In this document: piece after piece, positions 1 to 64,000 of the stretch
Numbering within the stretch: the first letter of the stretch is position 1
Layout: each line of letters starts with the position of its first letter
Source of the DNA: an uncultured Planctomycetaceae bacterium
Lineage (GTDB): Bacteria > Planctomycetota > Planctomycetia > Planctomycetales > Planctomycetaceae
Direction: 5' to 3'
Assembly (NCBI GenBank): GCA_963976765.1
Contig: CAXBME010000009.1
Span: 186,001 to 250,000 of the forward strand
Length of the DNA stretch: 64,000 bases
The notes under the pieces: generated by a model
What the model was told of the DNA's origin: nothing
Database searches by the model: none
Seen by the model: only the letters and a program-made list of their open reading frames with translations
Program-made: the position numbers and the translations under genes

Positions 1-528
1 TGCAGCAGTTCCGCCTATTGAGGCGACTGTCGCCTCAGCGTCCTGCCTGGCAACAGCCTGAACGTCATCCAGCGAATAACCTGCTTCTTCAAGTTGTCTC
101 AACCAGGCAATGACAGATCGCGCCTGAAGCAGCGATGTCATGAGCCCAGCCTTCAGGCTTTCGGGGTAAGGGCACTCCCAGAAGTCGCGGTAGTCAGACT
201 CCAGTTGAAGCCGGCACCCTAGTATCAGCGGTCTGTCGTCAGCGAGGACTCCACAGTTTGCGAGCGCGGCCACAAGTTCCGTGTAGTCTTTCTCGCGGTT
301 GCCACGCATCTGCAATAGCGTCTGCACGGAACGGAACGAAAACGTTCTGCCAATGGTCGTCTTGCCGCTCCCTGGAGTACCGCAAATAACAACAGGTCGA
401 TCGTAGAGGTCGCTGTTCTGCGCATGCTTCTCCAGGAATCGCGTGATCGGTTCTGGCGCAACGACGGATAGAAACGCCACGTCGTCTCGAAAATGTTCCG
501 TTGTACGTTTTTTGAACGGATTATCCAT
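1..528 (-). CDS. P-loop ATPase, ORC/CDC6-like or STAND-like (partial, runs off left edge)
   Basis: Not in the ORF track. Manual translation from ATG at 528: MDNPFKKRTTEHFRDD...RPVVICGTPGSGKTTIGR..., open to base 1. Walker A GTPGSGKT. Start overlaps the PRTase stop by 8 nt. Confidence 0.8.
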   Translation of the reverse strand, partial: MDNPFKKRTTEHFRDDVAFLSVVAPEPITRFLEKHAQNSDLYDRPVVICGTPGSGKTTIGRTFSFRSVQTLLQMRGNREKDYTELVAALANCGVLADDRPLILGCRLQLESDYRDFWECPYPESLKAGLMTSLLQARSVIAWLRQLEEAGYSLDDVQAVARQDAEATVASIGGTAA

Positions 529-1663
529 TCAGCACCTGTCCCTGCTTATCCAGGGAATCATCAAGCACGTCGTGCCGCTGTCTTCTGGGAAAGAGCGGCC
601 GCATCTGATGCACGTCCTGATTCCCTGAACTTGTCGCCCACAGAAGAGGAATCGTGTTGTTCGGAGTGTTGTGGTCGAGAATGACGGGCAGTCGGCTGTC
701 GCCGTAGCCAAACATCATTGATTCGCAACCACTTTCACGCACATGCTTCTCTGGCGCGATGGATGCGTCGAAGTGCCTCGAAATCAGATCGAGCACGTCG
801 GCATTCTCTGTTTCTTCCATCCGAATGGACTGCGGCAGCACCATCCCGAACGTGAATTCGGCATCGAACCAGTTGCCCTCAGCGGCACGTTCTGCATGTC
901 TCTGCAATACTGCCTCTCGTGCACGCTGAGTGGCCAGATAATGATGGACGTGAATTCTGACGTCGTCGGAAAGGTGGCTTCCTGCAAACTGCCGCGACTC
1001 GTCCCAGAAACGGCGCAGCTTCCCCTTCCACTTCCCATCCACGAAACGCAACAGGCTGGTTCCGCTTGCGGTAAAGTCGTCAAGTAGAAAGACGAATTCA
1101 AAGCGAGCCTCGGCGTCTCCCAGCTCGTCTTGAAGGTCCTTGAGCAGGTCGTCCCACTTTTCTCTATTAAAACGTGACGTGGTGACAATCTGCTCGTTCG
1201 AGATGGTGCCAGGATTCGCTCGCCGAAACACATCGATGCGCGCACCATCGCTCAGTTCGATAAAGAGGCACTTTCTTTGCAATTTTCCCAATGCATTGCT
1301 GGCCTCTTGATGAACACGAACCTGGTAGTCTGCGATGCCATAACTGTCTGCAACAAACCGTAAGATTTCCGGTCGAAAAAACTCAGGCCAGCTCAGCCCA
1401 ATCAGGTGGTGCATCTCTGCTGTGCTGATGAAGATGAGCTGATCGCGAACGAAGCGGTAAGCCGTTTTACGGTCTTCAAGTGCTCCGAATTGTTGAACCC
1501 AATCCAGCAACCGCTCTGAAAAGCGGGCACCGGCAAGGAAATCCTGATAGCCGTCGTACTTCATCCGCGACATCAGTTCGATACGCGCAAATTCAGCTTG
1601 AGCCGTGTCGTCGTCCCACGACATGACCTCAGCCAGCTTACGGAGAACGTATTGAAGGTTCAT
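521..1663 (-). CDS. Type I phosphoribosyltransferase-fold protein (PRTase-CE-like conflict effector)
   Basis: PRPP-binding loop FLLDDFTASGTS; C-terminal HNTPNNTIPLLW and RPLFPR; 4-nt ATGA overlap with upstream gene. Confidence 0.75.
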   Translation of the reverse strand: MNLQYVLRKLAEVMSWDDDTAQAEFARIELMSRMKYDGYQDFLAGARFSERLLDWVQQFGALEDRKTAYRFVRDQLIFISTAEMHHLIGLSWPEFFRPEILRFVADSYGIADYQVRVHQEASNALGKLQRKCLFIELSDGARIDVFRRANPGTISNEQIVTTSRFNREKWDDLLKDLQDELGDAEARFEFVFLLDDFTASGTSLLRFVDGKWKGKLRRFWDESRQFAGSHLSDDVRIHVHHYLATQRAREAVLQRHAERAAEGNWFDAEFTFGMVLPQSIRMEETENADVLDLISRHFDASIAPEKHVRESGCESMMFGYGDSRLPVILDHNTPNNTIPLLWATSSGNQDVHQMRPLFPRRQRHDVLDDSLDKQGQVLNG

Positions 1664-3603
1664 GGTCGCGGCTTTCGCTTGAGTCGGTTCACATCAATTC
1701 GAAATCGGCCGTCCTTTGCGATCATGGCATTCAAATATACGACTGCTGCCTGCGGTCCCAGGTATCCGGCAGGCGCTACGTTCCAGCCCGAGGCCGAGTC
1801 CGGAGACACCTGTGCGACACTGAGAGAATATGGTTCCGCAAGCAGTTCAAAGTCGTTACCGGGGGCGCACCCGAGGTCACCCACCGTCAATACTGGCTCG
1901 TCATCACCCCACCCATGATTCGCGCTCAGAGCCTCAAGGACAGCCAGCTTAGATACGCCCGAGGCCAGAATGTCGACCGAGTGTGTTGACCAGAGAACTC
2001 TCACACCCGGCACAGCAGCTCCTCTCACGATATCTTCAGCGATTGCTCGAAGTACCGGCGGCGGCGTGCTCGGTTTAGCCTGTAGCGAAATCTGACGTCC
2101 CCGGGTATCGATCTTCGTGACACATGACTTCAGCTGGGGGTCTCGTCGAATGCATCGTTCGATTTCCCGCAATTCGGGACAGGCCTGTTCGTGAGCCGGG
2201 TCGTGTTTTTCTTCCAGACTGACAACGACACTCCCGTTGTAGTATCCGAGCAGTACTTGCGACCATCGATCTGCGGGCACGAACGCCTGCAGGTCTCGAC
2301 GGACTGACCCCCCGCGTCCCGTTGCGATACCGATCTGGATGCCTGCATCGAGGAGAGAGCAGATGCCACTTCGAATCGCATCGGACGGGCCAGTCGTCTT
2401 TTCGAACCGACCGCACAACGTTCCGTCATAATCGAACACGACTGCACGGAAACGCTGCTTGCGAAGTCGACTGAGGAATCCGTCCAACGCAGGCTGTAGA
2501 GAATTCGAATCGCCACACTGGGCACCGGCGCGATGCTTGCGCAACATGGAAATTGCTGGCTGAGCAACGTCAGCAGCAGCAGCCCGGCCTGGTCGCAGGT
2601 TGTAGAGCTTTCGACCGAACCCGGGTACGCCTGGACGCCCCGGGTCGATGCCGCGGGCTCGACCGGCCGATCCGGCAATGTGCATCGCCAGCACAATCCC
2701 CGCAATGCTGACCTCTGCAAGATTCCCATCAATATTCAGTGTCACGCACGGTACATCTTCCGGGATCAGGGCTGATGTGCGTCGTGCCAGTTCCTGATCC
2801 TCATCGGCAACGAGAATCAGTACGGCAGCGTCATCGCCTCGTTTGGCGAGCCAGTGATGTCTTCCGTGAGCAAAATGTCGAAAGTCGCCGAATTGAAGAT
2901 TACCGAGCGCAGCCTCTGTGAACTTGGACTCAAGGTCCCAGGCAGCCGGCAGTAGCGACGTTGAATGAATCACGATCAGATTGCTGCGTTCCCACAATGG
3001 CTGACACAGCACATCGAGTTTTCGCTCCCATCGCCGACCGAGTGAACGAAGAGCAGGCAATCGCGTAATGGTACTGGGAAGCCGCGTCCGGGGAGCGAAA
3101 ACTTCGAGCCATGCCCTCGTGATTAGTACGGAGAAGGCAAGGAGTGAATTCGTTGCGAGGAAGCCATCGCGACCCGCCGGAAAGTCGCATTCCAGCAGAT
3201 CAACGTACTGATGGTTCCCGGAACGATCGGCCAGCTTGCTATCGGGCCGACCGACGATCGCAGAGAGTGCATCGGGCTCGCGTACGACAAGATGACGGAA
3301 GACATCAAGAATGTCCCCGTTCCCACCACCTGCACTCAGCAGGAGATACGCCGTTTCGCGGAGGACATCATCGTCCTGTCGAACGTCCAGTGGCGTCGCG
3401 GCCCTGGCGTTTCTGGACGCGAGCCGGCGATGCAACAGAGCCGCAAGATGCGCCGCAGAGAGCGATCCCCCGGAGCCGATGGCCACGAGCGACTTATCAG
3501 CAGTCGCCGCGACCGCCGAAACGAACCGGTCCAGGTCAAACGAATGGGACCAAGCGTAGGTGTCGCCGAGTAATGCAAGTTCCGTCTCGTATGGTTTTCC
3601 CAA
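1660..3603 (-). CDS. SIS (sugar isomerase) domain + HAD-IIB phosphatase fusion
   Basis: SIS motifs AIGSGGS, LLSAGGGNGD, FAHGRHHW; HAD motifs FDYDGTL, IATGRG, SK, VGD..GND; TTG start with GGAGG RBS. Confidence 0.8.
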   Translation of the reverse strand: MGKPYETELALLGDTYAWSHSFDLDRFVSAVAATADKSLVAIGSGGSLSAAHLAALLHRRLASRNARAATPLDVRQDDDVLRETAYLLLSAGGGNGDILDVFRHLVVREPDALSAIVGRPDSKLADRSGNHQYVDLLECDFPAGRDGFLATNSLLAFSVLITRAWLEVFAPRTRLPSTITRLPALRSLGRRWERKLDVLCQPLWERSNLIVIHSTSLLPAAWDLESKFTEAALGNLQFGDFRHFAHGRHHWLAKRGDDAAVLILVADEDQELARRTSALIPEDVPCVTLNIDGNLAEVSIAGIVLAMHIAGSAGRARGIDPGRPGVPGFGRKLYNLRPGRAAAADVAQPAISMLRKHRAGAQCGDSNSLQPALDGFLSRLRKQRFRAVVFDYDGTLCGRFEKTTGPSDAIRSGICSLLDAGIQIGIATGRGGSVRRDLQAFVPADRWSQVLLGYYNGSVVVSLEEKHDPAHEQACPELREIERCIRRDPQLKSCVTKIDTRGRQISLQAKPSTPPPVLRAIAEDIVRGAAVPGVRVLWSTHSVDILASGVSKLAVLEALSANHGWGDDEPVLTVGDLGCAPGNDFELLAEPYSLSVAQVSPDSASGWNVAPAGYLGPQAAVVYLNAMIAKDGRFRIDVNRLKRKPRP

Positions 3604-3797
3604 TTCGATGCGCCTCCCTGGCAGATTTGGTCGGTTTCACAGAGACGCGAGCAGCAATCGTCGGCCCCTCGTTTCAAGGCCCGGATTCTACGGACGGTTG
3701 GTATTCTGCGTTATCGATCCCGACTGAAGTGTACTGTCTTATACATTACGACTCCAGCAGCCAGGACTGAATCGGGCTCGCATTCCGCCCAATAGTG

Positions 3798-4331
3798 TCA
3801 GCGAGTACCGACACGATAAGCCGCGAATCGAAGAACCGATTCTCTGGATGCGAGTCGGCGGTTGACCTGGGGACGGCGGTTGACAAGTTGCTGTTCTGCA
3901 TCGCGCGGCGTGAGGTTCTGTGAGTGGATCAGCCATGCGAGGGCGATGGTCGCGCTGCGGCCTCGGCCAGCTTTGCAGTGGCAGTAAACGCGTCTGCCTT
4001 GTTCGGCGAAGCGGGCGATGAAGTCGACGCCGTCTCGAACGGCGTTGATATCCGGGGAATTATAGTCCAGAGTCGGCAGATACAGTTGATCAATCTCGGA
4101 GTCATCGTAGTGGGAAGTGTGTCCGTTCCATTCGGCGCACATGTTGATCACACCGCGCACATTCATCTCGTTGAAGCGAGACAGCTCTCGACGCATCGGC
4201 AACGCGCCGAGGATCAGCGTGTCGTCGATTTCAGTCCAGTGTTCTTCCAGCTTCAGACCGCGAGTTTTCAGCAATGTCCAGTAGAGCGTCGGGCGAAAAA
4301 GGAGCCGGCTCGCCATGGGCATTAGTTTCAT
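3798..4331 (-). CDS. Dual-specificity phosphatase, PTPMT1-like
   Basis: CX5R loop VYCHCKAGRGRSAT; N-terminal RLLFRPTLYW and ILGALP resemble PTPMT1 lipid phosphatases. Confidence 0.85.
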   Translation of the reverse strand: MKLMPMASRLLFRPTLYWTLLKTRGLKLEEHWTEIDDTLILGALPMRRELSRFNEMNVRGVINMCAEWNGHTSHYDDSEIDQLYLPTLDYNSPDINAVRDGVDFIARFAEQGRRVYCHCKAGRGRSATIALAWLIHSQNLTPRDAEQQLVNRRPQVNRRLASRESVLRFAAYRVGTR

Positions 4332-4375
4332 TCGAATGTCTCCTTTCGTCTCATAATCTCGTCGACTCGCCTCGA

Positions 4376-6202
4376 TTATGTATCTGCCGATGCCCGTTCC
4401 GTACGATCGCCGCCTGAAGACAAGTCGTTTGATGCCTGACTGGCGCCAGGTAGCAAAGCATCACTGGGGCCGAGATCGAGTAGCAACGTGTTGCCTCGTT
4501 CTTCCAGCACTGTGAATTGACTTCGCAATTCGGTTTCAAAACCGGGAACATGATTAAGGTAGGATCGCTCGGCTACGAAGTATCTGGCCCCGCGTTGCTT
4601 GTAGTCCTGGATTTGCTCCATCGACTGATATTCGTCGTTCAGGATGAATCCTTTGCGATTCATCCAGAAAAAGAAATACGGGCAATCCGACGCTCGCAGA
4701 AGCCCGTGTTGATCGACCTTGCTGTCGCCACCAACAATGATTAGCCCGGCAGCATTCGTGCGTTCGGAGAATGAAACGGCCATCTCGTAGGTCTTTGCAA
4801 AGTCACGAGGGTTCGCATCACGCTGAATTACGAAAATCTGTGCTCCGATTACTGCGAGAAAACATGCGAGAAACAACTTCCGACACGGGACGAGCAACCC
4901 AGGTCGTACTCCAGACCAACCAGACTTCAAAGAATCTTCGAATTCGATAAACAGTCCGGCTGTGGCAGCGACTGCCCCGATCAGCAGCGCGATTCGTGAC
5001 AGCGGCCCGATCATGCCTGCGTTGACTTCACCCGCCACGAAGGCCAGGCCGGCTGCTGCAACTACACAGACACACATACGCCGCGTTATCCGCATGTGTG
5101 TGCAACACACGGCGTGATAGCCCAGGCCGATCAGTATGGCTGCCAGTGGGGTACTGACGATGTGGTAGTACGCGGCCCAGTTCTCACCGGTTGTTCGTCC
5201 AGTCACAACGAAAAACGCAGCGAGGGCCACAAACCAGTACACCAACGGTCGTGACGGTTCCGACTTCCGAGCGTCCCTCAGACCAAGCATCCCGAAGAAT
5301 AATCCAGCGCCCAGCCAGATGTGCGCTGACTGTATCGAAATCACACCGGGAATGGTCTCCCAGAGCGTCATCAGGAAGTTGCCAGTCGAGATTCGTTCGT
5401 AAGCTTCATTCGAAATGCCCAGCGAATTGCCATACTGAAGCCAGAGCGTGTGGGCATGCGAGTACCACGCCAGTGGAAGACCGAGTGAAATGATACCAAA
5501 CAGCCAGATTTCTCGGCGTCGAAAGACGCTCATTCCAAACTTCTGGAAGCACAGGCACGCGAACAGAATTCCTACGTGTGCCGCTGGCACTTTCGCGAGG
5601 ATCGCCAGCGTTGTGGCCAACAAAGCAACCACGTAGTCGCTTCGGATGCCATGATCGATCCAGCGAATGAAGGCGTCGATTGCCAGCAGGTAGGCGAAGA
5701 ACATTAAAGGCTCTGGTTGAACTGCAGACGCCAGCTGCACGGCCATCGGACTGAGCGCGAAGATCGTCCACGCCGGTATCACTGCTGCTCGCGGCAGAAG
5801 CCGTTTCGCCAGCCGCAGGAATATCAGGCAGCTTGCCAGAGACAGCACGTACGACAGGACACGCAGTATCTCTTCGTGGTAACCGAAAACGTGGTAGAGA
5901 CACGCTGCCGTCCACGGGAAGAGAGGAAATTCCGACTCGACGTATCCCGGACCATCGCCTCGCCAGTCGATGCGAGGCATGAAGATGTTCATGTCCTCGT
6001 GATAGTAGTTTCTAGCGATCGCTCCAGTGTCCGTTTCTCGCCACGACTGTCGGACAGAGCCATCAATGGGTCGCCAGACGTCAATCGCCCGCACACAAGC
6101 GGCGACGACGAACAGAGCGATGATTACTCTGCGAAACCAGGGGTTGTTGTTTTCCTCTGTGGCGACACGCGATGCGTTCTGTTTCGATTCATCAGTCATC
6201 AC
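4376..6202 (-). CDS. GT-C fold membrane glycosyltransferase (ArnT/PMT family)
   Basis: Many TM helices; first-loop WRETDT..IARNY and ESEFPLFPW; LAILAKVP motif. Confidence 0.85.
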   Translation of the reverse strand: MMTDESKQNASRVATEENNNPWFRRVIIALFVVAACVRAIDVWRPIDGSVRQSWRETDTGAIARNYYHEDMNIFMPRIDWRGDGPGYVESEFPLFPWTAACLYHVFGYHEEILRVLSYVLSLASCLIFLRLAKRLLPRAAVIPAWTIFALSPMAVQLASAVQPEPLMFFAYLLAIDAFIRWIDHGIRSDYVVALLATTLAILAKVPAAHVGILFACLCFQKFGMSVFRRREIWLFGIISLGLPLAWYSHAHTLWLQYGNSLGISNEAYERISTGNFLMTLWETIPGVISIQSAHIWLGAGLFFGMLGLRDARKSEPSRPLVYWFVALAAFFVVTGRTTGENWAAYYHIVSTPLAAILIGLGYHAVCCTHMRITRRMCVCVVAAAGLAFVAGEVNAGMIGPLSRIALLIGAVAATAGLFIEFEDSLKSGWSGVRPGLLVPCRKLFLACFLAVIGAQIFVIQRDANPRDFAKTYEMAVSFSERTNAAGLIIVGGDSKVDQHGLLRASDCPYFFFWMNRKGFILNDEYQSMEQIQDYKQRGARYFVAERSYLNHVPGFETELRSQFTVLEERGNTLLLDLGPSDALLPGASQASNDLSSGGDRTERASADT

Positions 6203-6251
6203 TTACGGCCCTCAGCCAGCAAAAATACGGAGATTGGAAGCTTGTAGATCA

Positions 6252-7208
6252 CTAATGGATTTGGAGCGCCCACCAGGGCAGCCAATCGGTCGGCGCGTAG
6301 ACGATGGCACAGATAGAAAATGCCCACAGGGCTCCGTTAATCAGCGTTGGGCGATCGGTCACAAACAGCTTCGACGGATCGCCGCCTTCGGTGCGAAGAT
6401 GGACCAGGTAAAAGAATCGAAAGATGCCGTACATCACGAACGGCGTAGTCGCCATCAGCAGTTGCGTTTCGAAACGCGTTACCGTCTGGTCAGCGACGGT
6501 GTAGAGCGCGTAGCTGACAAGGGCGGATGCACCAGACACGGCCATCATCAGATCGAGGAACTGCTGCGAGTATCCGGCCAGGCAACTGCGATGCTTTGTG
6601 GCGTCGTCACTGAGTGAGACCAGTTCATGGCGGCGTTTGCCGAATCCGACAAAGACGGCCAGTGTCATCGTGCAGAGCACGATCCACGGTGACGGAACGG
6701 TCGCAATGACGATCGTTCCGGCGACGGCCCGCAGTACGAATCCACTGGCAATGCACATCACATCCAGAATCGGCTGCTGCTTAAGCGAGAACGTGTAGGC
6801 CACGTTGAGAGTCAGGTAAATTGAAATGAGGAGTCCGAACGAGATGCCAAGATGAAATCCGCCAGCGACGACTATGACCACTAGAGCCAGCATCGCAGTG
6901 ACAGCCAACCGCGGACTCAGGTCTCCGGACGCCAGGGGTCGCAGACGTTTCTTCGGATGCTGCCGATCGTTCTCGATGTCGCGCAGGTCATTCAGAAGAT
7001 AGACGGCACTCGACGCAAAGCAAAACAGGAAGAATCCCTGAATCGAGAGAAGAAGCAGGCTGAAATCGAACAGTGACCTGGAAAAGATCAGCCCACCGAA
7101 CAACAGGAGGTTTTTAACCCACTGATGCGGACGCATGGCTCGGGCGAGAGCACGTGTGGCCGGGATCATCTTTGAGCCAGCCGATGCCTGAATGGTTTGT
7201 GTGCTCAT
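6252..7208 (-). CDS. Polyprenyl-phosphate phosphoribosyltransferase (UbiA family, DPPR-synthase-like)
   Basis: RPHQWVKN, YLLNDLRDIENDRQHPKKRLRPLASG, GFVLRAVAG, GKRRHE. Confidence 0.9.
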   Translation of the reverse strand: MSTQTIQASAGSKMIPATRALARAMRPHQWVKNLLLFGGLIFSRSLFDFSLLLLSIQGFFLFCFASSAVYLLNDLRDIENDRQHPKKRLRPLASGDLSPRLAVTAMLALVVIVVAGGFHLGISFGLLISIYLTLNVAYTFSLKQQPILDVMCIASGFVLRAVAGTIVIATVPSPWIVLCTMTLAVFVGFGKRRHELVSLSDDATKHRSCLAGYSQQFLDLMMAVSGASALVSYALYTVADQTVTRFETQLLMATTPFVMYGIFRFFYLVHLRTEGGDPSKLFVTDRPTLINGALWAFSICAIVYAPTDWLPWWALQIH

Positions 7209-7430
7209 TGCAGCGAATCCAACCTACGCTTCCGAAATGACAGGTATCTCCGACTTGGCCGGACTGACCACACAATGGAGCGTCATCCCTTCAGGGACGT
7301 CAATGTGAAGGTAGGTCTCAACAGTCTGAGTGGTGCGCGACCGGCTGCTCACAAGTGAAGAATCTGCCGCCCAGCGCCAGCGTGTGCCTCGAATACAGGT
7401 ATTACGGGCGCGCAAATCCTGAATCAGACA

Positions 7431-7456
7431 GAAGACGGGCGAATTCGCCCGTCTTC
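7431..7456. promoter_or_regulatory. Perfect 26-bp palindrome containing the GGGCG-N4-CGCCC island motif
   Basis: GAAGACGGGCGAATTCGCCCGTCTTC between divergent ubiA-like and ECF sigma genes. Confidence 0.65.
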
Positions 7457-7537
7457 AAACGCGAAAATCTGGACGACCAATGACTTTCAGAATTGTTGTC
7501 AGGTTTCGGGCGTGGGCCGAGTCTAATATTCCGTGTC

Positions 7538-8122
7538 ATGGAACAGGGAACTGACAACACGACTACGCTCGTGCCGACGTCGAGCGGTGATAGCAACGCT
7601 GGTCTCGTTGCGCAATTTCAGGCGGGAGAAGCTGAGGCATTCGAAGAACTGGTCACTGCGAATCACACGTGGCTCATGCGACTAATCAATCGGCTGATCG
7701 ATTCGACGGTCGAGGGCGAGGATGTGTTAGTTGCTGTGTTTCAGGGCTTGCCGCGATTCCGTCAGCAGTCAAGTTTCGCAACGTGGGTCACGACAATCGC
7801 CGTCAACAAATGTCGCACTCATCGCCGGCGTTCGACACGTCGGAAGTGGTTCAGTGCGTATCTGTTGCGTGGGGGAACGCTCGACTCGTATGAAACCGAT
7901 GACACGTCGTCTGATGATGCAGAGGAAGTTCGGCGTGCCGTGCGCGGTCTACCGGAAAAGTATCGTGAGCCAGTTGTCCTGCACTATTTCGAGCACATGA
8001 ACATGGTTGAAGTTGCAGGCGTGCTGCGGCTCAAGACTAACACAGTTGAGGTGCGGCTCAGCCGTGCCCGCCGCCTGTTGCGAACGGTACTCAATAGTCG
8101 AATTGACGGAGATCACGAATGA
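7538..8122 (+). CDS. ECF RNA polymerase sigma factor
   Basis: Region 2 AFEELV..SSFATWVTTIAVNKC; region 4 LPEKYREPVVLHYFE..NTVEVRLSRARR; start set to ATG 7538. Confidence 0.9.
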   Translation: MEQGTDNTTTLVPTSSGDSNAGLVAQFQAGEAEAFEELVTANHTWLMRLINRLIDSTVEGEDVLVAVFQGLPRFRQQSSFATWVTTIAVNKCRTHRRRSTRRKWFSAYLLRGGTLDSYETDDTSSDDAEEVRRAVRGLPEKYREPVVLHYFEHMNMVEVAGVLRLKTNTVEVRLSRARRLLRTVLNSRIDGDHE

Positions 8123-8709
8123 ACGACGAGCATCTTGAATCGTTGCTGCGACAAGCGGTTGAGTCCGAAGAACAACCGCGCGAACCGTCGTATCACCTTA
8201 CTGCAAACGTGCTGACCACTGTTGCACGACGTCAGAGGCGGCGGCGGCAGCTACTGATGACATCGAGCGTTGCCGGAGCCTATCTGGCCGGAATGCTGAC
8301 AATGTGGTTCTGTCTTCCCGCCAAAGACACTGCACAGGGAGTACCACGTCAGCAACAAATCGTCTCGCAAACTGATCGTCAGCCGTCACAAGACCCGACT
8401 CAACAACAGGAACCGGGGCTGGGCGAAATCTCAACACCCCAGGTCGACGAGCCAACTCAGGCCGTCGTTGTTGCGACGGAGCCACCGAGTCCTGTGAAAA
8501 GCGTTTATCAACTCTTTCGAGACCTGGGAGACGCAAGCCACGCACGGGGCGATGTGACTTCGTCCATTCGCTACTACCGACTGGCGCTGGAATCTGCTTC
8601 CAAACATGAACTACAACCGGCCGGCGCATCAGACAATCTTCTACTTCTTTCTCTCAAGCAGGATCGAATTGCAGCCACTCAACTCACGACTCATGGAGAA
8701 TCTTTATGA
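8119..8709 (+). CDS. Probable anti-sigma factor (single TM, C-terminal TPR-like helices)
   Basis: ATGA overlap with sigma; RRQRRRR then a hydrophobic helix; Q/P-rich linker. Confidence 0.65.
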   Translation: MNDEHLESLLRQAVESEEQPREPSYHLTANVLTTVARRQRRRRQLLMTSSVAGAYLAGMLTMWFCLPAKDTAQGVPRQQQIVSQTDRQPSQDPTQQQEPGLGEISTPQVDEPTQAVVVATEPPSPVKSVYQLFRDLGDASHARGDVTSSIRYYRLALESASKHELQPAGASDNLLLLSLKQDRIAATQLTTHGESL

Positions 8710-9674
8710 GCTTTCCACGCTGGAATACGTCGTCCCCGCTGTTCTCAGTGGTGTCCCTTTTGCTTCTGCTGGCGGTCTCTGTGCCAGGGATGGGACAGGA
8801 TACGAAGCCCGCGTCAGCGAAACCGGTCACCAGCAAGTCCACTGACAAAGCTGTCAAAGCATGGACATGCCCGATGTGTCCTCAGATTCATCAGCCGTCA
8901 GGAGGTTACTGCCCAATTTGCTCGATGCGGCTTGTCTCGGCTTCTCTTGATGGTGGAGAATCGCCGCTCAGTCTGGACGAGATGCTGACCATCGCCCTTC
9001 AACACAACCCCGACGTCCGCGCGGCTCGGGCCAAACTGCTGGCGGCCGAGGCAGAGCTGGATCGGACCCGGCTGACGGTCCTGCAACAAATCATCGCATA
9101 CCGGGAACGATGGAGTGCTCACAAGGCAGCTCTCACAGCCGCGACTGAGGAAGTCCGAACAGCACAATCGACTGCCACTCCGGGCGATCTGTCGGAGGCT
9201 CAAAAGACTGCAATGGCGAGACTGCTGGCGACGGCACGCAGGAAGCTGGCCTTCGAACAGGCACGCCTCAAGGAAGTCGAAGCGCAACAGCCGTTTCTAC
9301 TCGGAAGTCAAGGTGGCCACGCAGGCCATGACAACAGCGACGCCGAGACAGCAGTCATCAAGGACCGGCTGATTCCGATGATCGAACAACTCATCAAGGT
9401 GACAACCGAAGACTATCAAAAAGGGCAGGCGGAATTGTCAGACACGATCTCCTGGTCACGGCGGCTGGCCGAATTGAAAGTTCAGACCGTCACTACCAAG
9501 ACTGAACAGAGCGAGATTGTGCAGGCTCACATCATCCTGCTGAAAGACATGCAGGAAATGGCAGCTCAACGCTACAAGGCTGGTGCCGCAACAATGAAAG
9601 ACGTCCTTGCCGCTCAGATTCAAGTCGCCGAGGCGGAACTGTGGCTGGCGAAAGTCAAGAACGACGCGCCGTGA
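8706..9674 (+). CDS. Exported protein with heavy-metal-binding domain and TolC-like helices
   Basis: Signal peptide; WTCPMCPQIHQPSGGYCPICSMRL; LSLDEMLTIALQHNPDVRAARA resembles OEP helices. Confidence 0.7.
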   Translation: MSFPRWNTSSPLFSVVSLLLLLAVSVPGMGQDTKPASAKPVTSKSTDKAVKAWTCPMCPQIHQPSGGYCPICSMRLVSASLDGGESPLSLDEMLTIALQHNPDVRAARAKLLAAEAELDRTRLTVLQQIIAYRERWSAHKAALTAATEEVRTAQSTATPGDLSEAQKTAMARLLATARRKLAFEQARLKEVEAQQPFLLGSQGGHAGHDNSDAETAVIKDRLIPMIEQLIKVTTEDYQKGQAELSDTISWSRRLAELKVQTVTTKTEQSEIVQAHIILLKDMQEMAAQRYKAGAATMKDVLAAQIQVAEAELWLAKVKNDAP

Positions 9675-9853
9675 TGAATTCTGCCCTGATCCACCTGGAC
9701 GACTAAGAGTTCGAAATTCTGCTCGTGTCAAACGTCGCATACGCGTGCTGCAGGAACGCCCTAACGTGTGAGTCTCACTGCCAGCCTGGCAAACACCTTG
9801 AATGCCAGGCCAGCATTCTGGTCTTCAGAAATAGCGATTTGGATCAAGCAGGC

Positions 9854-10390
9854 TTATGCCGACACCGCCGCGAATTTCTGGCTTCGCCACACCGGCAGGG
9901 GTACAGCAGATGGCTGTGGCTTTTCAGCCTGACGAAGGCGGAAACGTAGATTATCCAGCAAGCGTGAAAGAACTCCCTGATACTCGATGACGGTCGAAAC
10001 GCCGGAAAACTTCCGCCAATGATCCTGCGCATAGGGGAGTTTCGGCATGTAAAGCCACGTCAAGCATTCGGGCGACTGCATGTGGAGTTTTGCACTGATC
10101 AGCCACGCACTCTCCTGAGGCATGCTGCCACTGATCAGAACAAGATCCGGTCGCGTCCGAGAAGCAGTGTTTGACGTGTCGGCGGCGCATTCGACTCGGA
10201 TCACATGGACGCCGAAACTTTCGAACAGCGTTTTCAATGAAGCAAATACTTCATCCCGGAACTCGACAATGAGCACGCGACGCCAGGGAAGTCGCGGGCC
10301 GTCATGACTCCGGCCGGGTGCTTCAGTAGCTGCGGCACATGAACGGACGAAGCCAGCAAAAACGTGTAGTTGTGATTGAAATGTGGACAT
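9854..10390 (-). CDS. Degenerate receiver (REC)-like domain protein
   Basis: RRVLIVEFRD...PDLVLISGSMPQESAW; phospho-acceptor Asp appears replaced by Ser; AAGGA RBS before ATG 10390. Confidence 0.6.
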   Translation of the reverse strand: MSTFQSQLHVFAGFVRSCAAATEAPGRSHDGPRLPWRRVLIVEFRDEVFASLKTLFESFGVHVIRVECAADTSNTASRTRPDLVLISGSMPQESAWLISAKLHMQSPECLTWLYMPKLPYAQDHWRKFSGVSTVIEYQGVLSRLLDNLRFRLRQAEKPQPSAVPLPVWRSQKFAAVSA

Positions 10391-10653
10391 GGTGAATTCC
10401 TTTAGAGTCTTTCTGCGAAACATACGCGTACTTTGCGCGCATCATTCGGTGAGGTCTACGGACACTCTTTGGTTGTGGCAGACCAGCCACGCTGGGGAAC
10501 TGCGCAAATTGATAGCGCGAGGTCGATGAAGAGGGCGGCCGTACGAGAATCTGTGTGCGTTCCGAGTCCCTTCAGAAGCACATCGGACGCGGGCCGCAAA
10601 ATGGACTGTGACAGCAGGACAGTCCGGCCTGACAATCGGAGCATGTCAGGCAA

Positions 10654-11205
10654 TCATCGAGTCAGGCGCGAAAGGAGCACGCAACGTTCCAGCGCAGTCA
10701 ATGGCTGGCGGACGCGAGGAATGGCATTCAAAACCGGAACACGAGATGGCGCCGCGGCCAGAAACTCGGACGCTGTCGAATACTCAGACAGCACCTGACT
10801 GCGCCACCCATCACCAGTTTCCAGATATGCTTGAATCGTGGTCTGGTGCGAATGCTCACAGCAGCAACCGGACTCGTCAGCGGCAACCAGACTCGCCGGA
10901 AGCAACGAAGAGCAGCACGACACATGTTCGCCGGAATGATCGCCCGCCTGGCCAGAGCAGCAGCCTGCTCCTGAAGAATCAGATTCCGAACTGTAAGACG
11001 ACGAACAGCACTGGCACGGGTCACCAGCCTCACAGCAGGAAGAGCCCGGTAGCGTCGAGACGAGGATCATCAAAACCAGCACGCTGTGCAGAGCACGCGT
11101 TACCTGATGTCGAATGATCTGTCGTCTTGTGCCAGTCACAATTCCACGTCCTGTGTGGTGAGAAGAGTTCACAATGCTGACCGTCATTATCGACTGAGAA
11201 GTCAA
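10654..11205 (-). CDS. Cys-rich putative exported metal-binding protein (start uncertain)
   Basis: Hydrophobic helix followed by CC, CQCC, CC, CC, CCC clusters (13 Cys in total). Confidence 0.55.
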   Translation of the reverse strand: MTSQSIMTVSIVNSSHHTGRGIVTGTRRQIIRHQVTRALHSVLVLMILVSTLPGSSCCEAGDPCQCCSSSYSSESDSSGAGCCSGQAGDHSGEHVSCCSSLLPASLVAADESGCCCEHSHQTTIQAYLETGDGWRSQVLSEYSTASEFLAAAPSRVPVLNAIPRVRQPLTALERCVLLSRLTR

Positions 11206-11368
11206 CGCGACTTCAAGACAATCAGCCGCAGATCACACAACGTTTGTCAGAGCCAGCGGATATATCCATAAGCCTTACCAACCCGTCAAGATTGATTTTC
11301 AAACCCGCCCATCCATCAGACTGACACCAGGAATCGCATGGTTCCTGGGCGATCGCGTCACACTTCTG

Positions 11369-11382
11369 GGGCTAATTCGCCC
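11369..11382. promoter_or_regulatory. Island palindrome (one mismatch)
   Basis: GGGCTAATTCGCCC about 210 bp upstream of a sigma54 promoter. Confidence 0.55.
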
Positions 11383-11591
11383 CGTCGTGTTCACTCGCTG
11401 CGAGAAATGCCACGTGAGAGAAGAATCGCTTGAAAGGATTCAGTGGAAACAGCGCACGCATTCAAATGCAACGCTAACCATGAACAAGGCAGGGCGTCAC
11501 AGGATGCACCAGCTCTGTCGTGTCTTAGCCGGTTCCCGTCAAGGGAAGCGGATTTTCGACATGGGCGTTGCTGACGCAGTTCGCTTTCAGC

Positions 11592-11606
11592 TGGCACGAC
11601 TTGTGC
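11592..11606 (+). promoter_or_regulatory. sigma54 -24/-12 promoter
   Basis: TGGCACGACTTGTGC, GG-N10-GC, 80 bp before ATG 11687. Confidence 0.65.
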
Positions 11607-11686
11607 TTAACAGACTGGCCGAGTGTCGCGGTTGGCGACACAGACATCACACTGAGACCTTTAATTCATGCCAGGGAGGGCCGATC

Positions 11687-12433
11687 ATGTTTCGATCAGC
11701 ACGTTTCACCATCGTCGCGGTTATTTCGATCTTTGCAGCCGGTACCGCTTTGGAAAGCCTCTCAGCCGAAGATCTGAAAGCATCCGCGGCTGCGAATTCC
11801 GCCGCCCAGGCAGCACGAAAGACGACGTCGCTGGCCGAGGGTCTGACATTGCGGTTCAACTCGGCAGTGAAAGCGTTCGAAGACGGACGAATGATCGCGG
11901 CGGAACTCGACATCCGAGCTGCCGCGACCCTCGTTGAGCAGGAAGCAAAAAAGGCGACCGGGGAAAGTCATAAACGGCTGAAAGCGACTGCCGACACATT
12001 GACTCAGATTGCAGAGCAAATCAGAAACAGCACTCTGACGTCGGAGAGACAGTTGCGTGAATCGCTGGCCAACGTCCATTTCAGCATGGCGGTTCATCAC
12101 ACGACCGAATGTCGGCACTGTCTTAAGGACACGGACACCCGGCAGCCGGCGATGCGCAGTCGTTTGGCGGTCGGTCTTGACTCCGGGCTGCTCCATTTTG
12201 AGGAAGCGACGAAACTGGCTGGTCGAAAGCTCAACAAGGCAACTCGACACGGATTGATGCAGTCGCGAGACACCGTGGAACTGATTGCCGAGGGATCGCG
12301 AGACACTGTCGCGGATACCGGGCGAGCGGTGTCGTGGCTGACGCGAGAACTGAAGGACATGGTTCGCAATGGGCGGATCGGTATCGGAAATGCTTTCGAA
12401 GAGAATGACCTTGTTCCTTCACTCAATCGTTAG
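11687..12433 (+). CDS. Secreted alpha-helical protein of unknown function
   Basis: GGGAGG RBS before ATG 11687; signal peptide MFRSARFTIVAVISIFAAG. Confidence 0.65.
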   Translation: MFRSARFTIVAVISIFAAGTALESLSAEDLKASAAANSAAQAARKTTSLAEGLTLRFNSAVKAFEDGRMIAAELDIRAAATLVEQEAKKATGESHKRLKATADTLTQIAEQIRNSTLTSERQLRESLANVHFSMAVHHTTECRHCLKDTDTRQPAMRSRLAVGLDSGLLHFEEATKLAGRKLNKATRHGLMQSRDTVELIAEGSRDTVADTGRAVSWLTRELKDMVRNGRIGIGNAFEENDLVPSLNR

Positions 12434-12512
12434 ATTGAGCGAAATTGACACTGACCAGCGTGGCAGGTTTAGTACAGGTGAGCCGAACTCGCCGTCTGCG
12501 TAAGGAACTGCG

Positions 12513-14225
12513 ATGACTCGTAACACCGAACGTTCCATCGCCTATTTCTCAATGGAGATTGCGCTCTCGCCGGACATCCCGACGTACAGTGGCGGCCTGG
12601 GCGTTCTGGCTGGCGACACAATTCGTTCTGCCGCCGACCTGTCCGTGCCGATGATCGCGGTCACGCTGCTTCATCGTCGAGGGTATTTCACCCAACAACT
12701 CGATCGTTCGGGCGGCCAGACGGAACTGCCGGTCGAATGGAACGTGAGTGAGTTTCTTGAGGAGTTGCCGGCGCGGGCCACAGTGACGATCGAAGGCCGT
12801 ACGGTTCACGTTCGAGCCTGGAAGTTTCGTGTCGATGGCTCAGGCGGCAGTTTCGTTCCCGTCATTCTACTCGACACAGATCTCCCGGAGAACTCGCCAG
12901 AAGACCGGCACCTGACGGACTGTCTCTATGGAGGTGACACGACTTACCGTCTGTGTCAGGAAGTCATTCTTGGCATTGGTGGAATCCGGATGTTGCGGCA
13001 ACTGGGATTCGGCGAGATCCAACGATTTCATATGAATGAAGGTCATTCGAGTCTGCTGACACTCGAATTGCTGGACGAGTCCGCTGCGCGGCACGGGCGC
13101 AGTGCTGCCAACCTGGAAGATGTGGATGTCGTACGAAGCCAGTGTGTGTTCACGACCCACACCCCCGTGCCTGCGGGACACGACCAGTTCCCGATGGATC
13201 TCGTCGGGCGCATTCTGGGGAACCGCGATGTGTACAGCATGCATTCGGTGTTCTGTTGCGAAGGCGTGCTCAATCTGACCTTCCTCGCGATGAACCTCAG
13301 CCATTACATCAATGGAGTCGCGAAGCGACATGGTGAGGTGTCGAGAGGCATGTTTGCCCGATACCAGATTGACTCAATTACAAATGGCGTGCATGCGGCA
13401 ACCTGGGCGTCTGACCCGCTGCTGCACCTCTTCGACCGTCACATTCCAGGCTGGCGTGCGGACAACTTCAGTCTGCGGTACGCACTCGGGATTCCGGCAG
13501 GCGAGATCCGCAACGCCCACGCTGCAGCGAAGACAGAATTGCTTCAGCACGTTGGGCAACTGACAGGAGTCGAACTCGACGGAGACGTCTTTACAATCGG
13601 GTTCGCTCGCCGGGCGACCGCCTATAAGCGGCCCGACCTGCTGTTTCATGACCTGAACCGACTGAGACACATTGCGGAACGTACTGGCCCGTTGCAGGTG
13701 ATCTACGCGGGCAAAGCTCATCCGCATGATGAAACGGGCAAGCAACTGATTCGCCGTGTGTTTGACGCGGCCAATGCACTGGGTGACTGCATCCAAATCG
13801 TCTACCTGCCCGACTACGGCATGCAGCTCGGACGGCTCATGACGTCCGGCGTGGACCTCTGGCTGAACACGCCAGAGCCGCCCCTGGAAGCCTCCGGCAC
13901 GAGCGGTATGAAAGCCGCCGTCAATGGAGTTCCGTCGCTGAGTATTCTGGACGGCTGGTGGATTGAAGGCTGCATCGAAGGTGTCACCGGCTGGGCCATC
14001 GGCGAAGACGGACACTCTGAGCAGCCGTCCGACGAGCGACCGTCCGATCGTGAGCGGGATGCCGCGTCACTCTACGACAAGCTCGAAGACTCCATCCTGC
14101 CGTTGTTTCTGAATGATGTCAGTGGATACGTCGATGTCATGCGGCACGCCATCGCGCTCAATGGTTCGTTTTTCAATACACAGCGAATGATGCAACAGTA
14201 CGTGCTCCGAGCGTATTTCTCGTAA
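12513..14225 (+). CDS. glgP: Alpha-glucan (glycogen/maltodextrin) phosphorylase
   Basis: [38 protein letters not shown] site [10 protein letters not shown]. Confidence 0.95.
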
Positions 14226-14313
14226 TTCGCGGCGATTAGGCTCACACTCGCGGACCAATCTCAGACGAGATATCAATTGCCTGATACGAAGCCGTCACGC
14301 AGGTCGGAGCCTC

Positions 14314-15027
14314 ATGAATCACACTCATCCAGAATGCCAGTCCGCTGATCCTGAGCAGATAGGTGCCCACGATCTGCTGTTTGGGAAATTCTCGCTGCTG
14401 CTGATTTCACTGGCTGTGTTACTGGCTGCCGCATCGTTTTCTGACGGTGGAACGACCTCGCGAATACTGTTCTGCCTGCTGCTGACCGGCATACTCCTTG
14501 TCGCGTCAGTGACTGTTTGCCGCCGGCATCATAACCTGGTCCCCGGTCTCGCTCTGGCGATCCCTACCGTCGTCATGAACTGGGTTGCCGTGTTCTCGGA
14601 GCATCAGCTCGCCCATGTGCTCCACAACGTGCTGGTCATGACTTTCTTCGCGTTTGTCGGCTTTCACGTGCTGTATGCGGTCCTCAATGACCGACGTGTG
14701 ACACTGGACACAATTCGCGGAGCAGTCTGTGTTTACGTGCTTGCCGGAATCGGTTGGGCGTACCTTTACGAAACGCTGCTGTCTGTCGATGCAGACTCGC
14801 TCCGGTTTCCGTCAAGTTCAGCGATGGTCGAAGAAAGCCGCAACGCATCCCTGGCAGACACGGCGTATTTCTCATTCGTGACACTCTCAACTCTGGGCTA
14901 CGGCGACATGGTGCCGCAAACTCGGCCGGCAAAGCTCGCTACGTGTTTCGAGGCGGTGTTTGGCCAATTCTACCTGGCCGTACTCGTCGCGAGGCTCGTC
15001 TCGCTCCATCTGAAATCGGATGATTGA
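14314..15027 (+). CDS. Potassium channel family protein
   Basis: Pore signature YFSFVTLSTLGYGDMVP; multiple TM helices. Confidence 0.9.
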   Translation: MNHTHPECQSADPEQIGAHDLLFGKFSLLLISLAVLLAAASFSDGGTTSRILFCLLLTGILLVASVTVCRRHHNLVPGLALAIPTVVMNWVAVFSEHQLAHVLHNVLVMTFFAFVGFHVLYAVLNDRRVTLDTIRGAVCVYVLAGIGWAYLYETLLSVDADSLRFPSSSAMVEESRNASLADTAYFSFVTLSTLGYGDMVPQTRPAKLATCFEAVFGQFYLAVLVARLVSLHLKSDD

Positions 15028-15088
15028 ACTATCGGTCGAGACTCAACCACGAGATTTCGCCCAAATATAGAATCCGCGGATTGGTCCG

Positions 15089-16474
15089 TCAGATGTCTAT
15101 CTTCTGATTCGCCTGGGCAACCTCCGCGTTACAGCCTCGTTCGCGCAGCGTGTTGCAGAAAGCGTCGGAGGATTCAGGCTCGCCGTGCACCAGATAGATG
15201 CGTTCCGGCGGGCGAATGAACCCGTCGACCCAGCGGAGCAGTTCGCTTCGATCGGCATGAGCCGAGAGTCCGTGGATTTGCTCGATGTGTGCATTGACCG
15301 GGATTTCCCGTCCAAACATTCGCACCATCCTTACGCCGTCCTGCAGTGATCGACCGCGTGTACCAATGGCCTGAAACCCGACGAGCAGAACCGTCGTCTT
15401 CTTATTCGGCAATCGCCGCTCCAGGTGATGCACGACGCGTCCGTTCGTGGCCATGCCACTTGCTGAAATGATAATGAGTGGCCCCTTCTTGTGGTTCAGG
15501 GCCTTCGATTCTGCAGGTGATCGTGTGAACGTCGGCGGCCGACAGCAGAGCGGACAGCGATGCTCATCCATCAGCAGCTTCATATCGATGTCGTGATCCT
15601 CTGGATGTCGGCAAAACACTTCGGTCGCGCTGGTTGCCATGGGGCTGTCGACATAGATCGGAAGTTTCGGAATGCGGCCTGCTTCTTCGAGTTCGTTCAG
15701 GTACCACAACAACTCCTGAGTCCGGCCGACCGCAAACGCGGGGATGAGAATCGCTCCTTTCCGACCTGCCGCCTCGTTGACGATTCGCGCCAGTTCGTTG
15801 CGAGCATTTTCCAGAGGATGGTCGCGATTTCCGTAAGTTGACTCCATCACTAACACATCGGCATCAAGCGCAAGTTCCGGATCCCGCAGCATCGGTCGCC
15901 CCCAGCGACCAAGGTCACCAGAGAAGACCAGTTTCTTTGGACGGTCTCCAATCTGCAGTTCCACCGTCGCCGAACCCAGGATGTGACCGGCCCGACGCAG
16001 CAGCACCTGGACCTCATCAGTCACCGGAAACAGTTCTCCGTACGTCCGCGTCTTGAGCAACTGCAGCGCCTGCTGCGCGTCGCGGGCTGTGTAGAGCGGC
16101 TCCGCGGGGTGATGCTTCGAGAAACCCTTGCGATTCGCATAGGCCGCCTGCTCTTCCTGAATGTGAGCGGAATCCGGCAACAGAATCTGCAACAGCGACT
16201 TCGTCCCTGGAGTACAGTAAACCGGACCGCGAAATCCCTTGCGCACCAGCAGTGGTAGATAGCCCGTGTGGTCGATATGGGCATGACTGAGCACGACGGC
16301 ATCCAGCGTCGACGGTTCCACAGGAAAGTGGTTCCAGTTCCGCTGCCGCAGTTCCTTCAGTCCCTGAAACAGTCCGCAGTCCAACAGAACTTTGCGGTGA
16401 CCGATCTGCAGCAGGTGTTTCGATCCTGTGACGGTTCCGGCTGCACCAAGAAATTGAAGTGTGGCTGTCGTCAT
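15089..16474 (-). CDS. MBL-fold beta-CASP ribonuclease (Ysh1-like)
   Basis: FLGAAGTVTGS, SHAHIDHTG, AGHILGS, SGDLG, MESTYG, SAHAD, LVHGE. Confidence 0.92.
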   Translation of the reverse strand: MTTATLQFLGAAGTVTGSKHLLQIGHRKVLLDCGLFQGLKELRQRNWNHFPVEPSTLDAVVLSHAHIDHTGYLPLLVRKGFRGPVYCTPGTKSLLQILLPDSAHIQEEQAAYANRKGFSKHHPAEPLYTARDAQQALQLLKTRTYGELFPVTDEVQVLLRRAGHILGSATVELQIGDRPKKLVFSGDLGRWGRPMLRDPELALDADVLVMESTYGNRDHPLENARNELARIVNEAAGRKGAILIPAFAVGRTQELLWYLNELEEAGRIPKLPIYVDSPMATSATEVFCRHPEDHDIDMKLLMDEHRCPLCCRPPTFTRSPAESKALNHKKGPLIIISASGMATNGRVVHHLERRLPNKKTTVLLVGFQAIGTRGRSLQDGVRMVRMFGREIPVNAHIEQIHGLSAHADRSELLRWVDGFIRPPERIYLVHGEPESSDAFCNTLRERGCNAEVAQANQKIDI

Positions 16475-16543
16475 GTGGGAGCCCCTTTCTGCAGTTACAT
16501 CACTACCCAGAATCACAATCCGGCACGCACGAACAACCGCTAC

Positions 16544-17347
16544 TTAGTGGTGCTTGTACCAGCCGGCTCCGAGGATATCGTTCCAGGACGTGGTCTGATG
16601 GCATTGCTGGCACTGGTGGACTTTCGCGTGCGGCTTCCCGGCGACTTTCGCAGAGATCATGTTGAAGTGCATCATGTAATGACTTGGCGGTGCCTGGTGG
16701 CACTGCGCACAGTCAGTCGATGACGGCGATGGATGCTGAAATTCCGGAATCGTCCAGCGATCAGTCGCGTGGCACTGAGCGCAGTCATTCCCGAAGAGCG
16801 TGAAATGACGATCGTCATTCAGGTGACATGTCGCGCAGTTCAATACCAGTTCGTCGGATGTGATGTGCGCGTGCGGCAGGCTGTTTTCCAGTGGTGCGCC
16901 TCGCAGCCAGTCCTTCAAACTCGCTGAAGTCAGACGGGATTCGGTGTCCGGCGAGTCATCGGCCGTCAGTTGCCGGAGCCCGATTCGCACGAGCGCGGAA
17001 TGATCCATGTTTGTGGGTCGCTCACCGGGACCACGGTGCTCCAGGTGACATTCCGTGCAACTGCTGACACTCGCGTGAAACGACGTTGGCTGGCGCTGCA
17101 GAATCGATTCATCATTCGCGTGGCAGACGATGCACTTTGCCGTCTCGACGCCCGTCACCGACGTGTGACAGGCAGCGCAATTGTTCTCCAGATGCGCATG
17201 CGCGGACGACAGTCGGCCGGGTTCAGTCAGACGCTGCCACGTGGACGGCTGTTTGAAACTCGAATCCGCCGGAGAAAGCCACCAGCCGGCAACGAGTGCC
17301 AGAGCGACACATCCCGTCACGACAAGTTGTTTCGTTCGTCGGGTCAT
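16544..17347 (-). CDS. Multiheme cytochrome c (7 CxxCH)
   Basis: CAACH, CIVCH, CTECH, CATCH, CAQCH, CAQCH, CQQCH; N-terminal TM/signal. Confidence 0.9.
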   Translation of the reverse strand: MTRRTKQLVVTGCVALALVAGWWLSPADSSFKQPSTWQRLTEPGRLSSAHAHLENNCAACHTSVTGVETAKCIVCHANDESILQRQPTSFHASVSSCTECHLEHRGPGERPTNMDHSALVRIGLRQLTADDSPDTESRLTSASLKDWLRGAPLENSLPHAHITSDELVLNCATCHLNDDRHFTLFGNDCAQCHATDRWTIPEFQHPSPSSTDCAQCHQAPPSHYMMHFNMISAKVAGKPHAKVHQCQQCHQTTSWNDILGAGWYKHH

Positions 17348-17350
17348 TGT

Positions 17351-17430
17351 TCAGTCCAGTGTCCAGTGCTGAGAGTCCAGAGAAGTGGAAAGCCGTGGGC
17401 TCTCGACTCTGGACACTCGACCCTCGACTC
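17351..17430. repeat. Inverted arrays of 7-nt tandem repeats
   Basis: AGTCCAG TGTCCAG TGCTGAG AGTCCAG ... CTCGACT CTGGACA CTCGACC CTCGACT filling the intergenic spacer. Confidence 0.75.
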
Positions 17431-18202
17431 AATCAAACCAGCGGAGTCCGAAGTGAATCGCCGCCCAGATGTGCAATGCCATCAGTCCGTAGAGCACGAC
17501 TGAGATCCAGATGTGGAAATTCAGCCATTTTCCAAACCACGTCTTGAATTCTTCATGCGTTTTGATCGCGTATTCGACATCGGCGATCGATTCGGAGAGA
17601 CGGAGCAGCGTTGCCGCGTCGGACATCGCGGATTGCGAGCCAGCGGTGACTGTCGCACTTTCGTGGACGAACAGACCAGCCAGCAGCCGACTGAAGAATC
17701 CGGAAAATGGTCGCAGCAGGCGAGCGTGTTGCGGGTCAACAGACAGTTCATCGGCCGCCTGTTGATAGGATGTCTGCAGCGTGGTGAGCATGGCCTTTTT
17801 CTCGCGGATCTCCTGAGAGAACTGGTTCATCAGGTAGCGGCCCACAAAACCGCTGATCACAACCAGCAGCGTCATTGCGATCAGCGCGATTCCCAGCGGA
17901 CTTTCGTATTTGTGGCCACTGTGAATCACGACCAGAACCGGCCCCAGCACGCCGGCATATATATGCCAGGCCAGCAGCGTCCGCATTGAAACCCACTTCG
18001 AGACATACTTCTTCAAACGCTTGTTGCGTTTTACCACCATGTAGGCGAGCGGAACGAGCATCAACACTGCGCCGACCACTCCCAGAATGCCACCCCACAA
18101 ACTGCCCGCAAAGCGTGGAGACTGGTGAAAGGGAAACCCCAGCCAGAGCACGAGCATCAGGACGACGAGGCCACTGATAATCAGGCGTTCTTTCTCTTTC
18201 AC
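17429..18202 (-). CDS. Membrane cytochrome b / ferric-reductase-like protein
   Basis: TM helices with candidate heme ligands WHIYAG, IHSGH, FHIW, LHIW; sits between FNR and multiheme cytochrome genes. Confidence 0.75.
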   Translation of the reverse strand: MKEKERLIISGLVVLMLVLWLGFPFHQSPRFAGSLWGGILGVVGAVLMLVPLAYMVVKRNKRLKKYVSKWVSMRTLLAWHIYAGVLGPVLVVIHSGHKYESPLGIALIAMTLLVVISGFVGRYLMNQFSQEIREKKAMLTTLQTSYQQAADELSVDPQHARLLRPFSGFFSRLLAGLFVHESATVTAGSQSAMSDAATLLRLSESIADVEYAIKTHEEFKTWFGKWLNFHIWISVVLYGLMALHIWAAIHFGLRWFD

Positions 18203-18203
18203 G

Positions 18204-20339
18204 TCAGGCCTCCACCGTCACATCGCCGGTCGACTTCGCCTGACAGGCCAGAATCATCCCGGCGGCTTTGTCCTCCGGTTCCAGACCGTCTTCGATTTCC
18301 ATCGCCACGTCGCCGGACAACAGTTTGACAGTGCAGACTCCACACATACCGACTCGGCATGAGTTGTCGATATCGACACCTGCCCGGTCTGCAGCATCCA
18401 GTACGGTGTCATCGGGATCGAGTGTTGCTGTCTTTCCGGACGTCTGAAACGTGACCGTGGCCGCCGTAGACTTTTCGGATTGAGTCGGTACTTCCGCCTC
18501 AGCCTCTTCGCGCTGCAAGGCTTTCACATGCGGTTTATGCTGCGAACCGAAATTCTCGGTATGAATGTGGTCAGTCGGTACGTCGACCTCCGCCAGCATC
18601 TGCTTGACGGCATCCATCATGGGCGGCGCGCCGCACAGGTGAATCCAATGTGCCGCGATGTCCGGGACCCACTCGACCAGCAGTTCTTTCGTCAGCCGTC
18701 CTCGTGTATAGCCGTTCGCGTCCTGATCGTCCTGAAGGCGGCTCATGGCCACATGCACATGCAGGTTCGAGTGGCGTTGCTGCAGAGATCTCAATTCGTC
18801 GGCAAAGATGAAATGCTCGGGATCCTGGCATCCGGCAATAAAGTGAATGTTGCCTGACCACCCCATATCCGTAAGGGCACGCGTGATGCTCATCATCGGA
18901 GTGATACCGACTCCGCCAGCGATCAGAACGACGCTATCCGATTCCTGCCCGGTGAAGGTGAATTTACCGCTCGGAGCCTGGACCTCCAGCATGTCTCCTT
19001 CGGTCAACACGTCGTGGAGGTAGCGAGAGCCCGCTCCCTGTTCTTCGCGTTTGACGGTGATTTCACAGTAGTAACCCTGCGTCGGTGATGACGAGATCGT
19101 GTAACTGCGGCGAATCGGTTTGTCACCAACCGGAAGCGTCAGAGTGAGGAACTGGCCGGGCAGATAGCTGAACGGCAATGCTCCGCCATGACAGGCCACC
19201 AGACGAAAGGTCTTGACGTCAGAGGTTTCCTGATATGTTCGCGCGACACGCAGACGGCACAGTTTGCGTTTCGCCACGCGGAGCAGACCCTGCGAGATGC
19301 CCGCGTCGTCAGACGATCCCGTCTCGTCCGCACAGGCAACTGCTGAATCGCCGCAGCAGTCGGCCATACCGTTGGAAGCAGTGTCAGCCTTTTCTGCTGC
19401 AGGTGCAGTTGACGCAGAAGTGCTCTTCACCGGCAAGCTGGCCGAAGAAGTCTCGGCTGCATTCCCACCTGTTGATGATGCCGGTTTTCCGGCAGACGGA
19501 GCTGAACCAGTTGCTGTTCCGTCGGCGAGGGCCAGCTTCTGCATCAGCTCAGTAGCCCGTCGCATTTTGAAGAAGTACATCCAGATCATGACGGCTGCGA
19601 AGACGACCAGAACTGCCATCACCAATGTGTGAAAGGCCGACATGCCGAACAGGTGAAACCCGCCAGACGCCGTCGTGGGCGGCAGAAGATTCATTTCCCG
19701 TTTGAACCACTGCAGCGCGACGTTACGCGGTGCTTTGCCCTCGGCGATCGCTCGATGCGCCGCCAGGCCGCTTTCAAAACGAGCCAGACCTTCGCGGAGA
19801 TTCGCTGTGGCCGCCTGCATCGCCGCGAAGTCGTTGCCGGGTGCTGCCGCGGTGAGCTGATCGAACCCGTCGCTCATCAACGCAGTTCCTTCGAGCATTC
19901 GCTGATGCGCTTCGGCTTCGATCTGCGCCCGCTCTTCCATCGGCAGATCAGGCAGGTCCATCAGCCGCGGGTACATCTCTTTCGGCTTCGGGGCTCCCAT
20001 CTTCTCCATCATCCCGCCCATGCCGCCGCCCATCATGCCCCCGCCTTTTCCGCCTCCCATCATGCCGCCGCCACCCATCATCCCGCCGCCGCCTTCCTGT
20101 GTGCCGCCACCCTGGCCGGCTCCAGCCTGTTCGGGATGATGTTTCGCGTGTTCCTCCGGTGACACCTGAGCCCATGCACTTCCCACGGCGACCCAGCACA
20201 CCAGCATCGCGACCAGTACCTCATTGACCACATGGCGTGGAACGAAGCCTCTTTGACCATTCAGCAACGCTGAAGTCGATGACCTGTTCCATGAGGTCGG
20301 CTCGTTACCAGCCTGTCGAATTCTGTTCTCAGCGGTCAT
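18204..20339 (-). CDS. Membrane-anchored FAD/NAD(P)H oxidoreductase with C-terminal 2Fe-2S ferredoxin and His/Met-rich N-terminal domain
   Basis: PGQFL, RSYTISS, GSRYLH, IAGGVGITPM, LCGAPPM, SCRVGMCGVC..LACQ; EEHAKHH and GGGMM runs. Confidence 0.9.
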   Translation of the reverse strand: MTAENRIRQAGNEPTSWNRSSTSALLNGQRGFVPRHVVNEVLVAMLVCWVAVGSAWAQVSPEEHAKHHPEQAGAGQGGGTQEGGGGMMGGGGMMGGGKGGGMMGGGMGGMMEKMGAPKPKEMYPRLMDLPDLPMEERAQIEAEAHQRMLEGTALMSDGFDQLTAAAPGNDFAAMQAATANLREGLARFESGLAAHRAIAEGKAPRNVALQWFKREMNLLPPTTASGGFHLFGMSAFHTLVMAVLVVFAAVMIWMYFFKMRRATELMQKLALADGTATGSAPSAGKPASSTGGNAAETSSASLPVKSTSASTAPAAEKADTASNGMADCCGDSAVACADETGSSDDAGISQGLLRVAKRKLCRLRVARTYQETSDVKTFRLVACHGGALPFSYLPGQFLTLTLPVGDKPIRRSYTISSSPTQGYYCEITVKREEQGAGSRYLHDVLTEGDMLEVQAPSGKFTFTGQESDSVVLIAGGVGITPMMSITRALTDMGWSGNIHFIAGCQDPEHFIFADELRSLQQRHSNLHVHVAMSRLQDDQDANGYTRGRLTKELLVEWVPDIAAHWIHLCGAPPMMDAVKQMLAEVDVPTDHIHTENFGSQHKPHVKALQREEAEAEVPTQSEKSTAATVTFQTSGKTATLDPDDTVLDAADRAGVDIDNSCRVGMCGVCTVKLLSGDVAMEIEDGLEPEDKAAGMILACQAKSTGDVTVEA

Positions 20340-20404
20340 CGGTGCGATCCGGGTGTGAGACTGTTTGTGTCGTTAATCTGTCAGGGTGTGAATTCGACTC
20401 TCAG

Positions 20405-21832
20405 CTAACTGCTAACTGTCGCCGCTTCCACGTCGTTGGATGGCGTCTCGTCACCCGCAACAGCGTGAGCAACACCGTTCGAGAAGTATCGGCTGGTTCC
20501 CTGACACGAGACCGCCTCACCAAGTCGACCAAGAGCGTGCGCATACGCGGCCGTTCGCATGTCGATTTGTTCTCGCGTCATCAGATCGTGGATCGCGTTG
20601 AACTCGCGGGCCATGATTGTGTGCAGTCGCGTCTGCACTTCCTCTTCGGTCCAGTAGTAACCGGCTCGATTCTGCGTCCATTCGAAATAGCTGACCGTGA
20701 CTCCACCGGCATTGGCCAGAATGTCGGGCACGACCAGCGTCCCGCGATGGTTCAGGATTTCATCCGCCGTGCCGGTCACCGGTCCGTTGGCGACCTCAAC
20801 GATGACCGGAGCCTGAATGCGCTCGGCATTGTCCGCGGTGATCTGATTCTCGAGGGCAGACGGGATCAGGATGTCGACATCGAGTTCCAGCAGTTGCCCA
20901 TTGGAGATGATCTCACTGCGCTCACCACGACCGTCGCCGCAGTGACAGTCCTCGCACTGACACTCGGGCGAGCCGCAGACCGGACAATCACACACGGACG
21001 ACTCGCTGTAGACAGAACTTTCCAGACTGCGTGTCCGGTTCTTGATATCGATCAGACAGGGAATCGTATGTCCTGCTTTCTGATACACGCCGCCACGGGA
21101 ATCGCTGACAGCCACAATCCGATACCCATCGTCATACAGCAATCGCGCGACATGCTGTCCTGCGTTGCCGAATCCCTGGACGGCGACACGGATATCGGCG
21201 GGATTCCAGCCGCGAATGCGCTCCAGTTCTTTAATGCAGTAGTAAGCGCCGCGACCAGTGGCATCATCGCGGCCCAGGCTGCCGCCGAGCGGTATGGGTT
21301 TGCCGGTGATCACCGCCGGAGTGCGCTGACGACGAATCTTCGAGTATTCGTCCATCATCCAGCCCATGATCATCGCGTTGGTATAAACATCCGGAGCCGG
21401 CACGTCGGTTTCCGGGCCGATGAAGTCGGCAATGCGTTCGATGAAGCCGCGACTGAGTCGTTCCAGTTCCAGCCGGGAAAGCTGCTTCGGGTCGACAATC
21501 ACACCACCCTTGCCACCGCCGAAGGGAATCCCGACGACGGCACACTTGCACGTCATCCAGAACGCCAGTGCTTTGACCTCTCCCAGATGCACATTGGGAT
21601 GAAACCGGATTCCACCCTTGGTGGGTCCCCGGGTATCGTCATGACGGACGCGGTAGCCGTGAAACACCTGCAGCGACCCGTCATCCATACGGACCGGGAT
21701 CGACACTTCCAGCACCTGCTTCGGTGACTTCAACCGCAGCAACGCTTCCTCGTCGAGGTCCGCATACGCAGCCGCTCTGTCCAGTCGCTTGATGGCATCT
21801 GCAAAAATGTCGGCATCCTTGTCGTGTGTCAT
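20405..21832 (-). CDS. gdhA: Glu/Leu/Phe/Val dehydrogenase (glutamate dehydrogenase) with Cys-rich insert
   Basis: [55 protein letters not shown] overlap with antiporter stop. Confidence 0.93.
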
Positions 21833-23133
21833 GTCGAACTCGCTTTCTGATCCGCCGCAGATTCCGCCGATGTCCGGCAACAAAAGGGCAACTCTTTGAT
21901 CTGTTTGTGCTCCGGGAGATGAGTCGTCATTTCTGTCGGCTTAGTGCGACCGCCGTACCAGCGGGCGAAGGGAACGGCAGTCAAACCATGAGCGAAAACG
22001 CTCAAGAGCACCACTGTCATGACGGCAATGAAAATCTCATGCCGAAGTGGAACGCGACTGTCCTGAATCACCAGCAGTGCAAACACAACCGATGCCGTTC
22101 CGCGAGGACCGAACCACCCGAGAAACAGCACCGATTTCGGTTGCAATCCACTACCCAGCAGGCTGATCGCGACAGGTATCATTCTTGTCGCCGTGAGGCT
22201 GAGCACCGCAAAGGCCACAGTCGGCAGGGCAATTGCGTCAATGACCTGAGTCGCCATCAGAGCCCCAACCGCGAGAAAAACCAGCAGTGTCAGAAGTTGT
22301 CCTTCGGCCTCTCCAAATTCATGCACCCTTTGGCACACTCCAGGGGCGATATGGCCCATTACGAGCCCGCCGCAGAACGCTGCAATAAAGCCGTTTCCAC
22401 CGATGAGTTCTGCCAGGCCGAAGGCGACTCCTGCCAACGCCAGCGCTGCAAGATCGACAAAGGAACTGGCAGTCCACTCGCGCGATGTCGCCATCTTCAG
22501 CAACCGAGCGCCGACATAGCCAACACCGACACCAGTCAGCGGACCCAGCGTGATCTGCATAGCCGCGAACTGAAACCAATAGGCGGGATCGGCGTCGTGG
22601 CCGGTGGATCGAGCACCACACAGAAACAGCAGCACCAGTGGCACACAGATGCCGTCGTTCAAGCCGCTCTCGACGCTAAGCGTTTGCCGAATGCGAACAG
22701 GCACGATTCTGTTGCCGACCACAGGGTGTGCGAGCGACGCATCCGTCGGTGCAACAATTGCCGCCAGCAATGCAGCGTGCCAGATGGAGAACTCGGGGAA
22801 GCAGCCCATCGCGGCAACGGTTCCAGCAGCAATCGTGAGCGGCAATCCGATCAGCAGCAGACGCACCGGCAGATTGTGCTCGCGCCATAGAAGACGAAGA
22901 TTGATTCGCGATGCGTCGGTAAACAGAACGACGACGAGTGTCAGTTCCGCCAGGACGTGAACTGCAATCGACTCAGGTTCACCTCGCACCCAACCCAGGC
23001 CCTGCGAACCAATGGCAATCCCGATCGCAACAAACGCCATTGGTGGCGTAATGAAACTCCGCTGAGCACGAGCGGAAACCAGACTATAGCTGACAATGGC
23101 CAGTGTGATCGCCGTCAACGCGACAGTGTCCAT
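21829..23133 (-). CDS. Cation:proton antiporter, CPA1/NhaP type
   Basis: APTDA, ESGLNDG, GWFGPRG; GGAG RBS before ATG 23133. Confidence 0.9.
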
Positions 23134-23363
23134 CGCCCACTTTCTCCGTGCCCAGCGCGCACTCCCGGCCCCCTGAACAGACAGGCCACAGTCATCCCGG
23201 AACTCGACGCCTCGACAAAACGCCTTGCGACGAGGAAACGAAACGACCGGAAGCGACAAGAGCGACGACGGATCGTGCCCTCTCGCCTCCGGCCAGTTTC
23301 GATACTGCTCAACGCGAGCCAGAACTCGAACGCCTCATCAGGAAGACTCCGACGACTCCCCTG

Positions 23364-24023
23364 CTACTTCTTCGCCTCGCCATGCTTGTGATCGCCGTGC
23401 TTGTCATCGCCATGATGCCCGCCGTGTTCCCCGGCTTTCTTGAGCTTCTCCACCTGAGCCAGCGTCGCGGCGGGATTTGCCTGAGCCTTTGCTGTGCAAC
23501 CTTTGCAGCAGACGAACGCCGGCTTGCCCTTCAGGTCCAGCTTGATGGGAGCGCCCATCGAACCCAGAAAGCTGCCCTCAGCAATCGCACAATACTTCTG
23601 AGCTTCCGCCGCCGCGCGATCCTCGGCCGACAGTTTCGCCAGCACGGCCGACGCCTTCGTCAGTTTCTCTGCCGTTGCCAGAGTGTCTTTGCCACCTTTT
23701 TCCGCACCTTTGACACACCCTTTGCAGCAGACAAAGACAGGTTTGCCTTCCACCATCACCTTCAGCGGCGCACCGTCGGCACCGAGCCGGCTGTAGGTCA
23801 TCATCGGGCAGAACCGCTGCGCCGTCGCCAGCTTCTGGTCGGCAACTGACAGCTTCTTCAGCGTGTCAGCAATCTTTTTCTCCACTTTCATCTGATCATG
23901 ATCATGCTTGTCTCCGTGCTTATGCCCCGGGCCATCGTCCGCCACGGCGAATCCGGTCGCCAGGCCACCAACAAGCAGACCTGCAGTCAATGCTCCGAAA
24001 CAGCTCCATCGTCGTACGCTCAT
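23364..24023 (-). CDS. Secreted His-rich protein with two YHS/TRASH-like metal-binding repeats
   Basis: Twice AQxxC..LG..G.P.K..GKPxFVCCKGC; HKHGDKHDH and GGHHGDDKHGDHKHG tails. Confidence 0.8.
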   Translation of the reverse strand: MSVRRWSCFGALTAGLLVGGLATGFAVADDGPGHKHGDKHDHDQMKVEKKIADTLKKLSVADQKLATAQRFCPMMTYSRLGADGAPLKVMVEGKPVFVCCKGCVKGAEKGGKDTLATAEKLTKASAVLAKLSAEDRAAAEAQKYCAIAEGSFLGSMGAPIKLDLKGKPAFVCCKGCTAKAQANPAATLAQVEKLKKAGEHGGHHGDDKHGDHKHGEAKK

Positions 24024-24125
24024 TCGAGTAATCCTTCAAAAAGCAGACAGGTGAAACGTGAAACCGACATGGCTCACGTTGTTACTACGTTAGATGCCGC
24101 CCAGGTGTTGATTCTTCAATCGAAT

Positions 24126-25049
24126 TCAACTATTTATCCGTCGTCGCCGTACGTGGTCGAGCGCCTCTTTGGTATCCAGTTCCGGTGTCGAGTTCCCGGT
24201 GCGCACGAAGTAGCGTGCTTTCCCATCGTGTTCGACGTACACAGGCCGGTCTGATGGTTCGATCATCACACGACACACGTCCCGACCGTCAACGTCGTGA
24301 AAGACAACATGCAGCAGCGTGCAGACGTCTCCGCCGAGCTTGTCCTTGACGAGCCTCATCAACAGCAATTCGAAACCGTCGCGGTCTTTCTTCCGCAAAG
24401 TTTCATAATCCTCGAGGAGCCCAACCACGGTGCCGTCGTCAGACACTCCGATCAGCAAGTCACCACCGTTGTGGTTCAGGAAGCCCGCGATTGTTTTGAC
24501 AATGACGGTCTCCAGTTGTTTGTTGCACTTGCCATGCACGTGATCCCATCTCAGTGAAGACTTGAACTCGACAGTGGCACTTTCGCCCGCAGTGATCAGC
24601 GAACGAATCGCCATTCCGAATCGACGGTCCAGATGCGAGACGAGCAGCACCTTCCGGGTGATCGACCGTGAATAGAGTCCCGACCACAGTCCCAGCAAAG
24701 TCCCGATGCCGCCAAAGGCCACTGTCATCGGCCACATCTGGGCGGAAAACGCATTGCTCATCCGAGTCGCCACAACCTGCCAGATCGTGGAGTCGGCGAA
24801 CCGGGGATGAAATTCAATGCAGTAGATGACCATCGTTACCGGGTGCAGCACGACGATCCCGAGAACTGATCCGGCCAGTGTGTGAACTGGCAGGATCCAT
24901 CTGAGCCAGTCGCGGCGATGCTCGCTGCGACTGGCCGCATCACCTTCGGCACACTGATCCCATTCCGAGACCCGTGCGCCGACATTGTCGGCGAGACCGG
25001 CAACCGCTGTTGCCGGTTCGCCCTGTATGGCTGTCTGGTTGGCAGGCAC
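24126..25049 (-). CDS. Two-TM protein with C-terminal Schlafen AlbA_2 domain
   Basis: GESATVEFKSS, KTIAGFLNHNGGDLLIGVSDDG, YFVRTGNST; two hydrophobic helices upstream. Confidence 0.8.
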   Translation of the reverse strand: MPANQTAIQGEPATAVAGLADNVGARVSEWDQCAEGDAASRSEHRRDWLRWILPVHTLAGSVLGIVVLHPVTMVIYCIEFHPRFADSTIWQVVATRMSNAFSAQMWPMTVAFGGIGTLLGLWSGLYSRSITRKVLLVSHLDRRFGMAIRSLITAGESATVEFKSSLRWDHVHGKCNKQLETVIVKTIAGFLNHNGGDLLIGVSDDGTVVGLLEDYETLRKKDRDGFELLLMRLVKDKLGGDVCTLLHVVFHDVDGRDVCRVMIEPSDRPVYVEHDGKARYFVRTGNSTPELDTKEALDHVRRRRINS

Positions 25050-25093
25050 TCTGTCGAATTCCTTTCCTGAGTCGTCTCGTTCAACGAGATGTC

Positions 25094-25555
25094 TTACTTC
25101 TTGCTGTGCTCATGCTGATGCTTCGCACCCGAACCAGGTTTAGTCGCACACACGAACATGGCGTCGTCCCCGCAGTTCGAGCAGACGTGGTTCACTTTCT
25201 CGTTCTTCCCTTTGCCCTTGCCGGTACCGACGACCGTGACGGTGCCGCCGCAGACGCATTTATGCTTTTCTCCAATGGTCATCAGCTTGACGTGGGCGTT
25301 GTCCCTGGTCACATGCTGAACCATGACGTGCTTACACATGCTGCACGCCATCGCGAGCGCGTCTCCCGGCTTCAGTGCTTCGGCCTCGGCCTGCGTCGTG
25401 ATGTGACTCATTTGCACCACTTGATGGCCTTGGTGCGCATCATGTTTTTCGTCTGCGGCCTGGGCCGCAACAGACCACCACGCCGCCAGCGCCAAGGTGA
25501 GTGCGAGTCCGGAAGTAAGGCTGATTCTGCTGACGAGTCTGGTGTTCCTGGTCAT
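25094..25555 (-). CDS. Secreted Cys/His-rich protein
   Basis: Signal peptide ending AQA; CSMC, CVC, CSNC..C motifs; HQHEH tail. Confidence 0.7.
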   Translation of the reverse strand: MTRNTRLVSRISLTSGLALTLALAAWWSVAAQAADEKHDAHQGHQVVQMSHITTQAEAEALKPGDALAMACSMCKHVMVQHVTRDNAHVKLMTIGEKHKCVCGGTVTVVGTGKGKGKNEKVNHVCSNCGDDAMFVCATKPGSGAKHQHEHSKK

Positions 25556-25752
25556 GACTGGATCCTTTGTTTGTAGTGGAGGTTTCAAAGCTGTAACGAA
25601 GGTGAAGTTGCGAAACTTCAGGCTGGCTCAACTCGTGCGAGTCCAGCGACGGCAACTGATCACGACATCAACTCGATCTTCAATCTCGATGACGGTTTCA
25701 CATTGTCGAAAAGCGTTTCTCATGTCGCCTTTAAGATCGTGTCGGGAAGAAG

Positions 25753-26043
25753 TCAGGCGACATCGACGAAGCGATTCATTGTGCCGAACTCGTTCGGAAC
25801 GCACTTGGGACATTCGCCCGATGCATGACAGTTTGGCTCGCAGCACCACTGGCCATCGACAACAAACTTGAATTCATAGCGGCCGGGAACGAGGTCCAGT
25901 TCAACGCTCCACTTACCGGACTCGTCTTTTTCCATCGGCGTGGCGTCCGGCTGCCAGTCGTTGAATGTGCCCGCCAGGAAGACGGCCTGGGCCTCTTCCG
26001 CGTGACACTGAAATGCCGTTCCCGTTGTTGTTGACTCGGTCAT
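25753..26043 (-). CDS. Glycogen-binding CBM48 / AMPK-beta-like domain protein
   Basis: VFLAGTFNDW, PM, W..L.LVPGRYEFKFVVDGQW, NEFGTMN; AGGAGG RBS. Confidence 0.88.
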   Translation of the reverse strand: MTESTTTGTAFQCHAEEAQAVFLAGTFNDWQPDATPMEKDESGKWSVELDLVPGRYEFKFVVDGQWCCEPNCHASGECPKCVPNEFGTMNRFVDVA

Positions 26044-26066
26044 GTCACACCTCCTGATGTTTCTCT

Positions 26067-27092
26067 CTAATGTTGGTGAGCGCTGCTGTCTGATCCAGCG
26101 CCCTGGTTTTGACTCGCATGATCGGGCGGCAGGTATCCGATCAGAATCTTCCGCTGCTCGTCCGTGAGCACCCCGGCGGCTTCTCCCACCGCTCGGATGA
26201 ACGCGATCCGTTTCTCCGCCGAGAGTTTCGCGATTTCGCCGACGCGAGCTTCAACCGCTGTCGCGTCCGGACTGTCGGCTGACGTCAGCACCCAGAGCTG
26301 CTGCTCAGCTTCTTCGATCTGCCGGTCGTAACTGCTTTGGGCCAGCAGGGCCGCTTCCTTCAGCTTGTTGAGCTGCGTCTGCTGTTCCGGCGTGAGCGTG
26401 ATGTGTTGCGAGTGATCCAGAAAGAAGCTGGTCGCGCCGATGTGATAAATGTGCGAGGCCCCCGGGAAGCCGGGCAGCGACGACGCCATCTGCATCTGCC
26501 CCATGCCTTTCATGCGGCCCATCATTCCCATGCCCATTCCACCGGATCCCATCATGCCCATGCCACCGGATCCCATCATCCCCATGCCCATGCCGGACAT
26601 GCCGCCCATACCAGAACTGCCGCCGCCCATGCTCATGCCCGACATGTCCGAACTGTTGCCACTGCCCATGTTCATGCCGCCCATCATGCCCATGCCCTTC
26701 ATCATGCCGCCGCCCATGCCCTGCATCCCCATTCCGGACATGCCTTTCATCATGCCGCCCCCCATTTTCATACCACCCATGCCCATCTTCGAATCGGACG
26801 ACATCCCACTCATTCCCTGCATTCCGCCCGTCGGGTCTGACTGCCCGGTGTGGTTCTGCTTGAGCGCCGCTTCCAGCCGCGCCACTTTGTCCTGCAGTTT
26901 CCGCAACTGATCGGCAAGTGATGGTTGCGTAGCCGAGTGATCTGCGTGGTCCGTCGCGCTGGATGCCGCGGGTTTTGACGGCCCCGACTGCGCTGCAACC
27001 TGCGCCGAACCGGAGTGCGGGGCAGACACGGCAATGACGGTTACCACAGCGGCAACCGTCATCAGAGCGAATCGAGGGGCTGGAAGAGTCAT
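26067..27092 (-). CDS. Periplasmic Met/Gly-rich Spy/CpxP/ZraP-like metal-binding protein
   Basis: Signal peptide; about 115-aa M/G-rich tract; LTPEQQ and LTDEQR (LTxxQ) motifs. Confidence 0.75.
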   Translation of the reverse strand: MTLPAPRFALMTVAAVVTVIAVSAPHSGSAQVAAQSGPSKPAASSATDHADHSATQPSLADQLRKLQDKVARLEAALKQNHTGQSDPTGGMQGMSGMSSDSKMGMGGMKMGGGMMKGMSGMGMQGMGGGMMKGMGMMGGMNMGSGNSSDMSGMSMGGGSSGMGGMSGMGMGMMGSGGMGMMGSGGMGMGMMGRMKGMGQMQMASSLPGFPGASHIYHIGATSFFLDHSQHITLTPEQQTQLNKLKEAALLAQSSYDRQIEEAEQQLWVLTSADSPDATAVEARVGEIAKLSAEKRIAFIRAVGEAAGVLTDEQRKILIGYLPPDHASQNQGAGSDSSAHQH

Positions 27093-27273
27093 CAGATTTC
27101 TCCTGAACGTGATTTATCGTGGTCCAGCAGTCGGGACCCGTGAGTGAAACCAGACAGCCCGATGTCGGGAATCGGTCGGCTGCTCGCGACTGCCATTCGT
27201 GACCTGGGTCACCAGGCCCAACTTTGTCGCCGACAAATTCGTGACGATCACGACCTGCATCAGATACCTCTCC

Positions 27274-27288
27274 GCGAACATCGTGCCA
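27274..27288 (-). promoter_or_regulatory. sigma54 -24/-12 promoter (leftward operon)
   Basis: Minus strand TGGCACGATGTTCGC, GG-N10-GC. Confidence 0.6.
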
Positions 27289-27385
27289 GGAAACCGAACA
27301 CGCCGGGAATTGAACTGACCGTCGAGGATTCAGGGATTTCGGATACGCGCGAGAGCGATCGTGAGCCGTAATGGCTCAACACCAA

Positions 27386-27399
27386 GGGCGGTTTCGCCC
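27386..27399. promoter_or_regulatory. Island palindrome
   Basis: aaGGGCGGTTTCGCCCtt between two divergent sigma54 promoters. Confidence 0.65.
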
Positions 27400-27597
27400 T
27401 TCGGTTTCAAGTATCCGTTCGGGATGGCGAGCGGAGACTGTCCGACAGGCGCGTCGCCGGTCGCACCACGATGCAGTCTGAATCACTCGAATCTGATCTG
27501 CTCAGAAACGGCACTGGCTACAATCCCAAAGGAACGTGCAGAATTTCAGTGTGCGTTCATGAACGAAGACTGGCGGCTCGCAGGAAGCAGGTCTGGT

Positions 27598-27612
27598 TGG
27601 CACGCAGTCTGC
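27598..27612 (+). promoter_or_regulatory. sigma54 -24/-12 promoter (hppA)
   Basis: TGGCACGCAGTCTGC, GG-N10-GC. Confidence 0.6.
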
Positions 27613-27711
27613 CCTGTTGCACTCGGAGACTTGCCGCTACTGCGGTATTCGTCGCGCTGAGTCCTCGTGACCTCTGCCGCGGCCTGTCGTCTGCTTTCCA
27701 GGAGTGGCGCT

Positions 27712-30261
27712 GTGTCTGATTCAACCAGATTTCTGTTCCTTGCTCAGCAGGATGTTGCTGGGCTGAACTCGGGACTGAGCCAAGCGGACGGTGGTAACGC
27801 TGTTCTGCTGTGGTGGTTGTTCAGTCTGGCCTGCTCGATTGTCGCACTCGGCTTCGCTCGCTGGTTCTTCCAGTGGATGGTGGCTCAGGAGGACGGCGAT
27901 GAGTTGATGGTAAAAATCGCTGGTCATGTTCGTGACGCTGCCGGTGTCTACCTGCGTCAGCAATACAAAGTGGTTGCATGCTTTTTTGTGGTCACCTCCG
28001 CGGCGCTGGCTGTTGTGGCTTTCGGGTTTCACGCGCTTTCCGGTTGGGTTCCCTTTGCTCTCCTGACGGGTGGGTTCTTTTCCGCACTTGCGGGCTGGTT
28101 CGGAATGGACACCGCCACAATGGCAAGTTCGCGCACGGCTCAAGCGGTGAAGACGTCGCTGAACGCCGGGTTGCAGGTCGCGTTGCGAAGCGGTGCCGTC
28201 ATGGGGCTGACGGTTGTCGGACTTGGGTTATTGAACATCTGCGTGTGGTTCGCCGTGCTGTACTGGGGTGTCGGCATGGAACTTGTTGAGCTGACGGTGA
28301 CGTTGCTGTGCTTCGGCATGGGAGCCAGTGGCCAGGCATTATTTGCAAGAGTCGGCGGCGGAATCTTTACGAAGGCGGCCGACGTAGGGGCAGACCTGGT
28401 TGGCAAAGTCGAGGCCGGTATCCCGGAAGATGATCCACGCAACCCGGCAACGATTGCGGACAACGTGGGCGATAATGTCGGAGACGTCGCCGGAATGGGA
28501 GCGGACCTTTACGAATCCTACTGCGGATCAATCGTCGCCAGTGCGGCCCTGGGAGTCGCAGCATTTAGCGGAGTGCCTCACATGCAGGCGATGTCGTTGT
28601 TGCTGCCAATGGCTCTAGCGGGATGTGGCATTGGCCTGTCGATCATCGGTGTGTTTCAGGTTCGGATGCAAGATGACCAGTCGCAGAAAAGTCTGCTGGC
28701 TGCACTGTCGCGAGGAATCAATATCAGCAGTGGCGGCGTGCTGGTCGTCAGCCTGCTGCTCGTCTGGGTGATGCTCGTTCTGCCGTCGCGAGACGTGGCG
28801 GACGCTCTGATCGAACGCGGCTTACCGTTCGGGAACGCGATGTTCGGTGTGTTCGCGTCGATCGCGACCGGTTTGATCGCTGGAGTGATCATCGGCCAGT
28901 GGACTGCCTACGCGACAAGCGAAGACTCCGCGCCCACACGCCGGATCGCCGAGCAATCAGAGAGCGGCCCCGCCACGGTGATCATCGCCGGGCTGACCGA
29001 GGGATTCTCCAGCGCGTGGGTCCCGATTGTTGTCGTCGGAGCGGCGATCCTTCTTGCCTTTGGATTCTGCACGGGCTTCGATTTCCAGGAGCCGGCGAGT
29101 TTTGCGATTGGACTGTATGGCATAGCCATCGCGGCAGTCGGCATGTTGAGCACGCTGGGGATCACTCTGGCTACCGACGCGTACGGTCCCATCGCTGACA
29201 ACGCTGGTGGGAACGCTGAAATGAGTCATCAGGATGCCAGCGTCCGAGAAAGAACTGACGCCCTGGACAAACTGGGAAACACCACCGCTGCGACCGGTAA
29301 GGGATTCGCCGTGGGATCGGCCGCGCTGACAGCGCTGGCACTACTCGCATCCTACACCGAAGTTGTTCGAACGGGATTCGATCGGTGGGTCGAACAAACT
29401 CCGGTCGTGTCGGATATCCAAGACGGTGATCCCCATTCAGTGCCCGTGCTGAAAATCAACAACAGTCTGATCGCCGCCCGTGACTCGAAGGATCAGCAGA
29501 AGAACTCGGGTTATCTGATCTTTCCGGGCAAGCGACGGACTGGTGGCCTGGAGCTGCAAAAAGTGTTCAATGCGGGAAGGGGCGACGTCGTCAGGGTCAA
29601 TCTGGCAACGCTCGAAGAAAACGATCGGCTGGTGTCCGTTCAGAAGGCCACGATCCCGGACTTCGTTCGCTATTTCGACGTCACGGTCATGAATCCGAAA
29701 GTGCTAGTGGGCATGTTCATGGGAGTCCTGATCACGTTCCTGTTCTGCTCGATGACCATGAAGGCGGTTGGCAATGCGGCGGGCGCGATCGTGACTGAAG
29801 TAAGGCGACAGTTTCGCGAAAGCCCCGGCATCATGCAGGGCACCGTGGACCCGGACTATGCGTCGTGCGTCAGGATCAGCACTGCTGCTGCTCAGAAGGC
29901 GATGATCGGCCCGGCCTTGCTCGGCCTGATTGTGCCCCTCGGCGTGGGTCTGGTGCTGGGAGTCGCTGGCGTGATGGGTATGCTGGCATCAGCACTGACC
30001 GCGGGTTTTGGCATGGCTGTGATGATGTCCAACGCGGGCGCTGCCTGGGACAACGCCAAGAAGTTCATCGAAGGTGGCGCGCTCGGTGGAAAAGGGTCTG
30101 AGGCCCACAAGGCGTCCGTCGTCGGTGACACTGTCGGAGATCCATTCAAAGACACCAGCGGCCCCAGTCTGAATATCCTCATCAAGCTAATCAGCATGGT
30201 GTCGGTCGTCTTTGCAGGACTCGTCGTGCGCTACAGCCTGCAGGCCCTGGAACTGTTCTGA
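27712..30261 (+). CDS. hppA: Membrane-bound K+-dependent (probably Na+-translocating) pyrophosphatase
   Basis: [46 protein letters not shown] (Ala = K+-dependent), [17 protein letters not shown] start after AGGAG. Confidence 0.95.
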
Positions 30262-30375
30262 GCTGGCGTGCTCAACACCTTCCGGACGGCAACGTTGGAG
30301 TGACGGGAATGAAGAAAGTCATCCTCTGGATTACCGTCATACTGCTGGCCCTGGTTATCGTCTGTCACGACTCAG

Positions 30376-30831
30376 TCAGGCTTCCGTGGGTTTTGGAGTC
30401 GGCTGACGGCACAGCGCCCGACGCATCAGCCACATCACAACCGGCGGCACCACAGTCCACTGCAACAGAGGACTGAGTCCGAAGCCGAATAGCTGCGGCA
30501 TGGATTCCGTGTAGGTCCATGTCTCACGGACGGCCGTGTTGAACCACTCGCTGAAGAGCGTGTAGCTGAACCCGCCAATGACAAACAGTACTTTCGGCCA
30601 CAGCCTCTCCGCAGTCGCCCACCTGCGGGAACGTGCCAGCAGTGACACAACCCAGAATGTGATCACCAGAATCATCACGTCACCGCCCGTACAATGCAGT
30701 CGAGTCCACACGACGTACCACAGGCCACGCACATGATCGGTGTAGAGCGACGAATGCGCGAACTCCCAGATCGCGTTGAGCAGCCCGCCCCACACGGCGA
30801 ATTGCACTTCCGGAATCCGCCATGCCCTCAT
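30376..30831 (-). CDS. Small integral membrane protein (about 4 TM)
   Basis: LLNAIWEFAHSSLY, HCTGGD, WTYTESMP..GLSPLLQW; hydrophobic pattern. Confidence 0.7.
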   Translation of the reverse strand: MRAWRIPEVQFAVWGGLLNAIWEFAHSSLYTDHVRGLWYVVWTRLHCTGGDVMILVITFWVVSLLARSRRWATAERLWPKVLFVIGGFSYTLFSEWFNTAVRETWTYTESMPQLFGFGLSPLLQWTVVPPVVMWLMRRALCRQPTPKPTEA

Positions 30832-30909
30832 CGAGATGGCACCTATGGTGCTCCCTTCGCGGGTGATAGCTTCGACGACGCAGATACACTGCGTCTCCCG
30901 AGTCGCACT

Positions 30910-33258
30910 TCAGCCTCCCTTCGTGAATTTCATATAACCCCAATTCATCTCCCGAGCCCCACCCTCACGTAGTCGAGGCGACTCCGGAAACTCCTCAGCC
31001 AGCAAATCGGTCATTGACAGCCATCGTCCGCCTTCAATCGTGCGGTGGCCGTCCGCCAAGTCAGAAGCGTCCAGCAGGATGTATGTAATCCGCCCCTTGA
31101 GCGAATCCTCGATTCTACGCACGACGTCTTCTGGGAATTTCTCGACCTGTGCTGCAAGCACGACGAGGTTCCCGTCACAGTCAATTGCAACTCTGGCCAG
31201 TTCCAGAAACTGGTCCACGACCTTCGTCCAGACGGCAGCATCCGATGGAGTATCAACAAGCGTCTTACACTCGGCAAACACCAGGTACCCGTCACAGCAC
31301 GCGACGATGTCGGCGTCCCCGCCCTGTCCATCCTTTATGTACTTCACTCCGGGGAGCCAGAAGAACCCGCGACTGGTCAGACTGCGAAGAAATCGTCCGG
31401 CAAGAACGATAGGAACGATGCCCTCATTTAATGAGCGCTGAACGGGAGGTGACAGCGAGTAACCGATCGGAACTTTCTCCGAAAGCAGCACGCGATTGCC
31501 ACAATTGGGACAAATGACTGGCTTCTGAATACTGAGTTCTTGAGAAAACCAGGACTGTCCGCAGCGTCCGCATGGGCCAATCCGCCAACTCCGTACAAGA
31601 ATTGAACGATCAGTCCAGTGCTCCAGATAGGAGCCTAGCGTAAGTTGCTCGGGAATCTCCCCGCTCGCGTGTTCCGCAAATCGCCGATGAACGAGTCTCC
31701 TTGTGCGTTCCGAACGGCGAAGGTTCAGCTTGTCCACGCGTCCCAGGTAGTCGTCGATGGGGAGATCACCACCGCCGAGTTTGCAGATGCCCCTAATCTG
31801 ACCAGGGAGTAGCGTTTTCCCCGAAAATGCCTGAATGATTTCTCCCGATTTACCTGACAAGGCGTTGGCAGCCCCAAGGATGCCACCGAAGCGTTCAACC
31901 GTCGGGTTGTAGCTACTCCGCTTTTCGTCGCGAATGGGCTCGTAGCCACCCTCCCGAATGAGTTCCTCAAGGACTTCTTCCGATTCCGGAACATAGAATC
32001 GAACAATGTCTTTGCTGAAACTGCAGCGTGCGTTGATGGAATCGACACCAGCACCGAACCGGTTAACGACCGCATGCTCAAAGTTTGGAGGGCACGGCCC
32101 ATTAAGAATCTCTGGAATCACCGGCGATGACGGTAGCTGCATTTCACCGATCGCACGGTGACTGCCTGCCTCATGGACAAGATCAACGTACCAGCAATCG
32201 GACTGATTCAGAGTCGGAAGGGCCTCTGGCTTCGGGGGAACAAACGCGATTTTCTGGTCATCGCGTTTGACGGACCATATTATCTGCGACTCGTAGGGGA
32301 CGACGCGTGGAATACGGTTTCGCGGAGTCTCAAAGTCGACGTACTCAATCGAAGTCTCACTAAGAGCCTCCTTCAGGCTGTCAGCAAACGCCGTACATTC
32401 AGATTCGCTAACTGTCAAAGAGGTGACAACGCAGTAGTTTGACACGTTATCGAAGCGGCTCAGCCAACGGGCTGCAGCTTCAGCGAGTTGCACGGTGCCT
32501 GACTGACCGTGCGGAACGGGAAGAATTCGCGATGTTTCGTCCGGGTCACCGACGCTGCGAAGATTCCAGAAAAGCGAAAGGTCAGAAACGCTGTCTCCCA
32601 CGAGTACGACAGTCGGCTCTGGTGACGGCGTCTGAATCTGGTAGCTGGAAAGTCCAAAAGCGTTGGCATCCAGCCATGTCTGGTTGTCGTTCTTCCAGAA
32701 GTCCGTGCACAGATCGACAAAGGCGACTGCGTCATCAGACTCGAAGTCGAGGATATCGTCTCGGAAATCTTCGCGAAGCTGTGGCGGATGTACTCCGAAC
32801 ATCGCAGCGCAGTACGGAGCCAGCGCAAATGACCGATCGACAGAGACGGTAATCAACGGACGCCTGAACCGCGATCGCTCATGCCGGGCTTTGAACATGG
32901 CGTAAACAGCGTGATCACCATGTATGAAACCAGCCTGATTTGCCGTACGAATGTCCTCCGCGATGTCCGAGTCCAGCGAGCAAAACTGACGAGGTTGACA
33001 GGCTTTGCTGACGGTCTGCCCCCACTCCTTTACGGAGATTCCGACTCCGTAAACACAATCAGGACGCCAGTACCCAAGCCGAAACTTCGTGAGTGCATCG
33101 GGAGAATCAGCGTTGACGGGCAGAATCAGGCTGTAGCGTCCTCCCCAGAGTTGACTCAAGAATCGCATCACTCTGATGAGGTCCTCAGAATCCGCTGACG
33201 AATTGATCAGGACCACGACTCGAACTGGGCGGACGCGTAAGCTGATAGGGAAATTCAT
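30910..33258 (-). CDS. 782-aa protein with C-terminal Zn ribbon and PD-(D/E)xK nuclease-like domain
   Basis: CGRC..CPNC followed by GDADIVACCDGYLVFAECK (D..ExK). Confidence 0.7.
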   Translation of the reverse strand: MNFPISLRVRPVRVVVLINSSADSEDLIRVMRFLSQLWGGRYSLILPVNADSPDALTKFRLGYWRPDCVYGVGISVKEWGQTVSKACQPRQFCSLDSDIAEDIRTANQAGFIHGDHAVYAMFKARHERSRFRRPLITVSVDRSFALAPYCAAMFGVHPPQLREDFRDDILDFESDDAVAFVDLCTDFWKNDNQTWLDANAFGLSSYQIQTPSPEPTVVLVGDSVSDLSLFWNLRSVGDPDETSRILPVPHGQSGTVQLAEAAARWLSRFDNVSNYCVVTSLTVSESECTAFADSLKEALSETSIEYVDFETPRNRIPRVVPYESQIIWSVKRDDQKIAFVPPKPEALPTLNQSDCWYVDLVHEAGSHRAIGEMQLPSSPVIPEILNGPCPPNFEHAVVNRFGAGVDSINARCSFSKDIVRFYVPESEEVLEELIREGGYEPIRDEKRSSYNPTVERFGGILGAANALSGKSGEIIQAFSGKTLLPGQIRGICKLGGGDLPIDDYLGRVDKLNLRRSERTRRLVHRRFAEHASGEIPEQLTLGSYLEHWTDRSILVRSWRIGPCGRCGQSWFSQELSIQKPVICPNCGNRVLLSEKVPIGYSLSPPVQRSLNEGIVPIVLAGRFLRSLTSRGFFWLPGVKYIKDGQGGDADIVACCDGYLVFAECKTLVDTPSDAAVWTKVVDQFLELARVAIDCDGNLVVLAAQVEKFPEDVVRRIEDSLKGRITYILLDASDLADGHRTIEGGRWLSMTDLLAEEFPESPRLREGGAREMNWGYMKFTKGG

Positions 33259-33393
33259 GACTTCGCCATCTCTCTTAATGAAAAGCGAGAAATTCGAGTA
33301 ACGTCAGAAACGAGCGAACACGGGGAACGCAAGAAGTGTTCCGTGGTATGAGGAATTTGACCAGTACAACTGGCGATCCGGCTGGAGTGGGTC

Positions 33394-34725
33394 TCAAGTC
33401 TCGCACCCTTGCAGTGACCGCGTCAGCAACGGCGGGGCGGCGAGAGTTGTGACCATCATGGTGGCCACGAGGGCCGAGTAGGTCGACGTGTTGAGGAGCG
33501 GCTCGCCGTTGATCGTCAGTGCCAGGCCGATGCCGGCGAAGATCAGGCCGACTTCGCCTCGCGGGATCATTCCCAGGCCCACGGTCAGACGGTTCACTCC
33601 GTTAGAGCGGACACCCAGGCCGCAGACGAGTTTTCCTGCGATGGCCACGGCTGACAGGATCGCTGTCAGGCCGAGGACTCCCGGATCGCCGAAGCTGGAC
33701 AGCTCGACTCGGAAGCCGGTCATGACGAAGAAGATCGGGGTGATGAAGTCGGTCAGCGGACGGAGCAGTTCGTGCAGGGGCTGTTCGCCGTGTTCGCTCA
33801 GCTCGCGGTACTGGGCGGACTCCAGGATGAGCCCGGCGGCGAAGGCTCCGATTAGAGGAGCCAGACCGGCGTAACTTGAGGCCCAGGAGAAGCCGAAACA
33901 CATCGCCAGGGCCGTGCAGATCAAGAGGCCGTGTCCGTGAAGAAGGCTCGCCGTGTGGAACAACTGACGGCTGATCCACGGGCCGAGCAGGATCGCCAGT
34001 GTTAGAAACCCACCGGCCTTCACCGTGATCAACAGCAGGGCTCCGAAACCGCTCGCGGCGTCGGACGAGCCGGAGGACGTGATCAACGCCTGGACTACGC
34101 TCAGGACAATCAGTGCGAGGACGTCGTCGATGACGGCTGCTCCCAGCACAATTTGCGACTCGGCGGAATCAGCTCGACCGAGGTCCTCAAACACGCGGGC
34201 TGTGATACCGACGCTGGTCGCGCACAACGCGGCTCCGAGAAAGACGTGCAGAGGCCAGCCAGCATCCGGCAGCAAAAGATGAGCGCTGCCCCAGCCGATC
34301 AGGAACGGCGCGATCACGCCCAGCGTTGCCACGAAGCACGCGGAGATACCGACGCGACGCATCCGCGTGGCGGAGTTCTCCAGACCAACCTGAAACATCA
34401 GCAGCAGGACACCGATCCGAGCGAGAGCATCGATCACGATGCCGGCACAGTGTTCGACATCGGCAAGGTGCAGCCGGCCATCCTGTGGCCAGTCGACGCG
34501 GAGGAACTCCAACCCGGTGAAACCGGTCAGCGCGAGGTTGCCCAGCAAGACTCCCACAATCAGTTCACCCAGTACGGACGGCTGCCCGAGTGACTCGAAG
34601 ATCGATCCGCCGATCCGTGCCGCCAGCACGATCACGACGATGGCCAGTAGAACTCCAGCAATGGGGGAATGAGACGAGAGCCCAGTGTCCAGAGTCGAGA
34701 GCAGTGAGACATCGGCACTCATCAC
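33394..34725 (-). CDS. Cation:proton antiporter, CPA2 (NapA/KefB type)
   Basis: GQPSVLGEL, ATSVGIT, AAVIDDV, GMIPRGEVGL. Confidence 0.92.
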   Translation of the reverse strand: MMSADVSLLSTLDTGLSSHSPIAGVLLAIVVIVLAARIGGSIFESLGQPSVLGELIVGVLLGNLALTGFTGLEFLRVDWPQDGRLHLADVEHCAGIVIDALARIGVLLLMFQVGLENSATRMRRVGISACFVATLGVIAPFLIGWGSAHLLLPDAGWPLHVFLGAALCATSVGITARVFEDLGRADSAESQIVLGAAVIDDVLALIVLSVVQALITSSGSSDAASGFGALLLITVKAGGFLTLAILLGPWISRQLFHTASLLHGHGLLICTALAMCFGFSWASSYAGLAPLIGAFAAGLILESAQYRELSEHGEQPLHELLRPLTDFITPIFFVMTGFRVELSSFGDPGVLGLTAILSAVAIAGKLVCGLGVRSNGVNRLTVGLGMIPRGEVGLIFAGIGLALTINGEPLLNTSTYSALVATMMVTTLAAPPLLTRSLQGCET

Positions 34726-34785
34726 AAACCTCCGTCCGCGTCCCGCCGAAGCCCCCGTGAACTCTCAACTCTCGACCCTCAACTC
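34672..34785. repeat. Second inverted array of 7-nt repeats, flanking the CPA2 RBS and start
   Basis: AGACGAG AGCCCAG TGTCCAG AGTCGAG ... CTCAACT CTCGACC CTCAACT. Confidence 0.6.
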
Positions 34786-36178
34786 ACAAATACGGGCAGT
34801 GGATGCCGAGCGACTCGTAGAACGCATGCGGGACGGGCGTCAGGATGAGCAACAGGATGACGAACGAGACGACTCCCAGTGCCTTGCGTCCCGGATCGAG
34901 CTGGATGAGATCGTTAGCTGAGGCGATCCCTTTGCCGCCGGCCATGAAGAACGCGATTAGCGCCCACATCAGCAGTCCGCTCCACACGAACAGCCCGAGG
35001 AAGAACAGGCATGCCAGTGCGACTGTGCTGATGCTGGCACTGCGGCGGATGCCGAACATTGCGTCGGCGATGTGTCCGCCGTCGAGCTGGCCGATCGGCA
35101 GCAGATTCAACGCCGTCACGATCAGGCCGAGCCAGCCGGCGAACGCCAGCGGGTGCAGAATGAGTTGATGTCCCTGCGAGATCGCCTCTCCGAGTGACAG
35201 CTTCGCCAGGAACGCCAGCAGCACCGAAGAACCGACTCCCGTTCCGTGATGGTGCATAATGCCGACATTCGCCGCAGCGTCTCCCGCCGCTTCGACAATC
35301 TGCGACTGACCGAGACCAATCAGAAGTGCCGGGACCGCGAAGACAAGTCCGGCCAGCGGTCCGGCGACAGCCACATCAAACAGAGCCTTGCGATTCGGCG
35401 GCAGCGACTTCATGCGAATGAACGCCCCGAATGTGCCGAGGGCGAACGGGACTGGAATGAAGTACGGCAACGTCACGTTGACTCCATGATGCCGCGCCGC
35501 GAAGTAGTGGCCGAGTTCGTGGGCTCCCAGGATCAGCATCAGCGTCAGCGAGTACGGCAGCCCGGCGGTGAATCTGCCGGGCTCTTCCAGCAGGTTGATG
35601 CCCTGATGCAGGGCTCCGGCCCAGGTGGTCGTGGCGATGGCGGCGATGAACAGCAGCAGGTGCAGCATGGGTCCACTGCCGGGACGCGGGTCATCGAGTC
35701 GGCCGGGAACAATGACCAGTCGTGGCTGACCGAATTCATCCTCCTGGAGCAGCGGTGTGGCATTGCGATCCGCCAGCCGTTCGCGCATCTGCTCGTAGAC
35801 GGCCTGAGGGTCTCCGTTGATGAACTCCCCGTCGATGACTTTCGCATCACCAACCCATCGCTGATGCGAGGACTCGAATACGGAACTCGTATCAAAGTCA
35901 TCATCCGCGTTGGCATCAGTGACATCAGACCCCGTCGGCTGTGAAGACCGTCGATCCTGGTCGGCGTGACAGTCCGACATCAGATGCGACGACATGGCCA
36001 TCCAGCACAACAGCATCATGAGGAGCAACAGCACCGGGCTGATCATGATACCCGCGGCGGCGAGTCCGTAAATAATAAGGATTGGCAGCAGGCAGCAGAT
36101 CACCATCCAGAACGCCGCTGATACTTGATGACTCGATGATCGCTGACTCACAGACACACTCCTCAGACAGGGGGACAA
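34784..36178 (-). CDS. Site-2 protease, peptidase M50 (EGY-like); start uncertain
   Basis: HELGH, PFALGTFGAFI, VAVAGPLAG, NLLPIGQLDGGH. Confidence 0.9.
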   Translation of the reverse strand: MSPCLRSVSVSQRSSSHQVSAAFWMVICCLLPILIIYGLAAAGIMISPVLLLLMMLLCWMAMSSHLMSDCHADQDRRSSQPTGSDVTDANADDDFDTSSVFESSHQRWVGDAKVIDGEFINGDPQAVYEQMRERLADRNATPLLQEDEFGQPRLVIVPGRLDDPRPGSGPMLHLLLFIAAIATTTWAGALHQGINLLEEPGRFTAGLPYSLTLMLILGAHELGHYFAARHHGVNVTLPYFIPVPFALGTFGAFIRMKSLPPNRKALFDVAVAGPLAGLVFAVPALLIGLGQSQIVEAAGDAAANVGIMHHHGTGVGSSVLLAFLAKLSLGEAISQGHQLILHPLAFAGWLGLIVTALNLLPIGQLDGGHIADAMFGIRRSASISTVALACLFFLGLFVWSGLLMWALIAFFMAGGKGIASANDLIQLDPGRKALGVVSFVILLLILTPVPHAFYESLGIHCPYL

Positions 36179-36284
36179 CGTGCCGTTCCGTGGACTTCAC
36201 GCAGCCCACAAGGGACGGGACCACCGCAACCCGGTCGACCTCATCGACCGGGTTGCAAGGCAGGGCAATTCCATCCACACGACA

Positions 36285-36827
36285 CTACTTCTTCTTCGTT
36301 TTCGGCGAGCCGGGATGCTGACGCTGCATCACTCGGCTGTAGGTTTTCTTCGCCTTCTGCAGTTCGGTGGTGATGATCTGACAGCAGTGCATCACCATCT
36401 TGCCATCCACAGAATCCTTCTTGCAGGCTTCCATGCACGCGGCATGCTGGTCCGCGGCGGTGGAAAGACCCTTACTGATGCTGTCGAGGTCCTTGACTGT
36501 CTCGGCGTCCTTGTCGGTTCCGGCCTGCTTTTTCGCATCAGCCACCCGCTTCTGAGCTGCCGAAAGGTTGCGGCCAAGTTCTTCCGCATGCAGTTTCGCT
36601 TCCGCTGGATCGATCGACTCAGCTTCTTCGGCGTACTGCCGCAAATCCTGTGAGTAATCCAGGGCGTGATCGATTCGCCGCTGAGCCGCTCGATGGGTCC
36701 AGTACGGCAGGTTGCGGAACTTTCTCTCTGCAATTGAAGGCTTCTTCTGGGCGGACAGCGTCCCGGCTCCCAGGATCAGACTGCCGCTTGCCACACACGC
36801 TCCCAACACAAATTCCCGTCGTTTCAT
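36285..36827 (-). CDS. Exported helical protein with Tat-like signal and Cys/His cluster
   Basis: AGGAG RBS; MKRREFVLGACVASG; HAACMEAC...MHCC. Confidence 0.65.
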   Translation of the reverse strand: MKRREFVLGACVASGSLILGAGTLSAQKKPSIAERKFRNLPYWTHRAAQRRIDHALDYSQDLRQYAEEAESIDPAEAKLHAEELGRNLSAAQKRVADAKKQAGTDKDAETVKDLDSISKGLSTAADQHAACMEACKKDSVDGKMVMHCCQIITTELQKAKKTYSRVMQRQHPGSPKTKKK

Positions 36828-37054
36828 TTTGCACTCTCCTGACATAACGCTCTCTTCAGAGCAAGGAACCACTTTCAGGCAGTTAACCGAGCACTCCCAC
36901 GAGACGCGATAGTCTGCCAGGAATCTGCCGGAGCCGAACACACGTCGGCAGGTCCATGTGAAAGCACTTTCTGTACCAACAGTTTTTACGCCGTGATTCG
37001 AGTTCCACGTGCGGCCCGGACTGACGAGCAACGAGCCAACTCGCTCATCTGCTT

Positions 37055-37068
37055 GGGCGATTTCGCCC
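37055..37068. promoter_or_regulatory. Island palindrome
   Basis: GGGCGATTTCGCCC between divergent genes, about 120 bp upstream of a sigma54-like site. Confidence 0.65.
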
Positions 37069-37184
37069 CGCGCGAGTCCCGATTAGCGACGCTCGGTGTT
37101 CGAGTGCCTGAGTGAAACAGTCCATTCACGCTCAACGAACGATGTCAGTCGACCGTGCTCCGGGTATCCTCTGCGTGATGATTT

Positions 37185-37199
37185 CGGCATGGCCTGTGC
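37185..37199 (+). promoter_or_regulatory. Possible sigma54 promoter of copA
   Basis: CGGCATGGCCTGTGC, GG-N10-GC; weaker match to consensus. Confidence 0.45.
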
Positions 37200-37251
37200 G
37201 GTGAGGAGTTCGCAAGAGACTTCTCGGGACTCACACGATGGAAAGAAGCTG

Positions 37252-39654
37252 ATGGCAAAAGACCCAATCTGTGGCATGACGGTCGATGAGGCAACGGCGC
37301 TGTCGTTCGAGCTGGAGCGACAGATCTTCTACTTCTGCAGTGAGCACTGCCTGACGAAGTTCATGACCAGTCCGGAGCTGGAATCGGCCGATGCTGTCGC
37401 TGAAGTTTCTGAGCAGTCCAACAATGAACCGGGAAATTCCTGCTGTCACCACACAGAGGCCGAAGACCATCAGCAGCGCGCGGCACCGGAATCTCACGCC
37501 ATGACTGGCGACTCCCCCCACTACACCTGCCCGATGCATCCGGAGGTCGAGCAGGATCACCCCGGAGCCTGCCCAAAGTGCGGCATGGACCTCGAACCGA
37601 AGTCGGTGACGGCGGCGGCTACCAATGAGGACGAGTCTGAGCTGACGGCGATGGCGCGACGATTCTGGATCGGTCTGGCCCTGACTCTGCCGGTGTTTCT
37701 GCTGGCAATGCTGCCGATGATCGGTGTGCCGCTGGAACGTTGGGTCTCAGTGACAGTCTCGCGATGGCTGCAGTTCGTGCTTAGCACGCCGGTCGTGCTG
37801 TGGGCCGGATGGCCGTTCTTTGTCCGGGCGGGACGTTCCCTGACGACCTTCAACCTCAACATGTTCACGCTGATCGCGCTCGGGACAGGAGCCGCGTTTC
37901 TTTACAGCGTCGTGGCCGTGCTGGCCCCCGGTATCTTTCCCGAGTCATTCCGTCACGACGGCTCGGTCGAGCTGTACTTTGAGGCCGCGGCAATGATCAC
38001 CGTGCTGGTGCTGCTCGGGCAGATGCTTGAACTTCGAGCACGACGCCGGACCAGTAGCGCCATCCGTGAATTACTCTCACTGGCTCCGCCGACCGCTCGT
38101 TTGGTGCGCAACGGTGAGGAGACTGAGATTCCCCTCGAACACGTTCATCGCAGTGACCTGCTGCGGGTCAGGCCAGGCGAAAAGGTCCCGGTCGATGGCA
38201 AACTTGTCGAAGGCAGCAGCTCTGTCGACGAGTCGATGATTACCGGTGAACCACTGCCGGTCCGCAAGGAGTCCGGCGACAGTGTCATCGGGGCGACAGT
38301 TAATCAGACCGGGTCGTTCCTCATGCGAGCCGATCGTGTTGGCAGCGACACGCTGCTGTCGAAGATCGTGAACATGGTGGCTGAGGCTCAGCGCAGCCGG
38401 GCTCCAATTCAACGAGTCGCTGATCTGGTTGCGGCCTGGTTCGTGCCGGCCGTCGTCCTGGTGGCGGTCGTGACCTTCATCGCCTGGGCTACGATCGGGC
38501 CTGAACCTCGTTTCGCGTACGCACTCGTCAACGCCGTCGCCGTGCTGATCATCGCGTGTCCGTGTGCCCTGGGACTGGCGACTCCCATGTCGATCATGGT
38601 CGGCGTCGGTCGCGGTGCGAAAGAGGGAGTGCTGATCCGCGACGCTCAGGTGCTGGAAGTCATGGAGAAGGTCGACACACTGGTTGTCGACAAGACGGGA
38701 ACTCTGACCGAAGGCCGGCCACGGCTGACCGAGTGTGTCCCGGCGGACTCATTCACCGAGACTGAACTACTCCGCCTGGCAGCAGCGGTGGAACGTCACA
38801 GCGAACACCCGCTCGCATCGGCCATCGTGTCCGGAGCCACGGAACGCGGAGTCGATCTATCCGATGTGACTGACTTTCAATCGGTCACCGGATCGGGAGT
38901 GTCCGGCGACGTTGACGGCATCTGTGTCTTTGTCGGTCGCCAGTCGTTTGTGACAGCGAACGGTTGCGCTGTCTCCGATGAGATGGCTTCTCGCGCCGAC
39001 GAACTGCGTTCGCTTGGAAGAACCGTGATGTTCGTTGGAGTCGACGGACAGTTCGCGGGACTCGTGGCTGTCGCCGATCCCGTCAAAGAATCGACACCGG
39101 ATGCCATCCGTCAACTCCACGCGCTGGGACTGCGAGTCATCATGCTCACCGGCGACAACGAGCGCACGGCACGCACCGTCGCCGACCAGCTCGGCATCGA
39201 CGTCGTGGAAGCCGGCGTGCGTCCGGAAGACAAACACGACCGCGTCAAGGCTCTGCGAGCGTCCGGCCACATCGTGGCAATGGCCGGCGACGGGATTAAC
39301 GACGCACCGGCCCTCTCTGAGGCCGATGCGGGCATCGCGATGGGCACCGGCACGGACGTCGCTATGGAAAGTGCTGGCGTAACGCTGGTCAGAGGCGACC
39401 TGCGAGGCATCGTACGGGCGGTCGCACTAAGCCGGGCAGTGATGCGGAACATTCGCCAGAACCTGTTCTTCGCTTTCGGCTACAACGCTCTGGGAGTCCC
39501 CGTCGCGGCCGGAGTCCTCGTCCCAATCTTCGGCCTGAAAGCCCTGCTCAACCCCATGATCGCTGCCGCCGCAATGAGTTTCAGCTCGATCTCCGTCGTG
39601 GGCAACGCGTTAAGGCTCCGCAAGAACGAAAAAGAAGCTGCCGGACAAGGGTAG
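37252..39654 (+). CDS. copA: Cu(I)/Ag(I)-translocating P1B-1 ATPase with YHS and HMBD domains
   Basis: [59 protein letters not shown] and MSFSS. Confidence 0.93.
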
Positions 39655-39712
39655 CTGCATTATCACGCCGACTCGGGACCGGCGATGGCTACTTCTGTCG
39701 CCGAGCGCAAAT

Positions 39713-39726
39713 GGGCGAAATCGCCC
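39713..39726. promoter_or_regulatory. Island palindrome
   Basis: aaatGGGCGAAATCGCCCgttt upstream of tolC-MCO. Confidence 0.65.
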
Positions 39727-39928
39727 GTTTCGACTCCGGATGGGCAGTCTGTGTGAAGATATAGTGATCTGAGTTTGTCCGTTGGCTGGCTTTGCGACAT
39801 CCAGGAATGACGCTGCTCATGTTCGTGGCGGAATCCGTCGATTCGACAGTGACCAGTTTTTGCACGGGCGGACTGGACGCTCCGACCGTGCGCGATTTGC
39901 TGTCAACATGAGCAATGGCGTGTCAGGG

Positions 39929-41629
39929 ATGACTGTGATGGAATATCGCTCGCAGGGATGTTGTGTTCGGACACGGGTGCGGAAGACGACCTGTCCAATT
40001 CTGCTTCTCGCGATGCTGGCCGGTTGCGCCACGACGACTCGCGATCGCGCGGTGACTCAGGTGACCAGTGCTCGCCGTGACCAGTCCGCGAATGCGCCGG
40101 ACTCAGTGAAGGACGTTGCCCGACGGACTGGTGAGTCCTCTGTTTCTGAAGCAGACAGCACTGTGCTCGTTTCGTTTCAGGAAGAAGCCGACAGTGCGGC
40201 TGCGAAGTCTCCTGCGGGAGCGAAACCAGATCACTCGAAACATTCCACAGCGCCGCCGGCGCCGGCTCCTGCTGCGGAGACAGCCGAACCACACGGTCAG
40301 CACGCTCCGCAGCACGGAGGTCACCCGACAGCGGCTCCGATGGATCATGAGATGCACGGGGACGGCCCGATGGAGCACGGGGCAGGCCCGATGCACGCTG
40401 CCGAGGCTCGCAGCCTCACTCTGGGAGAACTCGAATCACTGGCGCTCTCGAACAACCCGACGCTGACTCAGGCGGAGGCTCAGATTCGCGCGGCCTGTGG
40501 AGCGGCGCAGCAGGCCGGTTTGTATCTCAACCCCGTGCTCGGCTATTCGGGACAGTACGATCAGGTTGGCAGTGGGCGCGATGAGAACTGGAATGGCGGT
40601 TTCATCGCGCAGGAGTTCGTGACCGGCGGGAAGCTGGAACTGAGCCAGCAGAAATGGACTCAGCGCGTCCGGATTGCGGAAACAAATTACCACGCACAGC
40701 GGCAGCGGGTCCTGAACGATCTGCATGTCGCGTACTTCCGCACGCTGGCCGCGGAGCAGCTTGTCGCCGTCCAGCGCGAGCTGGTTTCCAATGGCGAGGA
40801 CAATCTGCAGACGACTCGCGAAATGCTGAATCTCGGCCAGACCGGCCAGTCGTCCGTGCTGACGGCGGAAGTCGAACTGCAGCGAGACCGGCTCGATCTG
40901 ATGCAGTCGGAGAAAGAGTATCTGCACGCGTGGCGGATGCTCACGTCGCTGGCAGGAATTCCGGAACTGAATCCGCAGCCGCTGGCTGGAACACTCTCTG
41001 CGACAGACGAACCGCTCGGATGGGACACCGCTCTTTCACAACTGCTGTCGAACAGCCCCGAACTGCACGCGGCGTGGCAGAAGATCGAACACGACCGCAT
41101 CACGGTTTCGCGGGAAGAAGCGGAACCAATTCCCAACGTGCTGGTGGACGTCTCAACGATTCACACTCCCGTCACGAACACCACGCAGACGACGCTGAAT
41201 GTGGGACTTCCGCTGCCGATTTTCGACCGCAATCAGGGCACCGTCGAACAGGCTCAGGCCGACCTCTCGCAGTCGCATGCGGAAGCACGGCGGCTGGAAC
41301 TCGAACTGCGGAATCGACTGGCGACTCAGTTCCGCGACTACGAAACCTCACGGCAGCGCATGGTGGAGTTTGACGCGGCCATGCTGCCCAAAGCGAAGCT
41401 GGCCTACGACATGCTGGCGAAGAGCTACGAAGAACGCCGCGCTCCGTGGACCGAAGTGCTGACGGCTCAGCGAATGTATCTGTCGCTGCGAGCCGAACAG
41501 GTCAGAAATGAGTTGACCTATCGGGAAAATGACGTGGCGGTCCGCGGACTGCTCCTCAGCGGAGGCCTGATGAGCCCGTCCGCTCCCGCCGCGGCCGGAC
41601 ACATCGATGCGATTGCCAAGCCGAGGTAA
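39929..41629 (+). CDS. TolC-family outer membrane lipoprotein with His/Met-rich N-terminus
   Basis: Lipobox LAGC; LTLGELESLALSNNPTL; PLPIFDRNQG; HGQH, HGGH, MDHEMH. Confidence 0.88.
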   Translation: MTVMEYRSQGCCVRTRVRKTTCPILLLAMLAGCATTTRDRAVTQVTSARRDQSANAPDSVKDVARRTGESSVSEADSTVLVSFQEEADSAAAKSPAGAKPDHSKHSTAPPAPAPAAETAEPHGQHAPQHGGHPTAAPMDHEMHGDGPMEHGAGPMHAAEARSLTLGELESLALSNNPTLTQAEAQIRAACGAAQQAGLYLNPVLGYSGQYDQVGSGRDENWNGGFIAQEFVTGGKLELSQQKWTQRVRIAETNYHAQRQRVLNDLHVAYFRTLAAEQLVAVQRELVSNGEDNLQTTREMLNLGQTGQSSVLTAEVELQRDRLDLMQSEKEYLHAWRMLTSLAGIPELNPQPLAGTLSATDEPLGWDTALSQLLSNSPELHAAWQKIEHDRITVSREEAEPIPNVLVDVSTIHTPVTNTTQTTLNVGLPLPIFDRNQGTVEQAQADLSQSHAEARRLELELRNRLATQFRDYETSRQRMVEFDAAMLPKAKLAYDMLAKSYEERRAPWTEVLTAQRMYLSLRAEQVRNELTYRENDVAVRGLLLSGGLMSPSAPAAAGHIDAIAKPR

Positions 41630-41713
41630 CTTCAACGCGACGCCGCCCGGCGTTGATGAGACGCGCCATCCCATCGCACCAAAACGCGACAGAATTCTGA
41701 CCGGAAAACGAAC

Positions 41714-43309
41714 ATGACGAATCCAGAAGATCGACGCAGATTTCTTGCCCGCGGAGCCGCGGCGACAGGCCTGTTCGTTGCCGGTTCCGCAGCAGCGCAG
41801 GACACGGTTCCAAAGCAAAGTCCCCCAGCAACCAGATCGCCACACGCGGGACATGCTGCCCCGGGCGGCCATGCGGGACATACCGGCCACGTGATGGCAG
41901 CCAAATTTCCGCGCACTCAACCGGGAGTCGGCGGTCCGGTTGGCAGCCCGGAAGACCGCGGCCGACTCGTGCCCGGCCTGCGTGCGGCGGACCAACCTCC
42001 CGTTCCGATTCACGCTCCCGACCTGAAACGTCTGGATTGGAAACTGGTCGATGGCGTCAAGGAATTTCATCTGACGCCCGAACCGGTGCGGCGTGAACTG
42101 CTGCCGGGCTTCTGGATCGACACCTACGGTTTCAACGGGGACATGCCGGGGCCAACCATCGAGATCAATCAGGGAGATCGCGTTCGGATCATTGTCCAGA
42201 ACAGACTTCCCGAACCGACGTCCATGCACTGGCACGGACTGGAAGTCCCATTTGAAATGGATGGCGTCCCGCATCTGGTTCAGGACCTGATCCCTCCCGG
42301 CGGCAGGTTCGTCTACGAATTCACCGTCCATCAGGAAGGGACGTTCTTTTACCACTCGCACGTTGGCATGCAGGAAACGATGGGCATGGTCGGACTGTTC
42401 ATCGTGCATCCGCCAAAGGCTCATCAGCCGGTCGTGGATCGCGACTTCGCGCTGATCGCTCAGGAGTTCCAGATTCGCCCGAACTCCACCGTGCCCGACA
42501 CGCTGGCGATGGAGTGGAATTATCTCACGTTCAACGGTCGCTGCGGCCCGCTGACAACGCCGCTGCTTTGCAAACTGGGCGAACGAGTTCGTATCCGATT
42601 CGTCAATTTCAGTGTCATCGACCATCACCCGCTGCATCTGCACGGAGTGACGTTCTGGATCACGGGAACAGAGGGCGGACGCATGCCCGAACCATCGTGG
42701 TACCCCAGTAATAACGTGTTGGTCGGTGTCGCTCAGGTCCGTGAGATCGAGTTTATCGCGAACAATCCGGGCGACTGGATCATGCACTGTCACATGTTCC
42801 ACCACATGATGAACTCGATGACGTCGCAGGCCGGTCCGCTGGTCCGCCGCTACTCCACCCCCGAGCAGATGCGTGTCCGAGGTTATCCGCAGGTCATGCT
42901 CGGTATGGAAATGCCCGAGATGAAAAGCATGCCGGACATGAAAGACATGCCGGCCAGAGGGCCGGCGATGAAACACGACATGAAACACAACAAACCCGCC
43001 GATCCCATCCCGAACGGAAAAGCTGCACCACCATCTGGAGGCGGTCACGACCAGCACAAGACACAGCACGGAAATCACACGGAGGCCGCGCCCGATCCGG
43101 CCGCATCGTCAGGGCACGGAGATCACTACGGCATGGCGGCAATGTCCCGTGTGGAGGGCCGCCGGGAAGCAATCGGCATGCGTCCCGGCTGGTCAATGGG
43201 CGTTGAAGGACTGACCACCGTAGTTCGCATTCTGCCGCCAGAAACCTACAACAAAATCATGGGCAGCACCGGCCACGAAGGCCATCAGATGCACGACATG
43301 AAGAAGTGA
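41714..43309 (+). CDS. Tat-exported multicopper oxidase with Met/His-rich tail
   Basis: DRRRFL; HWHG, FYHSH, HPLHLHG, HCHMFHHMM. Confidence 0.92.
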   Translation: MTNPEDRRRFLARGAAATGLFVAGSAAAQDTVPKQSPPATRSPHAGHAAPGGHAGHTGHVMAAKFPRTQPGVGGPVGSPEDRGRLVPGLRAADQPPVPIHAPDLKRLDWKLVDGVKEFHLTPEPVRRELLPGFWIDTYGFNGDMPGPTIEINQGDRVRIIVQNRLPEPTSMHWHGLEVPFEMDGVPHLVQDLIPPGGRFVYEFTVHQEGTFFYHSHVGMQETMGMVGLFIVHPPKAHQPVVDRDFALIAQEFQIRPNSTVPDTLAMEWNYLTFNGRCGPLTTPLLCKLGERVRIRFVNFSVIDHHPLHLHGVTFWITGTEGGRMPEPSWYPSNNVLVGVAQVREIEFIANNPGDWIMHCHMFHHMMNSMTSQAGPLVRRYSTPEQMRVRGYPQVMLGMEMPEMKSMPDMKDMPARGPAMKHDMKHNKPADPIPNGKAAPPSGGGHDQHKTQHGNHTEAAPDPAASSGHGDHYGMAAMSRVEGRREAIGMRPGWSMGVEGLTTVVRILPPETYNKIMGSTGHEGHQMHDMKK

Positions 43310-43397
43310 GAAGCCAGAATCCCTGTAACGTCACAGCAGACCATCTCTAACTGCGACAACTGGACTGGCGGGTTTCGTGCTGCGGATCACAGTCGAT

Positions 43398-44195
43398 TCA
43401 GAGTACTTCTACGGTGTGACATTGGTATCCGCCTAACGGAATCGAATCCACAGCATCAACGTGGGTGACGGGGCGACTGAACAGGATGGTTCGGCCCAGC
43501 CTGACCGTCAGACAGAGCGGGATGAATCCGGCTCGTGTAATGCCGGTTTCGGAAGAATGATTGAATGGCGAGCAGTCGACGAAAACCGGCCGCGTGTGCA
43601 TGTTGATGTCTGGGTCACGTGACGTCGCGATGTGTTGCAGTGCCCATCGGTAGAGTCCCAGGCCCCGGTATTCATATCGGGTGAAGCAGCGTTCGATGAT
43701 GCCTGGCCGCATACCGTTCGATGTTTCGTCCGGAGCGTGCGCCATCCTCGATGGCATATCCCCGTCATCGCACAACCGGAACCAGCACACACTCGCCAGG
43801 TCGCCCTGGTCCGTGCGAACAATCAGACATCGTTGCCCGGCATCCAGTCGCGCCAGAAACGTCGACTCTTCGCCGTAACTCCGCAGAAAGTCCCGGTCCC
43901 GCGGCGTCAGGTCCTCTGGTCGACACGCGACCGCCGCTTCGAATCCACCCGAGAGGAAACCGGGAGAACGGCCTGCCGTACTGCTGAATGCGAACCGGCA
44001 GGATATCCGCAGGCCGCACCTCTCCCCCAGCACGACAAACACGAGATAGGAAAACGTCTTCCACAACCCCAGGCGTCGAAGTCGAGTCCGGAACCGCCGC
44101 AGGGCGGATGAGGATGAGTTCCCCAGACATTCTGTACGAGGCCGGGCTTCGCAGCCCTCATGGGGTGCAGTCGTCATCAAGGTATCAGTAGCCAT
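43398..44195 (-). CDS. GNAT-like acyltransferase
   Basis: Motif A CFTRYEYRGLGLY; N.S..GITRAGF. Confidence 0.6.
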   Translation of the reverse strand: MATDTLMTTAPHEGCEARPRTECLGNSSSSALRRFRTRLRRLGLWKTFSYLVFVVLGERCGLRISCRFAFSSTAGRSPGFLSGGFEAAVACRPEDLTPRDRDFLRSYGEESTFLARLDAGQRCLIVRTDQGDLASVCWFRLCDDGDMPSRMAHAPDETSNGMRPGIIERCFTRYEYRGLGLYRWALQHIATSRDPDINMHTRPVFVDCSPFNHSSETGITRAGFIPLCLTVRLGRTILFSRPVTHVDAVDSIPLGGYQCHTVEVL

Positions 44196-44734
44196 AGATC
44201 GTCAGTCCTTCATCAGCCAACCAGGCGAGTTCTGATACAGAGTCAGCAAAGAGGCCTGGCGCCCTGTGTCACACACGACACTGCGGTTGCCCTATACAGC
44301 GAAATCCAGAAAGCCATCTCCAGTCGGCGACGAACTCGGCAGTTTGATATCTCCCGCCTGCGATCTGCCCGCATCAATCCTCAACCGATCGAGCACCGCG
44401 CGAGATTCAAAAGGCGAGTTACAACCTGAGTCTACACCGTGGCCGAACAGTGCGAGGTGATAACGTGCTTCACATGACGGAGGAATCGAGCACGTCATTT
44501 GCCTGTGCCACGATGTCAGGTCGCTCGCGCCGGGAATCGCCCATCACGTCAGACAGCAGTGGGAATGCGAGCGACACCGCTCATTAAAGATCGCTCGAAG
44601 GGCGTTTTCGCCTCAACAGCAGGTCGCGTTTCTGGACGCCGTTTGACCAGGCGGAGCAGACCAACATCCACCGGAACGGCTTCCGTGCCAAGTGGGAGAG
44701 CATTGCGCAGCGGTACCACGCGACGCCGGAAGAC

Positions 44735-45820
44735 CTACAGGTCCAGGTCTGCACCGCTGAGGTACCAGCGCTGGACATCGAACAACTCCGGATCGGCGTC
44801 GCGAAGCGTCTCGGCATCTCCGTAGACGAAAGTCTGCGACCGTTCCGGACGAGACTTGAAGCCGAATCTCTGCAGCCGCTGTGCGATCAGGTCCGTGCCG
44901 AAATACATCCAGGTGATTGCTGTCGGGCGGCTCTCGTGCTTTCGCATGTGGCAGAGGAATTCGCTCAACACGCAATCCAGAGCCGCCGTGCCGTCGAACA
45001 TGACGTCGGCGACTTCGATACTCGAATTACCAAGAATCTCGAAGACGATGTAGCCAATGAGTTCTCCCTGCGCATCGGCCAACCAGAAGGTCTGAAAGGT
45101 CGACTCTTGGCCTCCGTAGAATCGCCACGTCAGGTACTCGGATGTCCGTTGTGTTGCGATAGGGAATCGCGAGCGAACTCGTTCCCAGAATCGGTCAAAA
45201 CGGGAATCGTAAGTGTGTTCGAAACCGACGGTCACTTCGGCTGACCGGCGAGAATATGTTTCCCGGGAACTCAGCAGCAGCCCGGCATCGACCAGTGGAG
45301 CCGCGACTTTGGTCAACGCCGTCGACCGCAACCGTTTTCGGAGTTGGGATTCTGACCTGAGTATTTTCACCCAGCGCTGTGCGGTCCCGACGGACTTGCA
45401 ACGCGTACGCCGCAAAAGAGCAATCGCGTCTTCCGTCACTCCCAGCAGGAGCGTTCTGTTACTTTCCTTGAGTGAACCAAGTAACGCGCGCTGCATCCGA
45501 ACGGCCGGCCCGGCAGTGCGATACTCACTGTCCACAGCGAGGTTTCCAATCTGCCCGATATTATGGACCTGCCCGCCAAGGTTCAGTCTCTGAGCGTGAA
45601 GCCCGAATGCACCGCGTATTGCGTCACCGTCCGGTCGGTAGACCCAAATCTTCGCGACTTCGTAGGGGTTGGTGAGGTAATTATCAAACCGCTTATGAGC
45701 ATCACCAAAAGCCCGGCACCAGACCGCTTCGATTTCTGCCCGGTCGCGGTTCATGTCCGCAATTTCGATTGTCTCGCCAGACACCGAGGGCGACGGTTTC
45801 TCTATGACAGCCTGCCTCAT
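44735..45820 (-). CDS. GNAT-family acyltransferase (two-domain)
   Basis: LAVDSEYRTAG, RTSEYLTWRF, C-terminal WYLSGADLD. Confidence 0.8.
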   Translation of the reverse strand: MRQAVIEKPSPSVSGETIEIADMNRDRAEIEAVWCRAFGDAHKRFDNYLTNPYEVAKIWVYRPDGDAIRGAFGLHAQRLNLGGQVHNIGQIGNLAVDSEYRTAGPAVRMQRALLGSLKESNRTLLLGVTEDAIALLRRTRCKSVGTAQRWVKILRSESQLRKRLRSTALTKVAAPLVDAGLLLSSRETYSRRSAEVTVGFEHTYDSRFDRFWERVRSRFPIATQRTSEYLTWRFYGGQESTFQTFWLADAQGELIGYIVFEILGNSSIEVADVMFDGTAALDCVLSEFLCHMRKHESRPTAITWMYFGTDLIAQRLQRFGFKSRPERSQTFVYGDAETLRDADPELFDVQRWYLSGADLDL

Positions 45821-45868
45821 TGCAGCGGTATCCTTAGCCAGATTGGTTTCACATTCGCAACTTCGGGC

Positions 45869-46864
45869 TCACGACTCCAACACGCGCTCGATCAGTTCCG
45901 GGGAGCGGTGCAGGTAGTTCGTCGCTTTTCGTTTCGAGGCGATGTCGCTGTAGACGAACTTCACCTGATCCACACTCAGGCCGATCCCGGCGGCAACGTC
46001 CTCGGCGTCGAAGCCGTGATTCAGACCGAACAGGCAGCAGTCGAGCTGGTCGTACGGAACACTGAAGAAGAATTCTTCCTGACTCTGCGGCAGTGAGTAC
46101 GTGTCAGTTGTCGGCGGACGCATCCGAATCACTTCGGGGACGTCGAGGTATTCAGCCAGTTGATAGACCTGTGTTTTATAGAGGTGTGCAATGGGCTTAA
46201 TGTCGGCAGCCCCGTCGCCCTGCTTGACGAAGAACCCCTGATCGTATTCGAGCCGGTTCGGAGTCCCGACGACGGCGTAGCGCAGCCGATCGGCGTGGTA
46301 GTATTCCATCATCTTGCGACAGCGCTGCTTGAAGTTCGTCGCGGCGACGATCGTCTGATACGCGTCGAGCGTCAGCCGGGCCTGCTTGCGTTCGCCGGCC
46401 GGCGACTGCACGACGACACTCGACAGACTGAACCGTTCTCCCTGCAGCAGAGGCGGCAGCACGAGTTTGCTTTTCCAGTCCGGTTGATATTCCGGGATGA
46501 CGCTCTGAATCGCGGCGTCCCGGCGTTGATAACAACCGGCTCCGTCCAGCATCGGCGTGATGTCTTCCGTTATGGAGTTCACCCCCAGCGAATCTGCCAG
46601 CAGTTCGCCCAGCGCAAGGCTGTCGTCTTCGGAGTCCCGCTCCGGCATCATGATCCCGAAGACCCGCTGTGGACCGAGCGCCCGCACCGCCAGGGCTGCA
46701 CACACGGTCGAGTCAATTCCGCCCGACAGGCCGAGCACCAGCCCTTTGCGTTTGAAGTCGACGGCGACAGTTTCACGCATCCAGTCGCAGATGCGATCGA
46801 CCTCGGCTGCAGCGTCAAGTTTCAGAAACTCACGTGAAAAAAAGGCGTGTGTCGCGACAGTCAT
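45869..46864 (-). CDS. nadE: NH3-dependent NAD+ synthetase-like protein
   Basis: LGLSGGIDS, NFKQRCR, GTPNRLE, FFVKQGDG, PIAHLYKTQVY; GGAG RBS. Confidence 0.85.
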   Translation of the reverse strand: MTVATHAFFSREFLKLDAAAEVDRICDWMRETVAVDFKRKGLVLGLSGGIDSTVCAALAVRALGPQRVFGIMMPERDSEDDSLALGELLADSLGVNSITEDITPMLDGAGCYQRRDAAIQSVIPEYQPDWKSKLVLPPLLQGERFSLSSVVVQSPAGERKQARLTLDAYQTIVAATNFKQRCRKMMEYYHADRLRYAVVGTPNRLEYDQGFFVKQGDGAADIKPIAHLYKTQVYQLAEYLDVPEVIRMRPPTTDTYSLPQSQEEFFFSVPYDQLDCCLFGLNHGFDAEDVAAGIGLSVDQVKFVYSDIASKRKATNYLHRSPELIERVLES

Positions 46865-46893
46865 TATTGTTGTCTCCAAATACACCTGGCGTT

Positions 46894-48432
46894 CTACACC
46901 AGGACTTTCTTATCAATTTTGCCATTGGCGGTTCTGGGCAGGGCATCCCGAAACTCGACCTGCTGCGGAACCATGAAATCTTCCAGGAACGAACGGCAGT
47001 GAGACTGCACGTCGCGAACACTCACCTCGGCGTCGGACTGCAGCCGCACAACGGCTCGCACGGCCTGGCCAAGAACTTCGTCTTCCACTCCGATGACTGC
47101 GGCTTCAGCGATCTGCGGATGCTGATGCAGCACGTCTTCGACCTCTCGGGGACTGACCTTCTCGCCGCGGCTTTTGATGATGTCGTCCTTGCGACCAACC
47201 CAGTAAAGAAAGCCGTCCTCGTCCGATCGGAACAGGTCGCCGGTTGAGAGCCACATTTCGTGTGGAATCCTGCCGGGCCTCAAACGCTGGGCTGTAAGTT
47301 CAGGTGCTTCCCAGTACCCCTTCATCACGTTCGAGCCACGCACGACCAGTTCGCCGAGTTCGTTCGGCCCGAGTTCGTTGCCGTCGTCGTCGAGGATCAT
47401 CGTTTCGCAGTTTGGCATCGCGATGCCCACGGAGTCGGTCCGCCGGTCGATTTCTTCCGGCGGCAGGTAGCTGACCCGCTTGCACTCGGTCAGACCGTAC
47501 ATCGAGTAGATCCCCACATCGGGCAGAAGTTTTCGCAGCGTGGTGATGTGCTCGACCGGGAATGCGGCTCCGGTGTTGCTGAAGTAACGCAGCTTCGACA
47601 GGTCGTACTTCTTCAGGTCCATCTGCAGCAGGATGGCCACGATGGTCGGCACGATCGGGAATCCGGTGACTCCAAGATTTACAATTCTTTCGAGAACTGC
47701 GTGCGGATAAGTGAACGACTTTTCGAGGACCAGTGTGCCGCCGAAGTTGCAGCACATCAGCCATTGATACAGTCCGTAGTCGAAGCTGAGTGGCAGGACA
47801 TTGAGCACAATATCGCCGGGAGTATTACACAGGTACGTTGTAATTGACCTGTTCGCCGCGACCATATTTGCATGAGCCAGCATCACACCTTTGGGGTTGC
47901 CTGTTGACCCTGAGGTATAAACCAGTGCGGCCAGGTCGACGTCGATGCAGCGCTTCGCGGGCGGTGTGACGTTGTCGCTGTGCTCGTCGACGAGATCACT
48001 CCAGCCCGTCAGGGGATGCATGCAGTCGGCAACGTCCTCCGGGGCACCAACGACAACGACATTTCGCAGATGCGGTGTCTCTGACCAGATGGACTCGCAG
48101 CTACGCAGCCGTTTGCTCTGTCCAATAATGCAGACAGCTCGCGAGTTATTGAGCAGATACGTCAGCTTGTCGGGCTTCGTCGTGGGATTGGCCATGACGA
48201 ACACTGCCCCGGCCTTGAGTACGGCCCACACACCGACTGCGGCCTCAACACAATTGTCGAGAAACAGCACGACGCGATCGCCACGCTGCACACCACGCGC
48301 GATCAGACCGTGGGCGAGTTGATTCGCTTCGGTTTCGATCTCGCGGTACGTGAGCTGGCGGTCGCCAACGATCAGCGCGACCTTGTCCGGAGTCCGCGCC
48401 GCCGTCTGTTCGAGAAACTCTTCAAGTTGCAT
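46894..48432 (-). CDS. Class I adenylate-forming enzyme (acyl/aminoacyl-ACP ligase)
   Basis: YTSGSTGNPKG, PLSFDYG, YGLTE, TGD, NGKIDK. Confidence 0.9.
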   Translation of the reverse strand: MQLEEFLEQTAARTPDKVALIVGDRQLTYREIETEANQLAHGLIARGVQRGDRVVLFLDNCVEAAVGVWAVLKAGAVFVMANPTTKPDKLTYLLNNSRAVCIIGQSKRLRSCESIWSETPHLRNVVVVGAPEDVADCMHPLTGWSDLVDEHSDNVTPPAKRCIDVDLAALVYTSGSTGNPKGVMLAHANMVAANRSITTYLCNTPGDIVLNVLPLSFDYGLYQWLMCCNFGGTLVLEKSFTYPHAVLERIVNLGVTGFPIVPTIVAILLQMDLKKYDLSKLRYFSNTGAAFPVEHITTLRKLLPDVGIYSMYGLTECKRVSYLPPEEIDRRTDSVGIAMPNCETMILDDDGNELGPNELGELVVRGSNVMKGYWEAPELTAQRLRPGRIPHEMWLSTGDLFRSDEDGFLYWVGRKDDIIKSRGEKVSPREVEDVLHQHPQIAEAAVIGVEDEVLGQAVRAVVRLQSDAEVSVRDVQSHCRSFLEDFMVPQQVEFRDALPRTANGKIDKKVLV

Positions 48433-48470
48433 GTGTTGTGTTCCATATTGGAAACCGAAGTCCGCCTGTA

Positions 48471-48525
48471 GTAGCCACGTTCGCCAGAGCGTGATCGGGC
48501 TCCACCGTCCGGCGACGGTGGCTAC
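48471..48525. repeat. GTAG-type REP doublet (REPIN-like)
   Basis: GTAGCCACGTTCGCCAGAGCGTG ... CCACCGTCCGGCGACGGTGGCTAC, an inverted pair in the ACP-ligase spacer. Confidence 0.65.
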
Positions 48526-48535
48526 GTTGTGATCC

Positions 48536-48793
48536 CTATTTGGCTTCTTCCACCTTGGCCTCAATGAAAGTGATCAGGCGGTTGATCGAGTCGAGGTTGT
48601 CCGGCACGAGTTCTTCGTCTTCGACTGTGACGTCGAACTTGTCCTCAATGAACGTGACCAGTTCGAGCACGCCGGTTGAGTCGATGAGACCTTCTTCCAG
48701 CAGCGAGTCATCGCCGTCCAGCGACACGTTGGTGCGGCCAAAGAGGAAGTTGTCGGTCACGAACTCACGAACGTCGTTTTCAATCGCGGGCAT
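48536..48793 (-). CDS. Acyl carrier protein
   Basis: Acidic 85 aa, GLIDSTGVLEL phosphopantetheine site. Confidence 0.92.
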   Translation of the reverse strand: MPAIENDVREFVTDNFLFGRTNVSLDGDDSLLEEGLIDSTGVLELVTFIEDKFDVTVEDEELVPDNLDSINRLITFIEAKVEEAK

Positions 48794-48826
48794 GTTGTTG
48801 TTCTTTCCTGATAGTAGATTGGTTAG

Positions 48827-50788
48827 TCACACGGGGACCGTGTCCGGCACATCGACCGGCCGTCCCTTTACAAACTGTTCCACAACAAGCTGAGTCGACA
48901 GCACGCCGACCAGCGCCATGTTGTCTTTCGTGCCGATCGCGGCTCCGCGGCGAGCCTTCTCCACCAGCTTGCTGACGACGCCCGGATCGAAAAGCCCAGC
49001 CTCTTCAATGGCAGACTGCGAGAGCATCGCGTCGACATATTCGAAGCGGGCCATTCCAGAGTCGGTGTCGAAGAAGCTGTGCGCATCCGGTGCCCGGTAC
49101 GGTTGCTTGGCACGCTGCCGGATCGAATCCGGGACGAGATGTTTCGTGGCGTTCTTGAGAATGTGTTTCTCGTCGAGGCCCGCCATCTTGAGTCGCGACG
49201 GCAGCTTTGCACCGAACTCGACCAGACGGTGATCGAGGAACGGGAACCGACCCTCGATGCTGTTGGCCATCGTCATGCGATCACCCTGCGACGACAGGAT
49301 GTAACCCGGCATCAGTCCGCGCGTTTCCAGGTACTGTGCCTGCTCGAAGGAATCCCATTGTCGAAACGCAGCCGGCAGTTGTGCCTCGGCCTCGGTCACA
49401 GGATCGTGGTCGAATGTGGCTGCGAGCACGTCTGGCGTGAAGAACGCTTTCAACTTGCCGGTCAGTTCGAATCGCGGCAGGTGCGAGAAGAACGGATTCC
49501 CAGTCGTTTCCGGCTTCACACCGAAGAACGCTCGCAGATACGCCGGTGGCTGCGACTGAATGTTTTTCATGTACGGGTACAGCCGCTGGAGCAGCAGCGG
49601 TCGCACCCGCGACTCCGGCAACCGAGACCAGAAACGACGTAGCTTCGCCTCTTTGAATATGTCGTAGCCGCCGAATGCCTCGTCCGCTCCTTCGCCGGTC
49701 AGGACCACCTTGATGCCCGCATCACGCACGAGTCTCGATAATAGAAACATCGGAGCCGGCGCCGTTCGCAGGATCGGCGTCTCGGTGTGACGAATGACCT
49801 GTGGGAAGATTCTGCCGATGTCGTCGTGCGAACAGCGGACCGTGTGATGCTCGGTGCCGAGCCGCCGGGCGACTTCCTGTTGAAAGGTGCTCTCGTCGAA
49901 CTCTGGATTCTCAAATTCGACGGAAAACGTGCTGAGTCGCTCGCGGTTTAGGTCTTTGGCCAGAGCGGAGGTGATCGATGAGTCGAGCCCGCCGGAGAGA
50001 TACGCTCCGACCGGTACATCGCTGCGCAGCCGCAGCCGCGTCGCATCTGTGAGCAGGTCGAGCAATTGGTCTTCGAGTTCGCGGGACGAGATATTGTCGA
50101 AGGTCTCAGAGAAGTCGACATCCCAATACCGGGACACCGTGATCTTGCCCTCTTGGACAGTCAGCGAGTGACTCGGCGGCAAAAGGTTGATGCCTTCAAA
50201 AATCGTCCTCGGAGACTGCGGTGACCAGAATGTGCAGAGCTGATCGAGACCCACCGGATCGATGGCTCTGCTGACGCCTGGATGTGCGAAGATCGCCTTC
50301 ACCTCGGAAGCGAACAGAAACGTCTGGCCGCTGGTGGTGTAATACAGTGGCCGGATTCCAAGCCGGTCGCGCGAGAGGAACAGCTTTTTCTGACTGGCGT
50401 CCTGGATCGCGAAAGCCCACTGGCCGTTGAGGTGTCTGACGCAGTCCTCGCCCCATTCGGCGTACGCCTGCATAACGACTTCGGTATCGGACGTCGTCGT
50501 GAATCTTCGGCCGCGGCCGATCAGTTCCTGCCGCAGCTCGATGTAATTGAAAATTTCGCCGTTGAACGTGATGACCAGGTCAGCGTTATGGTCTTTGAAC
50601 GTCATCGGCTGCACGCCGCCGGCGAGATCGATGATGCTCAACCGTGTATGGCCGAGGGCGACCGACCCGCGCAGTTCAACCCCGTGTGCATCCGGACCGC
50701 GGTGATCCAGCGTCGCGACCATGTCCTCGACCGCTTCCTGTCGCACGGGCTGCCCGTCGAGTCTCTGGATGCCTGCAATTCCACACAT
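48827..50788 (-). CDS. asnB: Asparagine synthase (glutamine-hydrolysing) family amidotransferase
   Basis: MCGIAG, HRGPD, RLSIID, FNGEIFN, LSGGLDSS, GEGADE, RFPFLDH. Confidence 0.93.
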   Translation of the reverse strand: MCGIAGIQRLDGQPVRQEAVEDMVATLDHRGPDAHGVELRGSVALGHTRLSIIDLAGGVQPMTFKDHNADLVITFNGEIFNYIELRQELIGRGRRFTTTSDTEVVMQAYAEWGEDCVRHLNGQWAFAIQDASQKKLFLSRDRLGIRPLYYTTSGQTFLFASEVKAIFAHPGVSRAIDPVGLDQLCTFWSPQSPRTIFEGINLLPPSHSLTVQEGKITVSRYWDVDFSETFDNISSRELEDQLLDLLTDATRLRLRSDVPVGAYLSGGLDSSITSALAKDLNRERLSTFSVEFENPEFDESTFQQEVARRLGTEHHTVRCSHDDIGRIFPQVIRHTETPILRTAPAPMFLLSRLVRDAGIKVVLTGEGADEAFGGYDIFKEAKLRRFWSRLPESRVRPLLLQRLYPYMKNIQSQPPAYLRAFFGVKPETTGNPFFSHLPRFELTGKLKAFFTPDVLAATFDHDPVTEAEAQLPAAFRQWDSFEQAQYLETRGLMPGYILSSQGDRMTMANSIEGRFPFLDHRLVEFGAKLPSRLKMAGLDEKHILKNATKHLVPDSIRQRAKQPYRAPDAHSFFDTDSGMARFEYVDAMLSQSAIEEAGLFDPGVVSKLVEKARRGAAIGTKDNMALVGVLSTQLVVEQFVKGRPVDVPDTVPV

Positions 50789-50999
50789 ATTCGATGCCCC
50801 AGTCCGACCTGAAAGCCTCGACAAACCGGAGGCCGCACAGAATTCGATTCACTCTCGACTGACTCTAGGTCGAGACGATCGAGCATGCAGACGCGATGCG
50901 GTGCAGGTGACCAGGAAATCGAAGACGAGGCCATCTGCGCGAAGATGCCGGATTGCGCACCCCGCAAATCGCCCATCCTCTGAACTGGAACTTTCAAAT

Positions 51000-51013
51000 G
51001 GGCGAAATCGCCC
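51000..51013. promoter_or_regulatory. Island palindrome
   Basis: aaatGGGCGAAATCGCCC between divergent asnB cluster and His-rich cytochrome. Confidence 0.65.
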
Positions 51014-51201
51014 CTTTCATACTTACGGACGGGCGATGCAGCCCTACGTCATGTTGGCGCTTCCGAGCGAGGCGAGACCAGGAAAACGTCGCGGTGTTTA
51101 CAATGACCGATGCCTTTGCGCATTGTTGTAAAGCGACCGGAGTGTTACGCCAGGACGTTCTACATCCGGCATTCTGTCGGTTTCGTTATTGGAGAGTTGA
51201 A

Positions 51202-52893
51202 GTGAAACAGGCCATCAATCTGCTCGCTTTCACGGTTGTCCCACTGTGCCTGGCATCGTGCAGTCATGAGCCCAGCCCGGATGAGACGTCACACGAGCAG
51301 CATTCCGTCTCATCAGATACGCATGCGGTGGCTCAGTCGAATGACACCAGTCACACGACGCACAGCTCACACGATGGGCACGGTCAGAATCAACATGCTC
51401 ACGGCGAGCACGGAAACAACCAGCACTCAGTCAGCGATCACGGCCATGCCTCACATGGGCACGCAGACACTTCGCATGGAGAACACGACGCCGCTCACAG
51501 TCGTAACTCCGCGCAGGGTGATAAAGCAGCACATCGGCATCACGGGGTAGATGAAGGGCACTCGAAACACGGCCACACGGCACACGCAAAGGACAAAGAC
51601 GGTCACGACAGTCATGGACACGGCCAGGGAGATGCTCAGCGAAAAGATGACAAGCCGCGTTCGACGACCGACGTGGGCAACGCGGAGACCGAACGACTCG
51701 CAGCCGAACTCGCGGACGCTGATGCCGCGACCATTTTCTCCAGCCGCATTCTGCCGATCCTGAAATCGGACAGTGCTTCAAGCTGCACCGAGTGCCACTT
51801 CGTCGGTGTGGAACTGCGTGACTTCATTCTCGAAGACCAGGCGAAGACGTTCGCGTCGCTGAAGTCCACCGGCATGATCGACGTCGATCAACCGGATAAG
51901 TCAAAGATTCTGCGGTTCATCAGTCGCAAGCAGGAGAAGTCCGATCCGCTTATTGAGAAAGTCCGCTCGACGGAACTCGTTGCGTTCCGGGCATGGATTC
52001 GCGCTGCCGTTCACGAGCCGGAGCTGCTCAAGGCAACGTCAGACGTCGAGGTCGGCACAAGTCTGCCGCCCGCGGTCATCCGGCATGCCCGTCGCGACCG
52101 AGTGCTGTCGTCGTTTATCGACAACATCTGGAGCGAGATGGGCCGTTGCATCAACTGCCACGACCCGGAACGCAACCGCCAGAAGATTGGTCGCAACGGT
52201 TTGACGAAAGAGGACGTCGATGCCATCTCGTGGATCGTCCCGCGTGACCCGGCCGGCACACTGCTTGAACTCGTCGACTCGGGCAACATCGACGTGGACG
52301 ATCCGGCCGCGAGCCTGGTACTCACCAAACCGGCGGGACTCGACGACCACGGCGGCGGGCCAAAGTTCTTTCCTGGCAGCCCAACGTACCGCAACTTCCT
52401 TGCGTTCCTGACGGACTACGTCGACATCAAGAACGGGGAGTACGCAACACCCAGCGACCTGCCTGAAGCACAGGAAGAAATCTCGCTGCTGAGCGAACAG
52501 CAGCTTCGCGTTACCGACATACCCGCCGCCTTCAGCGACCTACCGCTGCAGGTTGACATCTACCGCCGCATCCCCCGCACGGGCAAGTGGTCGGAGCACC
52601 GCTGGGCGACCGGTTTCAGTCGAGTGAACGGCAAACGCCACGTCTGGCAGAACCCGATCCTCGTCACGGCTCCGGCGGACTCACCTTTGGCGAAAGAATT
52701 TCGTGAACGCAAACTCCTGCCGTCTGGCGAATACCGCATCCGCATCCTTATCGACCGGGAGCGTAAGACCGTGAAAGACCCGACGTACGAACTCGCCGAA
52801 GCGGAGTTCGTCGCCGAGGTCCAGATCAGCGGAACCTGGAAACCCGGCTATCAGCCTCCGAAGGAAGTGCGTTTCCCGCCTGCCCGCGATTGA
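51202..52893 (+). CDS. His-rich lipoprotein with two CxxCH (planctomycete cytochrome c-like)
   Basis: GGAG RBS, GTG start, lipobox LASC; about 120-aa His-rich tract; CTECH and CINCH. Confidence 0.8.
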   Translation: MKQAINLLAFTVVPLCLASCSHEPSPDETSHEQHSVSSDTHAVAQSNDTSHTTHSSHDGHGQNQHAHGEHGNNQHSVSDHGHASHGHADTSHGEHDAAHSRNSAQGDKAAHRHHGVDEGHSKHGHTAHAKDKDGHDSHGHGQGDAQRKDDKPRSTTDVGNAETERLAAELADADAATIFSSRILPILKSDSASSCTECHFVGVELRDFILEDQAKTFASLKSTGMIDVDQPDKSKILRFISRKQEKSDPLIEKVRSTELVAFRAWIRAAVHEPELLKATSDVEVGTSLPPAVIRHARRDRVLSSFIDNIWSEMGRCINCHDPERNRQKIGRNGLTKEDVDAISWIVPRDPAGTLLELVDSGNIDVDDPAASLVLTKPAGLDDHGGGPKFFPGSPTYRNFLAFLTDYVDIKNGEYATPSDLPEAQEEISLLSEQQLRVTDIPAAFSDLPLQVDIYRRIPRTGKWSEHRWATGFSRVNGKRHVWQNPILVTAPADSPLAKEFRERKLLPSGEYRIRILIDRERKTVKDPTYELAEAEFVAEVQISGTWKPGYQPPKEVRFPPARD

Positions 52894-52977
52894 CTGCTGC
52901 CGCGACGGCCTCGCTGATATCCTGCAGTGACCGGTGCGTTGAAACCGGGCAACGAACATGGCAGGTGTCCGGCCGGG

Positions 52978-53982
52978 ATGAATCAGGCTGTGGGAAAACG
53001 AAAAGCGGGATTCACACTCATCGAGCTGCTGCTTGTCATCAGCATCATTGCCGTGCTGGTCGCATTGCTGCTGCCCGCTGTTCAGCAGGCCCGTGAGGCT
53101 GCTCGAAGGACGCTGTGCCGAAACCATCTGAAGCAGATTGGGCTGGCGCTGCACAACTATCAGTCGCTGAACGGGAAGTTTCCGCCCAGCTTCTGTGCCG
53201 ACCCGGATACCGACGGTGGCGAGTGGTCCATCCACGCGCGACTGCTGCCGTATCTCGAACACGCCAGTCTGCATGACCTGATTGATTTCGCGGATACATA
53301 CGGCAGCGGTGATTCTGCCACGATTGCCATCCGCACGACCCGGGTCGCTCCGTATCTGTGCCCCAGCGAAGTGAAGGATCAGGCTCGGACAGACAGCACC
53401 GGAACGGCGACCGACTATCCTGTGAACTACGGATTCAACTGCGGCACCTGGCGGGTGTGGGATAACACGACAAAGACTCCAGGCGATGGGGCATTCGCTC
53501 CAAACAGTGCCCTCGCCCCGGCCGCTATCACGGATGGTCTCAGTAATACTCTGGCGGCCGCCGAAGTCGCAGCCTTTACCCATTACCTGCGCGATGGCAG
53601 CGGCGGCTCGGCCACCGCGCCGCCGGCATTCCTGATAGGCACACGTGGCGGAGACTTCAAACACACCGGTCACACCGAGTGGGTTGATGGCCGAGTACAT
53701 CAGACAGGTTTTACGACGACGTTCACGCCAAACACGAAAGTCCACCACGTTGTGGGTGGAGTTGCTTACGACATCGACTTCACTTCATGTCGCGAGGACA
53801 AGCCTGCTTCGGTCTGCACGGGACCTACTTACGCTTCCGTCACCTCGCGCAGTTACCACACGGGACTGGTCCATGTGCTGCTCATGGACGGCTCGGTGCG
53901 ATCTGTCTCCGACTCGATCAACGCCACAATCTGGCAACGACTGGGCTCCAGGAATGACGGAGAGTCACTTGGCGAATTCTGA
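52978..53982 (+). CDS. DUF1559 prepilin-type protein
   Basis: GFTLIELL..LLLPAVQQAREAARR..C.N.LKQIGLALHNY; ITDGLSNT; HTGLVHVLLMDGSV. Confidence 0.92.
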   Translation: MNQAVGKRKAGFTLIELLLVISIIAVLVALLLPAVQQAREAARRTLCRNHLKQIGLALHNYQSLNGKFPPSFCADPDTDGGEWSIHARLLPYLEHASLHDLIDFADTYGSGDSATIAIRTTRVAPYLCPSEVKDQARTDSTGTATDYPVNYGFNCGTWRVWDNTTKTPGDGAFAPNSALAPAAITDGLSNTLAAAEVAAFTHYLRDGSGGSATAPPAFLIGTRGGDFKHTGHTEWVDGRVHQTGFTTTFTPNTKVHHVVGGVAYDIDFTSCREDKPASVCTGPTYASVTSRSYHTGLVHVLLMDGSVRSVSDSINATIWQRLGSRNDGESLGEF

Positions 53983-54289
53983 TCGCCCTGACCGAGTTCG
54001 TCATTGCAGTCCAGATTCTCTGGCAACTGGCACCCAGTCGCCAAAGATCATCCGGTTCCGAAGCAGTGTGACCGACTTTGAAACGAAATGTCTACGAGCG
54101 GGCTGAGTCTTAATCCTCAATTCCACATTATCAGCCGATTGATGACTCTGCCGTTGAAACTTCATTGAGCCTCCAGCTCGATGTGAGGCATCTTCAAGAA
54201 GCTCATTGATACGGGAGTACGGGGCGTAAACTGTCTTCAGGTGAACGAGACAAGGCGACTTCAACGCACAGCATTCGCTTGCCAACCGA

Positions 54290-54560
54290 TGCAGTTGGTG
54301 AAATGGGAGCGGCGTTGAAGTCGAGACGGTTCGCTTCGACAAACGCAAAAGTCTGCTCGCCATGCCAAAGTGGATATCGGTACGACACCATCGACCGGCT
54401 GCTGTTAATTCGATAGGCGAAAGAACTCAGCTTCACTCCCGCAGCAATCAATGGACTACTCTCGTTGAGTGTTGACGAGGCCGCGAAGCGCACCAATGCC
54501 CAAAATCAGGCGCAATCAAATATTGCAGACATCGAAAACTGCATTCGCTCATTGCGGAGT
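54290..54560 (+). pseudogene. Degenerate MerR-family regulator
   Basis: Frame A GVEVETVRFDKRKSLLAMP; frameshift; frame B SGYRYDTIDRLLLIR*AKELSFT..INGLLSL...SNIADIENCIRSLR with TAG at 54414. Confidence 0.75.
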
Positions 54561-54616
54561 CGTAGTCGATACCGATGGAGTAGCTTCTCCGCTATCGACT
54601 ACGAGTTGATCAACTC

Positions 54617-54823
54617 CTAGCGCTGCTTCTCGACATTTCTGAGGATGGTCGAAGCCGATGCGTCCATGGCGTGGCACAGCCGAAGCAGCATGTCAACGGT
54701 TGGAGATTTCCGATCGTTCTCCAGCATCGAAATATAGGTCCTGTCGACCTGGGCGCGATGCGCCAGCTCTTCCTGTGTCAGTCCCGCAGCTTCACGGGCG
54801 GTGCGTAATTCGAATCCCAGCAT
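54617..54823 (-). CDS. XRE-family HTH regulator, R-M controller (C protein)-like
   Basis: 68 aa; [36 protein letters not shown]. Confidence 0.88.
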
Positions 54824-54847
54824 GGCCAGAAGTTACCTGGCCGGCAC

Positions 54848-54883
54848 CCGAATGACTGTTGACTATAGTCAACAGTCATTCGG
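54848..54883. promoter_or_regulatory. Perfect 36-bp palindrome with C-box-like core
   Basis: CCGAATGACTGTTGACTATAGTCAACAGTCATTCGG, 25 bp upstream of the XRE start. Confidence 0.75.
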
Positions 54884-55000
54884 CAGGATAGCATGGCCTG
54901 GAAAGCCTCAGGCTGACTCAGAATCAAGCGATTTGCAGCACCTGTGCCCACACCGACTCAGGGCCTGACTCCTCACCAGTTCTCTTCAAGAGAGGAAGAT

Positions 55001-55465
55001 ATGCGTCATTTCGACACCCGAACCGCCGCTGCGTTTTTCGCCGTCGCGCTGTTGGCCACTGGCGGTTGCTCGCAGCCGAAGTCCGGAACGTACTTCGAGC
55101 CGGAGATCACAGCACGTCACGGCGGATTCTTTTCGTACGACATCAAGTTCACGCTGAACGCCATCAACCAGATCGACTGGATTCGTGACGCCGACAACCA
55201 GGTGACGAATACCAGCACACCAGTCAGCACTGATTTGCGCGAAGTCGAGTTGAATGTGACCGTTCACTACTCGCAGGGGGCAACACATGAGACGCAGGCG
55301 TTTGACGCGAGATGGCAGTTCGGCGAGCAACTGATCGTCAATGTCCCGGCGACAGCGGCAATTCAGGGGTACGACGTTAAGGGCACCGGCTACGTCTTCG
55401 ACGAATCCGGTGCGTACCTCGCCACGGTACCGATCGACTCCAGCTTTCGAACGACTTCGGAATGA
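55001..55465 (+). CDS. Lipoprotein of unknown function
   Basis: AGAGG RBS; signal peptide ending ATGGC; beta-rich body. Confidence 0.7.
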   Translation: MRHFDTRTAAAFFAVALLATGGCSQPKSGTYFEPEITARHGGFFSYDIKFTLNAINQIDWIRDADNQVTNTSTPVSTDLREVELNVTVHYSQGATHETQAFDARWQFGEQLIVNVPATAAIQGYDVKGTGYVFDESGAYLATVPIDSSFRTTSE

Positions 55466-55559
55466 CCGACCGCGGCTGCGGGCTGTCCGTTGGGCGGCCC
55501 GCCGAGCGCCTTCTCTTTATCTATCAGAGCCGGAAGCAAATCCTGGGGAGTCTCAACAA

Positions 55560-55712
55560 ATGTCCCGACGCAAACACACGACGGTTTACAAAGGTCTCTT
55601 CGGTGAAAAGCACATTGTCACAAAATATGACGATCCCAATGGCGACAGTGGCTGTCTCATGTGGATTGTGCTCGGAATTATCTTGTTCGCCCTCGCCCGC
55701 GGATGTTCATGA
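55560..55712 (+). CDS. 50-aa protein with C-terminal TM helix
   Basis: GGGGAG RBS; MSRRKHTT...GCLMWIVLGIILFALARGCS. Confidence 0.55.
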   Translation: MSRRKHTTVYKGLFGEKHIVTKYDDPNGDSGCLMWIVLGIILFALARGCS

Positions 55713-55801
55713 GTGACTGACGAAGGGTTGTCAATATCCGCCCGTCCAGTATTGTGTTCGTCAGTTTACTTTTTGCTTGTCGATTCGGAATGGAGTGTGT
55801 G

Positions 55802-56500
55802 ATGGAGATCATCATTACTGACCTGACGCGATTCAAGAAACGGGACAACGTCTGTACGGCTGGTGTGACCCTCGATGGGGCCGTTGTCCGCCCCTGGCCC
55901 TATCTTCGTTTTGACAACCTGGAAAAACTGGGTATTCACCCTGGAGGAGTTCTCCAGGGTGAATTTCAGAACCTGGAGAAGTCCGCGCCGCACACAGAAG
56001 ATGCCTCTTACGGGAAACTGGTATTCAAAGGCCCTGCGACGAAACAGGCTTTCCGCCAGGTACTGGAACAGACTCTTTTTCCGGGACTGTGTGCAGGATT
56101 TGAAACGGAACTGACGAGCGGCGAGAAGTGCATTCCGGTAGACACTCCGCCTCCGCGATCGCTGATCACGATCAGGATGGACCCCAAGGCATTTTCGATC
56201 GAACAGGATTCGTATGACGTCAGTCGCCTGCGGGCACATTTCACCGATGAGACGGGGATGCGGATGGCGTATGTCGGTGTCACCGATCTTGGCTTTTTCG
56301 ATTACGCGCAGGAACACGCAGCAAGCCCGGCAGATATCGCGAAGCTGGAGGAGTTCATTCAGTCGCAGGATGAACTCTTCCTGCGAGTCGGGTTGAGTCG
56401 CGTCCACAAAGCGCCCGACGGGCGCCACGGCTATTGGATTCAACTGAACGGCATTTATACTTTTCCCAATTACCTTGAGTACATTCGCTGCTACGAGTGA
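55802..56500 (+). CDS. Dual OB-fold domain protein
   Basis: IIITDLTR..VCTAGV..VRP, PHTED, SLITI, RLRAHF..VTD, LRVGLSR, QLNGI; adjacent to DUF488 pair. Confidence 0.65.
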   Translation: MEIIITDLTRFKKRDNVCTAGVTLDGAVVRPWPYLRFDNLEKLGIHPGGVLQGEFQNLEKSAPHTEDASYGKLVFKGPATKQAFRQVLEQTLFPGLCAGFETELTSGEKCIPVDTPPPRSLITIRMDPKAFSIEQDSYDVSRLRAHFTDETGMRMAYVGVTDLGFFDYAQEHAASPADIAKLEEFIQSQDELFLRVGLSRVHKAPDGRHGYWIQLNGIYTFPNYLEYIRCYE

Positions 56501-56522
56501 TGCGTCAGGTTTTCGGATCGTC

Positions 56523-57134
56523 ATGAACGCGGACACGCTGTTTACCATTGGACATTCAAATCGGCAGCTGGATGAATTCATCGAGTTGCTGCAGTTACAG
56601 CAGATTACGGCCATCGCCGATGTCCGTTCGCATCCCAGCAGCAGATTCGCACCGCACTTTAATCAGGAAGCATTACAGGCAGCGCTCCGAGAAAATCAGA
56701 TTGAATACGTGTTCCTCGGCAAGGAACTGGGAGCGCGTCGTGACGAGGCCGGTTGCTATGTCGATGGAGTTGCCCGATACGACCTCATCGAGCAGGCGCC
56801 GCTGTTCAGAGCGGGCCTCGACCGAATTCGCAAAGGGGCCGCAAAATTCAGAATCGCCCTGATGTGTTCCGAAAGAGACCCGCTGACGTGTCATCGGTCG
56901 ATTCTGATCGCCAGATCATTGCGGTGTGATTTCCAGATTCGACACATCGTTTCGAATGACGAACCCGAAAGTCACGAGGATGCAGAGCAACGGTTGCTGG
57001 CGATCTGGGGGCTACCTGCGCGAGCACTCTTCCACGACGAAAACGGATTGCTCGACGAAGCCTACGCCAGACAGGCCAGGGAGATTGCCTGGGCCACTCA
57101 CAAATCAGATCAGACCACTGAAGGCGAAATGTGA
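56523..57134 (+). CDS. DUF488 family protein
   Basis: LFTIGHSN, ADVRSHPSS, ELGAR, LMCSERDPLTCHR. Confidence 0.9.
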   Translation: MNADTLFTIGHSNRQLDEFIELLQLQQITAIADVRSHPSSRFAPHFNQEALQAALRENQIEYVFLGKELGARRDEAGCYVDGVARYDLIEQAPLFRAGLDRIRKGAAKFRIALMCSERDPLTCHRSILIARSLRCDFQIRHIVSNDEPESHEDAEQRLLAIWGLPARALFHDENGLLDEAYARQAREIAWATHKSDQTTEGEM

Positions 57135-57580
57135 CCTCGAATATTCAGACATACACAATCGGTTTTACAAAAAAGTCAGCCGAGGACTTCTTTTCGTTGC
57201 TTGCTGAAGCTGGTGTCAAACGACTGTTGGATGTTCGATTGAACAACAGTTCGCAACTGGCGGGCTTCGCGAAACGGGACGACCTGCGGTACTTCCTCAA
57301 GTCGATCTGCGGGATCGAATATGAACACGTACCCGATCTGGCACCGACGAAGGACATTCTCGATGCCTACAAGAAACATGGTGGGGACTGGGAAGTTTAC
57401 GAACAGGAATTCCTGGAACTGATGGCACGACGAGGAATCGCATCGCAACTTCAACCGTCGCAATTCGACGGAGCCTGTCTGCTGTGCAGCGAACACCTGC
57501 CGAAGCTGTGCCATCGACGACTGGTGGTCGAATATCTCGACCAGGAATGGGGGCAGGTCTCTGTGAACCACCTCACGTAA
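57131..57580 (+). CDS. DUF488 family protein (second subtype)
   Basis: YTIGFTKKSAEDFF, DVRLNNSSQLAGFAK, LAPT, LLCSEHLPKLCHRR; GTGA overlap. Confidence 0.9.
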   Translation: MTSNIQTYTIGFTKKSAEDFFSLLAEAGVKRLLDVRLNNSSQLAGFAKRDDLRYFLKSICGIEYEHVPDLAPTKDILDAYKKHGGDWEVYEQEFLELMARRGIASQLQPSQFDGACLLCSEHLPKLCHRRLVVEYLDQEWGQVSVNHLT

Positions 57581-57765
57581 GCAATCACCAGTCCGCCGTT
57601 CGATCGGCGAACGCGAGGGTCTGCTCACTGACCTGCCAAAAGTAGACGAGGGCGAAACACCGCCGATCAACTCATTGAGCGATAATCGTCGGTGGAATTG
57701 CGGCGTAGCGCCGCGGGCGTCTGTTTTCGCGTCACATTGCTCGTGATCGAGTAGACTCAGTCCGT

Positions 57766-58704
57766 ATGACCCGATCCGTTCCAACACAACATGGACCACT
57801 GCCTCACCTCGACACGTTTTCAAAGGCGGCCGAGCTGGGTAGCTTTACGGCTGCTGGCCGTGAACTGGGGATTACGCAGGCGGCGGTCAGTCAGCGCGTG
57901 CAGGCTCTGGAGCGATCCCTTGACGTGGCGCTTTTTGAGCGGAAAGGCGGTCGGGTCTCTCTGACAGAGTCGGGGACGCGGCTGTACGAGTACGCTCAGA
58001 GGATTCTGGATTTGCATCGTGAGGCTCGGGTAACAGTGACCGGGGCCGAGTTGCCGGTTGAGGGCGAACTATTGCTGGCGGCCAGTTCTATTCCCGGCGA
58101 GCACCTGTTGCCGGCCGCTTTGTCGATCTTTCGGAGTCGGCATCCGGGAATCTCGGTAAGGGCGTCGGTGGAAGACAGCATGGCCGTGCTGGGGCATGTT
58201 GAGTCTGGACGCGTACAACTCGGGCTCGTCGGCCGGCAGATTGAGAAGGCACATTTGCTTTTCCGGCCGTTTGCGTCTGATGAGTTGTTGCTGATTGTCG
58301 CGGCGGACAACCGTTGGAAACGACGGCGGAAGTTGCGTCTGTCGGATGTACTGCGGAGACCACTGATTCTCAGGGAACCCGGTTCCGGCAGTCGATGGTG
58401 CCTCGAACAGGCTCTGCTTCGAGTTGGACATAGCGTTGATGACCTCAATGTCGAACTTGAGCTGGGCAGCAACGAAGCGATCAAGGAAGCCGTTCTGAAC
58501 GGAACTGGAGTCGCAGTGCTGTCACGATTCGCTGTGCAACGTGAGCTGGATGACGGGCGACTTCACAGCGTGAAGATCGACGATCTGGAACTGTCACGCA
58601 GGTTGTACGTTGTCTCGGATTCCCGGCGTGCGTTGCCTCGGCCCGCGCGAGCGTTTCTGCAGTTCGTGCTGGCACGCTGCGACCAGTTTCTGATGCCGGA
58701 ATGA
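57766..58704 (+). CDS. LysR-family regulator (CysL / selenium-associated subtype)
   Basis: HTH GSFTAAGRELGITQAAVSQRV; ASSIPGEHLLP; REPGSGSR; GSNEAIK. Confidence 0.92.
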   Translation: MTRSVPTQHGPLPHLDTFSKAAELGSFTAAGRELGITQAAVSQRVQALERSLDVALFERKGGRVSLTESGTRLYEYAQRILDLHREARVTVTGAELPVEGELLLAASSIPGEHLLPAALSIFRSRHPGISVRASVEDSMAVLGHVESGRVQLGLVGRQIEKAHLLFRPFASDELLLIVAADNRWKRRRKLRLSDVLRRPLILREPGSGSRWCLEQALLRVGHSVDDLNVELELGSNEAIKEAVLNGTGVAVLSRFAVQRELDDGRLHSVKIDDLELSRRLYVVSDSRRALPRPARAFLQFVLARCDQFLMPE

Positions 58705-58740
58705 GTATCCGCGGCGGGCACTCGTGCCGTCGCGCCAAGC

Positions 58741-58757
58741 CATAAGTTCAGCTTATG
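58741..58757. promoter_or_regulatory. LysR-type T-N11-A box
   Basis: CATAAG-TTCAG-CTTATG dyad between lysR and the desaturase gene. Confidence 0.6.
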
Positions 58758-58861
58758 CAGTGCTCGCGGGTATCACCATGCGCGACTCACGGGAGACACG
58801 AAGGCGGCGTTAGGCTTCTCGGCCCACCAATGCCAGACTCTCGTTCGATGAACTGAACTCC

Positions 58862-59722
58862 ATGACAGTTTTCATGCTCGCGGTGGAATCACTTGCGACT
58901 GACGCCGGCTGGCTGCCGCAGCTTGTCAGTATTCGGCTGACGCTGCCAATTGTCATGCTGGCGGCGCTCTGGGTGTGGGAAACCGCGAGTCCGTTCTTCG
59001 AGCTGTAAAAACAACGCGGTCGGCACGCAATACGAAATCTGTCGATGGCGACAATGAATGCCGCCGTGATCGGGCTGCTGTTTGGGACGGCTACGGTTGT
59101 CGTATCAAGCTGGGTTGTTGAAAACCGTTGCGGGCTGCTGCAGTTCTCGGACGGTTTTGCTGAGGGCCGGTTTTTCGCGGGACTGCTCCTGCTCGATGGC
59201 TGGATGTACGTGTGGCACTGGCTGAACCACCGCGTTCCGCTGCTCTGGCGTTTTCACCGGGTGCATCACAGCGACCCGAACATGGACGTCACGACCGCGA
59301 CACGATTTCATCTCGGCGAGCACATGATTTCGGCCAGCCTGAGACTGATGCTGATCCCGCTTCTGGGCCTGAGCATCTGGCAGATCGTCGTTTACGAAAT
59401 GGCCGTCGTCGCAATGACGCACTTCCATCACGCGAATATCTCGGTTGGACGAGCCGATCGCTGGTTGCGTTGTCTGGTGGTCACGCCGGACATGCACAAG
59501 GTCCACCACTCGCGATGGCAACCGGAGACGGATTCCAATTACGCAGTCGTTTTATCAATCTGGGACCACCTTGCCCAGACGTTTCGGCTGTGTCCCAATC
59601 CCCACCGCATCAATTTCGGGCTTGATGAGTTCTCTGATGACCGATGGCAGTCGATTCGAGGCATGCTCAAGACACCACTGGCCAACACGCCTGATTCGCG
59701 GAGTACGGAATCGACAGAGTAA
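58862..59722 (+). pseudogene. Sterol desaturase / fatty acid hydroxylase family gene with in-frame TAA
   Basis: His boxes HWLNH, HRVHH, HFHH, HKVHH; family-like N-terminus (LWVWETASPFF..RHAIRNL) is in frame but cut by TAA at 59006-59008. Confidence 0.75.
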
Positions 59723-59799
59723 GCCTCAGGAACCCGGTCGTAGAAACGCCAGGTTTGCCGGCACCTACAGTCACTGTTCTCGATTTTCAAAAGAAAGCC

Positions 59800-59824
59800 T
59801 TGACTCCGTAGTGTGGTACGGAGT
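59800..59824 (+). promoter_or_regulatory. mer-type operator/promoter
   Basis: TTGACT then dyad ACTCCGTA-N6-TACGGAGT, close to the classic mer operator. Confidence 0.75.
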
Positions 59825-59851
59825 GCTGTCTCAGGTACAGGAGACAGTGAT

Positions 59852-59905
59852 ATGACAACTGGCAGCGGAAGTCTGTCGATCGGGCAGTTGGCAAAGCGGG
59901 CCGGG
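59852..59905 (+). pseudogene. 5' stub of a MerR-family gene
   Basis: AGGAG RBS then MTTGSGSLSIGQLAKRAG; similarity ends where the convergent gene ends. Confidence 0.65.
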
Positions 59906-59913
59906 CGACGATT

Positions 59914-61449
59914 TCAGTTGGGACCAATCCCCTCGTTTAGAATGTAGGCAACAACGCTGGCGAGTGATACGTCGGCGGCATGCTTCTTTATCACGTCGCG
60001 TGTTTCAGACGTTAAGAGACCGAGACGAGACAAGGCCAGAAGGGCCGAAAACTGCTTGAGCCGTGAGTCGTCGGACAAAGCCAGGTCCTCCAGTTGTTTC
60101 CGGACGTCGGCGTTGACGCTTCCGGATTTGCCGAAGGCGACTGCAGCCTGAGCCGCCATCTCTGGTGAACCTGACCCCAACGCGCGCAGCAATCCGTGAG
60201 CTGCATCCTTGTTGGGAGGCTCGATGCGGTCGTCGTAACTGCGAAGCTGGCTCACAATCTCGTCCGCCGTCGAGGGCACGTTCTCGCCGTCTGTCGTGCA
60301 ACCACTGACACCGGTCAGCGCGATCAATACCACCAGACCGGTTGCTGACTTGAGCAGCATTGATGGCGTCGTCGTCTGCCTGAGCGCGAACATCACCAGC
60401 ACGGTCAGGCCGATCGTCGATCCAAGAAGAATCACGCCGGACAACACTGAACTGCTGAGCCACGGCTCGTCGAAGAATCTCATTGAGGCTGCGATTTCGA
60501 TTCCAGTCCACGTGACGATCGCTCCGCTCACGCTGTAACGAAGGGCCTGTGCTGTCCCGGGCTGGCAGGCTGTTCTCCAGATCATGTAGGGCGTCGCGGC
60601 GAAGATGACCAGCATGACGGTCAACAGCGTGAATTCTCCAACTCTGCCCAGCATCGGGTCAGCCAGCCACAGCACGCTCGCATAACAGAACCAGACGGTC
60701 ATGAAGTATTGAATCGTCGTCCGAGCGGCGTAGTTGTCGACACGGCCACTGGCTGCAGCGGATCGTGTGAGAGGCAGACGTCGACGAAACCATTGAAAGA
60801 TCGCGCAGCGGTTCGACTCGTGCAGCGTCAATCCGATGAGCATCGGAATGAGAAACACGGCAGACATCTGAATGAGAATTCCTCCGCCATGCGTCCCCAT
60901 GATTCGTCCGTTGACGACATCGAGGGCGCCTGCCAGTCCGATCCGCCGACCCACAGCATCCAAACCGAATTCGATCGCACCCAGCCAGAGGAAATGTCCG
61001 GTGAACAGGCCGATCAAAGATTGCATGCCATTGTCTTCGATCCATCGTCCCGACCACGCCATCAACGCGGCCAACCAAGTTAATCCCAGGACGACGGCCA
61101 CCAGGAATGTGGAGACCGGCTGGGCGTGAAGTTGCCGATCGGTCTCGCTGACCTGGCCTTCCGCGATTCTGGACATGGCGTCTTCGGCGGTCCCATGTCC
61201 AACCCACACAAGCGGCGCACCGTCAGTCTGATACAGCGTCCTGGAAACGTGCCGATCGACCGACACAGTTGCCTTGTACAATCGGTGTCCAGCGGCGGTG
61301 AGCGTCAGACACAGTCCCCAGAACAGGCCACCGATCAAAAGCCGTTTCGCCAGAGCGGGTGAATCTGTTGCCCGAGGCACAGGAGAGTGTTCTTCCGTCT
61401 GGCCGGATTCAGTTTCGGACGGGTTCGCTTTGTCGTGCAATGTACTCAT
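59914..61449 (-). CDS. Polytopic membrane protein with C-terminal HEAT-like domain
   Basis: About 9-10 hydrophobic helices then ALGSGSPEMAAQAAVAFG / QFSALLALSRLG helical repeats. Confidence 0.65.
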   Translation of the reverse strand: MSTLHDKANPSETESGQTEEHSPVPRATDSPALAKRLLIGGLFWGLCLTLTAAGHRLYKATVSVDRHVSRTLYQTDGAPLVWVGHGTAEDAMSRIAEGQVSETDRQLHAQPVSTFLVAVVLGLTWLAALMAWSGRWIEDNGMQSLIGLFTGHFLWLGAIEFGLDAVGRRIGLAGALDVVNGRIMGTHGGGILIQMSAVFLIPMLIGLTLHESNRCAIFQWFRRRLPLTRSAAASGRVDNYAARTTIQYFMTVWFCYASVLWLADPMLGRVGEFTLLTVMLVIFAATPYMIWRTACQPGTAQALRYSVSGAIVTWTGIEIAASMRFFDEPWLSSSVLSGVILLGSTIGLTVLVMFALRQTTTPSMLLKSATGLVVLIALTGVSGCTTDGENVPSTADEIVSQLRSYDDRIEPPNKDAAHGLLRALGSGSPEMAAQAAVAFGKSGSVNADVRKQLEDLALSDDSRLKQFSALLALSRLGLLTSETRDVIKKHAADVSLASVVAYILNEGIGPN

Positions 61450-61520
61450 GTGGATGATTCCGCTGGAAGTGGCATGTGGTGCGACTCACGCGGAGCGAGT
61501 CTCCGGCAGACGTTGTCAGC

Positions 61521-62624
61521 TCAGAAAGCGCCGACCACTTCGCTTCCGTTTCGTGTACTGAGTGACCGCCAGACAGACAGGTCGATCGAGTCACCGATGA
61601 AGCGAACACTGCCATCGACAAATGCGACGTTTACTCCGCTGGTATGTCGGCTGCGCGCGGCCACCCAGCCGGGAGAAAACGAATAGTGAATGATGCAGTC
61701 AGAGCGTTCGCTGTTCGGCGGCAGGTACGTGTTGAAGAATCCGCTCATGTGACTGGCGGACGCCCACGTGTTGCCGCGGGTCACTCCGAAAGCGGTCGCG
61801 GACTGGCACGCGCTGTCAGACAGCGTCGAAGTCACCCACGGCATGAGCGCGGCCCAAGCATCTTCGGGATTCGCTGGTGGCGTCGACACGACGTAACCAT
61901 CCATCGTCGGTCCACCAGGGCCGAGCGTTGTTTCGGAAAACGCGATCGTGTTGGAGAGACCATCCGTGACGTCGCGGGGCCTCATTCGAGAATTGGCGAA
62001 GAAGACTCCATCGGCGTCCCGATCTGTTCCTGCCGGCCGGTCGGGTGTCGCGACCCCGCTTCCAAGACAGGCGACGTAATTCACGGGCCGGTAACGCTGA
62101 TCGAGCACCGTTTCACTGTCGCTCGGGCAGAGGTACATACTGACCGGCTTGTTCACGAGTTGCCGATGCTCGGGCAGGATTTGAAATGTCGGCGGCGCAC
62201 CCAGCAGAGGTTTGTCGAGGTGCAGTTGATCATGCAGGTTGATCTGCTCGATGAACGGCAGCAGATTTGCAAACACACCCCAGGCCCAGTGGCCCTCTGA
62301 CCACGTCGGCTGCAGGTCCCATTTCTGGCGGATCACGCCGGATGGGAACTCCTCCCGGCTGCTCTCGTGATTGTGCAGAGCGAGCCCTAACTGCTTGAGA
62401 TTGTTCGTGCATTGCGAACGGCGTGCGGCCTCGCGAGCCGCCGGCATCAGCAGTGAGACCAGAATGCCGATGATCGCGATCGTCACGAGCAGTTCGATCA
62501 GTGTGAATCCACGGCGCTGCATTCCAAAGAGGGGGCCTGGCGTTGTTGCCACTGCGTCTGTCCTGATGCCGTGCAGCCTCTTCCCGTGATGACGCCTGTG
62601 CCGGAGTGTTTGATCTGCTGACAC
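61521..62624 (-). CDS. DUF1559 prepilin-type protein
   Basis: GFTLIELL, AREAARRSQCTNNLKQLGLALHN, VTDGLSNT, HTSGVNVAFVDGSV. Confidence 0.92.
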   Translation of the reverse strand: MSADQTLRHRRHHGKRLHGIRTDAVATTPGPLFGMQRRGFTLIELLVTIAIIGILVSLLMPAAREAARRSQCTNNLKQLGLALHNHESSREEFPSGVIRQKWDLQPTWSEGHWAWGVFANLLPFIEQINLHDQLHLDKPLLGAPPTFQILPEHRQLVNKPVSMYLCPSDSETVLDQRYRPVNYVACLGSGVATPDRPAGTDRDADGVFFANSRMRPRDVTDGLSNTIAFSETTLGPGGPTMDGYVVSTPPANPEDAWAALMPWVTSTLSDSACQSATAFGVTRGNTWASASHMSGFFNTYLPPNSERSDCIIHYSFSPGWVAARSRHTSGVNVAFVDGSVRFIGDSIDLSVWRSLSTRNGSEVVGAF

Positions 62625-62658
62625 TGTTGTTCTCCCGCCTCAACCCTCGCGAGCCTTG

Positions 62659-62707
62659 ATGTAGCTGGTGCTACATTCTCCGGCACAGAATGTAGCACGA
62701 GCTACAT
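62659..62707. promoter_or_regulatory. Tandem MntR boxes
   Basis: ATGTAGC-TGGT-GCTACAT (62659-62676) and ATGTAGC-ACGA-GCTACAT (62690-62707); share the TAGC-N4-GCTA core of enterobacterial MntR boxes. Confidence 0.75.
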
Positions 62708-62820
62708 GGACGTCAACAGCTCGACGAGTTTTTTTCCGGCCTTGCCGCCGGGAATCTGAGGTGGTTCACTATCAGCCTCTAAATAGCCGAAATCCGGGAT
62801 CACAATGGGACAGGCAGGCA

Positions 62821-63255
62821 ATGGACGGTCGACAGCGGGGCAAGGAACTGCACGAACGCATTCGCGACGATCACGCGACGGAACTTGCAGAGGACTACGT
62901 CGAAGCGATCGCCGATCTCATTGAATCCGAGGGTGCGTGCCGGCTGATTGATCTGGCCGCCCATTTCGGCGTGACTCACGTCACGGCCAATCGCACGGTG
63001 GGACGACTGCAACGGGACGGCCTGGTCACGACCGAACCGTATGCCCCGATCGAACTTACGGCCGAAGGCTCCCGTCTGGCAAAAGCGTCCCGCCGCCGAC
63101 ATGAGATCGTGTACAAGTTCCTGCTGGCTCTCGGCGTGCGGAAGAAGACCGCCGCCGTCGACGCAGAAGGAATCGAACACCACGTCAGCCCGGAAACACT
63201 CCGAAAAATGCAGCAGTTCCTGAAGCAGTCTGCTGCGACGAGCCGAGAAAATTGA
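62821..63255 (+). CDS. mntR: Manganese-responsive regulator (DtxR/MntR)
   Basis: ELAEDYVEAIADL, RLIDLA..FGVTHVT, RRRHEIV, VDAEGIEHHVS. Confidence 0.9.
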   Translation: MDGRQRGKELHERIRDDHATELAEDYVEAIADLIESEGACRLIDLAAHFGVTHVTANRTVGRLQRDGLVTTEPYAPIELTAEGSRLAKASRRRHEIVYKFLLALGVRKKTAAVDAEGIEHHVSPETLRKMQQFLKQSAATSREN

Positions 63256-63291
63256 GACCGACCGCCTCGGTGAATCATCAATGCCACGGCA

Positions 63292-63705
63292 TCAGCACGT
63301 TGAATGCAGACCTTCCACCACGTGACAGCAATCGGATTTCTTCTGCTGCCGGCATTGCTCCAGTGCTGACTTCAGAACTTTGCGAACGTGACGCAGGTCT
63401 TTCAGTCGCTCCTCGACATCGACCAGCCGGTCTTCGATCAGGCCCTGCACGGCTCCGCATTTGGGGGCCGATCCGGATTCGTCGGCCAGCAGGGCTCGCG
63501 TGTCTTCGAGCGTGAAACCGATTGCCTGAGCGGCTCGGACGAACTTGAGTTTTTCGAGTGACGCTCGACCGTAGAGCCGGTAATTGCCGGCACTGCGGTC
63601 TTCCGGTTCAACCAGTCCGATGCGTTCGTAATAACGAACCGTCGTCGTGGGAATGCCGGCCTTCTCGGCGAGCTGGCTGATCGTCAAGTGGCTGCCGGTG
63701 CTCAT
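63292..63705 (-). CDS. MerR-family heavy-metal regulator (divalent-type Cys pattern)
   Basis: LTISQLA..TTVRYYERIGL, GNYRLY, GFTLED; Cys at start of dimer helix and C-terminal CRQQKKSDCC. Confidence 0.92.
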   Translation of the reverse strand: MSTGSHLTISQLAEKAGIPTTTVRYYERIGLVEPEDRSAGNYRLYGRASLEKLKFVRAAQAIGFTLEDTRALLADESGSAPKCGAVQGLIEDRLVDVEERLKDLRHVRKVLKSALEQCRQQKKSDCCHVVEGLHSTC

Positions 63706-63774
63706 CTTTCAGGGCTCCTCCGGAACTGTTTCAGGCCCGTTTCGTATGACATTCAAAAAACTTCAGAATCCCGC

Positions 63775-63806
63775 TTGACCTTACACTTACGTGCAACGTC
63801 GATAAT
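63775..63806 (+). promoter_or_regulatory. MerR-type long-spacer promoter
   Basis: TTGACC-20 nt-GATAAT with imperfect dyad ACCTTACAC-TTAC-GTGCAACGT. Confidence 0.7.
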
Positions 63807-63861
63807 AGAGATCGTTGAGGACTCGAACAAGACGGTCGACAGCACGGCGAGGAGTTGAGCG

Positions 63862-64000
63862 ATGACGGACGTGGCCACCAAAACTGACATGAACACAGCG
63901 GTGAAGACTGTCTGCCCGGTCTGCAGTAGCAAGGCGAAACGGGTCAGCAGCGTGACGCTGCGGGCATTACTGAAGGAAGACGTTGCAGCACAGATTGCCG
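63862..64000 (+). CDS. CopZ zinc-binding / 2Fe-2S-type protein (partial, runs off right edge)
   Basis: GAGGAG RBS; MTDVATKTDMNTAVKTVCPVCSSKAKRVSSVTLRALLKED resembles the Cys-rich N-terminal domain of archaeal-type CopZ. Confidence 0.6.
   Translation, partial: MTDVATKTDMNTAVKTVCPVCSSKAKRVSSVTLRALLKEDVAAQIA

Follow-up and report, generated by a model that had tools for sequence, protein, structure and literature searches.

A mobile five-gene operon joining PRTase-CE, an ORC/CDC6-like ATPase and a tandem CARF protein to sugar-phosphate enzymes: a candidate anti-phage system

At the left end of the window, as we call the whole 64,000-nt stretch of DNA analysed, lie genes whose company raises a question: why is a SIS-HAD protein encoded together with a PRTase and an ATPase, and does the set serve in defence, as an earlier note on this DNA proposed? 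The three coupled minus-strand genes described there, with overlaps of 4 and 8 nt, agree with the coordinates (1660-3603, 521-1663 and <1-528). Retrieval of the left flank, for which that note had asked, completed the operon with two further coupled genes (CARF6 and PfkB), both entirely left of the window, so that its account of the content was right for three genes and missed two of the five. The operon comprises, in this order, genes for a SIS-HAD fusion, a PRTase-CE, an ORC/CDC6-like ATPase, a stand-alone tandem CARF protein and a PfkB kinase, successive genes overlapping by 4-8 nt throughout, and a Tn7-like transposon adjoins it. The start codon of gene 1 is TTG, its homologues starting MGKP, and a Shine-Dalgarno-like AGGGAGG can be read 9 nt upstream of it (3613..3619, minus strand). 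A search for sigma-70 promoters at the locus gave no match, and terminator matches there were near the chance level. A 191-aa ORF located 3' of pfkB matches no Pfam family and has hardly any relatives; it was rejected as probably spurious.

The distribution of the unit is both broad and patchy. All five genes occur together in 69 of 80 GTDB loci, the other 11 being cut by contig ends (8) or broken (3), and in all 36 distant-clade loci with room for them (80 distant loci in all). The unit spans many phyla; within that of the host, 3 of 401 genomes carry it (<1%), and none of 30 relatives does, seven of the host genus included. The same 19 plasmids match CARF, ATPase, PRTase and SIS-HAD, and insertion sequences disrupt 4/80 loci; the unit is widespread and mobile, carried as cargo on transposons and plasmids. 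Among IMG/VR contigs three match CARF and four SIS-HAD, and a SIS-HAD search of GenBank phages found none. The flanks hold no conserved neighbour except NADAR and an HTH gene. The enrichment near defence genes that had been suggested as a check was found with PADLOC, though to a modest extent (some 10% of the proteins in the flanks): any match was obtained for 42/224 flank ORFs against 9/105 control ORFs (p 0.011), and strict matches, sorted by eye and including Gabija, DISARM, Wadjet, Avs2, BREX and type I R-M, for 22/224 against 2/105 (p 0.006), the ORFs being called mechanically at 15 loci and the control being one genome. Mobile DNA carries methylases anyway, a caveat on this enrichment, and the nearest neighbours of the window copy are the transposon and envelope genes and not a defence island, which speaks against our explanation. 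No named PADLOC 2.0 system covers the unit, there being no model for SIS-HAD or PfkB and a weak P-loop match only for the ATPase. The patchy mobile distribution, the defence-enriched flanks, the lack of conserved metabolic neighbours and a PRTase of the Retron-Eco11-type family lend support to the defence reading, and we consider it likely that the five-gene unit has an anti-phage role.

Gene 2 (521..1663, minus strand; 380 aa) encodes the PRTase-fold protein with DDFTASGTS that had been recognised before. This PRPP loop lies at 1081-1055, and the product matches Pfam PRTase-CE (PF24390) above the cut-off (E 7.8e-18, 65.7 bits against 27) as well as PADLOC PRTase_III-A (E 1.9e-16). The top 18 structural matches of its model (pLDDT 91) are PRTases, with uncharacterised proteins among them, and the best, a UPRTase (146 residues aligned, rmsd 3.6), has a Z of 8.8 that is barely above background. 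A DDFxxSG-type loop is present in 107 of 114 homologues and the G-x14-PNN motif, also carried by gene 2, in 113; according to the accessible part of PMC12746101, this motif is common to retron type III-A PRTases, and that of Retron-Eco11 depletes PRPP. Family, loop and motif are thus shared with Retron-Eco11 (type III-A3), whereas the present operon has no reverse transcriptase and no C-terminal winged helix, appears to be controlled via a CARF-ATPase pair and carries an extra sugar-phosphate module. No conserved adjacent reverse transcriptase was seen in the flanks, where one of the 224 ORFs weakly matched a DRT model; in one distant plasmid match, a PRTase-like gene lies next to a reverse transcriptase. 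ShosTA also has a PRTase-containing protein, a toxin with a hydrolase domain whose toxicity needs PRPP binding, but it consists of two genes, one for a DprA antitoxin, without CARF, ATPase, SIS or kinase, as far as the accessible part of PMC12961424 describes it.

The ATPase with GTPGSGKT that was expected to run past the window is encoded by gene 3, whose 5' part occupies 1..528 on the minus strand (whole gene G000:C9:184597-186528, 643 aa). This STAND-type protein matches ORC-CDC6-like PF24389 above the cut-off (E 9.6e-13, 48.1 bits against 27) and contains an NPF motif, the Walker A (381-358) and a Walker B DDAH; G53, G55, K56, D241 and D242 are kept in 98-100% of 123 homologues, and PDB sequence matches of the family are P-loop fragments only. 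Conflict systems with PRTase-CE and an ORC/CDC6-like ATPase were reportedly described by Nicastro et al. in 2023. The same two families (PF24390, PF24389) are adjacent and co-diverging here, with tandem CARF, SIS-HAD, PfkB and NADAR added. Gene 4 (G000:C9:183482-184600, or L001:11482-12600, minus strand; 372 aa) matches the CARF6 profile of PADLOC (PDLC01916, E 8e-101), a group said to stand among the CARF proteins of Makarova et al. 2020. No PDB sequence matches the family significantly. The top 21 structural matches of the model are CARF-type proteins, led by Can1 (Z 14.7, rmsd 3.2, 231 aligned), and Foldseek placed USP-like tandem domains above CARFs at a poor rmsd of about 18 A. Its conserved residues (GFDxR, D129/D133, S307/K312) suggest a pocket. 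No nuclease or other effector domain was found in the best 150 of 853 clusters of the family (longest 572 aa), and a search of the distant clade for CARF relatives with other effectors gave none. Two CARF domains per chain also characterise the type III CRISPR effectors Can1 and Csm6-2, Can1 being a monomer with two CARFs in the accessible part of PMC9704534; gene 4 differs in having no effector domain and a predicted action via the ATPase, and neither Cas10 nor a CD-NTase was found in the operon or its conserved flanks. A single SMODS gene occurs in the host genome, on a different contig.

The tandem CARF is predicted to dock on the ATPase. The modelled complex reached an ipSAE of 0.81, against 0.00 for the best of three controls, at least 91% of contacts agreed between runs and partner pLDDT was at least 85; the ipSAE mark is reached by 116/157 solved complexes and 2/215 mismatched pairs, counts that are roughly valid given our own alignments. 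The ATPase had been proposed to sense infection by itself; we take the docked tandem CARF as the likely sensor instead. Insertion sequences disrupt CARF in three loci where the PRTase and ATPase motifs are intact, a tolerance of CARF loss that would be expected of an activator. The operon encodes no cyclase, nuclease or membrane effector, and without a cyclase the CARF ligand lacks an explanation, which also counts against our reading. Because no other CARF-ligand synthase is present and PRTases build N-ribosyl-phosphate bonds, the PRTase could itself make the signal, a phosphoribosylated nucleotide sensed by CARF, or else a toxic nucleoside analogue or a DNA or protein mark, which the sugar enzymes would tailor or degrade. 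We find this rather improbable, since the signal would have no other effector to drive and the related retron PRTase is a toxic PRPP-depleting effector (PMC12746101, accessible part); the tolerated CARF insertions, besides, speak against a guard model, where CARF would keep a toxin inactive.

Gene 1 (1660..3603, minus strand; 647 aa) proved to be the SIS+HAD fusion that had been claimed, with a tandem SIS of GlmS-C/NagB-II/FrlB type and a HAD-IIB phosphatase. The HAD part (D391-x-D393, K552, GD..GND) matches PF08282 above the cut-off; for the SIS part this single protein gives no Pfam hit, but the profile of its family matches structures of the tandem-SIS glucosamine-6-phosphate deaminase/GlmS type (E 5e-7). 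Besides GSGGS, the SIS carries E230 and H246, invariant among 111 homologues and 16 apart (Glu-x15-His) in 108 of them, the spacing of the GlmS/FrlB catalytic pair in the accessible part of PMC10285752. As catalytic residues are kept, the domain is probably an enzyme (deglycase/isomerase) and not the mere sugar-phosphate binder envisaged earlier, while the reset or antitoxin role then assigned to SIS-HAD agrees with the modular layout and with NADAR being a frequent partner. The best profile matches are glucosamine-6-phosphate deaminases (NagB-II), which outscore FrlB-type entries (E 0.42-0.59), which leaves "deglycase" as a guess among the activities of the SIS family. Gene 5 (G000:C9:182379-183485, or L001:10379-11485, minus strand; 368 aa) encodes a PfkB-family kinase (PF00294, E 2.9e-17) with an intact GAGD and a CxxC insertion. 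A PfkB kinase with a tandem SIS whose Glu and His are 16 residues apart recalls FrlD/FrlB and NagB-II/GlmS, and a metabolic or stress operon for sugar-amine catabolism or glycation repair, under ATPase and CARF control and with no anti-phage role, would suit this arrangement, the annotation of homologues as sucrose-6-phosphate hydrolase or fructokinase, and a lone plasmid homologue that keeps an intact HAD, lacks the catalytic motifs of SIS and neighbours a sugar ABC transporter. Here, however, the SIS is fused to a HAD phosphatase and locked to a conflict triad (PRTase-CE, ORC/CDC6-like and CARF6 being what we take to be conflict-associated families), and no conserved transporter gene was seen among flanks of GTDB or distant-clade loci. 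Conserved metabolic operons around homologues, which the earlier note had named as evidence against defence, were looked for in the flanks and no conserved metabolic neighbour was seen; together with the rarity in the phylum, the transposon and plasmid cargo and the disrupted loci, this makes a purely metabolic role very doubtful.

Two modules emerge from the comparison of loci, a PRTase-ATPase-CARF triad, its order constant in all intact loci, and SIS-HAD/PfkB, often with NADAR. Across 42 loci the partial r of divergence is 0.53, 0.38 and 0.37 within the triad, 0.73 for SIS-HAD/PfkB and at most 0.14 across. NADAR, a ribosyl N-glycosidase in the accessible part of PMC9503650, adjoins 27/80 loci and lies inside the operon of both PfkB-less variants; it is absent at the window locus and in 80/80 distant-clade loci. 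PfkB is missing from these two variants, both on plasmids, and is truncated in L009, while the triad stays intact. Neither NADAR nor PfkB is therefore an essential antidote. On each of two plasmids, two divergent triads (ATPases 24%, CARFs 27-28% and PRTases 36-37% identical) accompany a single HTH-NADAR-SIS-HAD-PfkB set, which we read as a conserved effector, divergent sensors and one common clean-up set. A PRTase-CARF fusion in L036, without ATPase or the PRTase PNN end, was rejected as a Rosetta-stone case. The sugar module could also act upstream, SIS-HAD/PfkB (and NADAR) turning a phage-generated modified, glycosylated or ribosylated nucleotide fragment into the CARF ligand that triggers ATPase and PRTase, still in defence. 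Such an order accounts for the missing cyclase and the tolerated loss of PfkB or CARF, agrees with the dCTP-deaminase/dUTPase-like genes inserted before PRTase in seven distant loci, and gives kinase and phosphatase a signal to make and erase. We consider it unlikely, though worth keeping in view, as one module would feed two redundant sensors on the two-triad plasmids, and cleavage of N-glycosides or sugar-amines matches the bond made by the PRTase.

We therefore tentatively prefer a wiring in which a CARF-gated ATPase drives a PRPP-consuming PRTase in abortive infection and the resulting ribosyl-phosphate is cleared by the sugar module. The genes, families, catalytic motifs, conservation and modularity are observed and the CARF-ATPase contact is a model's prediction, whereas we infer the defence role, which component controls which, that ATPase and PRTase touch, the ligand, the product and the clean-up function. 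The tandem CARF would bind an infection-linked nucleotide and, docked on the ATPase insertion between Walker A and B, switch the ATPase, which would activate PRTase-CE. The latter may consume PRPP (or cleave nucleotides) to give ribose-5-phosphate or N-(5-phosphoribosyl) adducts, stalling nucleotide and NAD supply. HAD and PfkB would decide how the ribosyl product is phosphorylated. An Amadori-type sugar-amine might be cleaved by the SIS enzyme, much as fructoselysine is handled by FrlD/FrlB, and NADAR, in many copies, could hydrolyse the N-glycoside directly; the module would so reset or protect the cell. More speculatively, and in our opinion improbably, the effector-less tandem CARF would sense a cyclase-independent nucleotide and gate the STAND-type ATPase, and the PRTase would phosphoribosylate amines of metabolites, proteins or nucleic acid. 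This toxic mark, akin to glycation, would be reversed by kinase, phosphatase, deglycase and N-glycosidase erasers.

The component families are already known, and a literature search over the accessible text of articles found no description of the combined system. The accessible parts of PMC12839542, PMC4012209, PMC13712802, PMC13092281, PMC11676413, PMC13069673 and bioRxiv 2026.10.19.760177 do not describe the operon, which may nevertheless appear in the candidate tables of PMC13092281 and PMC13069673. As a cloneable, highly conserved system it bears on what stand-alone CARFs outside CRISPR bind and control, on how PRTase effectors kill (ShosT, Retron-Eco11) and on why glycation-repair-type enzymes occur in conflict loci. 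The accessory enzymes hint at what the PRTase makes, and residues for mutation can be taken from the predicted CARF-ATPase interface; a CARF-to-ATPase relay without a cyclase, if true, would widen nucleotide signalling in bacterial immunity. The window copy itself departs from the consensus at ATPase R624Q, CARF R70V and HAD R402K; its catalytic motifs are untouched, and the R624 and R70 positions are less than 93% conserved in the wider homologue set.

The main finding of this analysis is a five-gene operon that represents a real and widespread candidate defence system. The earlier note described three minus-strand genes with overlaps of 4 and 8 nt, and the sequence check found these ORFs, overlaps and quoted motifs exactly as stated. 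Retrieval of the flank left of the window (G000:C9:186001-250000) completed the ATPase (643 aa) and added two minus-strand genes, a 372-aa CARF protein (C9:183482-184600) and a 368-aa PfkB kinase (C9:182379-183485), each overlapping the preceding gene by 4 nt. The order is SIS-HAD, PRTase-CE, ORC/CDC6-like ATPase, CARF and PfkB (genes 1 to 5), each present once in the genome, with a GC content of 0.571 for the operon vs 0.562 for the genome. No component family is new, and computational work had already defined CARF6 and the pairing of PRTase-CE with ORC-CDC6; the new elements are a predicted CARF-ATPase relay and a putative deglycase-like module. Literature searches brought up neither a description nor a test of the five-gene system, and the PRTase-CE and CARF6 classification papers or their supplements may show the operon. 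PADLOC 2.0 is without models as such for three of the five proteins.

In gene 1 the N-terminal half is made up of two SIS domains in tandem, placed in the GlmS-C/NagB-II/FrlB group by profile search (E 5e-7; NagB-II in 8 of 67 members), and the HAD-IIB phosphatase half has every motif invariant in 111 homologues. Atlas structure neighbours, taken as no more than a lead, agree with this placement, and in some of them the SIS is fused to ADP-ribosylglycohydrolase or to PfkB. Glu230 and His246 are invariant, and their spacing of 16, exactly that reported for the catalytic Glu and His of GlmS and FrlB (PMC10285752), is kept in 108 of 111 homologues; because of this match, the SIS is probably catalytic. 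An orphan homologue (L203:5116-6810) beside a sugar ABC transporter operon has intact HAD motifs and lacks the SIS catalytic ones. Gene 2 is a PRTase-CE (Pfam) that also matches the PADLOC retron PRTase_III-A model and has 2092 relatives at E 0.001. Structure comparison gives its predicted model a type I PRTase fold, and Foldseek returned no match at E 0.001. Of 114 homologues, 113 have G-x14-PNN, a motif described in retron PRTases (PMC12746101). Seven loci of a more distant clade (L115-L118, L123-L125, e.g. L117:3648-4265) have an extra gene inserted immediately ahead of the PRTase; its product is dCTP-deaminase/dUTPase-like and ends in a hydrophobic C-terminus.

Gene 3 is ORC-CDC6-like with intact Walker motifs. 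Gene 4 is CARF6 by PADLOC, and the structural matches of its model (pLDDT 94) are CARF proteins, with the double-CARF Can1 ranking first (Z 14.7, rmsd 3.2, 231 residues); Foldseek placed USP-like tandem domains on top, at an rmsd of about 18 A. It is matched by 853 clusters (50% identity), with no long fusions among the best 150. Gene 5 is a PfkB with GAGD, closest among solved proteins to ketohexokinases and fructokinases. In 82 of 112 homologues both the lid insertion (residues 118-121) and the C-terminal tail carry a Cys pair; these pairs suggest a zinc site, which PfkB kinases do not usually have.

Co-folding supports a predicted binding of the CARF to the ATPase, with an ipSAE of 0.81 vs 0.00 for the best of three controls, a mark that 116 of 157 solved complexes attain, against 2 of 215 mismatched pairs, and that is roughly applicable here, where own alignments were used. 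The runs had at least 91% of contacts in common, with a partner pLDDT of at least 85. On the ATPase, most of the predicted contact involves residues 110-118, 137-144, 184-198 and 245-248, which lie between the Walker motifs or shortly past them; no solved sequence-level relative of either protein was found.

Among the best 80 of 284 GTDB loci, 69 hold all five genes (68 by script plus L028, counted as complete with CARF and PfkB in one frame), 8 end at a contig edge and 3 are broken. Named hosts include members of Planctomycetota, Pseudomonadota, Acidobacteriota, Actinomycetota, Bacteroidota and Chloroflexota. In the distant clade (80 of 490 loci taken), all 36 loci with room carry five genes. 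Within the host phylum the CARF occurs in only 3 of 401 genomes, and the ATPase in 0 of 30 relatives. On plasmids, an identical set of 19 records matches CARF, ATPase, PRTase and SIS-HAD, with one further, degenerate SIS-HAD and four further PRTases (one close remnant, three distant).

All intact loci have the PRTase-ATPase-CARF triad in one order, and SIS-HAD and PfkB lie before, after or around it (the window's order in 50 loci, SIS-HAD after CARF in 16, further orders elsewhere); pairwise divergence divides the genes into the same two groups. An N-glycosidase, NADAR, adjoins 27 of 80 loci, including all 16 with SIS-HAD after CARF, and is absent from this genome and from all 80 distant loci. 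Both plasmid variants without PfkB carry it inside the operon. Plasmids of Rhizobium tumorigenes and Sinorhizobium meliloti (L200:8001-22663 and L201:3003-15180) each combine two deeply divergent triads with one HTH-NADAR-SIS-HAD-PfkB set, and the triads of L200 have a patatin-like gene between them. IS elements have independently interrupted the CARF in L024, L027 and L049, where the other catalytic motifs are intact, and the ATPase in L078.

By analogy with Retron-Eco11, whose activation is reported to halve PRPP (PMC12746101), and with ShosT, reported to require PRPP binding (PMC12961424), the PRTase would most likely be the effector, with the CARF as sensor and the ATPase as switch downstream of it. 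The earlier note had proposed the ATPase as the sensor of infection. The accessory enzymes all appear to suit a ribosyl-phosphate or sugar-amine substrate, a type of bond that PRTases form: SIS and PfkB resemble FrlB and FrlD, and the HAD would take the phosphate off. NADAR is described as cleaving ribosyl N-glycosides (PMC9503650). We infer that the module would erase the PRTase product, since a single module is shared by two triads in which the effectors resemble each other more closely than the sensors do, and since three independent CARF insertions leave the other catalytic motifs intact. Against this, some loci can do without PfkB and some without NADAR, deaminases score higher than deglycases in the SIS comparison, and no obvious CARF-ligand gene is encoded; the module may instead make the signal, or the PRTase may make the signal or product.

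The system may instead serve plain metabolism; the earlier note held that conserved metabolic operons around homologues would speak against a defence role, and none was found in the flanks. After clustering of 750 flanking ORFs, only NADAR and an HTH protein recurred strongly; the others, for the most part integrases, transposases, relaxases and methylases, turned up in 2 to 4 loci apiece. Enrichment near defence genes, which the earlier note had put up for testing, shows with moderate strength: PADLOC matched 42 of 224 flanking proteins (of 236 selected, E 1e-10) vs 9 of 105 control ORFs (of 108, this genome; p 0.011). With generic kinases, helicases, TniQ, ThiF, DprA and weak matches taken out by eye, the count was 22 vs 2 (p 0.006), in 15 loci. 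This gives moderate support for a defence context, tempered by mechanical ORF calling, a control drawn from a single genome and the methylases that mobile DNA tends to bring along in any case.

To the right, upstream of the operon, UbiA-family, PMT-type glycosyltransferase and dual-specificity phosphatase genes (window 3798-7208, minus strand), of ordinary envelope-modification type, are part of no conserved neighbourhood. The stretch to the left (G000:C9 about 166800-181300; L002:14793-19538 and L001:1-9291) holds a Tn7-like set with Ku, comprising TnsA (PF08722), a Mu-type transposase (TnsB), TniB/AAA_22 (TnsC) and then a large HTH protein. It is followed by an AAA ATPase gene, a gene that we take from its motif to be JAB-like (no Pfam match) and a ThiF gene. 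Relatives of the AAA/ThiF block adjoin the operon also in L020 and L024, at a different placement, which suggests that a planctomycete mobile element has a hotspot for cargo. Elsewhere in the genome, a SMODS nucleotidyltransferase of a possible CBASS (G000:C31:66217-66603) might in principle act in trans as a source of cyclic nucleotides.

Follow-up and report, generated by a model that had tools for sequence, protein, structure and literature searches.

Six transcription units in the window, the whole 64,000-nucleotide stretch analysed here (contig C9 of the genome G000, from an uncultured Planctomycetaceae bacterium; other G numbers designate genomes of relatives), carry the same short palindrome, GGGCG-N4-CGCCC, at their head. 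In the copper- and stress-resistance island to which they belong, most gene clusters are preceded by it. Which factor reads this element, and to which signal does it answer? From sequence comparison, the palindrome is probably the enhancer of an NtrC-family sigma-54 activator encoded on contig C31 beside a protoglobin kinase, itself a predicted oxygen or haem-redox sensor.

Occurrence of the palindrome and its sites in the window

The five exact copies (7437, 27386, 37055, 39713 and 51000) and the copy with one mismatch (11369) were found at the coordinates and with the centres given by the sequence-only reading, and all six are intergenic by gene calls. Shuffled windows contained 0.14 exact copies on average and 0/100 shuffles reached five, whereas the one-mismatch class (11 observed, 4.5 expected) is hardly over chance. 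Across G000, the exact 5-N4-5 palindrome is present in 24 copies, against 1–16 for the other spacers from 0 to 10, and the A/T-centred exact copies sit on C9, the end of C31, C50, C60, C62 and C68. The consensus was refined to G[A/G]GCG-W4-CGC[C/T]C (14 bp). Both host islands are paralogous metal/stress islands, together 1.9% of G000, and the genome scan suggested by the sequence-only reading did reveal the enrichment: 18 of the 23 strict matches to the refined box are island-intergenic, and the reversed control gave one match. With a matrix built from other genomes only, 23 of 30 intergenic G000 matches fell within islands, all six reported sites included, some island loci in the matrix and half-site set having been chosen for holding a match. 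At seven intergenic matches outside islands the sigma-54 element never scored above 17.5, and the resident copA/cus, hppA and czc paralogues of G000, when checked, were without the box.

Genome-wide motif totals in ten genomes were 3–12 with the activator versus 5–10 without it (one genome set was picked for high counts), and a match is present in 79 of the 151 genomes scanned. It is clustering and intergenic position alone, not raw motif totals, that tell activator-bearing genomes apart. A literature search found no published description of this box; the literal strings gave an unrelated primer-type match and an irrelevant "grgcg". The tRNA and Rfam scans of the whole window gave no matches.

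The leftmost box, GGGCGAATTCGCCC (7437..7450), occupies the divergent spacer between a UbiA-PMT-phosphatase operon (minus strand) and an ECF sigma/anti-sigma pair (plus strand). No sigma-54 promoter was found when this spacer was scanned; the paralogous UbiA promoter (C50:11082) has retained the box as well. The one-mismatch box GGGCTAATTCGCCC (11369..11382; 14.3 bits with the other-genome matrix) lies 5' of the plus-strand genes for a predicted secreted protein and glycogen phosphorylase, with a predicted sigma-54 -24/-12 promoter, CTGGCACGACTTGTGCT, at 11591..11607 on the plus strand (score 22.5 of 23.5). Five of the six copies had been assigned to divergent spacers: 39713 is the tandem case, and 11369 counts as divergent on condition that a Cys-rich ORF (10654-11205), which gave no homologue in a search, is a gene. 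A perfect match, GAGCGAAAACGCTC (21990..22003), is located within the 3' end of a Na+/H+ antiporter gene, 5' of the glutamate dehydrogenase gene. We regard it as doubtful because it falls within a conserved peptide, although it is identical in G105 and G024; neither this match nor the intragenic one at 22344 is separable from coding constraint.

Two boxes are putative bidirectional enhancers. GGGCGGTTTCGCCC (27386..27399) has a predicted sigma-54 promoter on either side, one serving the 12-kb leftward operon (CTGGCACGATGTTCGCG, 27273..27289, minus strand) and one serving hppA (TTGGCACGCAGTCTGCC, 27597..27613, plus strand). The leftward operon contains LTXXQ, CBM48, AlbA, TRASH, antiporter, GDH, oxidoreductase, cytochrome c and beta-CASP genes, and in G147 and G557, too, a box and a sigma-54 promoter precede the homologue of LTXXQ. 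GGGCGATTTCGCCC (37055..37068), with the partner site GAGCCAACTCGCTC 22 bp away (37033..37046), is similarly placed between predicted sigma-54 promoters for a secreted protein-M50 peptidase-Na+/H+ antiporter operon (TTGGTACAGAAAGTGCT, 36963..36979, minus strand) and for copA (TCGGCATGGCCTGTGCG, 37184..37200, plus strand). Footprinting in relatives, also suggested at the outset, recovered orthologous boxes with sigma-54 promoters in front of the M50 operon in G147, G105 and G557 and in front of copA in G065. The copA stretch is present in 17 DNA runs and, as a small share, in one RNA run; the RNA contigs miss the spacers.

The box GGGCGAAATCGCCC (39713..39726) stands in a tandem spacer 5' of the tolC-multicopper oxidase genes. 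Scanning this spacer revealed no sigma-54 promoter; a possible sigma-70 -10 element, TATAGT (39760..39765, plus strand), lies 33 nt past the box, and at OEP promoters of other loci TAAACT/TAAGCT is kept at 35–36 nt in 5/5. The same string recurs at 51000 with the partner GGGCGATGCAGCCC (51031) 31 bp apart (51000..51044), between the AsnB-ACP cluster (minus strand) and a 563-aa gene (plus strand); a scan for a sigma-54 promoter in this spacer also found none. Another pair, GAGCGACACCGCTC (44569) and GGGCGTTTTCGCCT (44600), again 31 bp apart (44569..44613), lies 5' of the minus-strand gene 43398-44195, with a weaker sigma-54-like element, CAGGCAAATGACGTGCT, at 44489..44505 (minus strand, score 19.6). 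This pair and the partners at 37033 and 51031 had been overlooked by the sequence-only reading. The partial copies that it listed near 15054, 44535 and 50966 turned out to be weak half-sites (0.6, -1.8 and -14.2 bits versus 14–22 for the six), and the first of them lies between convergent genes.

Outward sigma-54 elements scoring at least 20 accompany 9/21 G000 sites versus 5.1% of random intergenic points, and inward ones 0/21; the element is missing at 12/21 sites, 3 of the 6 reported among them. It was detected at 14 of 35 sites in relatives and, in G557, at 7 of 10 sites versus 17 of 198 box-free points. Overall, some 40% of the sites have the promoter 70–260 bp downstream of the box, and an rpoN gene was found in the genome. 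Among the 51 sites with a partner, the best spacing was 19–22 bp in 17 and 29–32 bp in 15 (32/51), which corresponds to two or three helical turns. Site pairing and downstream sigma-54 promoters suggest that the box likely belongs to the NtrC-type enhancer class, a known class of element, rather than being an operator of no recognised kind as first reported.

These observations also bear on whether the palindrome is an operator at all, and not an RNA hairpin or terminator, a transposon or recombination site, or a product of chance. The 39713 copy lies 59 bp past the copA stop and has an 8-bp extended stem, the island is located downstream of Tn7-like genes, and the motif string is found in coding DNA of many relatives. 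However, positions 2 and 13 vary independently (n=56: G-C 29, A-C 11, G-T 10, A-T 5, T-C 1), so that the stem is broken; the majority of copies are 5' of promoters in divergent spacers, and helical phasing with sigma-54 linkage would be unexpected for such elements. A non-operator origin is thus largely refuted and extremely improbable.

A candidate activator beside a protoglobin kinase

The candidate activator gene (G000 C31:96425-97765) lies outside the window and adjoins the gene of a soluble protoglobin histidine kinase. The Pfam domains of the activator are Response_reg, Sigma54_activat and HTH_8, and GAFTGA is kept in 21/21 activator sequences compared, the island activator included. A PDB search with its HTH gave weak NtrC/Fis matches only, ranked under chance repeat matches. 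In the kinase, Pfam detected Protoglobin and HATPase_c and nothing beyond globin and kinase. It matches the AfGcHK globin with E 2.2e-10, the haem-pocket Tyr and His being aligned and kept, while the resident kinase on C14 is nearer (E 2.2e-23); the most hydrophobic stretch of the island kinase lies in the last helix of its globin. The single receiver at island loci (134–136 aa) and the island activator have ARRL and KPCxFxEL motifs in common, which are absent from the resident activators.

The activator clade is monophyletic (support 99/97), has a strongly conserved HTH and was found in 8 of 398 family genomes, which are not independent because they represent only five genera and one common island. 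In all eight, a box occurs near the activator gene, 227–416 bp 5' of it in G005, G147, G024, G105 and G557; in G000, G065 and G068 the two are no more than about 2 kb apart. The G557 box was expected beforehand and then found. Clade loci contain 29 sites in 174 kb, compared with 3 sites in the 448 kb of sister-clade loci. In G147 (C6), G105 (C248) and G557 (C166), a single contig carries the kinase and activator genes together with homologues of genes from the window. The ECF/anti-sigma pair, however, travels with the island as well. In G000 itself the end of C9 has no exact overlap with C31 and the activator is absent from C9; we infer the link between the window and the C31 activator from gene content. 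In G000 the promoter beside the kinase gene serves the gene of a 138-aa secreted protein, and the activator is set apart from it by a peptidase gene on the minus strand, so that autoregulation is uncertain in this genome. A 688-aa plus-strand ORF, considered as the operon link between kinase and activator, was rejected as a shadow of the minus-strand peptidase gene. Together, these results give comparative support to the proposal of one dimeric regulator, encoded outside the window, and a common regulon, which covers five more contigs than had been proposed.

The resident sister system and other possible readers

A widespread sister clade, comprising in G000 the resident Nmp-like activators C14:100716 and C3:327038, has the box G[T/C]GCG-N4-CGC[A/G]C, identical in geometry with one base per half-site changed. 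This matching geometry provides independent support for the activator-box assignment. Half-site position 2 is a purine in 33/34 island versus a pyrimidine in 35/44 sister half-sites, in the set that includes the chosen island loci, and the first HTH helix has Arg in the island clade versus Lys in 21/21 other rows. In G005 and G147 the two systems occur together, each accompanied by its own box. The resident activators share with the island activator 51–58% identity, the box geometry, the sigma-54 arrangement and overlapping target types (N-ATPase, beta-CASP, CBS), but differ in T/C at box position 2, in the HTH Lys and in other receiver specificity residues; their loci are USP-rich and that on C14 has a REC-PAS-PAS hybrid kinase.

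Could the resident activators be the chief readers of the island boxes, with the island activator as a passenger? The boxes are one base apart per half-site, mixed half-sites are present at resident loci, and the sister matrix gives island sites 15–19 bits; because its scores reach 18.7 bits, resident activators may bind island boxes. Yet purine boxes are clustered only where the island clade occurs, and the island HTH is strongly conserved. Moreover, in four clade-free genomes a sigma-54 element of at least 19 was found at 0/11 examined matches (40 listed, five genomes), 7 of these 11 being inside long ORFs. We consider this reading improbable.

The geometry of the box recalls a different class of regulator, since DosR sites are also 5-N4-5, and the box could belong to a NarL/FixJ-type factor or to a MerR, LysR or DtxR protein of the island. 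About half of the sites are without a sigma-54 promoter, some just 5' of a sigma-70-like -10, and the window has MerR, LysR and DtxR-like genes. However, within the window the spacers next to merR, lysR and dtxR lack the box, a Pfam scan of the G000 island contigs gave no NarL-type gene, and a box of the same geometry tracks the sister NtrC clade at USP-full loci. The DosR/NarL-type reading was dropped on the sigma-54 and sister-clade results, and another dimeric factor is very unlikely.

Proposed mechanism, signal and related systems

With the C31 activator as the reader, the kinase would phosphorylate the activator directly and the single-domain receiver would serve as a phosphate sink. The phosphorylated activator would oligomerise on paired boxes and then open sigma-54 promoters of copA, cusBA, hppA, V- or N-type ATPase, glycogen and phosphoketolase genes; its own gene would be a further target in some genomes. 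Where the box lacks a sigma-54 promoter (7437, 39713, 51000 and the OEP promoters), it may act on sigma-70-family promoters in the fashion of FleQ, either repressing or activating. FleQ of Pseudomonas aeruginosa is a single enhancer-binding protein that acts at sigma-54 and, via tandem boxes, sigma-70 promoters (PMC10723142); its box, input (c-di-GMP, FleN) and targets are different and it is a precedent only. Because its box is one base away from the resident one, the island would be partly insulated from the Nmp-like system of the host.

The known system nearest in design is NmpRSTU of Myxococcus xanthus, which combines a soluble protoglobin histidine kinase, for which AfGcHK of Anaeromyxobacter is a characterised sensor homologue, with a receiver-only protein and an autoregulated NtrC-like sigma-54 activator (PMC6211767, PMC11841059). 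Its paired dyad enhancers (15 bp, GCGCA-N5-TGCGC) are about 29–30 bp apart centre to centre, 5' of sigma-54 promoters, and the targets are cbb3 oxidase, hemN and pili (PMC6211767, PMC11841059). Kinase, receiver and activator parts, paired enhancers, CBS and P-type ATPase targets and the half-site G-N-G-C-R are common to both systems. In contrast to NmpRSTU, no hybrid receiver-kinase of the NmpS type was mapped at island loci (a REC-PAS-PAS-kinase is found at the resident C14 locus), the receiver is single and not double as in NmpT (double receivers occur only at sister loci L111 and L119), and the box is 14 bp, 5-N4-5, only scattered one-mismatch Nmp-type matches being detected in 11 loci scanned. 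The island kinase is a lineage apart (31% to the host NmpU-like kinase over the globin part), and the system is patchy, island-borne and directed to Cu/heavy-metal export and ion/energy homeostasis. It is a compact relative of NmpRSTU, not a member.

Judged from the energy-stress targets, low oxygen is slightly favoured as the inducing state; if the kinase is active with oxygen as NmpU/AfGcHK are (PMC11841059), direct wiring would reverse the sign. A Cu/Zn response had been implied at first, but the kinase linked to the box is of the globin type and no sensor of Cu/Zn. With activator and box unchanged, the effective signal could still be metal or thiol stress, entering for instance by haem oxidation, through the TRASH lipoprotein rich in Cys and His, or through the ECF sigma with its zinc anti-sigma, and the regulon a copper response. 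Indeed, copA, cusBA, OEP and multicopper oxidase genes are among the targets, an ECF gene with a zf-HC2 anti-sigma adjoins, and a His-rich TRASH-like lipoprotein gene directly precedes the kinase gene in five genomes (G000, G005, G147, G065 and G105). However, since the kinase has globin and kinase domains only and its hydrophobic stretch lies in the globin, an exported metal-binding protein cannot contact it directly. Non-metal targets are many (phosphoketolase, acetate kinase, N- and V-ATPase, glycogen enzymes, CBS, BON) and the box is absent from resident metal exporters, so that we judge a metal or thiol signal unlikely. ZraSR of E. coli and CorSR of M. xanthus are NtrC-type systems that activate metal/envelope genes via sigma-54, with membrane-anchored sensors of periplasmic metal. 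Unlike these, the kinase linked here is a cytoplasmic globin, and the ZraR match in the sequence search was below cutoff.

Tentatively, the predicted oxygen/redox system can be extended to a mobile island in which CopA/CusBA export and energy-stress genes would be under a directly wired haem-gas sensor, not a metal sensor, and in which the one-base enhancer change, with the Lys-to-Arg HTH change, would provide insulation. A second island copy without kinase, whose activator, the C60 form, has a pseudo-receiver (Asp-to-Glu), would run the regulon signal-free.

The analysis offers a testable predicted transcription factor/site pair and regulon for Planctomycetota and, as a by-product, the box of the far more widespread resident Nmp-like system. 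Paralogous activator/box pairs that occur together in single genomes, with a single base and a single helix residue changed between them, constitute a clean natural experiment on how cross-talk of an acquired regulon is avoided. With the predicted activator beside a haem-globin kinase, metal export would respond to a predicted oxygen/redox sensor and not to a metal sensor; if the signal is indeed oxygen/redox, the metal resistance of the island would be anticipatory rather than metal-induced.

Distribution of the box and organization of the islands

The sequence-only reading had proposed the palindrome GGGCG-N4-CGCCC as the site of one dimeric regulator heading six transcription units, with five exact copies and one single-mismatch copy. 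All six positions (7437, 11369, 27386, 37055, 39713 and 51000, with the mismatch at 11369) were confirmed in the window, where 100 shuffles gave on average 0.14 exact copies against the five observed. The source genome (8.57 Mb, 95 contigs) contains 24 exact copies with the 5-N4-5 spacing and 1–16 for other spacer lengths; A/T-centred exact copies are restricted to contig C9 (window only), the end of C31, and C50, C60, C62 and C68. A matrix built from 14 seeds added further intergenic sites within these contigs, leading to the consensus G[A/G]GCG-W4-CGC[C/T]C, hereafter the box. This strict pattern matched 23 times in the genome (18 intergenic and 1 intragenic in island regions, 4 elsewhere) and the reversed-pattern control once, the island regions being 159 kb (1.9% of the genome) with boundaries set after the matches were known. 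As a less circular enrichment test, a matrix trained on other genomes only gave 30 intergenic matches of at least 14 bits in the source genome, 23 of them in islands, where intergenic labels are approximate (genes were called by a hexamer model here and by a simpler ORF picker in the relatives). All six window sites were recovered by this matrix, together with a previously unlisted one at 44569. Box positions 2 and 13 vary independently, which counts against an RNA stem. Judged from its sequence pattern and distribution, the palindrome is a genuine regulon signature.

C50, C60, C62 and C31 contain genes paralogous to each other and to those of the window. C68 shares a 55-bp overlap with C50 and C62 at one end and with C31 and C60 at the other, which makes it a collapsed repeat of two islands. 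Since window genes are duplicated on C50 and C60 but not on C62 and C31, the window's island is predicted to continue into C62-C68-C31. The C9 end shows no exact overlap in support of this continuation; beyond DtxR-like, merR and merT/HMA genes (window 62668–64000 and fetched locus L010), C9 terminates in sequence resembling the start of C60. DUF1559 genes in the window point to a planctomycete origin. Tn7-like tnsA, tnsB, tnsC and tniQ lie 12–18 kb to its left (L009:17707–20000 and L007:507–3557, C9:167.7–173.6 kb), preceded by a Ku gene and followed by a DUF1257-AAA-ThiF module. This module has paralogues on C5, C12, C27, C33, C56 and C80, and also borders the island in the related genomes G005 and G065.

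Homologues of window genes, cusBA and the regulator share one contig in G147 (C6), G105 (C248) and G557 (C166). All three have cytochrome c cluster, GDH, antiporter and M50 homologues; glycogen phosphorylase and CBM48 homologues occur in G147 and G105, LTXXQ in G147 and G557, and copA in G557. The trio at window 15089–20339 (FAD/2Fe-2S oxidoreductase, 257-aa unknown protein, multihaem cytochrome c) is also kept in these islands. The AsnB-ACP-AMP ligase-NAD synthase-like-GNAT cluster (44735–50824), with a box pair at its head, is without homologues in the island loci fetched and is therefore likely a late insertion. PRTase-CE, ORC-CDC6-like ATPase, HAD and PfkB genes (window 1–3603 and L007:12379–16528) resemble a nucleotide-based defence module. 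On C31, CBASS-like genes for a SAVED protein, a CD-NTase-like cyclase and a Cap2/3-like protein (L008:2645–7700, C31:64.6–69.7 kb) adjoin a V-type ATPase operon with a box pair and a sigma-54 promoter.

Promoters associated with the box

Spacers were scanned 50–260 bp from each site with a fixed −24/−12 consensus independent of these sites. An outward-pointing sigma-54 element scoring at least 20 was found at 9/21 sites of the source genome, versus 5.1% of random intergenic points, and an inward-pointing one at none of the 21. Similar elements occur at 14/35 sites in the relatives; on G557 C166 the figures are 7/10 sites versus 17/198 box-free intergenic points. In the window, an element lies to the right of 11369, on both sides of 27386 and 37055, and, more weakly (score 19.6), at 44600. 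The genome encodes rpoN. A partner site of at least 4 bits was present within 80 bp of 51 of 56 sites, 17 at 19–22 bp and 15 at 29–32 bp. In alignments, box and promoter stay conserved within otherwise diverged orthologous spacers, and TTGGCAC-N5-TTTGC follows the box by 129 bp in all four kinase-proximal spacers of one subclade. By these sequence features, the box behaves like a sigma-54 enhancer.

A good sigma-54 element is absent at 12/21 sites, and the consensus scan gave none at 7437, 39713 and 51000. At the OEP promoters, a partner lies 30–31 bp on and TAAACT or TAAGCT another 5 bp later (5/5 orthologues); TATAGT is similarly spaced from site 39713. FleQ, described as acting at sigma-70 promoters via tandem boxes (PMC10723142), offers a precedent for box action at such promoters. 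Repression of cusC together with activation of cusBA would be incoherent. Conserved GAAGAAA and GGCATC[C/T]AA elements were also observed downstream of the box, opposite the ECF gene (L001:9855–10000, L004:6972–7100, L037, L038, L019); they possibly form an ECF promoter for Cys/His-rich genes and the kinase.

Candidate activator and its sister clade

C31 encodes a receiver-AAA-HTH protein of the NtrC family (96425–97765), a protoglobin histidine kinase (93028–94374), a single receiver and an ECF/anti-sigma pair. C60 has an activator 67% identical to that of C31 and lacks the kinase. An HTH profile search placed this island clade in 8/398 family genomes and in 0/7 other genomes of the window's genus; among 401 class genomes, four scored above 100 bits and the next best reached 71.5. 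All eight clade genomes have a box beside the activator, 227–416 bp upstream of its gene in G005, G147, G024, G105 and G557 and within about 2 kb in G065, G068 and the source genome, where the position gives no direct autoregulation. The G557 box was foretold before inspection and held, this genome sharing its genus with G024 and G105. In G068, an IS21 element (L020:470–2748) occupies the kinase's expected place directly upstream of the activator.

Sites number 29 over 174 kb at eleven island-clade loci (21 over 140 kb once the source genome's own are set aside) and 3 over 448 kb at 23 loci of sister-clade or related activators. In four genomes without the clade, 11 of the 40 matches listed for five genomes were inspected: 7 fall within long ORFs, 4 lie in spacers or in short ORFs of doubtful status, and none has a sigma-54 element of at least 19.

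The sister clade consists of widespread resident Nmp-like activators. When dyads were counted de novo at the 23 control loci, GTGC-N6-GCAC emerged at 10 of them, resolving to G[T/C]GCG-N4-CGC[A/G]C next to sigma-54 promoters, among them those of USP, N-ATPase, beta-CASP and kinase genes (L053:12181, 15567; L055:3860, 13041; L105–L124). When position 2 was left free, it was a purine in 33/34 island half-sites and a pyrimidine in 35/44 sister half-sites, some island loci having been fetched because of a match there. G005 and G147 have both systems, each adjoining its own box. The island clade (10 rows, 99/97) separates from the sister clade (20 rows, 97/97) in a 35-protein tree; the first HTH helix has Arg in 10/10 island rows and Lys in all 21 other non-outgroup rows, and we infer that this residue reads box position 2. 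Island boxes reach scores of up to 18.7 bits with the sister matrix, which makes cross-talk possible.

Since one island is common to all positive genomes, co-occurrence by itself would also suit the ECF pair as reader. Against that assignment stand the palindromic form, the link to sigma-54 and the box of the sister clade, the last giving independent support for pairing box and activator. On this comparative evidence, the island-clade NtrC-type activator is very probably the reader of the box.

Signal input and regulated functions

The globin part of the island kinase matches AfGcHK (5ohe; E 2.2e-10), with the FY tyrosine and proximal histidine aligned. The resident C14 kinase matches it better (E 2.2e-23) and neighbours REC-PAS-PAS hybrid kinase, activator and USP genes, which makes C14 the closer Nmp counterpart. 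An ARRL motif in helix 1 and a KPCxFxEL motif in a loop are common to the island activator and the single receiver; NmpS/NmpT-like receivers have a shared set of their own, unlike these, and direct phosphotransfer from kinase to activator would accordingly be the simplest reading. In the single receiver, Glu replaces the phospho-Asp in G005, G147 and G105 (L015:8841–9245; L012:60–464; L094:910–1572). In the C60 activator (L004:8172–9530), the acidic pocket is gone and the phospho-site carries Glu; 5 others among the 21 aligned activators (P0005, P0007, P0008, P0015, P0017) show both changes, and GAFTGA and HTH are intact in all of them. Since NmpR D54E is described as phosphomimetic (PMC6211767), such pseudo-receiver forms may be signal-independent.

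In the genomes compared, targets of the box include operons for V- and N-type ATPases, phosphoketolase-acetate kinase, glycogen enzymes, hppA, CBS and BON proteins, cusBA, copA and OEP. No box was found within 500 bp of the resident copA/cus (C17), hppA (C29) or czc (C70), indicating that the box tracks the island and not the gene family.

No published account of this box or regulon was found, most subscription papers and curated regulon databases lying outside the scope; nmpSTU homologues are reported in Planctomyces sp. SH-PL14 (PMC6211767). By sequence comparison, the box system is an Nmp-like globin-kinase/NtrC variant, outside NmpRSTU proper and of an already known mechanism class. The input to the regulon is likely oxygen or redox sensing by the globin. 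NmpU and AfGcHK are described as active with oxygen, NmpS inverting the sign (PMC11841059, PMC6211767), and no NmpS was found at the island loci mapped; the mix of targets tips the balance slightly towards low oxygen as the inducing state.
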